Shown one piece after another: positions 1-64,000 of a stretch of DNA of 64,000 nt. Position 1 is the first letter of the stretch. The number at the start of each line of letters is the position of its first letter. The notes below the pieces were generated by a model. That model was given only the letters and a program-made list of their open reading frames with translations. It was not told the origin of the DNA and did not search any database. Origin of the DNA: Tubulanus polymorphus (lineage: Eukaryota > Animalia > Nemertea); NCBI RefSeq assembly GCF_964204645.1, contig NC_134027.1:16524485-16588484 (forward strand), in the 5' to 3' direction. Both the position numbers and the translations under genes were made by a program.

Positions 1-76
1 AATGGTCATATAACAGTTGAAGAACAAGATAAATTATTAAAAGAATTAATAAATTATTAATTTTTTAATTATATAA

Positions 77-1287
77 ATGGTAGATAGTTTTCCAAAAGCT
101 TTCCAATATAATAAATCAATTAAATATAATATTCCAGCAATAGATTTTAATAAAGATATTACATATAGAAATGAAGTTTTAGATTCATTAACTAATTTAG
201 AAATTTATGTTACTGAAACTAATAATTTTAATGCAAAGATGGAAAATATATTTCATGTATATTTAATTAATTTTAAAAAATTGAAAGATGAAAAACAATG
301 GTTATTAAAATCTAATATGAAGTATTGGCAGAACCAATTAAATTTTGCTGTTTATTGTTCAACAACAGGATGTGGAATTAGTTGGAATGATCATTTGAAT
401 AATTCTAAATATAAATTAATTCAAAGTTTATTTAGATTTCATACATACTTTCAAATCAGAATAATATTAAATGAATTAGAGTGCGCTTTACCAGGATCTA
501 GATATTTTAAAGAATTAGATAATAATATTAATTTATCTAAGTTTTATAAAATTTGCAATGAATTTAATATAGATATAAATAATTCTGATTTTAGAACAAA
601 AACTGGAACAATAAGATCACTTCCTTGCCCTAAAAAGATTGCAGAATATTGCGCACTTCCCATACCATCTAATAGCTTTTATAATATTTATAATAATAAA
701 TTAGGTTATGGTAAAATAGAAACTAAGGATTTAGAAACATTAAATTTCAATAAATTACCGAAATTTTATAATTTAAAACAAGAAAACAATAATGGTTGGG
801 TTTATTTTATTTTAGAAAATAGTGAAGGTTTTACTAAATCAGGTATAGAAAGAATAAATCAATCTATTAGAACTTATTTGATATGTATTTTAGGTGCGCA
901 AGTTGAAACAAGATCCCCAATAATTGGAAATTTGAATACATCATTTGATACACAGAAACAATTTAAAGTATTATTTGAAGATTCAATTCATAATGACAAA
1001 AATAGATCGATTCCAGAAAACATTATAAGATATCAAAATTATTTAGATAAATCTCATGTAAGACTTAATTATTGTATAGGCCCTAATCTATTAATTATTT
1101 CTAATGATTTAGTATTAAAGATGGGAAACATAATTGGTTATAATAATTTAATTAAAACTGCAACAATAAATAATTCTTTTGGATTGAATGATATAAATAA
1201 AAACATTATTACTGCTCCAAAATTAATGGAAGGCGAAAAAAATAAAAAACACATTCAATCAACAGAAACTAAAACTGAAAATATTAA
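77..1287 (+). CDS. Polinton-like virus protein, N-terminal ~404 aa of a gene split by the Helentron insertion
   Basis: 405-aa ORF highly similar to the decayed ORFs at 58668-59830. The stop at 1292-1294 lies inside the inserted element. The frame resumes at 35959. Confidence 0.85.
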
Positions 1288-1347
1288 AATATAGCTGCAA
1301 AGCAGCGATGACGGGTTTTCTGCACAGTCTTAGAATCCTGTTCAACG

Positions 1348-1580
1348 GTGGATTTCGACGAAGCATTTGATAAGGCACAACATCAGCCATTACTAAACAG
1401 GCTATTAGGAAACAGTATCAATGATAGGTCGCCCAATTGGCTCAGCAGTTATCTCTGAACGAAAACTTGTAGCCGAAATCAACGGAACGCCTCATCTTGG
1501 AATAAGTCGGTCAAACTAGTGGAGTCACGCAAGGTAGTATCCTAAGTTTTCTTCTGTTTAATGTCCTGACAAATGACATA
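1348..1580 (+). pseudogene. Decayed non-LTR (CR1/L2/Jockey-like) reverse transcriptase fragment
   Basis: Translates to DFDEAFDKAQH...W and SGVTQGSILSFLLFNVLTNDI (RT DxxKAFD and GVPQGS motifs) with stops/frameshifts. A partial second copy lies at 7688-7786. Confidence 0.7.
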
Positions 1581-1634
1581 CACACTAATCCAACATATCC
1601 CAGACCGAGTAAATTTCCAAATCGACCTTAACAC

Positions 1635-2180
1635 ACTGTTCGACCAAAAAACTTAAAGTTCCAAAAAGAAAATCTTGTTCGAATGAAAATAATTCTGTTT
1701 GATCGAACGATACGCTTTTTGCTTGAACCAAAAATTTTCTTCATTCTGACAAAAAAATGTGTTCGAATAAAAAGCTATGTTATTGTTGAAATGAAAAATT
1801 TTAAGTCCCGGCAAAAAAATTTGGTCGAGCGAAAACAATTTTTTCGAACGAATGTTTGAATGAAAACAATTCTGTTCGATTGAACGAAATACTTCATACT
1901 TTCGGTTCGGAGAAAAAACTTTTTTCAATATACTTGTTCGAACGGAAAACTTAATGTTCTGACATAAAAATTCTGTTCAAATTAAAAAAGATTCTGTTCA
2001 ATTGAACGATTGTTCGAACGAAAAACCTTTCGTTTGGACAAAAAAAAAGTTTGTTCAACTTTGTTCTTACGATTTTTTCAAATTGGATCAATCGTATAGA
2101 ATATTATTGGTTCGAACGAAATAAATTTTGTTCCGACGAAAGAATTTTCAAGCGAAAGGTCTTTTGAACGAAAAAAAAAG
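1635..2180. repeat. Degenerate short-period repeat rich in TGTTCGAACGAAA
   Basis: Motif tgttcga(a/t)(c/t)gaaaa recurs many times at irregular spacing. Confidence 0.55.
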
Positions 2181-2402
2181 ATATTTCTGGTGCTCCGCAG
2201 TAACTTAAAGCCGGACGTAGGTTGGTCTTGTGACACGATGCGATCCTCGCGTTGCATCGCAAGTTTCGGTGCAAGTCGGTTGCAATACGATTGTGTGCGA
2301 CTGGTTTCTGCCAGTCGCAAGAGTGCGTCGGTTGGTTGTGACAGTCGTGTCGCGTCGCAGAAAGTAGAACACGTACGACTCCATGTGACTGGCGTTGCTG
2401 AA

Positions 2403-2569
2403 AGATGAGGACGCCAGTGATATGACGACTGAGTTTCAAGTCGTCAAAACGTCACGATATGTCAACATATTTATGATGACTTGATGCGATATATCGCGAT
2501 ATATCGACATAAATATGGCGACTTGTCGAGTTGGAACACGACAACTCGAGGCCCTTTATCGCTTCCGTA
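2403..2569. mobile_element. Partial MITE (one arm) of the TACGGAAG family
   Basis: Reverse complement of part of 7787-8010; ends ...TTATCGCTTCCGTA. Confidence 0.65.
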
Positions 2570-2665
2570 GATCTTTCATTAAGTAGGATCACTTGAACGA
2601 TCGCTTTAATATCACTTTAAAAAAAAAGAATCTGCCGAAATGACCTTAATATTCGACACTATATC

Positions 2666-2907
2666 TACGGAAGTGATAAGGGGCCTCGAGATGTCGCGTT
2701 CCAACTCGACAAGTCGCCATATTTATGTCTTCAAATGACGGCTTGTCCCGTGGAAAATGAGCAAAAAAGCGCAATCTGTCGTGAAAACGTCACGATATGT
2801 AGACATATTCATGTAAACTTGACGCGATATATCGCGATATATCGACATAAATATGGCGACTTGTCGAGTTTGAACGCGACAACTCGAGGCCCTTTATCGC
2901 TTCCGTA
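2666..2907. mobile_element. MITE with TIRs TACGGAAG...CTTCCGTA, internally deleted
   Basis: About 65-bp TIR match; 7-bp TSD CTATATC at 2659-2665 and 2908-2914. Confidence 0.8.
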
Positions 2908-2992
2908 CTATATCAGATTAATCGACTTCAAAATAGGCGAAAGCATAAGTCTTTATTACGTTATTAATTGGCCTAATTATTCAAAAGCTAAT

Positions 2993-5900
2993 AATGTGGG
3001 CGACAAAACCAAAAAAATTAATTGTCGCGGGCGATAAAACCAAAATAATCAATTGTCGCGGGCGATAAAACCAAAATAATCAATTGTAGCTGGCGATAAA
3101 ACAAAAATATTGAATTGTCGCGAGTGACAAAACCAAAAAAATGAATTGTCGCGGGCGATAAAACCAAAATAATGAATTGTCGTGGGCGACAAAACCAAAA
3201 TATTCAATTGTGACAGGCAACAAAACCAAACTAATGAATTGTCGCGGGCGATAAAACCAAAATAATAAATTGTCGCAGGCGATAAAACCAAAATCATGAA
3301 TTGTAGCGGGCGACAAAACCAAACTAATAAATTGTCGTGGGCGACAAAACCAAAATATTCAATTGTGACGGGCAACAAAACCAAACTAATGAATTGTCGC
3401 GGGCGATAAAACCAAAATAATAAATTGTCAAGGGCGACAAAACCAAAATATTGTTTTGTCGCGGTCGACAAATTCAAAAAATGAATTGTCGCGGGCGATA
3501 AAACCAAAATAATGAATTGTCGCTGGCAATAAAACCAAAATATTGTATTGTCGCCGGCGACAAATCTAAAAAATGAATTGTCGCGGCAGAAAAACCAAAA
3601 TCTTGAATTGTCGCGGGCGACAAAACCAAACTAATGAATTGTTGCGGGCGATAAAACAAAAATAATGAATTGTCGCGGGCGATAAAACCAAAATATTGAA
3701 TTGTCGGGGCGACAAATCCAAAAAATGAATTGTCGCGGGCGATGAAACCAAAATCTTGAATTGTCGGGGGCGATAAAACCAAAATAATGAATTGTCGCTG
3801 GCGATAAAACCAAAATATTGTATTGTCGCGGGCGACAAATCCAAAAAATGAATTGTCGCGGCAGAAAAACCAAAATCTTGAATTGTCGCAGGCGACAAAA
3901 CCAAACTAATGAATTGTTGCGCGCGATAAAACCAAAATAATGAATTGTCGCGGGTGATAAAAACCAAAATATTGAATTGTCATGGGCGACAAAACCAAAA
4001 TATTGATTTGTCGCGGGTGACAAAGCCAAAATATTGTATTGTCGCGGGCGACAAATCCAAAATAGGAATTGTCGCGGCAGAAAAACCAAAATCTTGAATT
4101 GTCACGGGTGACAAAACCAAACTAATGAATTGTCGCTGGCGATAAAACCAAAATATTGTATTGTCGCGGGCAACAAAACCAAAATGATGAATTGTCGCGG
4201 GCGATAAAACCAAACTAATGAATTGTTGCGGGCGACAAAACCAAAATATTCAATTGTCGCGGGTGACAAAACCAAACTAATGAATTGTCGCGGGCGATAA
4301 AACCAAAATAATAAATTGTCGCAGGCGATAAAACCATAAAAATGAATTGTCGCGGACGATAAAACCAAAATCATGAATTGTCGCGGGCGACAAAACCAAA
4401 ATATTCAATTGTCGCGGGCGACAAAACCAAACTAATGAATTGTCGCGGGCGATAAAGCCAAAATAATGAATTGTCGCGGGCGATAAAACCAAAATATTGA
4501 AGTGTCGCGGGCGATAAAACCGTGACAAAAAGAGAAAAAAATTGTTGCGGGCGACAAAACCAAACTAATGAATTGTCGCGGGCGATAAAACCAAAATATT
4601 GAATTGTCGTAGGCGCCAAATCCAAAAAATGAATTGTCGCGGGCGATAAAACCAAAATATTGAAGTGTCGCGGGTGATAAAACCGTGACAAAAAGAGAAA
4701 AAGAATGTCACGAGCGATAAAACCAAAATAATGAATTGTCGCGGGCGATAAAACCAAAATATTGAATTGTCGTAGGCGCCAAATCCAAAAAATGAATTGT
4801 CGCAGGCGATAAAACCAAAATCTTGAATTGTCGCAGGCGATAAAACCAAAATATTGAAGTGTCGCAGGCGTTAAAACCAAAATATTGAAGTGTCGCAGGC
4901 GTTAAAACCGCGACAAAAAGAGAAAACAATTGTCGCGGGCGATAAAAACAAAATAATGAATTGCCATGGGCGATAAAACCAAAATATTGAATTGTCGCGG
5001 GCGATAAAACCAAAATAATGAATTGTCGCGGGCGATAAAACCAAAATATTGAATTGTCGTGGGCGACAAAACCAAAATATTGTTTTGTCGCGGGTGACAA
5101 AACCAAATTAATGAATTGTCGCGGGCGATAAAACCAAAATACTGAATTGTCGCGGGCGATCAAACCAAAATATTGAATTGTCGCGGGCGACAAATCCAAA
5201 AAATGAATTGTCGCGGCAGAAAAACCAAAATCTTGAATTGTTGCGGGCGACAAAACCAAAATATTCAATTGTCGCGGGTGACAAAACCAAACTAATGAAT
5301 TGTCGCGGGCGATAAAACCAAAATATTGAAGTGTCGCAGCGATAAAACCGTGACAAAAAGAGAAAAAAATTGTCGCGGGCGATAAAAACCAAAATAATGA
5401 ATTGTCGCGGGCGATAAAACCAAAATATTGAATTATCGTAGGCGCCAAATCCAAAAAAATGAAATGTCGCGGGCGTAAAAACCAAAATCTTGAATTGTCG
5501 CGTGCGACAAAATCAAAATAATGAATTGTCGCGGGCGATAAAACCAAAATAATGAATTGTCGCGGGCGATAAAACCAAAATAATGAATTGTCGCTGGCGA
5601 TAAAACCAAAATATTGTATTGTCGCAGGCGACAAATCCAAAAAATGAATTGTCGCGGCAGAAAAACCAAAATCTTGAATTGTCACAGGCGACAAAACCAA
5701 ACTAATGAATTGTTGCGGGCGATAAAACCAAAATAATGAATTGTCGCGGGCGATAAAACCGCGACAAAAAAAAATTTTCGCGGGCGATAAAACCAAATTA
5801 ATGAATTGTCGCGGGCGATAAAACCATAATAATGAATTGTCGCGGGCGATAAAAACCAAAATATTGAATTGTCATGGGCGACAAAACCAAAATATTGATT

Positions 5901-6313
5901 TGTCGCGGGTGACAAAACCAAAATAATGAATTGTCGCGGGCGATAAAACCAAAATAATGAATTGTCGCGGGCGATAAAACCAAAATAATGAATTGTCGCG
6001 GGCAACAAAACCAAAATTATTGTTTTGTCGCGGGTGACAAAACCAAATTAATGAATTGTCGCGGGCGATAAAACCAAAATAATGAATTGTCGCGGGCGAT
6101 AAAACCAAAATGATGAATTGTCGCGGGCGATAAAACCAAAATAATGAATTGCCACGGGCGATAAAAACCAAAATATTGAATTGTCCCGGGCGACAAAACC
6201 AAAATATTGATTTGTCGCGGGTGACAAAACCAAATTAACGAATTGTCGCGGGCGATAAAACCAAAATAATGACTTGTCGCGGGCGACAAAACCAAAATTA
6301 TTGTTTTGTCGCG
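2993..6313. repeat. 31-bp satellite array (about 105 monomers) in Helentron-like element A
   Basis: Consensus GAATTGTCGCGGGCGATAAAACCAAAATAAT with internal dyad TTGTCGC-GG-GCGA(C/T)AA. Confidence 0.97.
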
Positions 6314-7786
6314 TTATTTTAGTTTTGTCGTTTTATCATAATGTCGCCCTAATTTGCATATACGTGTTTTTTTTACGCAGGGCCCTTATCAGCCACCATA
6401 CTAAAGCCTTAAGGTCGCGTAAAACTCGATAAACACTTCAAGCGACACAGCGAACGATCTCCTTTCCCCCACAGCGAACGCTTAACCTAGTAGAGGCTAC
6501 TAGCCTATGTATATGTGTAGGCCTAACATCCGGACAGATTGGTCGTAGGCCTATTGAATTTAACAACCCACCTAAATATCGTAAATTTTGTTTTGAAGTT
6601 CAATCCAATGAGTCCGTTAATAAACGCAACAATTGTACTGTGTTTGTTTGATACAGTAAAGCTCAGTACCGGTAGGCCTAAAGCCGCGTCAAACTCGATA
6701 AACACTTCAAGCGACACAGCGAACGATCCCTTTCCCCCACAGCGAACGCCTACTCCGAATGTCAAGTGTTAGTCCAGCATACGGAAAGGAGTGTGTTATA
6801 TACTTGTATTTAGTAAATACCTTGTGCATTTGACAATGATCGGTATGTACTGTAGGAAATATAGAGTATTGATGGTATTGATATAGAGGTTGAAGCCCGC
6901 GGCCGAATAAAGTAATATATTCTTTTATTTTGATACCTCGTCGACATAACAGCTTTTCTCCGCTATATCTCTTCGGCGTGTTTAGTTTAGGCCTACGATT
7001 CCCCGGTACACTAAACATTTATCTTAGTAAATACACGGTTAATTCGGTAAAGAAAAATAGGTATTGTTATACTAACTGCTTGAAACCCGCAGCCAAATCA
7101 CTGGTAGTAATAAATTAATTTGTACTCGATTTGATTCTCATGATGAGGAGAAACTCGCAGCTGATCCCCGGAACGACGATGTAGTAACACACGTCGATTC
7201 GTCGATGTTTACGGCTCGACAGTGCTTTTAAAATCTAAAGTAGTAAATTTCCAGTGTATCGGTAATATGATTTGATGAGGAAAATGGGCTATTGTTAAAA
7301 TCACTGTTTGAAGACCTCGACTGAATTTGAAGTCTCCGGCAATAAATTAGTTCATTTATACTTGAATTGATAATCGAAGTGACAGTCGGCCTGCGGGTTG
7401 ATTTCGGGATGACGACTCGAAAAACATGTCGCCCCATTGAATGGGGCTAAATTTTCGATGTTTACGGCCCGACAGCGCTTTTGTAACGATGATTCGTGAA
7501 AAAACACGCGGGCTATTTGTAGATCTCAGTGAGCTGAACGATATTATATGGATTGTATATGAAACAGCGGTAAGGTAACAAAGCCTATGTTCTTTTGATA
7601 AAAATAGTGTGGAAGAAAATAATAATAAATATAGCTGCAAAGCAGCGATAACGGCTTTTCTGCACAGTCTTAGAATCCAGTTCAACGGTGGATTTCGACA
7701 AAGCATTTGATAAGGCACAACATCAGGCATTACTAACCAGGCTATTAGGAAACATCATTAATGATAGGTCACTCAAATGGCTCAGC

Positions 7787-8202
7787 TACGGAAGCGATAA
7801 GGGGCCTCGAGTTGTCGCGTTCCAACTCGTCAAGTCGCCATATTTATGTCGACATATCGCGATATATCGCGTCAAGTCGACATGAATATGTCGTCATATC
7901 GTGACGTTTTCACGGCAAATTTCGCTTTCTCGACCACTTTCCTCGCGACAAGTCGACATATTCACGACGACTTGAAACTCAGTCGTCATACTACTGGCGT
8001 CCTCATCTTACATTTAGACATGTCTTCAAATGACGGCTTGTCCCGTGGAAAATGAGCAAATAAGCGAAATTTGTCGTGAAAACGTCACGATATGTAGACA
8101 TATTCATGTGGACTTGACACGATATATCGCGATATATCGACATAAATAAGGCGACTTGTCGAGTTTGAACATGACAACTCGAGGCCCTTTATCGCTTCCA
8201 TA
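7787..8202. mobile_element. MITE of the TACGGAAG family, longer copy
   Basis: About 140-bp TIRs. Right flank is CTATATC as at 2908; the left TSD is lost by an adjacent deletion. Confidence 0.8.
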
Positions 8203-8287
8203 CTATATCAGATTATTCGACTTCAAAATAGGCGAAAGCATAAGTCTTTATTACGTTATTAATTGGCCTAATTATTCAAAAGCTAAT

Positions 8288-11200
8288 AATGTGGGCGACA
8301 AAACCAAAAAAAATAATTGTCGCGGGCGATAAAACCAAAATAATCAATTGTCGCGGGCGATAAAACCAAAATAATCAATTGTCGCTGGCGATAAAACCAA
8401 AATATTGAATTGTCGCGGGCGACAAAACCAAAAGAATGAATTGTCGCGGGCGATAAAACCAAATAATGAATTGTCGCGGGCGACAAAACCAAAATATTCA
8501 ATTGTCGCGGGCAACAAAACCAAACTAATGAATTGTCGCGGGCGATAAAACGAAAATAATAAATTGTCGCAGGCGATAAAACCAAAAAAATGAATTGTCG
8601 CGGATGATAAAACCAAAATCATGAATTGTCGCGGGCGACAAAACCAAAATATTCAATTGTCGCGGGCGACAAAACCAAACTAATGAATTGTCGCGGGCGA
8701 TAAAACCAAAATATTGAAGTGTCGCGGGTGATAAAACCGCGACAAAAAGAGAAAAAGATTGTCACGAGCGATAAAACCAAAATAATGAATTGTCGCGGGC
8801 GATAAAACCAAAATATTGAATTGTCGTAGGCGCCAAATCCAAAAAATGAATTGTCGCGGGCGATAAAACCAAAATCTTGAATTGTCGCGGGCGATAAAAC
8901 CAAAATATTGAAGTGTCGCAGGCGTTAAAACCGCGACAAAAAGAGAAAAAAATTGTCGCGGGCGATAAAAACAAAATAATGAATTGTCGCGGGCGATAAA
9001 ACCAAAATATTGAAGTGTCGCAGGCGTTAAAACCGCGACAAAAAGAGAAAAAAATTGTCGCGGGCGATAAAAACAAAATAATGAATTGCCATGGGCGATA
9101 AAACCAAAATATTGAATTGTCGCGGGCGATAAAACCAAAATAATGAATTGTCGCGGGCGATAAAACCAAAATATTGAATTGTCGTGGGCGACAAAACCAA
9201 AATATTGTTTTGTCGCGGGTGACAAAACCAAATTAATGAATTGTCGCGGGCGATAAAACCAAAATACTGAATTGTCGCGGGCGATAAAACCAAAATATTG
9301 AATTGTCGCGGGCGACAAATCCAAAAAATGAATTGTCGCGGCAGAAAAACCAAAATCTTGAATTGTTGCGGGCGACAAAACCAAAATATTCAATTGTCGC
9401 GGGTGACAAACCAAACTAATGAATTGTCGCGGGCGATAAAACCAAAATAATAAATTGTCGCAGGCGATAAAACCATAAAAATGAATTGTCGCGGACGATA
9501 AATCCAAAATCATGAATTGTCGCGGGCGACAAAACCAAAATATTCAATTGTCGCGGGCGACAAAACCAAACTAATGAATTGTCGCGGGCGATAAAGCCAA
9601 AATAATGAATTGTCGCGGGCGATAAAACCAAAATATTGAAGTGTCGCGGGCGATAAAACCGTGACAAAAAGAGAAAAAAATTGTCGCGGGCGACAAAACC
9701 AAACTAATGAATTGTCGCGGGCGATAAAACCAAAATATTGAATTGTCGTAGGCGCCAAATCCAAAAAATGAATTGTCGCGGGCGATAAAACCAAAATATT
9801 GAAGTGTCGCGGGTGATAAAACCGTGACAAAAAGAGAAAAAGAATGTCACGAGCGATAAAACCAAAATAATGAATTGTCGCGGGCGATAAAACCAAAATA
9901 TTGAATTGTCGTAGGCGCCAAATCCAAAAAATGAATTGTCGCGGGCGATAAAACCAAAATATTGAAGTGTCGCAGGCGTTAAAACCGCGACAAAAAGAGA
10001 AAAAAATTGTCGCGGGCGATAAAAACAGAATAATGAATTGTCGCGGGCGATAAAACCAAAATATTGAAGTGTCGCAGGCGTTAAAACCGCGACAAAAAGA
10101 GAAAACAATTGTCGCGGGCGATAAAAACAAAATAATGAATTGCCATGGGCGATAAAACCAAAATATTGAATTGTCGCGGGCGATAAAACCAAAATAATGA
10201 ATTGTCGCGGGCGATAAAACCAAAATATTGAATTGTCGTGGGCGACAAAACCAAAATATTGTTTTGTCGCGGGTGACAAAACCAAATTAATGAATTGTCG
10301 CGGGCGATAAAACCAAAATACTGAATTGTCGCGGGCGATAAAACCAAAATATTGAATTGTCGCGGGCGACAAATCCAAAAAATGAATTGTCGCGGCAGAA
10401 AAACCAAAATCTTGAATTGTTGCGGGCGACAAAACCAAAATATTCAATTGTCGCGGGTGACAAAACCAAACTAATGAATTGTCGCGGGCGATAAAACCAA
10501 AATATTGAAGTGTCGCGGGCGATAAAACCGTGACAAAAAGAGAAAAAAATTGTCGCGGGCGATAAAAACCAAAATAATGAATTGTCGCGGGCGATAAAAC
10601 CAAAATATTGAATTATCGTAGGCGCCAAATCCAAAAAAATGAAATGTCGCGGGCGTAAAAACCAAAATCTTGAATTGTCGCGTGCGACAAAACCAAAATA
10701 ATGAATTGTCGCGGGCGATAAAACCAAAATAATGAATTGTCGCGGGCGATAAAACCAAAATATTGAATTATCGTAGTCGCCAAATCCAAAAAAATGAATT
10801 GTCGCGGGCGATAAAACCAAAATATTGAATTGTCGCCATTGTCGCGTGCGACAAAACGAAAATAATGAATTGTCGCGGGCGATAAAGCCAAAATAATGAG
10901 TTGTCGCGGGCGATAAAACCAAAATATTGAATTTTCGTAGGCGCCAAATCAAAAAAAATGAATTGTCGCCGGCGATAAAACCAAAATCTTGAATTGTCGC
11001 CATTGTCGCGTGCGACAAAACCAAAATAATGAATTGTCGCGGGCGATAAAACCAAAATAATGAATTGTCGCGGGCGATAAAACCAAAATATTGAATTATC
11101 GTAGGCGCCAAATCCAAAAAAATGAAATGTTGCGGGCGTAAAAACCAAAATCTTGAATTGTCGCCATTGTCGCGTGCGACAAAACCAAAATAATGAATTG

Positions 11201-14200
11201 TCGCGGGCGATAAAACCAAAATAATGAATTGTCGCGGGCGATAAAACCAAAATATTGAATTATCGTAGGCGCCAAATCCAAAAAAATGAAATGTTGCGGG
11301 CGATAAAACCAAAATCTTGAATTGTCGCCATTGTCGCGTGCGACAAAACCAAAATAATGAATTGTCGCGGGCGATAAAACCAAAATAATGAATTGTCTCG
11401 GGCGACAAAACCAAAATAATGAATTGTCGTGGGCGATAAAACCAAAATATTGAATTGTCGTGGGTAACAAATCCAAAAAATGAATTGTCGCGGGCGATAA
11501 AACCAAAATCTTGAATTGTCGTGGGCGACAAATCCAAAAAATGAATTGTCGCGGGCGATAAAACCAAAATATTGAATTGTCGTGGGTAACAAATCCAAAA
11601 AATGAATTGTCGCGGGCGATAAAACCAAAATCTTGAATTGTCGTGGGCGACAAATCCAAAAAATGAATTGTCGCGGGCGATAAAACCAAAATCTTGAATT
11701 GTCGCCATTGTCGTGTGCGACAAAACAAAAATAATGAATTGTCGCGGGCGATAAAACCAAAATACTGAATTGTCGCGGGCGATAAAACCAAAATAATGAA
11801 TTGTCGCGGGCGACAAAAGCAAAATATTCAATTGTCGCGGGCGACAAAACCAAACTAATGAATTGTCGCGGGCGATAAAACGAAAATAATAAATTGTCGC
11901 AGGCGATAAAACCAAAAAAATGAATTGTCGCGGATGATAAAACCAAAATCATGAATTGTCGCGGGCGACAAAACCAAAATATTCAATTGTCGCGGGCGAC
12001 AAAACCAAACTAATGAATTGTCGCGGGCGATAAAACCAAAATATTGAAGTGTCGCGGGTGATAAAACCGCGACAAAAAGAGAAAAAGATTGTCACGGGCG
12101 ATAAAACCAAAATAATGAATTGTCGCGGGCGATAAAACCAAAATCTTGAATTGTCGCCATTGTCGTGTGCGACAAAACCAAAATAATGAAAAGTCGCGGG
12201 CGATAAAACCAAAATAATGAATTGTCGCGGGCGATAAAACCAAAATATTGAATTGTCTTGGGCGACAAAACCAAAATATTGTTTTGTCGCGGGTGACAAA
12301 ACCAAATTAATGAATTGTCGCGGGCGATAAAACCAAAATACTGAATTGTCGCGGGCGATAAAACCAAAATATTGAATTGTCGCGGGCGACAAATCCAAAA
12401 AATGAATTGTCGCGGCAGAAAAACCAAAATCTTGAATTGTTGCGGGCGACAAAACCAAAATATTCAATTGTCGCGGGTGACAAACCAAACTAATGAATTG
12501 TCGCGGGCGATAAAACCAAAATAATAAATTGTCGCAGGCGATAAAACCATAAAAATGAATTGTCGCGGACGATAAATCCAAAATCATGAATTGTCGCGGG
12601 CGACAAAACCAAAATATTCAATTGTCGCGGGCGACAAAACCAAACTAATGAATTGTCGCGGGCGATAAAGCCAAAATAATGAATTGTCGCGGGCGATAAA
12701 ACCAAAATATTGAAGTGTCGCGGGCGATAAAACCGTGACAAAAAGAGAAAAAAATTGTCGCGGGCGACAAAACCAAACTAATGAATTGTCGCGGGCGATA
12801 AAACCAAAATATTGAATTGTCGTAGGCGCCAAATCCAAAAAATGAATTGTCGCGGGCGATAAAACCAAAATATTGAAGTGTCGCGGGTGATAAAACCGTG
12901 ACAAAAAGAGAAAAAGAATGTCACGAGCGATAAAACCAAAATAATGAATTGTCGCGGGCGATAAAACCAAAATATTGAATTATCGTAGGCGCCAAATCCA
13001 AAAAAATGAAATGTTGCGGGCGTAAAAACCAAAATCTTGAATTGTCGCCATTGTCGCGTGCGACAAAACCAAAATAATGAATTGTCGCGGGCGATAAAAC
13101 CAAAATAATGAATTGTCGCGGGCGATAAAACCAAAATATTGAATTATCGTAGGCGCCAAATCCAAAAAAATGAATTGTCGCGGGCGATAAAACCAAAATC
13201 TTGAATTGTCGCCATTGTCGCTTGCGACAAAACCAAAATAATGAATTTTCGCGGGCGATAAAACCAAAATAATGAATTGTCGCGGGCGATAAAACCAAAA
13301 TCTTGAATTGTCGCCATTGTCGCGTGCGACAAAACCAAAATAATGAATTGTCGCGGGCGATAAAACCAAAATAATGAATTGTCGCGGGCGATAAAACCAA
13401 AATATTGAATTGTTGTAGGCGCCAAATCAAAAAAAATGAATTGTCGCGGGCGATAAAACCAAAATCTTGAATTGTCGCCATTGTCGCGTGCGACAAAACC
13501 AAAATAATGAATTGTCGCGGGCGATAAAACCAAAATAATGAATTGTCTCGGGCGACAAAACCAAAATAATGAATTGTCGTGGGCGATAAAACCAAAATAT
13601 TGAATTGTCGTGGGTAACAAATCCAAAAAATGAATTGTCGCGGGCGATAAAACCAAAATCTTGAATTGTCGTGGGCGACAAATCCAAAAAATGAATTGTC
13701 GCGGGCGATAAAACCAAAATATTGAATTGTCGTGGGTAACAAATCCAAAAAATGAATTGTCGCGGGCGATAAAACCAAAATCTTGAATTGTCGTGGGCGA
13801 CAAATCCAAAAAATGAATTGTCGCGGGCGATAAAACCAAAATATTCAATTGTCGCCATTGTCGTGTGCGACAAAACAAAAATAATGAATTGTCGCGGGCG
13901 ATAAAACCAAAATACTGAATTGTCGCGGGCGATAAAACCAAAATACTGAATTGTCGCGGGCGATAAAACCAAAATAATGAATTGTCGCGGGCGACAAAAC
14001 CAAAATATTCAATTGTCGCGGGCGACAAAACCAAACTAATGAATTGTCGCGGGCGATAAAACGAAAATAATAAATTGTCGCAGGCGATAAAACCAAAAAA
14101 ATGAATTGTCGCGGATGATAAAACCAAAATCTTGAATTGTCGCCATTGTCGCGTGCGACAAAACCAAAATAATGAATTGTCGCGGGCGATAAAACCAAAA

Positions 14201-17200
14201 TAATGAATTGTCGCGGGCGATAAAACCAAAATATTGAATTGTTGTAGGCGCCAAATCAAAAAAAATGAATTGTCGCGGGCGATAAAACCAAAATCTTGAA
14301 TTGTCGCCATTGTCGCGTGCGACAAAACCAAAATAATGAATTGTCGCGGGCGATAAAACCAAAATAATGAATTGTCTCGGGCGACAAAACCAAAATAATG
14401 AATTGTCGTGGGCGATAAAACCAAAATATTGAATTGTCGTGGGTAACAAATCCAAAAAATGAATTGTCGCGGGCGATAAAACCAAAATCTTGAATTGTCG
14501 TGGGCGACAAATCCAAAAAATGAATTGTCGCGGGCGATAAAACCAAAATATTGAATTGTCGTGGGTAACAAATCCAAAAAATGAATTGTCGCGGGCGATA
14601 AAACCAAAATCTTGAATTGTCGTGGGCGACAAATCCAAAAAATGAATTGTCGCGGGCGATAAAACCAAAATCTTGAATTGTCGCCATTGTCGTGTGCGAC
14701 AAAACAAAAATAATGAATTGTCGCGGGCGATAAAACCAAAATACTGAATTGTCGCGGGCGATAAAACCAAAATAATGAATTGTCGCGGGCGACAAAAGCA
14801 AAATATTCAATTGTCGCGGGCGACAAAACCAAACTAATGAATTGTCGCGGGCGATAAAACCAAAATAATGAATTGTCGCGGGCGATAAAACCAAAATATT
14901 GAATTGTCTTGGGCGACAAAACCAAAATATTGTTTTGTCGCGGGTGACAAAACCAAATTAATGAATTGTCGCGGGCGATAAAACCAAAATACTGAATTGT
15001 CGCGGGCGATAAAACCAAAATATTGAATTGTCGCGGGCGACAAATCCAAAAAATGAATTGTCGCGGCAGAAAAACCAAAATCTTGAATTGTTGCGGGCGA
15101 CAAAACCAAAATATTCAATTGTCGCGGGTGACAAACCAAACTAATGAATTGTCGCGGGCGATAAAACCAAAATAATAAATTGTCGCAGGCGATAAAACCA
15201 TAAAAATGAATTGTCGCGGACGATAAATCCAAAATCATGAATTGTCGCGGGCGACAAAACCAAAATATTCAATTGTCGCGGGCGACAAAACCAAACTAAT
15301 GAATTGTCGCGGGCGATAAAGCCAAAATAATGAATTGTCGCGGGCGATAAAACCAAAATATTGAAGTGTCGCGGGCGATAAAACCGTGACAAAAAGAGAA
15401 AAAAATTGTCGCGGGCGACAAAACCAAACTAATGAATTGTCGCGGGCGATAAAACCAAAATATTGAATTGTCGTAGGCGCCAAATCCAAAAAATGAATTG
15501 TCGCGGGCGATAAAACCAAAATATTGAAGTGTCGCGGGTGATAAAACCGTGACAAAAAGAGAAAAAGAATGTCACGAGCGATAAAACCAAAATAATGAAT
15601 TGTCGCGGGCGATAAAACCAAAATATTGAATTATCGTAGGCGCCAAATCCAAAAAAATGAAATGTTGCGGGCGTAAAAACCAAAATCTTGAATTGTCGCC
15701 ATTGTCGCGTGCGACAAAACCAAAATAATGAATTGTCGCGGGCGATAAAACCAAAATAATGAATTGTCGCGGGCGATAAAACCAAAATATTGAATTATCG
15801 TAGGCGCCAAATCCAAAAAAATGAATTGTCGCGGGCGATAAAACCAAAATCTTGAATTGTCGCCATTGTCGCTTGCGACAAAACCAAAATAATGAATTTT
15901 CGCGGGCGATAAAACCAAAATAATGAATTGTCGCGGGCGATAAAACCAAAATCTTGAATTGTCGCCATTGTCGCGTGCGACAAAACCAAAATAATGAATT
16001 GTCGCGGGCGATAAAACCAAAATAATGAATTGTCGCGGGCGATAAAACCAAAATATTGAATTGTTGTAGGCGCCAAATCAAAAAAAATGAATTGTCGCGG
16101 GCGATAAAACCAAAATCTTGAATTGTCGCCATTGTCGCGTGCGACAAAACCAAAATAATGAATTGTCGCGGGCGATAAAACCAAAATAATGAATTGTCTC
16201 GGGCGACAAAACCAAAATAATGAATTGTCGTGGGCGATAAAACCAAAATATTGAATTGTCGTGGGTAACAAATCCAAAAAATGAATTGTCGCGGGCGATA
16301 AAACCAAAATCTTGAATTGTCGTGGGCGACAAATCCAAAAAATGAATTGTCGCGGGCGATAAAACCAAAATATTGAATTGTCGTGGGTAACAAATCCAAA
16401 AAATGAATTGTCGCGGGCGATAAAACCAAAATCTTGAATTGTCGTGGGCGACAAATCCAAAAAATGAATTGTCGCGGGCGATAAAACCAAAATATTCAAT
16501 TGTCGCCATTGTCGTGTGCGACAAAACAAAAATAATGAATTGTCGCGGGCGATAAAACCAAAATACTGAATTGTCGCGGGCGATAAAACCAAAATACTGA
16601 ATTGTCGCGGGCGATAAAACCAAAATAATGAATTGTCGCGGGCGACAAAACCAAAATATTCAATTGTCGCGGGCGACAAAACCAAACTAATGAATTGTCG
16701 CGGGCGATAAAACGAAAATAATAAATTGTCGCAGGCGATAAAACCAAAAAAATGAATTGTCGCGGATGATAAAACCAAAATCATGAATTGTCGCGGGCGA
16801 CAAAACCAAAATATTCAATTGTCACGGGCGACAAAACCAAACTAATGAATTGTCGCGGGCGATAAAACCAAAATATTGAAGTGTCGCGGGTGATAAAACC
16901 GCGACAAAAAGAGAAAAAGATTGTCACGGGCGATAAAACCAAAATAATGAATTGTCGCGGGCGATAAAACCAAAATCTTGAATTGTCGCCATTGTCGTGT
17001 GCGACAAAACCAAAATAATGAAAAGTCGCGGGCGATAAAACCAAAATAATGAATTGTCGCGGGCGATAAAACCAAAATATTGAATTGTCTTGGGCGACAA
17101 AACCAAAATATTGTTTTGTCGCGGGTGACAAAACCAAATTAATGAATTGTCGCGGGCGATAAAACCAAAATACTGAATTGTCGCGGGCGATAAAACCAAA

Positions 17201-20200
17201 ATATTGAATTGTCGCGGGCGACAAATCCAAAAAATGAATTGTCGCGGCAGAAAAACCAAAATCTTGAATTGTTGCGGGCGACAAAACCAAAATATTCAAT
17301 TGTCGCGGGCGACAAAACCAAACTAATGAATTGTCGCGGGCGATAAAACCAAAATAATAAATTGTCGCAGGCGATGAAACCAAAAAAATGAATTGTTGCG
17401 GACGATAAAACCAAAATATTGAATTGTCGCGGGCGACAAAACCAAAATATTCAATTTTCGCGGGCGACAAAACCAAACTAATGAATTGTCGCGGGCGATA
17501 AAGCCAAAATAATGAATTGTCGCGGGCGATAAATCCAAAAAATGAATTGTCGCGGCAGAAAAACCAAAATCTTGAATTGTTGCGGGCGACAAAACCAAAA
17601 TATTCAATTGTCGCGGGCGACAAAACCAAACTAATGAATTGTCGCGGGCGATAAAACCAAAATAATAAATTGTCGCAGGCGATGAAACCAAAAAAATGAA
17701 TTGTCGCGGACGATAAAACCAAAATCATGAATTGTCGCGGGCGACAAAACCAAAATATTCAATTTTCGCGGGCGACAAAACCAAACTAATGAATTGTCGC
17801 GGGCGATAAAGCCAAAATAATGAATTGTCGCGGGCCATAAAACCAAAATATTGAAGTGTCGCGGGCGATAAAACCGCGACAAAAAGAGAAAAAAATTGTC
17901 GCGGGCGATAAAACCAAAATCTTGAATTGTCGCCATAGTCGTGTGCGACAAAATCAAAATATTGAATTGTCGCGGGCGATAAAACCAAATAATGAATTGT
18001 CGCGGGCGATAAAACCAAAATATTGAATTGTCGTGGGCGACAAAACCAAAATATTGTTTTGTCGCGGGTGACAAAACCAAATTAATGAATTGTCGCGAGC
18101 GATAAAACCAAAATACTGAATTGTCGCGGGCGATAAAACCAAAATAATGAATTGTCGCGGGCGACAAAAGCAAAATATTCAATTGTCGCGGGCGACAAAA
18201 CCAAACTAATGAATTGTCGCGGGCGATAAAACCAAAATAATGAATTGTCGCGGGCGATAAAACCAAAATATTGAATTGTCTTGGGCGACAAAACCAAAAT
18301 ATTGTTTTGTCGCGGGTGACAAAACCAAATTAATGAATTGTCGCGGGCGATAAAACCAAAATACTGAATTGTCGCGGGCGATAAAACCAAAATATTGAAT
18401 TGTCGCGGGCGACAAATCCAAAAAATGAATTGTCGCGGCAGAAAAACCAAAATCTTGAATTGTTGCGGGCGACAAAACCAAAATATTCAATTGTCGCGGG
18501 TGACAAAACAAACTAATGAATTGTCGCGGGCGATAAAACCAAAATAATAAATTGTCGCAGGCGATAAAACCATAAAAATGAATTGTCGCGGACGATAAAT
18601 CCAAAATCATGAATTGTCGCGGGCGACAAAACCAAAATATTCAATTGTCGCGGGCGACAAAACCAAACTAATGAATTGTCGCGGGCGATAAAGCCAAAAT
18701 AATGAATTGTCGCGGGCGATAAAACCAAAATATTGAAGTGTCGCGGGCGATAAAACCGTGACAAAAAGAGAAAAAAATTGTCGCGGGCGACAAAACCAAA
18801 CTAATGAATTGTCGCGGGCGATAAAACCAAAATATTGAATTGTCGTAGGCGCCAAATCCAAAAAATGAATTGTCGCGGGCGATAAAACCAAAATATTGAA
18901 GTGTCGCGGGTGATAAAACCGTGACAAAAAGAGAAAAAGAATGTCACGAGCGATAAAACCAAAATAATGAATTGTCGCGGGCGATAAAACCAAAATATTG
19001 AATTATCGTAGGCGCCAAATCCAAAAAAATGAAATGTTGCGGGCGTAAAAACCAAAATCTTGAATTGTCGCCATTGTCGCGTGCGACAAAACCAAAATAA
19101 TGAATTGTCGCGGGCGATAAAACCAAAATAATGAATTGTCGCGGGCGATAAAACCAAAATATTGAATTATCGTAGGCGCCAAATCCAAAAAAATGAATTG
19201 TCGCGGGCGATAAAACCAAAATCTTGAATTGTCGCCATTGTCGCTTGCGACAAAACCAAAATAATGAATTTTCGCGGGCGATAAAACCAAAATCTTGAAT
19301 TGTCGCCATTGTCGCGGGCGATAAAACCAAAATCTTGAATTGTCGCCATTGTCGCGTGCGACAAAACCAAAATAATGAATTGTCGCGGGCGATAAAACCA
19401 AAATAATGAATTGTCGCGGGCGATAAAACCAAAATATTGAATTGTTGTAGGCGCCAAATCAAAAAAAATGAATTGTCGCGGGCGATAAAACCAAAATCTT
19501 GAATTGTCGCCATTGTCGCGTGCGACAAAACCAAAATAATGAATTGTCGCGGGCGATAAAACCAAAATAATGAATTGTCTCGGGCGACAAAACCAAAATA
19601 ATGAATTGTCGTGGGCGATAAAACCAAAATATTGAATTGTCGTGGGTAACAAATCCAAAAAATGAATTGTCGCGGGCGATAAAACCAAAATCTTGAATTG
19701 TCGTGGGCGACAAATCCAAAAAATGAATTGTCGCGGGCGATAAAACCAAAATATTGAATTGTCGTGGGTAACAAATCCAAAAAATGAATTGTCGCGGGCG
19801 ATAAAACCAAAATCTTGAATTGTCGTGGGCGACAAATCCAAAAAATGAATTGTCGCGGGCGATAAAACCAAAATATTCAATTGTCGCCATTGTCGTGTGC
19901 GACAAAACAAAAATAATGAATTGTCGCGGGCGATAAAACCAAAATACTGAATTGTCGCGGGCGATAAAACCAAAATACTGAATTGTCGCGGGCGATAAAA
20001 CCAAAATAATGAATTGTCGCGGGCGACAAAACCAAAATATTCAATTGTCGCGGGCGACAAAACCAAACTAATGAATTGTCGCGGGCGATAAAACGAAAAT
20101 AATAAATTGTCGCAGGCGATAAAACCAAAAAAATGAATTGTCGCGGATGATAAAACCAAAATCATGAATTGTCGCGGGCGACAAAACCAAAATATTCAAT

Positions 20201-22280
20201 TGTCACGGGCGACAAAACCAAACTAATGAATTGTCGCGGGCGATAAAACCAAAATATTGAAGTGTCGCGGGTGATAAAACCGCGACAAAAAGAGAAAAAG
20301 ATTGTCACGGGCGATAAAACCAAAATAATGAATTGTCGCGGGCGATAAAACCAAAATCTTGAATTGTCGCCATTGTCGTGTGCGACAAAACCAAAATAAT
20401 GAAAAGTCGCGGGCGATAAAACCAAAATAATGAATTGTCGCGGGCGATAAAACCAAAATATTGAATTGTCTTGGGCGACAAAACCAAAATATTGTTTTGT
20501 CGCGGGTGACAAAACCAAATTAATGAATTGTCGCGGGCGATAAAACCAAAATACTGAATTGTCGCGGGCGATAAAACCAAAATATTGAATTGTCGCGGGC
20601 GACAAATCCAAAAAATGAATTGTCGCGGCAGAAAAACCAAAATCTTGAATTGTTGCGGGCGACAAAACCAAAATATTCAATTGTCGCGGGCGACAAAACC
20701 AAACTAATGAATTGTCGCGGGCGATAAAACCAAAATAATAAATTGTCGCAGGCGATGAAACCAAAAAAATGAATTGTTGCGGACGATAAAACCAAAATAT
20801 TGAATTGTCGCGGGCGACAAAACCAAAATATTCAATTTTCGCGGGCGACAAAACCAAACTAATGAATTGTCGCGGGCGATAAAGCCAAAATAATGAATTG
20901 TCGCGGGCGATAAATCCAAAAAATGAATTGTCGCGGCAGAAAAACCAAAATCTTGAATTGTTGCGGGCGACAAAACCAAAATATTCAATTGTCGCGGGCG
21001 ACAAAACCAAACTAATGAATTGTCGCGGGCGATAAAACCAAAATAATAAATTGTCGCAGGCGATGAAACCAAAAAAATGAATTGTCGCGGACGATAAAAC
21101 CAAAATCATGAATTGTCGCGGGCGACAAAACCAAAATATTCAATTTTCGCGGGCGACAAAACCAAACTAATGAATTGTCGCGGGCGATAAAGCCAAAATA
21201 ATGAATTGTCGCGGGCCATAAAACCAAAATATTGAAGTGTCGCGGGCGATAAAACCGCGACAAAAAGAGAAAAAAATTGTCGCGGGCGATAAAACCAAAA
21301 TCTTGAATTGTCGCCATAGTCGTGTGCGACAAAATCAAAATATTGAATTGTCGCGGGCGATAAAACCAAATAATGAATTGTCGCGGGCGATAAAACCAAA
21401 ATATTGAATTGTCGTGGGCGACAAAACCAAAATATTGTTTTGTCGCGGGTGACAAAACCAAATTAATGAATTGTCGCGAGCGATAAAACCAAAATACTGA
21501 ATTGTCGCGGGCGATAAAACCAAAATATTGAATTGTCGCGGGCGAAAAATCCAAAAAATAAATTGTCGCGGCCGAAAAACCAAAATCTTGAATTGTTGCG
21601 GGCGACAAAACCAAAATATTCAATTGTCGCGGGCGACAAAACCAAACTAATGAATTGTCGCGGGCGATAAAACCAAAATAATAAATTGTCGCAGGCGATA
21701 AAACCAAAAAAATGAATTGTCGCGGACGATAAAACCAAAATCATGAATTGTCGCGGGCGATAAAACCAAAATATTGAATTATCGTAGGCGCCAAATCCAA
21801 AAAAATGAATTGTCGCGGGCGATAAAACCAAAATCTTGAATTGTCGCCATTGTCGCGTGCGACAAAACCAAAATAATGAATTGTCGCGGGTGATAAAACC
21901 AAAATATTGAAGTGTCGCAGGCGATAAAACCGCGACAAAAAGAGAAAAAAAATTGTCGCGGGCGATAAAACCAAAATAATGAATTGTCGCGGGCAATAAA
22001 ACCAAAATATTGAATTGTCGCCATTGTCGTGTGCGACAAAACCAAAATAATGAATTGTTGTGGGCGATAAAACCAAAATAATGAATTGTCGCGGGCGATA
22101 AAACCAAAATATTGAATTGTCGTGGGCGACAAAACCAAAATATTGTTTTGTCGCGGGTGACAAAACCAAATCAATGAATTGTCGCGGGCGATAAAACCAA
22201 AATAATGAATTGTCGCGGGCGATAAAACCAAAATAATGAATTGCCGCGGGCAACAAAACCAAAATTATTGTTTTGTCGCG
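8288..22280. repeat. 31-bp satellite array (about 450 monomers) with kb-scale higher-order duplications
   Basis: Same monomer and same unique flanks as 2993-6313. Identical translated blocks recur at offsets 2651 and 3381 bp. Confidence 0.97.
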
Positions 22281-22783
22281 TTATTTTAGTTTTGTCGTTT
22301 TGTCATAATGTCGCCCTCATTTGCATATACGTGTTTTTTTTACGCATGGCCCTTATCAGCCACCATACTAAAGCCTTAAGGTCGCGTAAAACTCGATAAA
22401 CACTTCAAGCGACACAGCGAACGATCTTTCCCCCACAGCGAACGCTTAACCTAGTAGAGGCTACTAGCCTATGTAGGCCTATGTATATGCGTAGGCCTAA
22501 CATCCGGACAGATTGGTCGTAGGCCTATTGAATTCAACAACCCACCTAAATATCGTAAATTTTGTTTTGAAGTTCAATCCAATGAGTCCGTTAATAAACG
22601 CAACAATTGTACTGTGTTTGTTTGAGACAATAAAGCTCAGTACCGGTAGGCCTAAAGCCGCGTCAAACTCGATAAACACTTCAAGCGACACAGCGAACGA
22701 TCCCTTTCCCCCACAGCGAACGCTTACTCCGAATGTCAAGTGTGAGTCCAGCATACGGAAAGGATTATGTGTTATATACTTGT

Positions 22784-22984
22784 TGTCTTGAATTAAATAC
22801 AGTCCTCTATGACAGTTGAGAAATAACATAGTAATATTAAGAAATTCCAATAGATGGAGCCTGAGATGTAATTAAGTTTATGCAAAAAGATTGTTACAGA
22901 GCAGATGTAATAAAAAGAGAACACATGGTTGAATTATCAGAAAATCAGTCTTCAGTTAACAGTTTATTCGGTTAAGTAGCAACA
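22784..22984 (+). repeat. 5' LTR
   Basis: TGTCTTGAATT...GTAGCAACA, matches 28824-29024. Confidence 0.95.
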
Positions 22985-23023
22985 AATTGGTCCCTCAGAA
23001 GCCGAATTAAAATAATATTCAAA

Positions 23024-26000
23024 ATGTCAGAAGAACAGAAACAGTTGTTAGATTCAGAGAAAGCACTCATCAACAAGAAGAAGACAGTAAGACTGAATTT
23101 CAACAAATCCAAAAACCGACTGTTGGATGAAATCGAAAGTATAAGTGAGTCAAAGTCAAATTCAAATTCACTCAAGAAAAGACTAGATGAACTCGATGAA
23201 GCCTTTATGGCCATTTCGGAGCTTACAACGGAGCTCTCGGACATCTATATCAGCACATCCGATGACAATAAATTTCAAAAATTAGAGGAGTGGTTCGAAC
23301 AAATTGAAAATGATTATTCAAATGTGTCAGGTACTGGAGCAAAAATCCTGTGTCAAATGAAAACCCCAGTAACTGTTCAATCTGATTATCCAGTTAGCCA
23401 ACAGTTTAATCCAGTTGATGTACCGATGAATCCAGTTGATGTACCGTGTCCAGTGTCAAGTTCTTACACTCCGCCTCCGCCCGCTCGCAGCTATGACATG
23501 ACTCGAGATTTAGAACGTCTGCCACTACCAAAGTTCTACGGCGACAAAATAGAATACGAAGATTGGAAAGATTGTTTCCTCACCTGCGTAGACGAACAAC
23601 CGTGGTCAGCAAAAAGAAAAATGTTACGTCTAAAGAGCTGCCTGGAAGGCGAAACAAAAGACATAATAAGAGGTTTGGACAACAGTGAGGCTGCGTATCG
23701 CACAGCACTTGATCGTTTAGACCGAGAATATGGAGGAAAGCGAAGAATGATTGCGAAACACCTCGAAATGATCAGAGAAACCAAACCAATTCAAGCCAAT
23801 AACACCCGTGAGCTACGTAAATTTGTAAATTTAATTGAAGTGGCGATAGTCGCACTAACGAACAACGGCCACAATGAAGAACTTACAGACGGTATGTTAC
23901 ATCAGACAGCAAAAACCAAACTACCGAAATCGATGTTGATCAATTACAAACGTTGGATTCGCGACGCGGCGAAAGATGATATATTAACAAACCTAAGAGA
24001 CTGGCTCATCGATGAATTCAGAATTCTGTCAGAAGTACAAGAAGATGTGGAAGGAATTAACAAGTTAGGTCTACATGAGAATCAGTCTGTTAGTCAAAAA
24101 AATCGCTATGTTAAAACCTTCACAAAGAACACTGTATCAGTCAATTGTATTAAGTGCGAACAGTCACATCGACTATTTGAATGCCCGGCGTTTAAAGCAA
24201 TGAGCGTTGATAATCGGTGGCAATTTGCGAAAGAAAATCAGCTTTGTTTCCGCTGCTTAAAGCAGGGCCATTCTGGAAAAATATGTCGATTCACTCGAAG
24301 ATGTTACGTAGATGGATGCAAAAGTAATCATAACTCTCTATTACATGACAGGTCTACATCGAAAAATGTTGAGACAAATGCAAAATCAGTCGATAGAGGA
24401 AACGAATTGTCTTCTACTACAGTGCGTCCTGAAACTCTTTGTGTCACGGAGGGGGATACCCCAGACACCGTCAACTCTGCAAGCGATTCTCCTGTTCCAA
24501 ATGTATCTTTACGCACATTACCAGTTATCGTTTCAAATGGCGAAAAGAAAATTGAAATCGTAGCCGTCCTTGATGATTGCAGTACAGCTAGCTATATATC
24601 CGAAGATATCGCATTGAAACTAGGACTGCAAGGTCAGATAACTGATCTCAACGTCGATACAATTGGATCAACGAAACAAACATTCAGTACGATGCATGTA
24701 AATTTTACAGTCGGTAGTCCTAACAATCGGTACAGTAAAAACATGAATGCGTACACCGTGAAACGTGTCTCAGGATACCGACCATCGGTCAACTGGAACA
24801 ATCTGAAACAGAAACTTAATCATTTAAATGATATACGATTCCCAGATGTACCAAAAAACGCCAGGATTGAACTATTAATCGGACTCGATGCGGCAGACTT
24901 GCATAGATGTTTAGAAGAGAGATTCGGTGGTGACAACGAGCCTATAGCCCGACGAACACCCCTCGGCTGGACATGTGTCGGTAAAATTAGTAATAAAACG
25001 GTTATTACAAAACACGCATACGCTTATTTTGTCAGTGCTGAAAATATCCAGCTCAACGAACAGTTGCGTTTGTTCTGGGACTTAGACTCAATCGGTATTA
25101 GAAATAAGGACAACGTAGCATTATTCACTTCCGACGAAAAGAAAGCAATCGAGCAAACAGAGAAAACCAGATGCTTTAAAGATGGCCGCTACGAAGTCGG
25201 AATTCCCTGGAGAGATCAAGAACCGTGCTTTGAAAGCAATCGAGAGACTGCATTCAATCGTTTGAAAAATCTAGAAAAATCGTTGAATAATCGTCCGAAG
25301 GTAGCGATTGAATACAATAGAATTATACAGAACCACTTAGAACGTGGATATATTCGAAAGGTTCCTGCTAATGAAATTGCGTCTTCGCCTTCAGAGTGGT
25401 ACCTACCACATTTTCCAGTAGTTAAACTACAGCGTACTACTTCCAAAGTCCGAATTGTGTTTGACGCAGCCGCCAAGCATAACGGAAAATGCTTAAATGA
25501 TGCTATCTATGCCGGACCGAATCTACAAAATGATCTTATTAACATTTTAATTCGTTTTCGTCGTTATGCTGTCGCATTAATTGGAGATCTAAGCGAAATG
25601 TTCCTCCAAATTGGAATCCGAGAAGAAGATCGTCGTTTCCATCGTTTCTTATGGCGAGACCTGGACAGTTCGAAAGATCCAGAAGTGTATGAATTTTTAC
25701 GTTTAACCTTCGGTAACACATCGTCTCCGTACTTAGCGCAGGATGTTGTTCGATATCAGGCGAAAACTCACAAAGATATGTATCCGCTCGCGTCTGATAC
25801 GATTGAAAATGCTATGTACATGGATGACACACTAGAATCGGTTGTATCAACTGAAGTCGGTATTCAGTTACGTCGTGAACTATCAGATCTATTTGAATCA
25901 GCGGGATTCAAAATGCGTAAGTTTTGTAGCAATGACTTGAATGTACTTGCTGACATACCAGAATCCGATCGCGCAGTGGACATATGTATAGAAGAAGGCG

Positions 26001-28459
26001 TCTTACCTGTAATGAAGACCCTCGGAATTATGTGGCAAGCTAGTACTGACGCATTTACATTCAAATTCGAACAGCCGCCTAGTATTAATATGACTAAACG
26101 AGATGTCTTAAGAAAAGTGGCTACGATATTTGATCCATTGCAGATCCTTGCGCCGTACACTGTCCGTGCGAAAATGCTGTTACAGCGATCGTGGATATTG
26201 GGTTTAGATTGGGATCAGCCATTGCCCGAAGAATTAGCCAACGAATGGAAAAAATGGTTCAGTGAACTCGTTGATGTCAAAAACATTAGTGTTCCTAGAT
26301 GGCTGGGACTTGATTCCACAAATAACGTGACATTACACACATTCGTTGACGCATCAGAGTCGGCTTATGCTGCAATTAGTTATTGCCGTCGTGAAATCGC
26401 AGAGAATGTAAATGTCGTAATGATTGCCGCGAAAACTCGAGTATCACCGACTCATGCGCTGTCAATTCCAAGACTAGAACTGCTAGCTGCAGTTATCGGT
26501 TTGCGACTTGCAAATACTGTATGCAAATCGTTACAGATTCCGATTTCAAATCACACATTCTGGTCTGATTCGCAGAATGTATTGTGCTGGATTCGAGGAG
26601 AAAGTCGTAAATATAAGCCTTTCGTAGCACATCGTGTTGGTGAGATTCAAGAATCAACTACTCCCGATCAGTGGCGATACGTGCCAACTGAAGTCAATCC
26701 AGCTGATCTGGCAACTCGAGGAATGACTGTAAAGGAGCTTGTAGCTGAAAATATGTGGTTAAATGGGCCGGAATTCCTGCTGACTGATTCGACTAATTGG
26801 CCGAAGAGTAAAATATCACCTCAGTCAACGACAGATTTAGAAATTCGTAAAGATAAATTCGTACATGTCACAGCGGTGGCTGAACCATGGTTAGACGCAG
26901 AACGTTATTCTGAACTTATTCGATTAAAACGTATTACTGCCTGGTGTCTCCGATTTGTAAAATTATTGAAATCACGTGTATCGCTTTGTTGTCATGGTAA
27001 CGATAACCGAAACAATTCAGTCTGGACGTCGAATGACAATGATTGTATAAAATGTTCGAGCATAAAGAATTCCATGCGTAGGTTACCAGTACGTTACTTG
27101 CTTGTAGATGAACTGAACATTGCGGAAAATCTGTGGATTCGAAAAGCTCAAAACGATGAATTTAGTAGTGAAATCAGCGACTTACAGAAATTAAATCGAG
27201 TATCGAATAACAGTAAGATATTGAAATTAAATCCGAAAATTGATGAAAACGGTTTACTTCGTGTTAATGGACGATTACAGCATGCAACTTACTTGTCTCG
27301 TGATGAGCGTGAACCGATAATTCTTCCGCGTCATCATCCGATAACTCGTCTCATTATCTCGTCATATCATTGCGAACTGGAACATAACGGAGGAGTGAAC
27401 CACGTTCTTTCGAATTTAACCTCACGATTCTGGGTCATTCATGGACGCGAGGCTATTAAAGAATGCGAGAAGAACTGTAATCGTTGCAAGTTAAAACGCG
27501 CTAAAGGAGCAATTCAAATCATGGCTCCGATTCCGAAAGTTCGAGTTGATGCTGTTTCGCTACGTGCATTTACACATTGTGGTGTCGATTATGGCGGTCC
27601 GTATTTCACGAAACAAGGTCGTGGAAAAACTCAGACGAAGCGTTATATGTGTTTGTTCACATGCTTAGCTTCTCGAGCAGTGCATATTGAAATGGCTTGG
27701 TCTTTAGATACTGACTCCTTTTTAGAAGCCTTTTCTCGTATGACGTATCGTCGTGGAAAACCGAAAATTGTTGTTAGCGACAACGGTACTAACTTTGTAT
27801 CAGCAGAACGTGAATTGCGAGAACTGATAAGATCATTTGATCAAGAAAAAATTGCGTCAAAATTGGCTGATAAAGGAATACAGTGGAAATTCAATCCACC
27901 AGGTGCGCCCCACTTCGGGGGCATTTTCGAAGCCATGATAAAATGTGCGAAACGTGCCGTCAGTGCTATACTGGTTAAGAGCGACATTTGTGATGAAGAG
28001 TTGCTAACCGCTTTAACTGCTGCCGAATGGATGTTAAACTCTCGTCCGTTATCGTATCAAACGTCAGATATTAAAGATGAATCACCATTAACTCCTAATC
28101 ATTTTCTCTACGGACAAGCGTGTGGAGATATTGTTCCGACTTCAGTAGACTTGCCTCCGCTGCACCCTCGGCGACGTTGGTATAGAGTACAGCAGCTCAT
28201 CAGTGCAGTTTGGAAACGTTTTTTAAGCGAACTTTTGCCGTCGTTAAATGCGCGTCAAAAATGGAACATTAATAAAGAGGACTTTAAGATCGGTGATATA
28301 GTCGTTTGTGTAGACAAGAACACTCCACGCGGACAATGGCCATTGGGGAGAGTTACTGAGATTTTTCCTGGTAGTGACGGTCACGTTCGTGTTGTTCGTG
28401 TTAAAATCGGTTCAAAACAATATGTAAGACCAGTAACAAAACTGTACGTGTTGGAATAA
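23024..28459 (+). CDS. BEL/Pao Gag-Pol polyprotein (1811 aa)
   Basis: Gag (LPLPKFYGD), three Cys/His knuckles, aspartic protease (VLDDCS), RT (YLPHFPV, YMDD), RNase H (FVDASESAY, IPRLELLAA), integrase (GVDYGGP, SDNGTNF), C-terminal WPLGRV domain. Confidence 0.97.
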   Translation: MSEEQKQLLDSEKALINKKKTVRLNFNKSKNRLLDEIESISESKSNSNSLKKRLDELDEAFMAISELTTELSDIYISTSDDNKFQKLEEWFEQIENDYSNVSGTGAKILCQMKTPVTVQSDYPVSQQFNPVDVPMNPVDVPCPVSSSYTPPPPARSYDMTRDLERLPLPKFYGDKIEYEDWKDCFLTCVDEQPWSAKRKMLRLKSCLEGETKDIIRGLDNSEAAYRTALDRLDREYGGKRRMIAKHLEMIRETKPIQANNTRELRKFVNLIEVAIVALTNNGHNEELTDGMLHQTAKTKLPKSMLINYKRWIRDAAKDDILTNLRDWLIDEFRILSEVQEDVEGINKLGLHENQSVSQKNRYVKTFTKNTVSVNCIKCEQSHRLFECPAFKAMSVDNRWQFAKENQLCFRCLKQGHSGKICRFTRRCYVDGCKSNHNSLLHDRSTSKNVETNAKSVDRGNELSSTTVRPETLCVTEGDTPDTVNSASDSPVPNVSLRTLPVIVSNGEKKIEIVAVLDDCSTASYISEDIALKLGLQGQITDLNVDTIGSTKQTFSTMHVNFTVGSPNNRYSKNMNAYTVKRVSGYRPSVNWNNLKQKLNHLNDIRFPDVPKNARIELLIGLDAADLHRCLEERFGGDNEPIARRTPLGWTCVGKISNKTVITKHAYAYFVSAENIQLNEQLRLFWDLDSIGIRNKDNVALFTSDEKKAIEQTEKTRCFKDGRYEVGIPWRDQEPCFESNRETAFNRLKNLEKSLNNRPKVAIEYNRIIQNHLERGYIRKVPANEIASSPSEWYLPHFPVVKLQRTTSKVRIVFDAAAKHNGKCLNDAIYAGPNLQNDLINILIRFRRYAVALIGDLSEMFLQIGIREEDRRFHRFLWRDLDSSKDPEVYEFLRLTFGNTSSPYLAQDVVRYQAKTHKDMYPLASDTIENAMYMDDTLESVVSTEVGIQLRRELSDLFESAGFKMRKFCSNDLNVLADIPESDRAVDICIEEGVLPVMKTLGIMWQASTDAFTFKFEQPPSINMTKRDVLRKVATIFDPLQILAPYTVRAKMLLQRSWILGLDWDQPLPEELANEWKKWFSELVDVKNISVPRWLGLDSTNNVTLHTFVDASESAYAAISYCRREIAENVNVVMIAAKTRVSPTHALSIPRLELLAAVIGLRLANTVCKSLQIPISNHTFWSDSQNVLCWIRGESRKYKPFVAHRVGEIQESTTPDQWRYVPTEVNPADLATRGMTVKELVAENMWLNGPEFLLTDSTNWPKSKISPQSTTDLEIRKDKFVHVTAVAEPWLDAERYSELIRLKRITAWCLRFVKLLKSRVSLCCHGNDNRNNSVWTSNDNDCIKCSSIKNSMRRLPVRYLLVDELNIAENLWIRKAQNDEFSSEISDLQKLNRVSNNSKILKLNPKIDENGLLRVNGRLQHATYLSRDEREPIILPRHHPITRLIISSYHCELEHNGGVNHVLSNLTSRFWVIHGREAIKECEKNCNRCKLKRAKGAIQIMAPIPKVRVDAVSLRAFTHCGVDYGGPYFTKQGRGKTQTKRYMCLFTCLASRAVHIEMAWSLDTDSFLEAFSRMTYRRGKPKIVVSDNGTNFVSAERELRELIRSFDQEKIASKLADKGIQWKFNPPGAPHFGGIFEAMIKCAKRAVSAILVKSDICDEELLTALTAAEWMLNSRPLSYQTSDIKDESPLTPNHFLYGQACGDIVPTSVDLPPLHPRRRWYRVQQLISAVWKRFLSELLPSLNARQKWNINKEDFKIGDIVVCVDKNTPRGQWPLGRVTEIFPGSDGHVRVVRVKIGSKQYVRPVTKLYVLE

Positions 28460-28823
28460 TTACATTTAATGGCATTATTGTGTATTGACTTAAACGTGTT
28501 TTTTATATAAAGGACTTTAAGTGACTTTAATACGTCATAGAATAACTTTTATTCATAATTTTGCGTTCAAAGTGAAATATAATTCAGTTAGTTGTTAAAC
28601 AGTTTTATCAAGTAGTGTATTAATTTTAAATGAAGTAATTCTACTTAGTTTAACGTGCATTATAAGTTTAGATTTTTTGAGTAAATATCGTAGTTTTAGA
28701 TTTTAGGAATATGTATCTCCTTGAGAGATATCAAGTTCTCCTTAAGAGATATTCAGTTCTTAGAGAATTTTAGTTAGTTTAACAGTAATTATTTGTAAGG
28801 AACCTCCTTACAGGAGGGGGAAA

Positions 28824-29024
28824 TGTCTTGAATTAAATACAGTCCTCTATGACAGTTGAGAAATAACATAGTAATATTAAGAAATTCCAATAGATGGAGC
28901 CTGAGATGTAATTAAGTTTATGCAAAAAGATTGTTACAGAGCAGATGTAATAAAAAGAGAACACATGGTTGAATTATCAGAAAATCAGTCTTCAGTTAAC
29001 AGTTTATTCGGTTAAGTAGCAACA
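28824..29024 (+). repeat. 3' LTR
   Basis: No difference from the 5' LTR found by eye. Confidence 0.95.
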
Positions 29025-29031
29025 CTTGTAT

Positions 29032-29892
29032 TTAGTGAATACCTTGTGCATTTGACAATGATCGGTATGTACTGTAGGAAATATACAGTATTGATAAATG
29101 GTTGAAGCCCGCGGCCGAATAAATGATGTCATCTCCCGGGATAGCTTTTCGCCCGATTATGATCTCGTTGAAGTTCTGGTTCTGGTTTAAGTAACTGTGC
29201 GCGTGGCCCAGTTCCGGACAATAAGTCTCAGTTTTAGTTATGAGTTTGTCATCGATTTCATATGCAGAACAAATAGGAATCAAGACGTGACGAATGAAAT
29301 CATCGCAATCCAACATTCGTCCATTGGCTACTTGCGGTATGGTCATACTATTAAGAAGCGAGTACATAAACTGTTCTGGAATGTATGGTTCGGGTGAATC
29401 ATCGCACAGTTTATGACAAATTCTCGACAGGTTGTTTGCAAGCTCCTCTACAGCATTTGATCTTGAAATGATTTTTTGGCTTTGTAAAGTGCGGAGGTCA
29501 CCTGCCAATGGTGTTGACAGAAATGCTTGAATCGATGCAATTAACCAGCATGTATTGCGCCTGTTAACCATTCCACGCTTGCTTAAACCAGTAACACAGT
29601 AATTGCAACAAAATATGAAGCTCTCATTGTTTATCGTATCTGTATCCGGTGGACTTTCGATACATTTATGATGGAACCAATCGTCGCAGTATGCGCATTG
29701 AACCATAATATTTCCATCATCCGGTTGTTTACAGTAACAGTACTTCACACTCCCACTGTTCAAACGCGGCATGATTTGAGTTTGGAAGTCAGTAAAACGT
29801 CGCCTTTTTTGACGAGGCAGACGAATATTGTCGGCTTTCCTTAATGGTGGTCCTTGTTCAACCAATTCTGCAGCTCGACTCGGTGGTTCAAC
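29032..29892 (-). pseudogene. Exon of a cargo gene: PHD finger plus USP/peptidase C19-like Cys box
   Basis: YCYCKQPDDGNIMVQCAYCDDWFHHKC...FCCNYC (C4HC3 PHD) followed by GMVNRRNTCWLIASIQAF (resembles USP GLxNxGNTCYxNSxLQ). Candidate 69-bp GT-AG intron at 29893-29961. The 3' part is disrupted near the BEL insertion. Confidence 0.7.
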
Positions 29893-30004
29893 CTAAAAAG
29901 TATAAAGTAACGATTCTTTAAATTTTGTGAAAAGAGATGTCATTTTTATTGATTATCTTACTTTTCGACTTTGCTTTCAAATGATGCATTTTTGATATGT
30001 TATC

Positions 30005-33000
30005 TTTAGATATCTTTATGATCTTTCATACGATATAACTCTCTAATACCGCCAAAAACTATAAATATGCTTAAAAAGCCCATATTCCAGATTCGACTTT
30101 ACTAAATCTATGGTCAGAGACAGGTTGAGACACGCGACCGCAATTAAGATGTTCAAAGTCGATTTATTAAAAAACGGGAACTGAGAGGTTTCTGCATTTT
30201 TTATATATTATAGAAATCTGTATGATCTTTCATACGATATAACTCTCTAATACCGCCAAAAACTATAAATATGATTAAAGAGCCCATCTTCCAGATTCGA
30301 CTTATCTAATTCTATTGTCAGAGACGTGTCACAGACACGCGACCGCAATTAAGATGTTCAAAGTTAATTTATTAAAAAACGGGAACTGAGAGGTTTCTGC
30401 ATTTTTTATATATTATAGAAATCTGTATGATCTTTCATACGATATAACTCGCTAATACCGCCAAAAACTATAAATATGTTTAAAAAGCCCATATTCCAGA
30501 TTCGACTTATCTAATTCTATTGTCAGAGACGTGTCACAGACACGCGACCGCAATTAAGATGTTCAAAGTTAATTTATTAAAAAACAGGAACTGAGAGGTT
30601 TCTGCATTTTTTATATATTATAGAAATCTGTATGATCTTTCATACGATATAACTCGCTAATACCGCCAAAAACTATAAATATGTTTAAAAAGCCCATATT
30701 CCAGATTCGACTTATCTAATTCTATTGTCAGAGACGTGTCACAGACACGCGACCGCAATTAAGATGTTCAAAGTTAATTTATTAAAAAACGGGAACTGAG
30801 AGGTTTCTGCATTTTTTATATATTATAGAAATCTGTATGATCTTTCATACGATATAACTCGCTAATACCGCCAAAAACTATAAATATGTTTAAAAAGCCC
30901 ATATTCCAGATTCGACTTATCTAATTCTATTGTCAGAGACGTGTCACAGACACGCGACCGCAATTAAGATGTTCAAAGTTAATTTATTAAAAAACGGGAA
31001 CTGAGAGTTTTCTGCATTTTTTATATATTATAGAAATCTTTATGATCTTTCATACGATATAACTCTCTAATACCGCCAAAAACTATAAATATGTTTAAAA
31101 AGCCCATATTCCAGATTCGACTTATCTTATTCTATTGTCAGAGACGTGTCAGAGACAAGCGACCGCAATTAAGATGTTCAAAGTTAATTTATTAAAAAAC
31201 GGGAACTGAGAGTTTTCTGCATTTTTTATATATTATAGAAATCTGTATGATCTTTCATACGATATAACTCGCTAATACCGCCAAAAACTATAAATATGTT
31301 TAAAAAGCCCATATTCCAGATTCGACTTATCTAATTCTATTGTCAGAGACGTGTCACAGACACGCGACCGCAATTAAGATGTTCAAAGTTAATTTATTAA
31401 AAAACAGGAACTGAGAGGTTTCTGCATTTTTTATATATTATAGAAATCTGTATGATCTTTCATACGATATAACTCGCTAATACCGCCAAAAACTATAAAT
31501 ATGTTTAAAAAGCCCATATTCCAGATTCGACTTATCTAATTCTATTGTCAGAGACGTGTCAGAGACAAGCGACCGCAATTAAGATGTTCAAAGTTAATTT
31601 ATTAAAAAACGGGAACTGAGAGTTTTCTGCATTTTTTATATATTATAGAAATCTTTATGATCTTTCAAACGATATAACTCTCTAATACCGCCAAAAACTA
31701 TAAATATGTTTAAAAAGCCCATATTCCAGATTCGACTTATCTAATTCTATTGTCAGAGACGTGTCAGAGACAAGCGACCGCAATTAAGATGTTCAAAGTT
31801 AATTTATTAAAAAACGGGAACTGAGAGTTTTCTGCATTTTTTATATGTTCTAGATATCTTCATGATCTTTCAAATGATATAACTCGCTAATACCGCCAAA
31901 AACTATAAATATGATTAAAGAGCCCATATTCCAGATTCGACTTATCTAATTCTATTGTCAGAGACGTGTCACAGACACGCGACCGCAATTAAGATGTTCA
32001 AAGTTAATTTATTAAAAAACGGGAACTGAGAGGTTTCTGCATTTTTTATATGTTATAGAAATCTGTATGATCTTTCATACGATATAACTCGCTAATACCG
32101 CCAAAAACTATAAATATGTTTAAGAAACCCATATTCCAGATTCGACTTATCTAATTCTATTGTCAGAGACGTGTCAGAGACAAGCGACCGCAATTAAGAT
32201 GTTCAAAGTTAATTTATTAAAAAACGGGAACTGAGAGGTTTCTGCATTTTTTATATATTATAGAAATCTTCATGATCTTTCAAATGATATAACTTTCTAA
32301 TACCGCCAAAAACTATAAATATGATTAAAAAGCCCATATTCCAGATTCGACTTATCTAATTCTGTTGTCAGAGACGTGTCAGAGACAAGCGACCGCAATT
32401 AAGATGTTCAAAGTTAATTTATTAAAAAACGGGAACTGAGAGTTTTCTGCATTTTTTATATGTTCTAGAAATCTGTATGATCTTTCATACGATATAACTT
32501 TCTAATACCGCCAAAAACTATAAATATGTTTAAAAAGCCCATATTCCAGATTCGACTTATCTAATTCTATTGTCAGAGACGTGTCAGAGACAAGCGACCG
32601 CAATTAAGATGTTCAAAGTCAATTTATTAAAAAGCGGGAACTGAGAGGTTTCTGCATTTTTTATATATTATAGAAATCTTTATGATCTTTCATACGATAT
32701 AACTCTCTAATACCGCCAAAACCTATAAATGCGTTTAAAAAGCCCATCTTCCAGATTCGACTTATCTAATTCTATTGTCAGAGACGTGTCACAGACAAGC
32801 GACCGCAATTTAGATATTCAAAGTTAATTTATTAAAAAATGGGAACTGAGAGGTTTCTGTATTTTTGATATGTTCTAGAAATCTTCATGACCTTTCAAAT
32901 GATATAACTTTCTAATACCGCCAAAAAATATAAATATGCTTAAAGAGCCCATTTTCCAGATTCGACTTATCTAATTCTGTTGTCGGAGACGTGTCAGAGA

Positions 33001-33170
33001 CAAGCGACCGCAATTAAGATGTTCAAAGTCGATTTATTCAAAAACGGGAACTGAGAGTTCTCTGGATTTTTTATATTCTCTAGATATCTTCATGACCTCT
33101 CAAATTGTATAATTCTCTAATACCGCCAAAAACTATAAATATGTTAAAAATGCCCATATTCCAGATTCGA
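30005..33170. repeat. 205-bp tandem array (about 15 copies)
   Basis: AGCCCATATTCCAGATTCGAC recurs at 30486, 30691, 30896 and onward; edge monomers are more diverged. Confidence 0.95.
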
Positions 33171-33355
33171 TCTTCCATTTTTCTTCCCATTTTTTATACA
33201 TTATCATCATCTTATGATCTTTCGATTGACATAACTCACTAATACGTTGCTAGTAATTGCTCGTGTGCGGGGGGCCTTTATACATTGAAAAAGAGCAGCT
33301 ACAATGTATTACAGAACCCACCAGAAAATGTTTTGAATTTGGAATTATTCATATT

Positions 33356-33739
33356 TCACTGAAATAGAAAATTAATTATAATGAATATGACAATTATATT
33401 TACCAAATCATGCTCTACAACTTTGTGCAAAGGACTCTTCAAGACATCCGCATAACTTCTTGTTGGTGAATCTCGCATAACCGAAACTGGTGAAAATTCG
33501 TGTTTCTCACTGCAGATGGTGTCGAAATCCATATTCCGGTACTGGCAAAAGCGGTAAAGTTTTTGCCTCAACCGATCAGAGTTTTTACAAAATACTGCAA
33601 AGCATAGTTCATCCCAAAACTGGTTTTGTCGGATCCACGTGGGAGATAGTTTCGCTTTCCTTATTTTTTCGGTAACAACGTCAGCATCTAATGTCTGATG
33701 AACTGCGTTATTCAGATTTGTTATTCTATTACGTCCCAT
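33356..33739 (-). CDS. Probable first exon of the cargo gene (unknown function)
   Basis: 127-aa ATG-initiated ORF with protein-like composition up to a GTAAAT donor at 33403; same strand and upstream of the PHD exon. Confidence 0.4.
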   Translation of the reverse strand: MGRNRITNLNNAVHQTLDADVVTEKIRKAKLSPTWIRQNQFWDELCFAVFCKNSDRLRQKLYRFCQYRNMDFDTICSEKHEFSPVSVMRDSPTRSYADVLKSPLHKVVEHDLVNIIVIFIIINFLFQ

Positions 33740-34019
33740 GATTTCGTTGACGAATTAATCATTTATCCTCGCAAAGTTTGTTCGAAAATGATGTTAAATC
33801 ACAATCGCACGGAAGATATTTCATAAGATGAAAAACATATACGTTAGTTCACATAAATTTCGAATATCCTCAAATGTTTGTACGACAATGAAGTAATCTC
33901 AAAATCGAACGGAGGTAAAACTTTTTCAATTAAAATGTAATATATATATAATATATAAAACGCTGTTGTTGATCGTATGGAATCAAAAAGGTTTGTGTAA
34001 GGTCGAACCAGTGTTACTC

Positions 34020-34670
34020 GATTTTATAAGGGGTATTCTAGGTCCACGTCGATAAGCCTGACACTCGGATCGAGCCACATTCTTTAATTGCTCATTATCA
34101 AATTTTACATTTAGATGTAATTAAGATTAGAATTGAAAGAAAACGTCGTCGTTCACGACACTTATTTTAGACTGATGTTGTGTGAACTATTGTTAATGAT
34201 GTGTAACAAAGAACCTGCTGGCAGTTTCGGTTTCAGCACCAGCCGCATCGTATCAATAGTTTAATTGTTCATAATTATGACCATAATTATGTGCGTATGT
34301 CGTGATTTGTTTGTTCGATAAAGCCTTGTTTCAAATGAAAATATTAGTTCACCAAAGTGTTAATCCATTTTATAAGGTCCACGTCAATAAGTCTTGACAC
34401 GCGGTGCCAGATTCTTTAATTGCTCGTTATCAAATTTTATATTAGATGTAATTTATTCTTATCTTAATAATTAAGATCAGAATTGAATGGAAACGTCGTC
34501 GTTCGCGATACGTATTCTAAACTTATGTTGTGTGAACTATTATTGTCAATGATAGAATAATAAAGAACCTGCTGGGAGTTTTGGTTTCAGCGCCATCCGT
34601 AGTTTAATTGTTTATAATGTGCATATTCATGATTTGTTTGTTCGATAAAGCCTTGTTTCCGGTTGAAAAT
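34020..34670. repeat. Diverged tandem duplication, about 335-bp unit
   Basis: GGTCCACGTC(G/A)ATAAG at 34041 and 34376 with colinear downstream similarity. Confidence 0.7.
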
Positions 34671-35958
34671 ATTTATTATTCCAGAGAATAACCCTATTGA
34701 CGTGCTATTTAAGTGATCCAAACCCGTGCATAAGGGTTACCCTGGTTTTGAATTATATCGTTGCTGTTTTCTGTGCGGCCAAGTCTTCCTTCAAAAGTTA
34801 TGAAAAATTGTTATTGAATAATTGTCTTTAAAACAATCCCGTGCTGCAATGAGTTCAAATCGAGAATACATTAATATGCATACATATTCTGTGGAATATA
34901 CAATCATAGATTTTTCCCTGGTGTAATGGTATTCGCCATTTCAGCAGGGTAATGACACAAGTTTGCATTTTAAGTATTGCCGGCAGTGAGACACGTACGG
35001 ATAATCGGAAATGAGTAATCTGAATCTGGTAGATCTGAATAAAGTGATAGCTTCACGATAGCTCGGTATGTACGGTAGGAAATATAGAGTATTGATGGTA
35101 TTGATATAGAGGTTGAAGCCCGCGGCCGAATAAAGTAATATATTCTTTTATTTTGATACCTCGTCGACATAACAGCTTTTCTCCGCTATATCTCTTCGGC
35201 GTGTTTAGTTTAGGCCAACGATGCCTCGGTACACTAAAGATTTATCTTAGTAAATACTCGGTTAATTCGGTAAAGAAAAATAGGTATTGTTATACTAACT
35301 CCTTGAAACCCGCAGCCAAATTACTGGTAGTAATAAATTAATTTGTACTCGATTTGATTCTCATGACGAGGAGAAACTCGCAGCTGATCCCCGGAACGAC
35401 GATGTAGTAACACACGTCGATTCGTCGATGTTTACGGCTCGACAGTGCTTTTAAAATATAAAGTAGTAAATTTCCAGTGTATCGGTAATATGATTTGATG
35501 AGGAAAATGGGCTATTGTTAAAATCACTGTTTGAAGACCTCGACTGAATTTGAAGTCTCCGGCAATAAATTAGTTCATTTATACTTGAATTGATAATCGA
35601 AGTGACAGTCGGCCTGCGGGTTGATTTCGGGATGACGACTCGAAAAACATGTCGCCCCATTGAATGGGGCTAAATTTTCGATGTTTACGGCCCGACAGCG
35701 CTTTTGTAACGATGATTCGTGAAAAAACACGCGGGCTATTTGTAGATCTCAGTGAGCTGAACGATATTATATGGATTGTATATGAAACAGCGGTAAGGTA
35801 ACAAAGCCTATGTTCTTTTGGTAAAAATAGTGTGGAAGAAAATAATAATAATAATAATCACGCGGATATCAATAGGGTTTTCTGTGAAATAACAGAAAAC
35901 CCTAATAATAATCACGCGGATATCAATAGGGTTTTCTGTGAAATAACAGAAAACCCTA

Positions 35959-36160
35959 ATTAAATAATGATTCTAAAATAAAAGATTATAATACATCAGA
36001 AAATAATAGAACTGATAATGGTGCCGTACGGCACCCACACGGTGTTATTCAACATGATATAATTAAACTAAATGATAATAATAAATCCCATGAAAATACT
36101 AAATTAGCTATAACTTGTATAGGAATTGTAATCGGAGGAATATTATATTTTAGATTTTAA
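35959..36160 (+). CDS. C-terminal 66 aa of the split viral gene, with hydrophobic tail
   Basis: Joined to 1287 it reads ...ENIK-LNNDSKIKDYNTSENNRTDNGAVRHPHGVIQHDIIKLNDNNKSHENTKLAITCIGIVIGGILYFRF*; homologous to 61101-61198 plus 63599-63724. Confidence 0.85.
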
Positions 36161-36175
36161 TTTCTTATTATGTAA

Positions 36176-37842
36176 ATGGATGTAGAAGGTGGAGAAGATA
36201 TTCCAATGGATCCTTTAGATGAACCTGGTATAAGTGATGAACAACCACCTGATTTTAGTGAAACATGTTTTAATGATGATAATAAAACAGAATATAATAC
36301 TAATTTAGGCGAAGATGATTATGATGATGATCCCGAATTACGTGAAAAATTAAATAAATATTTAGAAGCTCCTGAAAGGGGTAGAATTTCAACTAGAAGA
36401 GAAAGAGAAGAATTTATGAAAGTATTAGTAGAACAACAAAAAAAATATCCTGATGAACCTATGGAATTATATAAAATGAAATCTAGAGTAACAGATACAA
36501 TTGTTAACGAATTATTACCAATAGTTGTATTACATGAAATTGATACAGAAGATGTTGTAGAACAAATTTTTAAAGATGACCCACATTTCACGAATAATTT
36601 AGAATTTAAAAATGATAGATGGTATTATAATCTTGATTTAAATAGGAATATTGTAACAATTCAATTATCTAGAAAGGATCAAGAAAATATTTATGAACCT
36701 GAAATGCTAGCAAGATCTACAATTGAACGTTCAAAAGGAGGCGCAGAATTTCTAAGAATTATATGGAATGCACTCGATAGAATAAATGAAGAAGAACCAA
36801 TTCCTAAAATTGATATAAACAAATATTCACCATTTAAAAATCCATTTAAAAATCCAAATCCTACTGATTTTGATCCAGAAATGGAAGAGAATAGAGATCG
36901 ACTAGATAGATTAAGATCTTCAACACCCGAAACATCGAGAAGAGACACTCAACCAATTGATAATTATTCAATTACAATTAGAAAAACAAATTGATAGATT
37001 AAGAGATTCAGAAGAACTGATGAATAGTGCTGGAATAAATCGACTGCAATATTTACTAGAAAAAGGATTTCTTAATTTAACTGATGAAGAATTAGAAGCA
37101 TTTCCTGAACAAATACGTAGAGAAATTAAAGGTATACAAGTATCAGCTGATGAAATTGCTAATATTAAGATGAGATTTTCTAAAATAACCATGTTAGAAA
37201 AAGAATTAACTAATACAGATGAAGAATTAAAACAATTAGAATTAATTAGAGATCTTAATGTAATTTATGAAGTTGGTTATGAAAGCAGAAAGTTAGCTTT
37301 AGAAAAAGAAATCGATGATTTAGAATATAACATAAAATTACAAAAAGAAGAGAGATATATTATTAAAATCATATGATCTCAATCATATTAAAAAATTAAA
37401 AGTTATTTTTAAAGATTTGTTGATTAAACCAGATTCTGAAATATCATTAAAAGACAGAATAAAATTGTTATTTAAATTAGAAGGAATAACAATTCTTTCA
37501 ATTCTAACAGCTGTAACTATATTATTTACAACAATTGGTTTAGCTATATCAAATGCTTTAAAATCAACTCCTACTCCTAACAAACCGGATAAACCACCGA
37601 GTAATAATTCTATACAAGATAAAGTTAAAGATGGTTTAAAGAAATTAGCAAAATATTTATGGGAACTATCCAAAAAATCTGCTGCAGCTTTACCTGGAGT
37701 TATTGCATCAATTGTTGGTTTTATATTGAAATCTGCAGGAAACATTATTAACTTTGCTGCTGAACATATTATTTTATTATTAATAACTGTTGTAAATGCT
37801 ATTATTTTTGGATTAGTAAACATGATATCAAAAAATAAATAA
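36176..37842 (+). pseudogene. Viral acidic/coiled-coil protein with C-terminal hydrophobic helices, apparently broken into three ORFs
   Basis: ORFs 36176-36994, 36957-37376 and 37417-37842 abut in different frames; the last two lack ATG starts. C-terminal part has several hydrophobic segments (ITILSILTAVTILFTTIGLAI, LPGVIASIVGFIL). Homolog begins at 63739. Confidence 0.65.
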
Positions 37843-37862
37843 TTAATTTTTTTGTTAAATAA

Positions 37863-39110
37863 ATGAGTGGGAGTTATATCAATCCTTCTAAGAATCATAG
37901 AATATCTAATGCTATTAAAGCAGAAAGATCACATCATATAATTACTCATAATCCTTCAAATATTAATCCCGATGAAACTTTATATGTTAGAATTCCTAGA
38001 TTAACACAAAATACTTTTTATGTTCCAAATAGTATTTATTTATCAGCCGATATAAAAGTAATCGGTAATAATAATAATTATGTTGTTGATAATGTTGGAA
38101 GATATTTGATTAAAAAGTTAACAATAAAGATTGGTCCGGAAACAGTTTTCTCATTAGATGATTATAATTTATTTATGCATTATAAAGATTTATGGTTAAC
38201 TAAAGAAAATAGAAATAATATGATATTTCAAGGCATCCAATCAGAAAACCAAAATAAATTAAGATCAGAAGCTAATAGCGCAATATTAACTAATGCTGTA
38301 GATAAATTGATAAAAAGTATATATGGAAGCAAATATAAAATTCCATTAGATTTTGAATTGATAAATAATAATGCACCTTTATATAAATACGCAATCCAAG
38401 AAGATATTATATTTGAGATAACATTTGCTCCTGTAAATGAAATTGTATTATCTAGCGTTGTTAAAGATATGAGTTATAAATTATCGAAGATATGTTTAGA
38501 ATATGATACAGTAACTGATGAAAATATTTCAAGTATAATTCAAACTAAATACAATCAAGGATTTTCATTATTATATGATTATATTGATAAATTTAAAACC
38601 GTAACTATTAATGCAAATGATGAAATTATTAATGAGAATATTAACTTCCCAAGAAGATCTATTAAAGGCATATTAAAATTTTTTACCATTGCAACATATA
38701 CTAATGGCGCAATAAATGTTGATAATTATTATAATCCTGAAATAACAAAAGTAGAAATAACTATCGAAGGAATAGCAAATAAAATATTTTGTCAAGGAAT
38801 GAGAATGATTGATCAATGGCCAGAAATTAGAAAACATTTTATGAATGAAAAAGTAAAATCATTTGAAAATTGTAACATTAATCAAATTGATTATTATACC
38901 GGTAATAAATATGCATTATGGTTAGATTTTAGAACAACAGAGGATAATTCATTTCATGGTTCTGGAAAAAAACTACAGAACACTAAAGATGGAATACAAT
39001 TATTCATGACAAAGAATAAAGGAATCAAAAATTTTAAAATGCACATTTATATTATATCTGACGCGCAATTAAATATTATAAATTCACAATTAGATAGTGT
39101 TATGTATTAA
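37863..39110 (+). CDS. Putative double jelly-roll major capsid protein (415 aa)
   Basis: Beta-rich pattern typical of Polinton/PLV capsids (LYVRIP, LIKKLTIKIG, YKIPLDF, ITKVEITIEG, YALWLDF); suitable size; context with ATPase and integrase. Confidence 0.75.
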   Translation: MSGSYINPSKNHRISNAIKAERSHHIITHNPSNINPDETLYVRIPRLTQNTFYVPNSIYLSADIKVIGNNNNYVVDNVGRYLIKKLTIKIGPETVFSLDDYNLFMHYKDLWLTKENRNNMIFQGIQSENQNKLRSEANSAILTNAVDKLIKSIYGSKYKIPLDFELINNNAPLYKYAIQEDIIFEITFAPVNEIVLSSVVKDMSYKLSKICLEYDTVTDENISSIIQTKYNQGFSLLYDYIDKFKTVTINANDEIINENINFPRRSIKGILKFFTIATYTNGAINVDNYYNPEITKVEITIEGIANKIFCQGMRMIDQWPEIRKHFMNEKVKSFENCNINQIDYYTGNKYALWLDFRTTEDNSFHGSGKKLQNTKDGIQLFMTKNKGIKNFKMHIYIISDAQLNIINSQLDSVMY

Positions 39111-39142
39111 AATTTTAACTTTAATAAAAATATATATAATAA

Positions 39143-39901
39143 ATGGAAGGAGGTAAAGTATATAAACATATTCCATACATCGATACACATGAAAATAATG
39201 ATGGTTTATATTATGTAATACCTTGTAATATAGCTTTGATATTTGATCGTATTTTCAAAATTTATCAAACTAAACTAATAGAAATCGATAATAATAAAAG
39301 TGAAGTTGTTGATAATTTAAATAATGTAATTGATAATAATGTAATACCTACTACAGTAATACCTACTACAGTAATACCTACTACATCTAATAATGATAAG
39401 ATTGAACCTGATATCAAAACCAAAAAGACAAATGAAAAATATTGTGATGTATGTAAGAAATATATATCATATAAAAATTGGGCATCACATAAGAAATCAA
39501 ATAAACATATAGAAAAAGAAAAGAATAATAATGATAATAATATATCTGATAATAATATAATAGATAATATCATAGATAATGTTAATACAATTGAAACAAA
39601 TGATACCATAGATAATATAACAGATAATGTTAATACAATTGAAACAAATGATACCATAGATAATATAACAGATAATGTTGATACAATTGAAACTAATGAT
39701 AATGAAACAATTGATGATTCTAAAAAACATTGTAACATTTGTAATTTAGATATTTCTAAAAGTAATTTTTCTAAACATAAAAAATCTCAAGCGCATATCG
39801 AAAATGAAAAGAAATTAGAAGAAATAAAATGTGCCAATATTGTAATAAGAAAATTGAACTTGTTGATGAAAATACTCATTATAAATCAAAGTTACATCTA
39901 A
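39143..39901 (+). CDS. C2H2 (U1/matrin-like) zinc-finger protein with internal repeats
   Basis: YCDVCKK...HKKSNKH and HCNICNL...HKKSQAH; 3x15-bp (VIPTT) and about 3x48-bp repeats. Confidence 0.75.
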   Translation: MEGGKVYKHIPYIDTHENNDGLYYVIPCNIALIFDRIFKIYQTKLIEIDNNKSEVVDNLNNVIDNNVIPTTVIPTTVIPTTSNNDKIEPDIKTKKTNEKYCDVCKKYISYKNWASHKKSNKHIEKEKNNNDNNISDNNIIDNIIDNVNTIETNDTIDNITDNVNTIETNDTIDNITDNVDTIETNDNETIDDSKKHCNICNLDISKSNFSKHKKSQAHIENEKKLEEIKCANIVIRKLNLLMKILIINQSYI

Positions 39902-40302
39902 TTAATGTTTATAAAATGGTGAGTATGTTACCATTGTTAAATAACGCAGAGAAATATATCAAATATTTTAATCCTAAAACTAACCAATATTATATATTCT
40001 ATAAGTTGTTATTTGATAAATTATTAGCTTATGCAGAAGATAATCCTAAACAAATATATAAATTATTATATTTTAGAAAAATAGATTTAAGTTATCTAAT
40101 ACAAAATTTTGGAAATCATTTTGATTTTGATTATGATGATTTTGATGAATACTTAGAAAAATTAAGAGAAAAAGCTAATATACCTACTAATTATTATGTT
40201 AAGATGACTCAATTAAAATTAATAAATCTACCTAAGACTTTTGATGAATTATATATAAACAGAGATGATTTTATAAATATAATAGAAACAAAATTAGAAT
40301 AA
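39829..40302 (+). CDS. Zinc-finger-containing ORF, probably the frameshifted continuation of 39143
   Basis: Starts with CQYCNKK...HYKSKLH, overlapping the upstream ORF in another frame. Confidence 0.6.
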   Translation: MCQYCNKKIELVDENTHYKSKLHLINVYKMVSMLPLLNNAEKYIKYFNPKTNQYYIFYKLLFDKLLAYAEDNPKQIYKLLYFRKIDLSYLIQNFGNHFDFDYDDFDEYLEKLREKANIPTNYYVKMTQLKLINLPKTFDELYINRDDFINIIETKLE

Positions 40303-40735
40303 TTATTATAAAACTAATTTATATATCTATATACAAGACGTACGTAAAAATCTTGGTAAGAATCCAAGAATCCAAGAAATCTTACTTTCTTGGTAAGAAT
40401 CTTACTTTCTTACTCGTACGTCTAGTACATAGATATATAATTTAGTTTTCATAAAAATTAAAAACATAAAATTATTAATCTAAGTATAGAAATAGTTATA
40501 ATATAATCTATTTTTATTTTTATAAAGAGAAAACATATAATTTATTCATTTTTATAATTTAAATTTAGAATAATTATTATAAAACTAATTTATATATCTA
40601 TATACTAGACGTACGAGTAAGAAAGTAAGAATTCTTACCAAGATTCTTACTTTCTTACTTTCTTGGCAAGAATCTTACTTTCTTACTCGTACGTCTAGTA
40701 CATAGATATATAAATTAGTTTCTATAATATTCCAA
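40295..40735. repeat. Two tandem ~165-bp imperfect palindromes between convergent gene blocks
   Basis: Arms AAACTAATTTATATATCTATATACTAGACGTACGAGTAAGAAAGTAAGA and its near reverse complement; present twice (about 40295-40460 and 40565-40735). Confidence 0.85.
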
Positions 40736-40746
40736 ATTATAAATAG

Positions 40747-41358
40747 TTATTTTATAAATTTATATTCATACGGAAATTGTAGTCTCAGTAATAATTTTGA
40801 ACCTTTATTATTCTTTAATTTATTCATATATTCATCGTGTAATTCAGTAGGTATAATTTGATTTTCTTCCAATGATTGTTGCATAGATTTTTTATCTTTG
40901 TTATAAAATAAAACTAGAAATCTTATATTCTCCCTAAAGTCTTTAACAATTGAATTATATTTTTGATTTAAAACCCATGTTGTTATCCCGAAATGTCTCC
41001 CAGAGAAAGCTAGATAACATAACTCACTTTCTCTCACTTTTGAATCATGTAAATTTGCGCAATCATCTATAATGAATAATGTATTTGACCCTTTATAAGT
41101 ATCAATTGCTATTTTTATACAATTATCTAAATTTTCTTTTACTGTTTTAGGATCTAATATAATAAACTTTTTCATCTTAACTATATCTCTATTATATGTT
41201 TTATTCATTTCATAAGTAGGACAGAATAATATTATATTATCAAAATGATTCTTATAAATAGTTTCTAACAAGTCTAATATGAAATGTGTTTTACCACAAT
41301 TGGTTACTCCAGTTATTAACATATTATGAGGTTCAAATATAAATAAATCTTTATTCAT
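40747..41358 (-). CDS. FtsK/HerA-superfamily (A32-like) genome packaging ATPase
   Basis: Walker A GVTNCGKT, Walker B LFIIDD, arginine finger SGRH, conserved Q in WVLNQ. Confidence 0.92.
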   Translation of the reverse strand: MNKDLFIFEPHNMLITGVTNCGKTHFILDLLETIYKNHFDNIILFCPTYEMNKTYNRDIVKMKKFIILDPKTVKENLDNCIKIAIDTYKGSNTLFIIDDCANLHDSKVRESELCYLAFSGRHFGITTWVLNQKYNSIVKDFRENIRFLVLFYNKDKKSMQQSLEENQIIPTELHDEYMNKLKNNKGSKLLLRLQFPYEYKFIK

Positions 41359-42475
41359 TTATTCTTTTAATTTTACTAGATAAAATCCATTCATTAAATT
41401 TATCATCATATCCTTTATATTTCACCAAAGAATACTTTTTTCCTTTAAGAGTTTTTGTTTTCAATACTTTTTCTATTTTGTATTCTATTTCATCTGGATT
41501 TGGTACAAGTGATAATTCTTGTTCATAGAAATAACCTAATATTTCTTCATCTTTTAGATCTTCTAATTTATAAACAAAAGGTTTAGTTAATATTATCTTT
41601 TTAATTTTAAATATTTCTTCTGTAAAATTTGGAGTATAACCTTTATAAAAGGTTTTTCTATATTTAGATATTCTTACGTGTTGTCCTATTTTAAATTTAG
41701 GTTCACCGAAATCGTGTGTAACAAACGCACCATATAAATTATTCCAAACTATTTCCGAATTATCTTCTTTTCTAGCTTGTATAGGTTTCATATTTATAGA
41801 ACTATGTTTAGAATTATTATAACCTTTCACTAAATCATCTAATATATTTATAGACTCATCGATATATTTATATGTTTCATTAGCAGTAAAATATTTCCAC
41901 ATTCTAGTTTTCAATGTTTTATTAAATCTTTCTATAATAGATGCTTTTTTGTCTGAGTGTGTTGAAAAATATTTTACATCGTTATCAGATAATAGTTTTT
42001 TAAAATGTTTGTTATAAAATTCCTTACCTTCATCAAATTGTATCTTATCTGGAATAGCTTCTTTAAATATAGATTTAAAAGCATTTGTCACTTCTATACC
42101 AGTTTTATTTTTGATCGGAATTGACCATGCGTATCTACCGAATATGTCTATAACATTCAGTATCCAGAAATATCCTTTGTTGTATTCTTCTAAGTTCTTC
42201 ATATCAATTAAATCTGCTTGCCATTGTTGATCGATATATGAAACCATAACATTCCTTGTTAAATAAGTTTCATCCATTTTCCTGTGGATTTGATATGTTG
42301 GTTGATTTTGTAACCATGATTTCAATTCACTATATTTTATACCACCATGTGGGTGCCGTACGGCACCATCACTATTATCAGATTTAATTTTATTCCATAA
42401 TTCTGAAACGTTAGAATATGATACTTCACTCTCTGGGTTATAATATAAATCTCTTAAACATTGTTCTTTTTTCAT
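41351..42475 (-). CDS. Retroviral-type (rve) DDE integrase with C-terminal chromodomain
   Basis: WQADLIDM, IQFDEGKEF, IERFNKTLK, YNNSKHSSI; chromo YKIEKVLK...LVKYKGYDDKFNEWI. Confidence 0.95.
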   Translation of the reverse strand: MKKEQCLRDLYYNPESEVSYSNVSELWNKIKSDNSDGAVRHPHGGIKYSELKSWLQNQPTYQIHRKMDETYLTRNVMVSYIDQQWQADLIDMKNLEEYNKGYFWILNVIDIFGRYAWSIPIKNKTGIEVTNAFKSIFKEAIPDKIQFDEGKEFYNKHFKKLLSDNDVKYFSTHSDKKASIIERFNKTLKTRMWKYFTANETYKYIDESINILDDLVKGYNNSKHSSINMKPIQARKEDNSEIVWNNLYGAFVTHDFGEPKFKIGQHVRISKYRKTFYKGYTPNFTEEIFKIKKIILTKPFVYKLEDLKDEEILGYFYEQELSLVPNPDEIEYKIEKVLKTKTLKGKKYSLVKYKGYDDKFNEWILSSKIKRINE

Positions 42476-42481
42476 TCTATT

Positions 42482-42853
42482 TTAATCCATTAATAATAAT
42501 TTAGATTTAGTTTCAATGGCTTTATGATTTGACTTATTTTCTGGTATAATATGTTTCCGATTGTCATTGGAATCATATTTATCATCAGATTTGAACTTTG
42601 ATTTATATATTACACCGGATAATATAATAACTGTTACTAATCCAATTGTAATATATAATTTATAATTACTTCCAGCATTAGAAGAATCAGATGGATTATT
42701 ATTTGAATCAATATCAGATAAAGTCTGTGATTCATTTATATCAGTTAATTTCTTTTTCTTAGCTTTTTTTAATTCTGAAGATCTTTTACCTAATTCTCTT
42801 GCCCATTTAATTTGTTTCTCGGATCTAGCCTTTTTCTTAACTCCATCACTCAT
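42482..42853 (-). CDS. Small basic protein with one transmembrane helix
   Basis: Basic N-terminus (KKKARSEKQIKW) and LYITIGLVTVIILSGVIY; overlaps neighbours in viral fashion. Confidence 0.65.
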   Translation of the reverse strand: MSDGVKKKARSEKQIKWARELGKRSSELKKAKKKKLTDINESQTLSDIDSNNNPSDSSNAGSNYKLYITIGLVTVIILSGVIYKSKFKSDDKYDSNDNRKHIIPENKSNHKAIETKSKLLLMD

Positions 42854-43448
42854 TTATTTTAGTTAATTTTTGTTCTGATTCATTTTTTGTTTCGACGTTT
42901 GGTTGTAGTACATCTGTTTCGTTCTTACCTGATTTATATTCCATAGGCTTGATATTCGAAAATGTTATGACGCCAGTAGAAATTAATGTCATAACCGATC
43001 CTAATTGAAATGAAGCATATCCGACCCATTTTTGTAATTCAGTCATAACTAAGTAGTCATTTTTCAAATCACTATATAATTTATTTTCATCATCAATTGG
43101 TATTAACTGGTTACATAACTTAGAATAACATTTGACAATACCATTCGAAATAGAATCATTTATTTTAGCTAATCTAGCTTCTTCATAAATCTTAAAATAT
43201 TTTATTACTTTATCTGGTTTCATAGAGTCTAGTTCTTGAAAAGTAATGATTCTATTTAAAAACTCCTTAGATTTCCCACCAGCAATCAATAATTCAAGAT
43301 GATGCTTACAATATAAATAGTATTCATAATCTATATTGTTATTAACTTGAATAGAATTAGAAACAACTGTATCTTTATTATCACTTATACCTAAATCATC
43401 TAATGTCTTTTCAATATCAATACTATTCTTATTAGATTTCTTTGACAT
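42846..43448 (-). CDS. Hypothetical viral protein (200 aa)
   Basis: ATG-initiated ORF in the tightly packed minus-strand block; hydrophobic segment near the C-terminus. Confidence 0.65.
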   Translation of the reverse strand: MSKKSNKNSIDIEKTLDDLGISDNKDTVVSNSIQVNNNIDYEYYLYCKHHLELLIAGGKSKEFLNRIITFQELDSMKPDKVIKYFKIYEEARLAKINDSISNGIVKCYSKLCNQLIPIDDENKLYSDLKNDYLVMTELQKWVGYASFQLGSVMTLISTGVITFSNIKPMEYKSGKNETDVLQPNVETKNESEQKLTKINE

Positions 43449-43694
43449 TTATATTAGAGAAAAAAAGCAAAAAAAATATTATAAGTATTCTTCAAATGAT
43501 ACTAGTATCTCTTTGGGTTAATACTAGTTAGTTAAAGGTAAAGAATTTTAGTATTAGTTATTGTTTTTTTAGTATTTTTTATTTGTGATATAAAGTATTC
43601 TTTTTTGAAAAGAAAATATTAAAAATATAATAGAAATAATAGCTAGTTGAAGTTATGTAATTTTTATTATATTTTATTTAAAATCTATTATTCT

Positions 43695-44360
43695 TCAACC
43701 ACTCATTAAAGACTCAACATATTGTTCATTATTTGGATCATTGTTCCATAATTCAATGAATTTCTTTGCTTTATCTAATTGATTCAAATATAACTGTATA
43801 TCTAGTTTATTAGATTTAATTATGTTTTCTTTCTTTTCAAGAGGTCTTAAATTCTTCCAGCACCAGATTAGCTTCTTATTATAATCATCACTCATGTCAA
43901 ATTTAGATATTGGTAACACGTGATCGATATGGTAATAATCCCCATAATTATCTATATTCATTTTATCATCGAATTGAAATATAATCCATGATTTGAGAAA
44001 TTCATCTGAACAACCCAACAAATTAGATAATGTTTCTGAATGTGTTTCTTTGTTGAATAATTGTGTTAATCTAGATCTTAAGCATTGTTTCAATCTAAAA
44101 TTAAGATCTGTTTGATATCTTCCTCTCATATATTCTGCCATATAATAATTATAATGTTCTATATTATCTTCTCGATATTGTTTGGTATATAGTTTAGTAC
44201 AAGTTTTACAGCAATATTGAAAACCATCTTTGCTAATCTTACGCTTACTAAATTCTGTTAATGATTTATCTAATTCACACTTAGAACACTTCTTGTAATA
44301 TATATTTATAACACCAGTGTTATTTGTAATATTGATAGTTTGTGGTTGTTCTGATTCCAT
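43695..44360 (-). CDS. Zn-ribbon plus HNH/endonuclease VII-like nuclease of the type seen in large DNA viruses
   Basis: KKCSKC...CCKTC, then LLGCS...YHIDHVLP...WKNLRPLEKKENIIKSNK (His-Me finger pattern). Confidence 0.8.
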   Translation of the reverse strand: MESEQPQTINITNNTGVINIYYKKCSKCELDKSLTEFSKRKISKDGFQYCCKTCTKLYTKQYREDNIEHYNYYMAEYMRGRYQTDLNFRLKQCLRSRLTQLFNKETHSETLSNLLGCSDEFLKSWIIFQFDDKMNIDNYGDYYHIDHVLPISKFDMSDDYNKKLIWCWKNLRPLEKKENIIKSNKLDIQLYLNQLDKAKKFIELWNNDPNNEQYVESLMSG

Positions 44361-45239
44361 TTATTATACATATTTTTTTACTAAATTGGTTAATAATTTT
44401 AGAATCCTCTTCCATTTCTTCGACCAACGTCATCTTTTTTCATTCTTCGTTGCTTTTGATAAGTCGTTTCGGTTCCTTGATATCTAAATCATACCAGTTA
44501 CAATACCCGCGTCACATGCGGCCATTTATGGCCGGTTTTGCTTAATGCGTATGCGTTAATCATAATAGAAACGACTGAACATAAAAATTCACCAAACAGA
44601 TTTACACAATACATTATACAAGTTGTTCGGCCGTTTCTTCCAATACATCATTTGATTTCTATAAATACAATTTATAATTACAAACATTTTTTCAATTGCT
44701 GGTAAATATTTAACTATATCAACAAATGTTAAACTTAATCATTGGAGTCTTAATGTTTTTGAAATTCGTACATAGTTTCTTCGTCGATCTTTTGGCGATT
44801 CTATTGGTTTGATATCCATTGCTGTTGATTCCCCAGTCAGAAAGAGTATCTTGAGTTTCTCTATCGCTTCTTGAAGCGTATGATGTTTTATTAATCTAAA
44901 AGATCTTAGTGGTAACTCTAGCTATCTGAAAGATATACTAAATACACTTAAATATATCTAAAGGTTTCATATTTAATAGCCTTAATAACTACAAAAAACA
45001 GTACTTACATTTAGATTTATAATTGTAAACTATAAACTCCTAATTTCGTTTCGAGAGATAGAATATCCTGAGCACAATATTACAGCGTATATTCATTTCT
45101 TGCCACGTCATCTGGTTCCGGTTCTAGAGTGTTCTCTCTCTGCACGTTTGTAATAATGAGTCATAAGTCTCGGCGTCATAGTAACAGCTGTGAATTTATA
45201 GATTTATTCCATAGCTCTTTGCATGGAATGTATATAGGC

Positions 45240-45476
45240 TCAAATAGAATCATGTTCTAGTATAAACATCGGATCCTCAACGTATTGTTCATTATTTGGA
45301 TCATTATTCCATAATTCAATAAATTTCTTTCCCTTTGTTAACTGTTCTGAATATAACTGTAAATATTCTAGTTTCAATTTATTCTCTGAATGTGTTTTAG
45401 TTTTATTGTGTCTTGCTTTTTGGGATTTATCTAAATTGATATTACACGTTGGACAGTAGTACTTATTTGCTTCCAT
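45240..45476 (-). CDS. Small C2H2 zinc-finger ORF next to the terminus
   Basis: YCPTCN...HNKTKTH; C-terminus KKFIELWNNDPNNEQYVE duplicates the HNH C-terminus. Confidence 0.55.
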   Translation of the reverse strand: MEANKYYCPTCNINLDKSQKARHNKTKTHSENKLKLEYLQLYSEQLTKGKKFIELWNNDPNNEQYVEDPMFILEHDSI

Positions 45477-45556
45477 TTTAATACTAAATTTTTTATTAAA
45501 ATTGATTTTAGAAGTTCAATGATTTAAATGTTATTCATTTATATGAATATTTTAAG

Positions 45557-45922
45557 AGTAATAGGGGTAATGGGCTTTCAAGCTAAAGGTTGAATGGTCG
45601 AGTTCATTAAAAACAAATATTAAAAGTAATTTAAAACTATAATATATTTTCATAACCGTGTGTATTTCAGTTGAACAATATTTGTGTATTGTAAATAAAT
45701 CAATTGGTCGCGGAGCGGAGCGGTAGCGAAGTGGAGCGACCAATTGATTTAATACAATATGCTTTTTAGATTATTGATATCTTAGAATAAATATTTAGTT
45801 TTTAATATAAAATGTGCACGGTTATGAAAATATATTATAGTTTTTAATTACTTTTAATGTTTTGTTTTTTAATGAGCTCGACCGTTCGACCTTTGATCTG
45901 AAAGCCCATTACCCCTATTACT
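45557..45922. repeat. 366-bp terminal fold-back palindrome of viral copy 1
   Basis: AGTAATAGGGGTAATGGGCTTTCA...TGAAAGCCCATTACCCCTATTACT; centre AATCAATTGGTCGC-(GC-rich loop)-GCGACCAATTGATT. Confidence 0.9.
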
Positions 45923-46339
45923 GATGGCTACAACGCTACACCTCACGGGGGTATTTCAGATATGACTCCCGAAGAGGCCGGAGAATCCCGAAATGAAGAA
46001 AGGTTACTGTTCGAAAATATCGGCAAATCCGAACCCCCTAAGAGCCCGTTCAAGCCAGGCGACAGCGTAAGGAAAAAGCTGAAAAGACCCGTGTTCAAAA
46101 AGGGTTACAAACAGATATGGGGCCAAACAGTCCACTCCCTCGCGTCTGTGGAAGGCTTAAAAGGGGTCCTCGATAATGGAGAATCAGCTAGGTTGGACGA
46201 TCTGCAACTAGTGATACCTCCAGCTGAAGAGAAGACGACGGTAGACGCTGTGTCCGTAGCCGACAAAGAGCACAAGATCAGAGCAGACTATCAAGCACAA
46301 GGAGGGTTTGTCACCCGAAGCGGTAATGCCCTCGAATAG
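45923..46339 (+). pseudogene. C-terminal fragment of Maverick integrase
   Basis: Reads DGYNATPHGGISDMTPEEA...FKPGDSVR...FKKGYKQIW directly from the junction with the hairpin; homologous to the end of the 41351-42475 integrase core. Confidence 0.8.
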
Positions 46340-46356
46340 CAGGTACAGCCTGCGAT

Positions 46357-49300
46357 CTAAAGCTCGTTGAGCAATTCCTCGACGTACTCGTCCAACGGAG
46401 TCCTGGCATTTTTGTGGCCGTAAGCGAGCGTAGCGATACCATCATCGGCGATCCACCTCTTACTGTCGAAGGGACTGAGACTCTGCTTTGTCATACGCAG
46501 GCCGTACATTTTGTGACCCTCGCTTCTCAGCATATTCATTCCGTGCTGGAAGACCTTCTTGTGGAACAGACATTCCTTGTATTGCTCGTGGCGGATCTGT
46601 TTCTTCACCACGTTCTTTTTCACACCCTTGGCCTTCTTGATGTTAGTCTGATCGGCTTTTAAGATGCTGTACATCTTCGGTCTGAGCCCGACGTACTCTT
46701 GGATGGGTGTACCTGCGCACTCGTCTTTCATCTTACCTAGAACCTTCTTGTTGACGTTGCTATGCAGCGGGTGATTTCCCTGGTAATCGCTAGTATCGTA
46801 ATGGTCGTTGTTCGATTCCATGTCTTCGTAGATGTCTTCCGTCTCAATCTCTAGCAGAAGACTGTCGGTGTCAGTGTACAGCAATCGAGTACGATCGCCG
46901 TATACCTGTTTCATGTGGTTATAGTAGAAGTCGTACATCAGCAGCTTGCTGAGATCGAGCACAGACATCCCTACGTAAACGGGCCTATTCAGGTACAGAT
47001 TAGTCTTGTACATGTGCATCGCGGCAAGATCGTCGTCAAACACCTTGGACCTGGCGAAGTTCGGCTTGGCTATCAACTTCCTCAACCTGTCTTCCTCGTT
47101 TGATCTGACAAGCTTCACGTCTACACTGCGTCTAAGATTTTCCATGGTCTTGCCGAATACGGAGTTATTCATCAGCTTGTACAGGTCCTTCTCGAAGTCG
47201 CTGGCTGCTAGCTTTCTTAGTTTTGTGTTCAGTCTTATATACGGCTCCATCCACGGCGATTGGTCGAATTCGAGGGCGCGATGAATCTTTGTGAGCTTCA
47301 GTCCTAGCTCCAGGTACAACTTAAGGTTCCTGTAATGAACGACGTATCTCTCCTTGTTGCGGAGATTAGGCACCAGTTTTTCCGTTTCGGTCGAACCCCC
47401 CAGTCTTCCTAACAGATCTTGCTGGTACTGCGACATCCAAGCTTCTTGAACCTTAAGCCTTTCCGGTGCCAGTGGGTACTCGTTGTGCGAGTCGTGCAGC
47501 CCCCTGGGGTATTCCAAGTCTACCTCTAGAATGTATTCTTTCTCTGCGTCATCCGGATGTCCCGATACATTGAGTTCTTGCGGCCTTTCAACCCACTCGA
47601 ATCCGCCCGTTGGCAGGTGTTGCGACATAGCCCAGCCATATAAGTTATTCGCGTCAAGGTACATTATGTGTGTCGTCGGCTTCTTTGGATCGTGACCGGG
47701 AACCAAAGGATTGTTGGCCCTGCAGTGGCGTTTGCTGACCATGGAAATGCCACCTCGCAGACCCTTTTCGATGAATAAGAACTGGTCGTAGTCCATTAAG
47801 AGCTCTAGTTTAACCTCTGTTTTCTTAAGTAGAGCGTCCCAGCTAAGACCCGGGCTGGTGTAATACTGTGCGGGATCTAGGCCGTACTGCTTCACGCAAA
47901 TGGACCTGAAATTCTCGAATACATCGGCGAGAAGAACCGTATCGGTCCTCAGATAGAGGTCGTGGTAGTCACCCATAGTACGGCAGTGAAACGTGGCCCA
48001 TACCTTTTGCGCGTGGGCAGTCTTGATCGCTGATTCCCGCCTCTGATAGCTTGCTGTAGAAGGCTCCTTTTGACGGACGCTGGGTATCCTGGAATTTCTC
48101 CCAACTGTCCATGTACTCGTATGGGTATACGCCCTTTCTCAGTAACAGCTCTAGTTTTTCGGGTACAGGTTCGGCCGCGGCTGTCAGCGTAAAGCTCCCC
48201 TTAGCGGCTGACGCAACCAGTCTGTCAAGTGGGGCCAGCAAGAACTGCACAGAATCGATGAACCGCAAATTACCGAGACTGAATGAGATGTACTTCTCCA
48301 TGTTATTCGGGATGCACGTTATCTTTCCTTCAGTCCGACCGATTGCCTGCATGATGAGATGAGAGTCGTAACCGCGGAGGTTGTGAAACACGACCGGTAT
48401 AGGCGTGTATTTCGCGGACAGTCGCAACTTGAGATTGCACTCGTTGTGGGCCGGGCCCCGGTAGTCACCCGTTATGTGATCGTGATCCCTGACCCGATCC
48501 TCATAGAGTGGTTTGTCGCATACGTAGCAATTTTCCGCTTCCTCGAATGACGTTTGCTCCTCCCGAGTAGTTGCCATAGGCGCGGGATGGGCGAGCACGC
48601 CCTTGATTTTCTCCTCTTCCCCTTGGAGGTGCTGAAGGAATACCGCCGCAGCGTCTTGGCCTCTATAAAGGACGGGTGGTTCGTGTTTACCGTCGCTTCT
48701 CACTACCACGTACGAGAACCCGCACGCCTCGTGAAGTTGAGTCTTTTCGCTACCTTTCTGGTTCGGGTTCCTTCCGGGGCCCTCGAATTTGGTTGTAATG
48801 GCTTCGAAGTCGGCATAGATGACGAACGGAATCTTGAGCTGCTTGTGATGATTGGTGAACCGCAGCACTTTGTCCTCCTCCGAGGGCATACTGGTACGCA
48901 TCGGACGTCCGTTGACTCCTCGACAATCTGACCTGTGCCTCTCCAGGAGATCTTCTCTGGTGAAACAATGAAGGCACCGCTCGCAGAAGTGTTTCCTCCC
49001 TTCAAACTTACTCTGGGTGAACAACAGGCGATTGAGGTCTTTGATCCATGTGTAATGCTGTTTCTCACCGCTCTCTACGAGTAGCAAGTTAATTCTAGGA
49101 ATGGGGGCCGGGCCATCGCTGATATGCAGTGGGTACACGCCTTTGTCATACCCGAACACGTTGATTGCCAGTCCGTTTTGTCGTTCGACCATAGGAATCT
49201 GACTCAATGGTGTTGGTGAATCGATGCCTGTAAAGTCATGCTGGTCCCAGTGATTCGCATACTTCGATGGCCTTTGGGGGTCTCTCTCTACGGGGTATTT

Positions 49301-50022
49301 CGAGGCCAGTATTGACCACTTAAGGCAGTGATCATCTCTATTTTTGACATTTACGACGGCGTGTCTTCTCTTGACTGCGACGGGGAGGTCGATATAAGAA
49401 CCGCCTCTCAACGGTTGATATCTGGCGATATTCAGGAATAGTTCGACTACCCTCTCTACAGCCCATCCGGAACCTTCTCTCATATAATTCTCAATACTCT
49501 GTAAAACCCTAGCTTCAGCTTTACCCAACTCCTCATTTATGTTAGCCGCCTTCGATAGAACGTATTGCTTTGACCAGAAGGGCGGCTCGACGTGCGCATA
49601 GGTGCCGTCGTTCTTCTCCTTCCTCAACGAAACCCGCAGAGCAATGGAGAATTTTACACCCTTAAGGTCAATGATCTCCTCGACTAACTTCTCCCTTACA
49701 TTGTTCCGCTGCTCGCGCAAGAATATCGACGGATCAGTCACATCGGTGGCTGGTCTCAAAACCCAGGCCCTCAGATAATTTTGGATAGCAAACGGGGCCC
49801 TATGAAACGCGGGTTCTGGCTCCGGTAGAATCTCATCCCAAATCGGATCATCGTCCGGTATAATGTTTTCTACCTTGTACTTGGGTTTTCTGGGGGCGGG
49901 TTTTGGCTTTCTCGGAGCAGGCGTCGGCCTGCGGGTCAACTGGTTGATGGCATCGGCATATGTTGCGACAGTAATCTGCCCGTCTCGAAGTAAATCGGTC
50001 AGACTTTTTACCGCGCTGTCCA
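46357..50022 (-). pseudogene. polB: Protein-primed family B DNA polymerase with one frameshift near 48020
   Basis: Exonuclease motifs IYADFE, FHNLRGYD; inserted endonuclease VII-like CYVC...DHDHITG...AHNECN; polymerase motifs YLDANNLYG, KLMNNSVFGK, YTDTDS. Two overlapping ORFs (47969-50098 and 46357-47976). Confidence 0.93.
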
Positions 50023-50400
50023 TTTTGCTTTCGCATATATGAGAAATGTATGTCTCTAAATGGAAATTTTTGGGGGGCCCCTCGACAGAAGTCGGCACAC
50101 GCCGAGTGTTGGCCGGGCCTGGCCACGTCCAAGGGACATGACTCTGGGTGCCTGCCGATGTCTCGGTTGTTTGCCGGCTTCTGCATCAGCATAGAACTTT
50201 CTAGGCTATTTCGCAATCAGTGACAATCAGGTCGCACCGCTGATAGCGTCAGCTTAAGAGGTGAATTCCAGGTCAGAGCGTTTCACATACTTGTATATAC
50301 CGTAAATATCTATGTAAATAACACTTTGTTGTAGGTGCATTATAGCGGTTGGTTTATAGGGGCTGGAGGGGGTTTGCCGGCCCCTTGGCGTGTTTTCCAT

Positions 50401-50715
50401 GGTCCACAGGGGTTCTTCTTAGGGTATTTAGGTGGAGAAAAAGCTTTGAGGGGGTACATAGTACACCGGGGTAAGGATGGGCTGCGCCAGAACCGCGGTC
50501 CACAGGGGTTGTCTTCTTAGGGTATTTAGGTGGAGATAAAGCTTTGAGAGGGTACACGGTATACCGGGGTAAGGATGGGCTGCGCCAGAACCGCGGTCCA
50601 CAGGGGTTGTCTTCTTAGGGTATTTAGGTGGAGATAAAGCTTTGAGAGGGTACACGGTATACCGGGGTAAGGGTGGGCTGCGCCAGAACCGGGGTCGGGC
50701 TGCGCCAGAACCGCT
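50401..50715. repeat. About 3 copies of a ~97-bp subterminal repeat of the Maverick
   Basis: GGTCCACAGGGG at 50401, 50497 and 50595. Confidence 0.88.
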
Positions 50716-51567
50716 ATTTTGTATACTACTAATACATTACTGTTCCGTTTCTATATTAACTGTGGAAAAAAGACTCCGATATAGTAACCGTAGTACTATA
50801 GCGTCTATGAATAGCGAGCAAGTATCAGCTGAACATCAATGCGTTTTGCCGTACTATCGACGTTGCAGTACGCGCTTCGAGGAACTGCGGTGGATGACGT
50901 CATTCGTCCGTCCATGACGTACCTTGTTGTGTCTGGTAGCTGTTGCGTCACTTCGCGGTAAATTCTAAACTCAAACTGTGAACTGTTTTGTGCTTAACTT
51001 TCGACTGTTTAGTGTGCGGGGACAGCGGTCTCGAATGAACTTTTTTCCGATTGGGTATCCAGAACTTTAAATGCGGTTTTATGATAAACTATATCATGAA
51101 GTTTAATATGCGTTGTAGTGTCGAACTCTAAGAAATAGTTACTCGTTATAATGAATTGTTTACTAATGTTCTTTTTCAGGATTTGTTCTAGAGGTATCAG
51201 CGGGATATTCACGAGTTGGTTTAAATTCAAAATTTCGGGACGAAATTTAAACTGGATAGGGAGTGTTGATCCACAGGTAGATTTTCGTAGTAACTGAAAA
51301 TGTTTCGTTGTATTTAGAAATGTTCTTAATGTTGTTTCCGTATGCGTGGGGGTTACGTTAAAGCCGTCAGACAAGAACGTACTAGTAGTAAGAATTACGA
51401 AAGTTTTTGTTTGATGCTTTCATCTACCAACGCAAGCCATAAATCAGTCTATAAACAACAATTCTTTCTCGGTTCTTCTGCTGTGAGATCTGGCAAACAT
51501 TCAGAAAATCTTTATATAAAACTTTTAAATAGTTGGAACCATATTTGGTTTGGTCGGAACAATGGAG

Positions 51568-52505
51568 TGTAATGAGGCTCGTGAAGGGATCACGCTGATA
51601 CTTGATGATATTCCCGGCTACTTTCCGTAAAAGGAAAAACCGGAAGTTTAGGAAGATGTGGTTGTTTTGCTTATCCTGTATTAAAATAGAATTAGTTAAA
51701 TTGTAGATAAAATAATTAGTATAAGTATTTCAAATAATTTAAGAATTGACAATCAATCACAATGTATTCCGAATCGTAGTTAATTATAATAATTAAAAAA
51801 AGAAACAATGAATTTGTACTGTAATTAGAAAAGAAAACAATGTTTTGAAAAGATATTTAATTTGAGTAATCTAGATGTTGTTTAAGAACAAATTGTTAAT
51901 AATCGCTAATGTTTTAGAAAAATTAATTTGTGTTAAATGTTAAAACTAGCTGTCTGAAGTTTCTGTTGTCTGTATGCGCTCGTTGGTAATTCACAGACAA
52001 TAGCTGCTCTCTCAACAACGACTAGCAAGGAGTGAGTTGAGGAGGGTTGGAAGGAAAAAGTAAGTTTAGCAAATCAGTATTGAAAATAATTTTAGATCAG
52101 CGAATCATCAAGGCCAAATTCTATATGACCAAAACAGTCATTACAGTAAGGTTGCTGCTCCTTGCCAAAAGTCGAGTGGGAGAATCGGTATTTTAAGAAT
52201 GCCGATTCTTTCTATAAAAGGGACCCGCATCTTGAGAGAGCAGTCAATCGAGAGAATCTGTACCTTAGTAAGACGAGTGTCGACAGCAGGACAGGAGAAC
52301 CTTCGGAACGATAGGGATTCATATACAATAGGGATTAGGAAAATCATTCTTTGTTCAAGGTAAATAAAATATATTATCTTCAATATTATCATCCGGTATT
52401 TCAATTTATTCATTCGGATTTGTGCACGGACACGTTCTCTCGCCAGGGCCTTACTCAAGTATTTTATAGATAACGATTAAAGAGAGGATTGTGACCGGTG
52501 TATCA
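51568..52505 (+). repeat. Possible solo LTR
   Basis: TGT...TCA boundaries, TATA-like TCTATAAAAGGG near 52211 and AATAAA near 52363; truncates the decayed BEL pol. No TSD found. Confidence 0.25.
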
Positions 52506-55500
52506 ATATTTATGCAATCGAAATTGAATCAAAATGGAACAAAGGCCATTAATCAAACAAGGACCTTTATGAAGACAATCGTTTAGACTCGGTTTACCAT
52601 TCTTTCTGCAACTACAATTATAGACAATTCGAATCGGTGTTGTAACACTCTCTTTAACTACTGCGTGGTGAGGTATGCAATGACATGGCTTTTTATTCAA
52701 AACTTCCTCCTCGTCGACCAATTCAATAACACCTCTTTCGATTTGTTTCTGAATTATCTCATTATACTTGATAAGTGATTCAGATGTTAATCTGCGAGCC
52801 ATCGATCTTGTTCTAGATCTACATATACTGTAATTATCAGGTAACTCCAAGTGATCAGATTTCCAAGGTAAACGGGCTATATACCGGCCATCTTGGAATT
52901 CGATGTTATTTTGACAATAGTTATCATAAAAACAAATATCCGTGTCTTTCTCATCAGCAATAATTCTCAAGATCAATATTTTCTTGGTCATGTGAAGTAA
53001 TGACACACATTATTTGGGCGTTAGAATCACACTCATTCATATAAGGACCTGATAATAAGTACCCTAGCTTCCAAACAGCGGTAGGACCTGTACCACGAAT
53101 TACCCGGTCCCCCACAAACGACCAATAACACCAATCAGTACAGAAATTTCAAAGCAGTCCGAATCGACAGTTGTGTTGGCTAGTTTGAGACCTTAAAGGT
53201 AAGGGTATCTATTAACGGCCGATTCAACCTTTGTTGTTAACGGAGATGCCAAAGCTGGATAAACAATAGCATCGACGGCAATTCTTTCACCAATCATGGT
53301 TTCAACAAAAATACGCACTACTTCTAGGTTTCTTTCACTTTGTTTAATTGCACCAAAAGTAGAAACATTGACTTTTTCTGATCTTATGGGTTTAAGACCT
53401 AATTGTTCAACCATTTCTTCAGTCACAAATGATCGAGTCGAACCTTCATCGAATAATAAATTGGCTGAATATGGCGTACATTTCTGACCGTACACATTTG
53501 TAACTGCAGTTTTCAATAGAACTGATTTATTTATTGATACATGCAAAAAAGTTTCCCAAGTCTCCGTTTCTACCTAACGCATGCGCATTAGTCAGAGCTG
53601 GAATTGCTCTAAGTCGAGAAAACGGCACATTGCGCATGCGGCACTACATGTGAGCTACATGTGAACTTTAATGACTAATAGTCGCTGTAGTTTCCATTAG
53701 GTTCGAATCCCGTAAAAATATTGATCTTATTTACGCTGTTCATCTTATAAGCGGCGCTATCAGATTCGAAACCCGAAAATTACTGATCGTATTTCAAGCG
53801 TTACGACATGAACTTTGATGATTAAAGTGTCGCTGGGTTATTGTTTGCCCAGTAAAAAAGTGATAGCATCCCGAATATGAAATAATGAACTTTGATAGCC
53901 CCAGGAATTACTTTTAAGTGCTATTAGGTTCGAATCCCGAACGTGTAGCAGAAAAAAACATTCATCATTTTTAATATACCGATATATATCTTAGATTTTT
54001 AGCTTATGGCAAGACCACTTGAACACCTGTCATTCCCAAAAATACAAATGATCCTATAAGAGGATCATTAAGAGTCTTAAGTGACCAAACAAACTGCGCT
54101 TTTCCGCTGCGCAAAAGTTCACGCAGGTTCATTCCGTTATAGTTCTACGTTTCAGCGTTCTGACATGACTCAGTTTAGGAAAAAATACACATGTAGCGAC
54201 GCATGCGCACGCGACCAATTTCTGGACTTAGAGGATTTCCCCCAACACTTTCTAATGCGCATGCGTTATAAACAGAGACTTTGGAAACTTTACGGTTTTT
54301 GCTTGATACATGCGATTGATGTACTTCATTTGGAGGTTCAAATTCTGATTTATGTGTCTCATTCTCACCAGAAGAGGGCGACTGCTTCTTATCAGTATGT
54401 CGGGAAAAGAATTTCGAGCCACATAAACTAGAATGGTGATTGCCTTTACACCGTTTGCACCGAAACTTCGACTGACACTTGTTAGACAAATGTGGGCCTA
54501 AACAATTAAAACATAATAGTTTAGATTTAACAATGCCAAGTCGTTTTTCTACATCAACTATTTTGCTACAATTTGTCGGATTATGTGTTTCTTTGCAAAA
54601 AACGCAAGAACGTTGCTTGATGTCAGTAGCATTAAAAAATGATTCTGCTGTTGAGGATGTTAAACTAGGTTTATGATTAGAGCGCGCGGACTCCTCTCCG
54701 AGAACAAGAGAATCGAGAACATTAATTTCCATCTGCAATAAGCAACGCAAATCGAAGAGAGAAATATCTAAATTACCGCTATTCTGACGAGCTATATTCT
54801 CTATCACACATTTAAGCAACTTTTTTACAATAAGAGGCACTAACAACTTAGCATAAGTTTCCGGTCCCTGTGCAAGAGCTTGTAGACCACGTACGCATTT
54901 TTCAATTGAATCACAGTACTCGCGTAATGAAATCTGATTATAACTGGGTGGTTTTAACTCTAACATGGCGTTCATATAGGCGTTAACAATCTTATGCTCC
55001 AGGCCATATCTTTCAAGTAGAATATCTATAGCGATACCATAGTTAGCAGTTGTAAGAGTTAAACCAGAAATTGCCCTAGCCGGTTCCCCTTCTAACAGAC
55101 TCCGCAAATAGTTAAATTTCTCAACGTAACTCAAATCCGATACTTGATGTACAGCAGCATTATAGCTGTCCCAGAATTCAGGGAGGTCTTTAATATCGCC
55201 ATAGAATTTATGCAAAGTCAGTTTAGGTAATCTGCTGTGAAAACTAGTTCTTCGAAATTCGTTGGCATCCGGGTTCAATTTCGATGATAAGCGTAAGTGT
55301 GACTTACCAAGGCAGTGAATTATGCGTTCAAGGTCTTCGGTGTACTCAACCGCGTTACTGACTTCCTCTTCCAAATCGTTTAGGGTTGTTAGCTTTAAAA
55401 TCTTTTCGTCGACCTCGCGAATATTTCGTAGTTGACGCTTCAATCCTCCGATGAGCGATTCTATTTCGTCCGATGTTTGAAGGTCGACATCTGCCACAGC

Positions 55501-55899
55501 AAACAATTTGTCCAATTGCGACACCATTTTCGTCACCTGGCCGCGGTGACCACCTCTACTCTTCACCAGCCTAGACAGCTCCTCAGGTGTTTTCGTCATC
55601 CTGGTCACGGCACCAATTTATGTCGTAGAAAGTACAGACTAGCGAAGATTCGATACCCAAATACCAACAACGGAACCAGCAACGACCAGCGTATGATATG
55701 AAATGCACACAGATTTATTCCTTAACACGTATTTATACCCTGACACAATAACAAACAGTAACAATGATTTTGACCAGTACGGAGAGCATTCTGACTTAAC
55801 AATAGAGTTAATACACACTTTAAATTCAGCTTATGATAAGGATTATCAGTTTTACAACGAGGTTTATACACAGTTTATCGAACGATATTTCCAACAATC
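52503..55899 (-). mobile_element. Decayed, truncated BEL/Pao LTR retrotransposon
   Basis: Gag 55608-54312 (LPKLTLHKFYGD, zinc knuckles), protease LFDEGS (53193-53542), pre-RT IPHHAVVKES...IRIVY (52503-53006). tRNA-His-type PBS TGGTGCCGTGACCAG at 55601-55615. Partial LTR 55621-55899 cut by viral copy 2. Confidence 0.88.
53543..54302. mobile_element. MULE-like MITE (760 bp)
   Basis: Imperfect ~110-bp TIRs GCAAAAA...TTTTTGC; 9-bp TSD TTGATACAT (53534-53542 and 54303-54311). Removal rejoins Gag-protease as QSHVSINKSVLLKTA. Confidence 0.82.
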
Positions 55900-56020
55900 A
55901 GTAAATGGGAATAAGTTGTTTCAAGCCAAAGGTCGAAAGGTCGAAAAATAAATTCTCGCACACTCAATTTATTTTTCGACCTTTCGACCTTTAGCTTGAA
56001 ACAGCTTATTCCCATTTACT
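55900..56020. repeat. 121-bp terminal fold-back palindrome of viral copy 2
   Basis: 55-bp arms AGTAAATGGGAATAAG(T/C)TGTTTCAAGC(C/T)AAAGGTCGAAAGGTCGAAAAATAAATT with 2 mismatches; 11-nt loop CTCGCACACTC. Confidence 0.92.
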
Positions 56021-56079
56021 CTTAAAACATTAATCTAATAACTTCTAAAATCAATTTTAGTAAAAAATTTGATATTAAA

Positions 56080-56421
56080 ATGGAGAGTTAACAAATACAC
56101 AGTGAATTCTTAGATAGAATTAAAGATACTACAAATGCTAAATCTGTAGATTATAACTTTAAGAAGTTAACAGAATTAACAATTCATAAGAAATATTTAA
56201 TTACAAATATTGATACAGTTTCTAACAAATATGGAGATAAATTAGTTATCCTTTTAGAATATGAAGGATTAAAGGGAAATGAATATAAATTCAGAACATA
56301 TTTACCAGATAGATTTCATAGATTATCAAGTGAAGATTTAGAAGAATTATGTTCAGGTGATTTCTATTTCATATATAAAGGTAAGAATGAAAAAGGGCAC
56401 CATGAAAAAGATTTCGAATAA
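56080..56421 (+). pseudogene. Small terminal viral gene, frameshifted near its start (not in ORF track)
   Basis: Open from 56101: SEFLDRIKD...FKKLTELTIHKKYLITNIDTVSNKYGDKLVILL...FRTYLPDRF...FYFIYKG. Beta-rich; an OB-fold role is only a guess. Confidence 0.6.
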
Positions 56422-56437
56422 AATATGTAAAATAAAC

Positions 56438-57180
56438 GGTAGAATTAAAATATAGAATATTTGTTGATTCAAGAAGACTTACAAATTATAAATCACATAA
56501 TTTACTAGTACAATTAGATAGAGAATTTAAAAATTGTGTAGATTTGAAATTAGTAAATGTAAGTTTATGTAACTCTTTTTAGAATATTGGATAAATCTAT
56601 TGAACATAGAGACTTTTTAATTCATGACAGAAATAAGAATAGATGGTTTCATCTTTATCTTAAACCAGGATTATATAATTTAGAAACATTAGCTCAAGAA
56701 ATTAATAAAAGAGCACGCTCAAAAATGGGCGCATCAGGATTTGGATTAAGACCGATTTAAAGTGAAAGCTCTGATAAAGTAACAATAAAATTAGGAAATG
56801 AAGATCAACATCAATTTCTAGTTAAAAAACCTTTAGCTAAAATTTTAGGAATAACCCCAGATGTAAGAATACGTAATGCTGATGCTACACCAAACTCAAT
56901 ACCCTTTACACACTTTTACATTTATTGCAATTTAATTGACCCTACAAAGACATTTGAAGCAACTAAAGATACAATTTGTAATTCTGGTTTATTGAATATT
57001 TTACCATTGAAGAATGTTAAAGAATTTGGAACTCAAATAAATTATAATTTAGCCGAGTGTGATTTCAAACCTTGTATTCCTCAATTTAATAATTTTAGAT
57101 TAGTAATTAGAAATCACAATGGATAGTTAATTGATTTGAATAACTTTCCTGTAATTTATGAATTAGTTAAGAAATTTTTT
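56438..57180 (+). pseudogene. Minor capsid (penton-like) protein, decayed (not in ORF track)
   Basis: YRIFVDS...NSF*NI, HLYLKPGLYNLETLAQEIN, FYIYCNLI and FRLVIRNHNG*LIDLNNFPV match the Polinton/PLV minor capsid pattern; several stops. Confidence 0.7.
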
Positions 57181-57191
57181 TCACTATATAA

Positions 57192-57533
57192 ATGAATAAA
57201 ACTGTTGGACCGAGTATATGTTTTGGGTTTGATTTTAAACATGGCAAAGAAATGAGAATTAAACTAGATGATGTAATTAATGCTTTTAAAAGTAAATCAT
57301 TTAATAATGCATCAATGATTAATAAAAAAAATTATAATATAGAAAAAGTAATTGATTTAATTAAAACATTTTTAGAATATTATGAATTAAATGAAGATGG
57401 AATTAGCGATGACATTAAAAACATATTTTCTAAAATATATGATAATCATAAAAGTAGTAATGAAATAAATGTTGAAATAATCATAACTAAGTTAACTAAA
57501 TATTTTGAAGATTGTAATTTTTTTGATAAATAA
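57192..57533 (+). CDS. Hypothetical viral protein (113 aa)
   Basis: ATG ORF abutting neighbours in the viral block. Confidence 0.55.
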   Translation: MNKTVGPSICFGFDFKHGKEMRIKLDDVINAFKSKSFNNASMINKKNYNIEKVIDLIKTFLEYYELNEDGISDDIKNIFSKIYDNHKSSNEINVEIIITKLTKYFEDCNFFDK

Positions 57534-57755
57534 ATGAGTGATAATAAGTGGATAATAACTGGTTTATATAATGGAGCATTACTATCAGTTGGAACTGTTG
57601 GTTATACAATGGTATTAAAAAAAGTATTCAAAATGGGAAGTATTAATGTTGATAGATTTGATATAAATGATATCTTAAAATTAACGTTAGCAGTTACTTT
57701 ATCTAATTTAACTATTGATTATTTGGAAAAACAAAGATATATTCCTTCTATATAA
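57534..57755 (+). CDS. Small hydrophobic viral protein (73 aa)
   Basis: TAAATG stop-start junction; two hydrophobic segments. Confidence 0.6.
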   Translation: MSDNKWIITGLYNGALLSVGTVGYTMVLKKVFKMGSINVDRFDINDILKLTLAVTLSNLTIDYLEKQRYIPSI

Positions 57756-57779
57756 ATGCGTAATGTTTTTGTTAAATAA

Positions 57780-58220
57780 ATGGCATCTGCAATTATTGCT
57801 ATTATAGGGTCAGCAATAGTTAACGCTTTAGCATTTACAGGTGGCGGATATTTGTTTAAGCATATTGATAAAAATAGTTCATTTGGAGAACAAAGAAGAC
57901 ATAACTTAGCATCAGAGAAATATAATAAAGCTGCAGAAGAATATAGAGAAAAGAGGCAAACCTATATGGATTACATTAACAAAGAATTATATAATCAGAA
58001 AATTTCACATAGAGATTTTCAATCAGTCGATGATGCTATGAGTTTATATAATGCAGTAACAAATGAAAAAAAATTACATCTATATAAACCTAAATTATCA
58101 GATTATTATACCCCAAGTAGTGAACAGAAGAAATATGAAATAATTTGGATTTTAGGTGGAACAGTTATTGTATTTTTGTTGCTAATAAATTTACTAATTA
58201 GTAATTTCTTTTCTAAATAA
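57780..58220 (+). CDS. Viral protein with hydrophobic N-terminus, coiled coil and C-terminal TM helix (146 aa)
   Basis: MASAIIAIIGSAIVNALAFTGGGYLF...; C-terminal IIWILGGTVIVFLLLINLLI. Confidence 0.65.
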   Translation: MASAIIAIIGSAIVNALAFTGGGYLFKHIDKNSSFGEQRRHNLASEKYNKAAEEYREKRQTYMDYINKELYNQKISHRDFQSVDDAMSLYNAVTNEKKLHLYKPKLSDYYTPSSEQKKYEIIWILGGTVIVFLLLINLLISNFFSK

Positions 58221-58651
58221 ATGGATGATAAAGTTGATAATATTGATATTATTCCTCATGATATAAATAAAACTAAATGAAAATTATATTTGGAAAAACA
58301 AATATTAGAATTTGAAAGTGACTTAAAGATAAAAAAGAAAAAATATTTAAAATCTAAAATTATATATTATTTTATTATTAGTGGATCAGTTACAATTAGT
58401 TCTGTAATAACATTTCTAGCATTATGCTCACCATTAACACCTTAAGCTATCTCAATTGGTGTGTAGGTTAAAGTTCAAGTGTTTTAACCGGAATAAGTTC
58501 AAAATTAGATATAAAAAGTAATAAAGAATAAATAAAATCTAATATAAAATAAAATAAATTAAAGAATACATTTGATTATATAATAAGTTTAAATGGTAAT
58601 ATAACAGTTGAAGAACAAGATAAATTATTAAAAGAATTAATTAATTATTAA
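58221..58651 (+). pseudogene. Two-TM viral protein, decayed
   Basis: MDDKVDNIDII... with in-frame stops; C-terminus NGNITVEEQDKLLKELINY matches window positions 1-60. Confidence 0.55.
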
Positions 58652-59831
58652 TTTTTTTATTATATAAATGGTAGATAGTTTTCCAAAAGCTTTCCAATAT
58701 AATAAATCAATTAAATATAATATTCCTGCAATAGATTTTAATAAAGATATTTCATATAGAAATGTAGTTTTAAATTCATTAATTAATTTCGATATTTATG
58801 TTACTGAAACTAATAATTTTAATGCAAAGATGGAAAATATATTTCAGGTATATTTAATTAATTTAAAAAAAATGAAAGATGAAAAACAATGGTTATTAAA
58901 ATCTAATATGAAGTATTGGCAGAACCAATTAAATTTTGCAGTTTATTGTGTAACAACAGGATGTGGAATTGGTTTAAATGATCATTTGAATAATTCTAAA
59001 TATAAATTAATTCAAAGTTCATTTAGATTCCATAAATACTTTCAAATAAGGTTAATATTAAATGAATTAGAGACACCTTTACCAGGATCTAGGTATTTTA
59101 AAGAATTAGATAATAATATTAATTTATCAAAGTTTTATAAAATTTGTAATGAATTTAATATAGACATAAATAATTCTGATTTAAGAACAAAAATTGGAAC
59201 AATAAGATCACTTCCTTGCCCTAAAAAAATTGTAAAAATATTGTGCACTTCCCATACCATCTAATAGTTTTTATAATATCTATAATAATAAATTAGGTTT
59301 TGGTAAAATATAAACTTTGGATTTAGAAACATTAAATTTCATTAAATTACCGAAATTTTATAATAATTTAAACAAGAAAATAATAATGGTTGGGTTTATT
59401 TTATTTTAGAAAATAGTGAAGGTTTTACTAAAGCTGGTATACAAAGAATAAATCAATCAATTAGAACTTATTTGATATGTATTCTAGGATCACAAGTTGA
59501 AACAAGATCCCCAATAATTGGAAATTTAAATACATCATTTGATCCACAAAAAAAATTTAAAGTTTTATTTGAAGATTCCATTCATAATGATAAAAATAGA
59601 TCAATTCCAGAAAATATAGTCAGGTACCAACATTATTTAGCTAAATCACATGTAAGATTAAATTATTGTATTGGTCCTAATTTATTAATTATTTCTGATC
59701 ATTTAATATAAAAAATGGGAAATATAATTGGTTATAATAATTTGATTAAAACTGCAACAATAAACAATAAGTTTGGGTTTAATGATATAAATAAAAAAAT
59801 TATCACTGCTCAAAAACTAATGGAAGGTGAA

Positions 59832-61100
59832 ACTAGGGGTCCAGGGACACCATGCCCACTTGGGAAGTGGTTCCAAATGCTCAACAATCTAACAATTTCA
59901 ATATTCAACGCCCCCTGGTGACCATATACAGAATCCAATGACCTTGAAACTCACCACAATCATAGAACATGTCAGCAGTTACGATTTTGTAATTGATTGT
60001 GATAACAAAATTTGCCTCGTTACCACTTTAATATGGAAATACTAAGTTATTCTACTATTCAACGCCCCCTGGTGACCATATTCAAAACCCATTGACCTTG
60101 AAACTCACCACAATCATAGAACATGTCACGAACTATAACTTTGTAATTGATCATGGTAACAAAATATGCCTAGGTACCAATATAATAAGGAAATACTAAG
60201 TTATTCTAATATTCAACGCCCCCTGGTGACCATATAGAATAACTAATGGCCTAAAAACTTGCCACAATCATAGATGATGTCATGAGCTACAACTTTGCAA
60301 TTGATTGTGGTTACAAAATATGCATTGATACGAATATAATATAGAAATACTAAGATAGTGCATTATTCAACGCCCCCTGGTTGCGATATACAAAAATCAA
60401 TGACCTTGAAATTCACCACAATCATAGAACACGTTATGAGCTACAACTTTCTAAATGATTGTGGTAAAAAAATACACTTAGGTATCAATATAATGTGGAA
60501 AAACTTTTTCCCACTTACGAATGAGTACTGCTGACACCAAGATGGCCGCCATTTGCGTCATAATTGGCTGATGAAAAATACCTGTCTGGTATAAAACATC
60601 CCTTTCCAAAGAATACCCATCACAAATTGCAATGAGAAATGATAACTCAGTAGGAAGCTACAGGACTCAGAATTTGGGCCAAAATTAACATTTTTGGGCA
60701 CTAAAAAGGTCATAGGACGGCCATCTTGAGTATACGACCCAATCTTTGTTATGCTGATTGGCCCTGGGGGAATTCACATATATCCGAAAGATCAAGGTAA
60801 TTGATCAAAGTGTCTTCAAAATTTCCCTCAAAAAGTTCAAAAATGTGTAAAAAGTGCTGATTTTGGCGAACAACAATGGCTGCCAGTCGGCCATCTTGAA
60901 TCTGACAGGGCCAGTTTTTGGGCTGAAGATGTGTCTAGGGTAGATACATGTGTAACCCAAATATCAAGACATTACCTTGAAGCGTCTTCAAAACTTCCCA
61001 AAATAACTGGATTCCATCTACGGACGGACAGACGAACGGACGGACGACGGACGAAAATTGAACGCAATAGCCCGCTGGGACTCAAGTCCCAAGTGGGCTA
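59832..61100 (-). mobile_element. HINE / pearl-like non-autonomous Helentron
   Basis: subTIR GCCCACTTGGGA and its inverse in terminal hairpin TAGCCCGCTGGGACTCAAGTCCCAAGTGGGCTA; (ACGG)n microsatellite near 61020-61053; four ~155-bp internal tandem repeats; A|A insertion without TSD. Confidence 0.88.
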
Positions 61101-61198
61101 AAAATTAAAAAATATATTCAATCACTTGAAACTAAAACTAAGAATATCAAATTGGATAATGATTCTTAAATAAAAAATTACAATACATCAGAAAATAT

Positions 61199-63598
61199 AA
61201 CAAGAGCCCCAAGGGGCACAATGGCCAGCCTGTCAGATTTGCTTTTTATAAATGATGTAATCTGTGGGTTATATTTATCAATATACACTCCCTGCTCAAT
61301 ATCATTAACATAGTAAAATCGTGTGTTAACACAGACAGCAGGAACGAATGTAATATAGAAATACTAGGTTATTGTATTGTTCAACGTCCCTGGTGGCCAT
61401 ATACAAAAACCAATGAGCTTGAAACTCACCAAGATCATAGACCATGTCATGAGCTACAACTTTCCAATTGATTGTGGTAGCAAAATATGCATAGGTACGA
61501 ATGTAATATAGAAATACTAAGTTATTGTATTGTTCAACGCCCCCTGGTGGCCATAAACAAAAACCAATGAGCTTGAAACTCATCTCGATCGTAGAACATG
61601 TCATGAGCTACAACTTTCCAATTGATTATAGTAGCAAAATATGCTTAAGTATCAATTATGATGTGGAAAAACTTTTTTTCCACCTACGAATGAGTACTGA
61701 TGACCCCAAGATGGCTGCCAAGTGCGTCATAATTGCCTGGTCAAAAATACCCTCTCGGATATAAAAGATCCCTTTCCAAAGAATACCCATCACAAATTGC
61801 AATGAAACATGGCACACCATTAGAAAGCTACAGTACTCAGAATTCAGGCCAATATTGACATTTTTTTGGGAACAAAAAAGGTTACAGTACGGCCATCTTG
61901 AGTCCGATCGACCCAATTTTTCTCATGCCGATGGGCCCTCGGGGGATACAAAGGCCGGATACAAATATATACGAATGATCAAGGTTATTGATAAAAGTGT
62001 CTTCAAAATTTCCCTCGAAAACTTCAAAAAGTGCTGATTTTGGCGAACAACAATGGCTGCCAGTCGGCCATCTTGAATCTGACAGGGCCAGTTTTTGGCC
62101 TGAAGATGTGTCTAGGGTAGATACACGTATAAACCAAATATCAAGACATTACCTTGAAGCGTCTTCAAAACTTTGGAACTCTCACGAACTATCTAGATGG
62201 TTATCTCTCGACCTAAATAGCTTCAAGACCCATCTCAAAAAAACTTTGTTCCATGCAGCATACCATTAACTCTCGGAAAGCGAATTTTATTTAAAATTTT
62301 TTTGGCAGAATAAAATTTGATTGAATTTGCAATTCGGGCACATGGCTAATTAGCATATCAAGGTCATACACCCGATTTGGTAAAACCTTTTTTTTTCGTG
62401 AACCTTGCGCAATTGTCAAGGATGAATTTTCTGTAGAGCAAATAAAAATTCCTCCCAAACACCAAATCAACTAAAGATTTCATAGAAATCGATCTTGAAA
62501 TACAATTTTAAATCTTAAAATAAAACCAGGAAGTAAAACAGTAGACGATACCGCGGGTTCACGTGAACACCTGATTTCTGTAAACGAAATGTTGGTTGTG
62601 ACAAAATTGTTCAGACGGTTTGAGGTGGTAATAAGTACGGAAACGTAACGACCATGGTCGACTTATTCGATGAAATCAGGCCTATGTGATATCCAAATTT
62701 TGACTTTTTTATTCTCCAGACCTCCCTGATATAGAAATAAAAGATTTTGGTGGTACGAAAGTGCAATCACAGCGCCGACGGGGACAGAGCCGTGTCAGAG
62801 ATCAGCGGAGTGAAAATTGAGGTGGACGAACACGAAGAAGTAGGCTATTGCGCTACTTGAATCACGAAAACTCCTGGCGCGGCCCCGACGCTTTTCGTTG
62901 ATTAAGTAATACAAATATCATGCAATGGGTTTTCACAATCGACCGCTGGTATTTACCGGATTTCAATATCACTCCAAAATTCAAAGAAACCTTGAAATAT
63001 CGAACCGGAATACTTCCGGTAGATATCCGCGGCTGCCCAACCGGGAAACTTATTAGTTTCAATAGATATTGATAGGATCCATCATCTTCACCCGTCAAGG
63101 GATTCGAAACCACTAAGCTAAAGCCATGCCAGAATCGGGTCGGGCCAATCACAGCGCTTGTAACAAACCACATTAGGCTTCTGTGGAATTTCCCAGTAAA
63201 TGGGCCAATCAGCGAACACGTAGCGAACGCGGAAGTATTGTCGCGTGTTGATACATGAAGTCATGCGCAAAAGCGCCAGTAATGAAATCGCGATAATTCA
63301 CGTGAACAGCTGCTGATATTTTCAGATAAACCAATCACAGGGAAGATACAACTTCCTGATTGGCTGATAAAAATTGAAATTTTCCCGATTTAACTTTCGT
63401 GAAAAATGCAGAAAACATTTTTATGAGACCCTATTTCAAAATTCTGCTCGCTACGATTCCGAGAATGGATTACGCTTAAATACGTGATTTGTTCGAATAT
63501 GCCCTCACTTGGCAAGCAAGAGAGCCTATTGTGTGGAAACCATGTCATTTAAATTCGCTCCATTTGTATAGTAATAGGCTCAGCCTACGGCTGGCCTA
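61199..63598 (-). mobile_element. Second HINE-like element sharing internal repeats with the first
   Basis: Stem-loop GCCCC-AA-GGGGC plus subTIR GGCCAGCC; terminal hairpin TAGGCTCAGCCTACGGCTGGCCTA; 61350-62170 similar to 60200-60995. Confidence 0.8.
62172..62330 (+). pseudogene. Extreme 3' end of an L2/CR1-type LINE
   Basis: LWNSHELSRWLSLDLNSFKTHLKKTLFHAAYH* resembles the WNxLP...FKxxLKTxLF ORF2 terminus; AATAAA follows. Confidence 0.5.
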
Positions 63599-63738
63599 AA
63601 AACTGATATCATTCAACATGATATAATTAAAACTAATAATTATAATAAGTCACATGAAAATACTAAATTAGCTATAACTTGTTTAGGAATTGTAATTGGA
63701 GGAATATTATATTTTAAATTTTAATTTTCTATTATTAA

Positions 63739-64000
63739 ATGGAAGAGGATATTCCAATGGATACTTTTGGTGACGCCCCAGGTATAAGTGATGAACCACG
63801 ACTTGATTTTCCTGATACTAGTATCAGTAATGAGGATGGATCAGAATATAACAATAATTTAAATAATGATGAAGATGATTCTAGTGGGCCTATATTATAT
63901 GATTATGATGAATTTAAAGATGATACTGAAACAAATGAAAAATTAATAGATTATTTAGAATCCCTCGATGAGAAAATAATCAAAACTAGACCAGAAAGAA
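63739..64000 (+). CDS. Start of the copy-2 homolog of the 36176 gene (partial)
   Basis: MEEDIPMDTFGDAPGISDEP versus MDVEGGEDIPMDPLDEPGISDEQ. Confidence 0.7.
   Translation, partial: MEEDIPMDTFGDAPGISDEPRLDFPDTSISNEDGSEYNNNLNNDEDDSSGPILYDYDEFKDDTETNEKLIDYLESLDEKIIKTRPER

Follow-up and report, generated by a model that had tools for sequence, protein, structure and literature searches.

Palindrome-ended Maverick-type elements of a nemertean without a recognised replicase: candidate satellites of a poxvirus-like helper

Mavericks are defined as self-synthesising elements, and to our knowledge their described relatives that lack the protein-primed PolB (pPolB) all have another replicase. The Group 2 Mavericks/Polintons of animals (Polintoviricetes), as described by Bellas and Sommaruga (10.64898/2026.06.19.733378), carry a double jelly-roll (DJR) capsid, an A32 ATPase, an rve integrase, AGT-ended terminal repeats, a variable replication module and a SLATT-like ORF; the replicase described for them is either pPolB or an SF1/SF3 helicase fusion. 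According to the available text of a preprint on Halocafeteria, palindrome-ended endogenous virophages and PLVs of this protist combine terminal palindromes and an rve integrase with the lack of pPolB, and hairpin priming has been proposed for them (10.64898/2026.07.28.741278). The Tlr elements of Tetrahymena are described with capsids, an ATPase and an rve integrase and with neither pPolB nor protease (PMC4028283), and the entomopoxvirus-associated PLVs are DJR viruses of small size for which parasitism of a poxvirus in an animal host has been proposed (PMC11296320). Poxviruses themselves have TAAATG gene starts, fold-back ends and very AT-rich DNA (PMC8956199; PMC4542343).

The element studied here, which lies in a 64,000-nt stretch of Tubulanus polymorphus DNA (the window), shares features with each of these systems and departs from each in others. 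It resembles the Group 2 Mavericks in the features listed, a likeness by description rather than by their profiles, but has neither their pPolB nor their helicase fusion, no protease, and palindromic ends (10.64898/2026.06.19.733378). The Halocafeteria elements differ in their protist host and in encoding other replication genes, and the available preprint text mentions no poxvirus-type promoter (10.64898/2026.07.28.741278); Tlr elements differ by encoding an SF1 helicase (PMC4028283). All four of the entomopoxvirus-associated PLVs encode PolB or a D5-like primase-helicase, and the words "promoter" and "TAAATG" are absent from the text available for PMC11296320. Unlike poxviruses as described (PMC8956199; PMC4542343), the element shows no match to the concatemer-resolution motif, integrates by an rve enzyme, carries its own capsid and has no transcription or replication enzymes.

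Table 1 Features of the two element copies and of the neighbouring Maverick remnant, by window position
Feature	Position	Strand	Remarks
Copy 1 left fragment	1-1288	+	442-aa ORF from 77
Copy 1: end of 442-aa ORF, then coiled-coil/TM ORF in pieces	35959-37836	+	Coiled-coil/TM ORF is 485 aa in L003
DJR major capsid protein, 415 aa, intact	37863-39110	+	Start: T-tract + 6 nt + TAAATG
Zinc-finger ORF region	39143-40302	+	Two overlapping ORFs; in L001 and L002 a single ORF (408-431 aa)
Cluster of ~50-bp inverted repeats	40304-40729	.	Convergence point of two transcription units
A32-like packaging ATPase, intact	40747-41358	-	Pox_A32, E 2e-12
rve integrase with chromodomain, intact	41351-42475	-	rve and chromo family matches
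Two conserved ORFs, 123 and 200 aa, no assigned function	42482-43448	-	ORF and relatives
HNH/endonuclease VII-like ORF	43695-44360	-	E 3e-19; location differs among relatives
Decayed 0.9-kb ORF	44361-45239	-	Read depth like element body
78-aa zinc-finger ORF	45240-45476	-	Adjoins right terminal repeat
Right terminal palindrome, copy 1	45557-45922	.	366 nt, AGTA...TACT
Separate GC-rich Maverick remnant	45923-50730	.	GC 0.51; tandem-repeat end terminating ATACTACT, no hairpin
Left terminal palindrome, copy 2	55900-56020	.	AGTA...TACT, 55-bp arms, 11-nt loop
Inner terminal-repeat segment	56021-56084	.	Inverted vs 45472-45556; terminates in promoter and start of first ORF
Small conserved ORF	56080-56421	+	~114 aa in L003; broken near start in window
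Putative minor capsid (penton), in pieces	56436-57171	+	Intact 254-aa orthologue in L003
Four small/membrane ORFs: 113, 73, 146 aa and broken SLATT-like ORF	57192-58648	+	TAAATG start each
Copy 2 of 442-aa ORF, conserved, broken	58668-59832	+	Host-repeat insertion next
Copy 2 bridging fragment flanked by two host insertions	61100-61197	+	Matches and reads
Copy 2 resumption: end of 442-aa ORF, start of coiled-coil/TM ORF	63590-64000	+	Exits window

The element is a many-copy endogenous element of Maverick/Polinton type, present in the window as two AT-rich copies with a common map of ~13.9 kb, and its family is ~9.5-fold deeper in reads than the pPolB of the window. The overlap of two colinear copies, proposed in the initial annotation, was borne out by a 92% match between positions 1−1238 and 58592−59832. 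Neither copy shows both ends in the window, the left end coming from copy 2 and the right end from copy 1, and the end-to-end map proposed before is accordingly a composite of the two, whose lengths total 13,944 bp by arithmetic only; the gene order is as first stated. Copy 1 breaks off after position 1288, where host repeats and a Pao/BEL retrotransposon take up 34.7 kb, and three lines of evidence agree with the suggested join 1288/35959: copy 2, raw reads and the independent relative L003, an 11.5-kb locus with its left arm arranged as in the window copies. Copy 2 resumes at 61100−61197 and 63611−63879, with counterparts at 1237−1288, 35958−36005 and 36047−36325; 297 raw reads of run X6 jump from 59830 to 61100, supporting the join, which is also spanned by a single 442-aa protein of L003 (residues 1−382 correspond to 77−1279 and residues 392−440 to 35984−36157). 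The gene common to both copies has a pN/pS of 0.18, indicating that they diverged while functional. Other copies could hold extra genes in 35961−44000, a stretch outside the read-coverage analysis. Viral amplification as an explanation of the high X1 contig depth was rejected, because depth summed over contigs is not a measure of copy number and because the ratio follows the GC content.

Foldseek searches with an AlphaFold model of the putative major capsid protein returned the DJR capsids of PBCV-1, iridovirus and mavirus (best E 1.4e-16), in agreement with its first assignment; this model-based DJR identity comes from an alignment-based fold with pLDDT 86, compared with 29.5 for the single-sequence fold. 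Neither the capsid nor the putative minor capsid nor the 114-aa family was identified by PDB sequence searches; the conserved candidate minor capsid ORF, tentatively assigned by a motif, had no family match either, and the 114-aa family, by a resemblance, may bind ssDNA. The ATPase and integrase claimed in the right arm were both recognised by family matches (Table 1), so that the element carries the A32-like ATPase and the rve integrase of Mavericks/Polintons. Terminal inverted repeats are likewise present, with the ends taken from two different copies. The hairpins reported at both ends proved to be near-perfect palindromes that fold far beyond shuffled sequence, with z = −27.7 for the right (0/100 shuffles folded equally well) and z = −19.0 for the left (0/200). 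Read depth reached ~700 at the loop of the left palindrome, and the palindromic ends stand at family-level depth. The poxvirus concatemer-resolution motif had 0 matches beside either end, with a pattern that agrees with the sequence in PMC8956199.

The reported lack of pPolB, helicase/primase and adenain protease held for all scanned element ORFs, by families and motifs. Apart from the ATPase, family scans of these ORFs (Pfam, NCBIfam, PHROGs) returned no polymerase, helicase or primase; family and motif scans of the element found no SF1/SF3 helicase, AEP or PolA replicase, and no HUH nickase with SF3 helicase of the parvovirus type was found. A six-frame motif scan and tblastn of the element with the window's pPolB gave nothing credible, and an adenain-like cysteine protease had no family match, its motif matches being confined to short non-coding frames. 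Silence of Pfam was rejected as proof of an absent pPolB, because the polymerase domain of the genuine pPolB escaped both Pfam and NCBIfam; PHROGs detected the GC-rich pPolB (E 1.6e-14). The largest stretch of the element without explanation measures 879 bp, and the decayed 0.9-kb ORF, translated with X at stops, had no match in searches of which one covered longer proteins in one frame. Because no protein-primed PolB was found, the element is not a classical Polinton, although the capsid and the integration module relate it to Polintons.

As initially claimed, the pPolB of the window (split, 46357−50023, minus strand) belongs to a separate GC-rich element outside the hairpin. This remnant has its own end ATACTACT, with no palindrome there, and, of an integrase gene that copy 1 interrupts, retains the C-terminal half; differing GC content, the separate end and the interrupted integrase led us to reject a merger of its pPolB with the AT-rich element. 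Annotators risk fusing the polymerase-less element with the adjoining pPolB Maverick.

The five closest relatives (L001−L005; 32.3 kb in total, major capsid 70−76% identical), of which L001 and L002 could be one element, contain pPolB in 0/5 cases, including 11.5 contiguous kb of L003; none of the close relatives reaches the right end of the element. In the capsid tree, a quick, midpoint-rooted version built from 55 of the capsid rows available, L008 belongs to the neighbouring sister clade and carries pPolB beside its capsid gene, together with the 442-aa ORF, which ends in a hydrophobic tail. The proposed polymerase-less lineage using host or helper replication is partly supported: it agrees with the results of all tests made, including the absence of pPolB from all five relatives, though the pPolB of the sister clade and the right end uncovered in close relatives tell against it. 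L003 lacks the HNH gene over its 11.5 kb and carries a deoxynucleoside kinase gene. A 16,883-bp contig with an L003-type capsid gene, long enough for pPolB, lay outside the comparison of gene content. Scans of the viral contig collection gave no relative by capsid, ATPase, integrase or terminal motif, and those of the genome contig collection distant, short loci only.

TAAATG stands at 14/18 gene starts in the window, with TAAAATG at 3 more, and at 30/31 in four relatives (L003 15/15, L001 7/7, L005 5/6, L002 3/3), against a background of 9/252 internal coding-strand ATGs; a Fisher test over the window was set aside because its background counts were rough. Its T at −3 is contrary to the host Kozak preference. 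The capsid gene and further structural genes are preceded by a T-tract. The strict pattern T5-N4-8-TAAATG was counted 8 times across all 64 kb, with 7 of these at element ORF starts, and 12 times in L003 compared with a shuffle mean of 0.9; it was not significant in the right part of copy 1 (2 matches, reached by 15/200 shuffles) or in L005 (reached by 16/200). Stop-start coupling does not account for TAAATG, since just 1/12 L003 gene pairs has gap 0, and neither does mere composition, given TAAATG starts at 3/4 ORFs in L008 (GC 0.44) and 0/3 in L015 (GC 0.30); L018 had 0/12. As these starts are common to the pPolB-bearing L008, the promoter alone is no sign of polymerase loss. TAAATG is the vaccinia late start (PMC4542343), and the resemblance to helper-type promoters, expected of virophage-like satellites, is a sequence match to a helper consensus drawn in part from reference titles.

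The gene starts narrow the choice between host and helper towards a poxvirus-type helper, and the lack of a replicase, the palindromic ends and the poxvirus-style gene starts together point to a likely parasite of a poxvirus-like virus. We therefore tentatively favour, at close to an even call, a satellite that integrates and depends for both transcription and DNA replication on a poxvirus-like cytoplasmic helper. Poxvirus and parvovirus hairpins prime DNA synthesis by folding back. The element would lie silent in host chromosomes, placed there by an rve integrase needing the conserved AGT ends, until infection by a helper with poxvirus-type transcription, whose RNA polymerase would read the TAAATG promoters. 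The palindromic ends would then fold back and prime synthesis, the helper polymerase thereby standing in for the lost pPolB; the element's ATPase would load its own capsid with the genomes, and new copies would integrate with the palindromes in the open form found in the window. In poxvirus-infected cells plasmid-borne concatemer junctions, heterologous ones included, are resolved into linear mini-chromosomes (PMC8956199), and the protist preprint ties terminal palindromes to replication without pPolB (10.64898/2026.07.28.741278). This satellite model leaves integrase access to free ends from hairpin-closed DNA unaccounted for, and the published entomopoxvirus-associated PLVs count against it, as they retain their own replicase (PMC11296320). 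Somewhat less than evenly probable is the wider reading of replicase-free, hairpin-ended, germline-integrating animal satellite viruses with their own capsid and with borrowed transcription and replication, an endogenous "poxvirus virophage" that would also hint at undiscovered poxvirus-like viruses in the hosts. If true, it would extend the animal virophage-like lifestyle to full replication dependence, with self-priming palindromes and poxvirus-type starts, and would open two questions to testing, namely the trigger that awakens Mavericks in animals and the identity of the large DNA viruses infecting these hosts.

Parvovirus-like nuclear replication, in which the palindromes prime host DNA polymerases and the nuclease resolving the ends is the HNH protein or the integrase, without need of a helper virus, seems improbable to us. 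At both ends a palindrome is followed by a conserved inner segment, an order that we take to resemble parvovirus ends, and the chromodomain integrase implies nuclear access; such replication has also been proposed for the protist elements (10.64898/2026.07.28.741278). However, the element has no HUH nickase or helicase, its HNH gene varies in position and is missing from the 11.5 kb of L003, and TAAATG at the start codon, which would leave no space for a host polymerase II leader, goes unexplained. Still less probable is an autonomous element with an unrecognised replication protein in the 442-aa, 114-aa or decayed 0.9-kb ORF: these orphans have no family match and Pfam/NCBIfam proved blind to a true polymerase domain, but the first also accompanies pPolB in L008 and has the hydrophobic tail, the other two are below polymerase size, and the element's only Walker A motif is in the ATPase.

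A more serious contender, though still unlikely in our judgement, is that these are non-autonomous deletion derivatives served in trans by a rarer master copy with pPolB or helicase/primase near the right end, with transcription possibly still helper-dependent. The pPolB of L008 favours it, as do the frequent exchange of pPolB for SF1/SF3 helicases in Group 2 Mavericks, the continued mobility of insect polintons without PolB, and the 16.9-kb contig mentioned above. Replicase modules often lie near the right end (10.64898/2026.07.28.741278, in the text available), the part unseen in close relatives, and contigs differ beside it (a joint from 45507 to 44396 and two loose ends, one at 45364 and one at 45522). 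Against this, the replicase-free layout recurs over up to 11.5 kb in relatives with 70−76% capsid identity, read depth from HNH to the right hairpin is 611−889 compared with 372−874 in the element body, and AGTAA opens all four terminal arms, whereas the pPolB element repeats AGTAGT.

The AT-rich element is a real feature of the Maverick/Polinton kind, and the two colinear copies and joined fragments proposed in the initial annotation held up. Its GC content is 0.23–0.25, compared with ~0.39 for host DNA in the window; the copies overlap over 1.24 kb at 92%, and the composite sums to 13,944 bp. Copy 2 bridges the join, the form without the first insertion of copy 2 occurred in 297 raw reads (sequencing run X6), and one protein of L003, the longest of the closest related contigs (L001–L005), aligned on either side of the 34.7-kb insertion in copy 1. 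Across 386 codons of the gene common to both copies, single changes numbered 39 (synonymous) and 31 (non-synonymous); the resulting pN/pS of 0.18 indicates that the copies diverged under selection. Capsid, ATPase and integrase genes are intact in copy 1, and several left-arm genes are broken in these copies. The intact Pao/BEL retrotransposon in copy 1, with LTRs that are 100% identical, is a recent insertion; Pao/BEL elements occur in animals, which makes an animal host likely.

Features of the window with their coordinates
Feature	Position	Remark
Copy 1	1–1288, 35959–45922	
Copy 2	55900–59832, 61100–61197, 63590–64000	
GC-rich Maverick remnant	45923–50730	GC 0.51; carries the window's pPolB; ends in ATACTACT
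Interrupted integrase, remnant side	45923–46339	
31-bp-period satellite arrays (long) and 205-bp tandem array	2800–22600, 29985–33170	in 34.7-kb insertion
Pao/BEL retrotransposon	23024–28459	intact, 1811 aa; inside copy 1
LTRs of the intact Pao/BEL	22784–22984, 28824–29024	
ORF with PHD plus UCH-like matches	29032–29772	in 34.7-kb insertion
~50-bp inverted repeat, four alternating copies	40304–40729	core CGTACG; between converging transcription units
Common C-terminal segment	43713–43808 (HNH ORF), 45276–45374 (78-aa zinc-finger ORF)	83% DNA identity
Second Pao/BEL	~52100–55750	decayed

The proposed gene identities were largely borne out. The 415-aa ORF has a confidently predicted fold (pLDDT 86, pTM 0.87) whose structural match was to double jelly-roll capsids, supporting its assignment as the major capsid; family matches identified the ATPase as Pox_A32 and the integrase as rve plus chromodomain, and the 221-aa ORF is HNH/EndoVII-like. 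One membrane ORF gave a weak SLATT-like match. The putative minor capsid was assigned by conservation and by a motif of such proteins. Contigs carry a joint 45507→44396 near the right end, which together with the C-terminal segment common to the HNH and zinc-finger ORFs appears to reflect cassette swapping beside that end.

Family searches and tblastn agreed with the proposed absence of pPolB, helicase/primase and protease from the mapped copies. No polymerase, primase or protease family was matched by the element ORFs scanned with profiles, and helicase families gave only weak matches, on ATPase and kinase P-loops, in the element and its relatives. Pfam and NCBIfam were blind to the genuine pPolB domain of the window, which PHROGs detected (E = 1.6e-14); as a tblastn query, this pPolB gave no match to the element below E = 0.36 and hit two of 23 loci (L008 and L023). 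As had been suspected, it lies outside the element, in the remnant with its own end, where no inverted repeat of at least 14 nt was found. Copy 1 is inserted within the integrase gene of that remnant, which shares 32% identity over 71 aa with the element's own integrase; copy 2 is not within a Maverick, and the single nested case may represent chance or targeting.

The hairpins proposed for both ends were confirmed as AGTA...TACT palindromes, of 121 nt at the left end of copy 2 and 366 nt at the right end of copy 1, with a shared segment inward. X6 depth reached ~700 at the left loop and 1400–1750 in the right arms, which makes the palindromes family features. Over ~12% of this run, at 85% likeness and outside the middle of the element, seven element bins had depths of 372–889, five pPolB bins 44–84 and the two lowest bins 16–18; the element thus exceeded pPolB ~9.5-fold and the lowest bins 21–55-fold, implying at least tens of copies. 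Summed contig depth in run X1 relative to X2 (element segments 44001–45922 and 56007–59341), which does not equal copy number, was 18–61 on the left arm, mostly 4–9 on host repeats and 1–3 on pPolB; this excess could reflect amplification in one sample or library bias.

Gene starts showed a strong context preference. Of the 18 window ORFs, which represent 16 distinct genes, 14 begin with TAAATG and three more with TAAAATG, the integrase having neither; among internal coding-strand ATGs of the window element, TAAATG was present at 9/252. Relatives behaved similarly (L001, 7/7; L002, 3/3; L005, 5/6), and L003 had TAAATG at 15/15 starts vs 22/389 internal ATGs (p = 1e-17). At the capsid gene of four elements, a tract of 7–8 T is followed after ~6 nt by TAAATG, the layout of vaccinia late promoters. 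T5-N4-8-TAAATG occurs eight times in the 64 kb, seven of them at element gene starts; shuffles never reached the observed count for the copy 2 left arm or L003 (0/200 each), were borderline for L001 (5/200), and left the right part of copy 1 (15/200) and L005 (16/200) non-significant. Among starts in the window, L001, L003 and L005, the upstream sequence falls into a T-tract class (capsid, membrane ORFs) and an A-tract class (zinc-finger, HNH and some others), loosely resembling the late and intermediate promoters of poxviruses.

A quick tree was built from 55 capsid rows, without L002, which resembles L001; in it, the window capsid fell in an 8-row clade with L001, L003, L004 and L005 (support 100). 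A metagenome scan yielded 22 related loci. TAAATG starts mark a wider 39-row clade that includes L008 (3/4); L031 had 2/8, and there were none in L015, L016, L018, L020, L023, L025–L030 and L032. In L008, from a neighbouring clade, pPolB adjoins the capsid gene, and since it shares the clade trait, helper-type transcription seems to predate polymerase loss. The more distant L018 encodes a VLTF3-like late transcription factor (5082–5579; Pfam E = 3.6e-5), and a TATA-like motif precedes several L018 genes.

Parasitism of a poxvirus-like helper, with the element as its satellite, would explain most simply why the replicase is missing, the ends are palindromic and genes start at TAAATG; we favour this reading tentatively, at slightly less than an even chance. 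Such an element would insert into host DNA by its own rve enzyme, be transcribed in the helper's factory, have its DNA copied there from fold-back ends, and be packaged in its own capsid. The concatemer-resolution motif of poxviruses was not found near either end. The polymerase-less lineage proposed initially is partly supported by the copies and by L001–L005, the latter containing no pPolB in 32.3 kb in all (longer contigs, one of 16,883 bp, lie outside this set); between the host and helper replication left open there, the poxvirus-like helper is preferred at that same strength. L003, a single 11.5-kb contig beginning 124 bases ahead of the first gene, has the left-arm genes of the element in the same order, followed by integrase, ATPase, the pair of conserved ORFs, and then genes for a nucleoside kinase and a zinc-finger protein. 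The right side is open in L003, L001 and L005. Descent of the mapped copies, by deletion, from a master copy outside the present set is unlikely, yet deserves serious weight. Hairpin replication by a host polymerase is improbable. Hairpin priming is put forward, as a proposal only, for Halocafeteria elements, whose terminal palindromes chiefly accompany non-pPolB replication genes (10.64898/2026.07.28.741278). A replicase hidden in the element is more doubtful still. The longest unexplained stretch, a decayed 879-bp ORF far below pPolB size, had no match in sequence and profile searches.

Measured against classical Maverick/Polintons, the element has no pPolB and no protease, whereas the module for virion and integration is retained. 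Published sources describe helicases replacing pPolB in group 2 (10.64898/2026.06.19.733378), butterfly polintons without polB that carry cargo (10.1101/2025.02.07.637071), PolB in most coral elements (PMC11131425) and mosaicism of replicases (10.64898/2026.10.13.758929); PMC4028283, PMC11296320, PMC8956199, PMC8502044, PMC4542343 and 10.1101/2024.03.23.586382 served, in part, as further comparisons. In this literature, with subscription titles thinly covered, we found no description of an animal Maverick combining absent replicase, palindromic ends and TAAATG starts, and supplements of two 2026 surveys may already include the clade. It is a distinct possibility, though short of probable, that these are a lineage of replicase-free, hairpin-ended integrating animal satellites with their own capsid, borrowing transcription and replication from a poxvirus-like helper. 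Contigs with Maverick-like capsid, pPolB or integrase (L023, L025–L035) occur in prokaryotic genome bins, probably as host DNA contamination. Within the TAAATG clade, L003 (10340–10981) and L007 (2898–3380) each carry a deoxynucleoside/thymidylate kinase gene.

Follow-up and report, generated by a model that had tools for sequence, protein, structure and literature searches.

Terminal palindromes in a multi-copy Maverick/Polinton provirus family and their possible use as fold-back primers

How a polinton-type virus might replicate without a protein-primed polymerase (pPolB) is the question raised by a 64,000-nucleotide stretch of Tubulanus polymorphus DNA (here called the window, to which all coordinates refer unless stated otherwise), in which AT-rich proviral copies end in long palindromes. 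A preliminary description had taken these palindromes for viral termini and had suggested that hairpin self-priming could replace the terminal-protein primer and account for the missing pPolB. The AT-rich element is a multi-copy Maverick/Polinton provirus family. Copy 1 extends over about 35.9-45.9 kb (GC 0.20-0.29) and has lost its left part, copy 2 starts at 55900, is degraded and interrupted and has its right end outside the window, and a third fragment of the family (1-1294, with a 405-aa ORF) is 92% identical to copy 2 (58592-59832). No single copy within the window has both ends present; the palindromes are terminal in a Maverick-type virus, as had been suggested, and they sit on two different truncated copies rather than closing one genome.

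The Maverick hallmarks found in copy 1 are a jelly-roll capsid, an A32-type packaging ATPase and an rve integrase; terminal inverted repeats (TIRs) are seen when two copies of the family are compared. The double jelly-roll capsid protein (37863-39110, plus strand) has 767 homologues, and its structural model (pLDDT 82) matches iridovirus and PBCV-1 capsids in Foldseek (E 2e-16, TM 0.6). Encoded on the minus strand are the packaging ATPase (40747-41358, 203 aa; Pfam Pox_A32, E 2.2e-12), the integrase with its chromodomain (41351-42475, 374 aa; Pfam rve, E 2.4e-8, and Chromo, E 8.8e-5) and an HNH/endonuclease VII-like nuclease (43695-44360, 221 aa; PHROG 1035, E 3e-19, and an Atlas lead). From its sequence matches the last of these would be a weak candidate, at the level of a lead, for a nickase or resolvase; a homologue also adjoins pPolB in a related locus (L008), so the nuclease is not specific to hairpin ends. 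The adjacent minus-strand region (44361-45239) is degraded, with stops in all frames and no family match. An adenain-like maturation protease had no Pfam or PHROG match among the scanned ORFs, which come from incomplete copies.

Copy 1 also contains internal palindromes. Nested ones (40290-40744; 49-50-bp arms, 96-98% paired) lie just downstream of the ATPase gene, between converging gene blocks, and hairpins stand at the equivalent place in four related loci (L001, L002, L003 and L005), where they possibly form a two-way terminator. Read depth of 41-87 over 39485-40818 marks the version at 40290-40744 as rare among copies. A GC-rich palindromic motif of 31-38 bp occurs twice inside copy 1 (36018-36055 and 42332-42369), and read joints suggest a related stretch at about 42710.

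The palindrome at the right end of copy 1 (45557-45922) is 366 bp long and bounded by AGTA...TACT; inward of its outer arms of ~112 bp the middle is asymmetric, with a nested stem whose GC-rich tip (45709-45740) has iterated GGAGC-like units and is a putative binding site. The predicted fold of 45557-45922 has a free energy of -112.8 kcal/mol (z -27.7), and none of 100 shuffles was as good. The palindrome of copy 2, its inferred left end (55900-56020), is 121 bp long and consists of two 55-bp arms, paired at 53 of 55 positions, and an 11-nt loop (55955-55965); here the fold reaches -55.5 kcal/mol (z -19.0), again with no shuffle as good (0 of 200). At the termini the ungapped hairpin score is 36-49, as compared with 12-14 in six shuffles of the element. 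When up to 7 mismatches in 27 positions are allowed, the window contains the block TTTCAAG..GGTCGA exactly four times, one in each arm, and a 26-bp core is common to all four arms despite the divergence of the copies, in which palindrome length itself differs (366 versus 121 bp). The self-complementarity of both ends, their AGTA...TACT bounds and the sequence block common to them, all of which had been claimed beforehand, are thereby borne out. The palindrome of copy 1 had been drawn from 45459 to 45922; its size of 366 bp was right, and its start is moved to 45557, since 45459-45556 comprises subterminal DNA and the start of the terminal ORF.

Palindromes of this family come in several variants that have their outer core in common. 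In many reads the asymmetric middle contains an insertion of 38 nt (window 45680 and 45866), and ~600 reads (562-623) match just the outer ~57 bp. A joint between 45566 and 55965 was seen in 44 reads.

On their inner sides the palindromes of both copies give way, at one and the same base, to a subterminal sequence that the copies share. The subterminal part of the terminal inverted repeat of copy 1 (45472-45556) matches that of copy 2 (56021-56084) in inverted orientation, with 71% identity over 132 columns when 45472-45601 is aligned with 56084-55976, in agreement with the inverted homology described previously. TIRs are present in the AT-rich family on the comparison of two copies, and read depth rises from 45363 outward. 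The same agreement was not obtained for the terminal genes: the proposed correspondence between MEANKY and a frameshifted MEVNKY falls away, as the copy-2 gene aligns to its relatives in the unshifted ATG frame and is unrelated to the zinc-finger ORF of copy 1. That right terminal ORF (45240-45476, minus strand, 78 aa) is a chimera in which a zinc-finger start is joined to a second copy of the 43695 ORF's tail, and no candidate emerged from a search, in itself weak evidence, for longer proteins that open with this zinc finger. In the left terminal gene of copy 2 (56080-56421, plus strand; 33% to a 114-aa ORF of L003) an early stop breaks the frame. The model of a relative of this gene (pLDDT 66) is an OB-like barrel, for which the best Foldseek match has E 5e-3, VIA Z values reach 6.3 and the Atlas lead is a phi29-type SSB (0.87); no Foldseek match had E <= 0.001 and no Z was >= 8. 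The product is probably, at the level of a modelling lead, an ssDNA-binding protein, which would fit strand displacement under either priming model.

Whether the palindromes are true ends was assessed with public reads and contigs from 4 of the 10 runs listed, 16,324 reads of the WGS run X6 being placed on the element. Depth in X6 falls from 3,786 to 72 at 45922, where 1,860 of the 16,324 reads run past the junction into unlike flanks, and 14 contigs of run X4 leave the element at the same position; the agreement among the flanks is just 0.34, which points to many insertion sites. The identification of 55900 as a left end is based on composition, homology and collinearity with L003, and this position is absent from the six loose ends listed (there are 1,992 further ones). 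ACAATC, which had been predicted as the target-site duplication (TSD) of copy 2, is doubtful because its first three bases also end a BEL-type LTR (55896).

These data bear directly on the reading that takes the palindromes for fold-back MITEs or mini-Mavericks in their own right, inserted by chance at the ends of the element, and they leave it very improbable. Such a reading would draw on the AGTA...TACT motif that bounds each palindrome on both sides, on the excess of depth in the outermost bin (3,786) over that of the subterminal DNA, and on the reads that match the outer core alone. Against these stand the absence of a duplication flanking either palindrome at 4, 5, 6 or 8 bp, the identical junction base with the same subterminal sequence in both copies, and the absence of the terminal motif from anywhere else in the 64 kb. 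Depth, moreover, persists inward across 45557, with ~2,000-2,400 at 45465-45566, or 72-86% of the mean arm depth. Stand-alone palindromes with TSDs of their own, the observation named beforehand as contrary to viral termini, were thus not what was found: given continuous depth into viral DNA and no duplication of their own, the MITE reading is rejected for most copies and is largely refuted; a fraction of the palindromes may be solo.

Immediately outside copy 1 lies a GC-rich Maverick fragment (45923-50730, GC 0.50) that comprises the 3' half of an integrase gene and a plain AGTAGTA end, which is not palindromic and forms no hairpin. The frame opening at 45923, which we take to be integrase-like from a motif, corresponds to the same part of L014; the window does not contain the gene's 5' half. 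Copy 1 is nested in the integrase gene of this GC-rich Maverick. A split family-B polymerase occupies two ORFs of the fragment (46357-50023; PHROG DNA polymerase, E 1.6e-14), for which Pfam gave no name and a PDB sequence search returned only alpha-repeat proteins. As a polymerase belonging to copy 1 itself this gene was rejected on the grounds of its GC content (0.50 versus 0.2-0.3), the sharp depth step and the interrupted integrase frame. The AT-rich family is abundant enough for study in one host, and its polymerase-bearing, plain-ended neighbour provides an internal control. The GC-rich fragment also has ~97-bp tandem repeats (50401-50696), and in L014, a GC-rich relative, a small ORF (L014:2448-2861) presumably resembles Bcl-2-family proteins, to judge by a motif.

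Several other features of the window were recorded. A truncated minus-strand BEL/Pao element has a likely 5' LTR (TG...CA; 55600-55896), which ends 3 bp from the terminus of copy 2, and we take this element to have a tRNA primer-binding site, on the strength of a motif. An 1,811-aa BEL/Pao ORF (23024-28459) encodes RT, peptidase A17 and integrase domains, and an ORF with PHD and ubiquitin-hydrolase-like domains is found at 29032-29772, probably in another mobile element. The BEL/Pao elements, together with the numerous capsid relatives on megabase contigs, would suit an invertebrate animal as host. A 789-bp repeat (35063-35851), 98.6% identical to 6840-7628, adjoins the truncated left side of copy 1 and is followed by a short tandem with small palindromes (35866-35965). 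Longer arrays are a 205-bp tandem of about 15 copies (30128-33297) and a 31-bp satellite with higher-order repeats (2866-22000), the long ORFs of which are probably repeat artefacts.

Is a replicase then really missing? Neither a polymerase, a helicase nor a Rep was found in the AT-rich copies of the window by Pfam, PHROG or ORF comparison. Among 41 related loci, pPolB-like matches occur in three (L008, L014 and L024), and in a capsid tree of 22 of the 41 (loci with a frameshifted, short or distant capsid match being excluded) these fall in three separate clades. The clade that holds the copy-1 capsid (support 100/100) has five loci, none with a pPolB, as compared with 3 of the 36 other loci; a helicase or Rep was likewise not found in these five relatives, which are up to 11.5 kb long and contain no ends. 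The longest, L003 (11.5 kb), matches the element in left-arm and core gene order, and neither tblastn nor the scanned ORFs yielded a replicase in it. L003, a close AT-rich relative, does have a deoxynucleoside kinase gene (L003:10340-10981; Pfam dNK, E 1.7e-31), which is accessory to DNA synthesis, in an element in which no polymerase was seen. The terminal motif occurs in none of the 41 loci, and blastn of both ends matched no locus; scans of viral contigs with the capsid, the integrase and the terminal motif found nothing, and a scan of genome contigs gave just two short, distant ones.

The reads limit how far this absence can be extended. At 44566, 768 reads depart from the copy-1 sequence and at 45363 another 738 (742 in a second count) join it, so many copies hold other DNA near the right end. 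The copy-1 version of the segment is itself common, with a depth of about 320-1,020 across 44700-45362. Family-wide loss of a replicase therefore does not follow from the copies within the window, and the alternative segment may encode one; the pPolB described as missing is missing from the AT-rich copies here and from the five close loci, and the claim does not reach the family as a whole. Two further leads were tried in this region. The 395 reads loose behind 45364 are not taken to prove a deletion, as they are better accounted for by the 43695 ORF, whose tail is paralogous. An HUH Rep suspected at 44361-45243 from motifs was not supported: three frames gave no Pfam or PHROG match, tblastn found nothing in the loci, and the sole phmmer match, obtained for one frame, is a repetitive spurious translation.

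The arms of the palindromes bear marks that could be left by hairpin copying. Within the outermost 46 columns there are nine positions that differ from copy to copy and yet mirror each other in the two arms of each copy; arms of one copy agree at 40/46 and 44/46 positions, as compared with 31-34/46 for arms of different copies. Such concordance also follows from gene conversion or from a one-off snap-back fill-in. A strand-switch joint at the borders of the 11-nt loop (55955/55965) was seen in 40 reads with 27 different starts in the joint table; the loop, if inverted, mismatches at 11 of 11 positions, and the joint hints, from that table, at inversion of the loop relative to the subterminal DNA (flip/flop), a signal that library fold-back artefacts or inter-arm recombination could also give. 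Similar joints exist in the 366-bp form, and 150-nt reads cannot link them to subterminal DNA. In the available text of PMC11575299, flip/flop ends mark the rolling-hairpin replication of AAV. The outermost bases also differ from those expected of protein priming, which in its sliding- or jumping-back form requires terminal reiteration (PMC4974454, as far as its available text goes): the AT-rich ends read AGTAATA and AGTAAAT, with neither (AGT)2 nor (AG)3, whereas the GC-rich neighbour keeps AGTAGTA, and (AGT)2 is the commonest end of vertebrate Mavericks in the accessible part of PMC8097293.

Taken together, the palindromic ends, the concordance of the arms, the flip/flop hint, the loss of (AGT)2 and the lack of pPolB in the copies support hairpin priming, and we consider it plausible, if somewhat short of probable, that the palindromes serve as fold-back primers, by means of which polymerases of the host or of a helper copy the viral DNA with no need of a terminal protein. 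A genome that is single-stranded, or frayed at its end, would fold its 3' palindrome and be extended; nicking close to the inner AGTA boundary would transfer the hairpin, which would be recopied; and recopying would rewrite each arm from the other and invert the loop, giving flip/flop. The extended duplex end, 5'-AGTA...TACT-3', would be the substrate inserted by the rve integrase. For the nicking enzyme the HNH/endonuclease VII-like protein might be proposed as a weak candidate, and the probable SSB would suit strand displacement. The earlier suggestion of self-priming in place of the terminal protein thus retains true ends, arm concordance and the flip/flop hint in its favour, and has against it that no Rep-like nickase was found. 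Other observations, too, count against hairpin priming: the terminal motif, which turned up in none of the 41 loci and in no viral contig, the five close relatives all stopping short of a terminus; the internal palindromes at 40290-40744, by which the element may simply be prone to palindrome formation; the phi29-type SSB lead, since a phi29-type SSB is a partner of protein-primed replication; and the divergent DNA at 44566-45363, since it adjoins the end where relatives keep the polymerase. In a stronger version of hairpin priming, which we regard as possible but doubtful, this animal lineage dropped every replicase, exchanged protein priming for rolling-hairpin replication of the parvovirus type with flip/flop and host polymerases, uses its own HNH/endonuclease VII-like nuclease as resolver, and outgrew its polymerase-bearing relative in the same genome; the family would then stand, still living, midway between Mavericks and viruses with hairpin ends.

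Two other explanations have to be weighed against fold-back priming. The element could be a non-autonomous Maverick that uses the protein-primed polymerase of a helper Maverick in trans, its palindromes being homogenised by-products of end repair (by snap-back and fill-in or by template switching, and inherited thereafter) rather than primers. The same genome contains a Maverick that bears a polymerase, with copy 1 inside it, the distribution of pPolB-bearing relatives over three capsid clades makes the absence look like loss, the ends still start with AGT, the lead for the terminal gene, though weak, is a phi29-type SSB, the two palindromes differ in length, and accidental annealing is the alternative offered by the Halocafeteria authors in the available part of their preprint (10.64898/2026.07.28.741278). 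What such a helper leaves unaccounted for is the disappearance of the (AGT)2 reiteration from both termini when the neighbour kept it, and the retention of the 26-bp core in four of four arms across diverged copies. The AT-rich reads are also more than ten times as numerous as those of the single helper for which depth was measured (a capsid-gene depth of ~880 versus 37-82 on the GC-rich polymerase), a comparison in which diverged helpers are not counted. We hold a helper of this type to be a possibility, on balance a doubtful one. The other explanation, which we rate as unlikely, is that intact members encode a replicase (a pPolB or an SF1/SF3 helicase-primase-polymerase fusion) in the part of the right arm that is missing from copy 1, so that the missing polymerase would be a trait of degraded copies and the palindromes might still be origins. 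The reads that exit the copy-1 sequence at 44566 and enter at 45363 speak for it, as do the chimeric terminal ORF of copy 1, the terminal position of the polymerase gene in the GC-rich neighbour and the frequent replacement of pPolB by helicase-based replicases in group 2 Mavericks (10.64898/2026.06.19.733378, in its available text). It is weakened by the commonness of copy 1's own version of the segment, by L003, which shares the left-arm and core gene order and in which no replicase was found, and by the alternative segment, which may be short.

Fold-back priming as a concept is not new here, having already been published for protist viruses. In the part of the Halocafeteria preprint available (10.64898/2026.07.28.741278), virophages and PLVs are described as having palindromes within their TIRs, beside the TSDs, preferentially together with non-pPolB genes; its authors propose hairpin priming and ask that terminal palindromes be compared globally with replication genes. 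An animal Maverick with palindromic ends was not found in the literature covered, whose scope leaves most subscription journals, Repbase and preprint supplements aside, and the string 'palindrom' does not occur in the accessible text of the coral, adintovirus, vertebrate-Maverick and cryptophyte papers (PMC11131425, PMC8502044, PMC8097293 and PMC12220804). The present family seems to extend the link between palindromes and the absence of pPolB to an animal Maverick lineage.

With the Maverick-Polintons and adintoviruses (Polintoviricetes) the element shares a jelly-roll capsid, an A32 ATPase, an rve-chromodomain integrase and inverted AGT termini, and its capsid relatives are linked to pPolB. 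It differs in that pPolB, helicase and protease were not detected in the copies here, in the lack of (AGT)2 and in that each end is itself a long palindrome. By resemblance rather than by reference profiles it is most likely closest to the group 2 Maverick-Polintons, in which helicase fusions often stand in place of pPolB according to the available text of 10.64898/2026.06.19.733378. Judged on the copies within the window, it is a polymerase-less variant of the Maverick lineage and not a classical (group 1) Maverick.

The endogenous virophages of Halocafeteria seosinensis (subtypes 1, 2, 5 and 6) and the PLV of subtype 4, as described in what is available of that preprint, likewise have palindromes at the extreme ends of their TIRs and an rve integrase, and there, too, palindromes go with the absence of pPolB. 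Theirs is a protist host, the palindromes are 52 nt long in the subtype drawn as compared with 121-366 bp here, and they carry alternative replicases, whereas none was found here; the available account reports no flip/flop test, and the capsid of the present element is that of an animal Maverick lineage. Parvovirus and AAV ITRs resemble the ends described here in their palindromes of at least 120 bp beside a shared unique subterminal stretch, in flip/flop, of which there is a hint here, and in GGAGC-like iterations, present here in one tip (PMC11575299, available text). Unlike those viruses, the element has no Rep/NS1 (HUH plus SF3) that we could find, and combines jelly-roll dsDNA-virus genes with a retroviral-type integrase.

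Poxvirus hairpin telomeres are resolved by a junction nuclease, which leaves covalently closed half-palindromes. The likeness to these telomeres, which are mentioned in the accessible part of PMC11296320, consists in a related capsid and ATPase lineage, an AT-rich imperfect hairpin and an endonuclease VII-like gene; the difference is that the integrated ends here contain the full palindrome. If fold-back priming is true, the family would document that Mavericks can change their way of priming, and a path towards hairpin-ended genomes in the lineage that contains the poxviruses.
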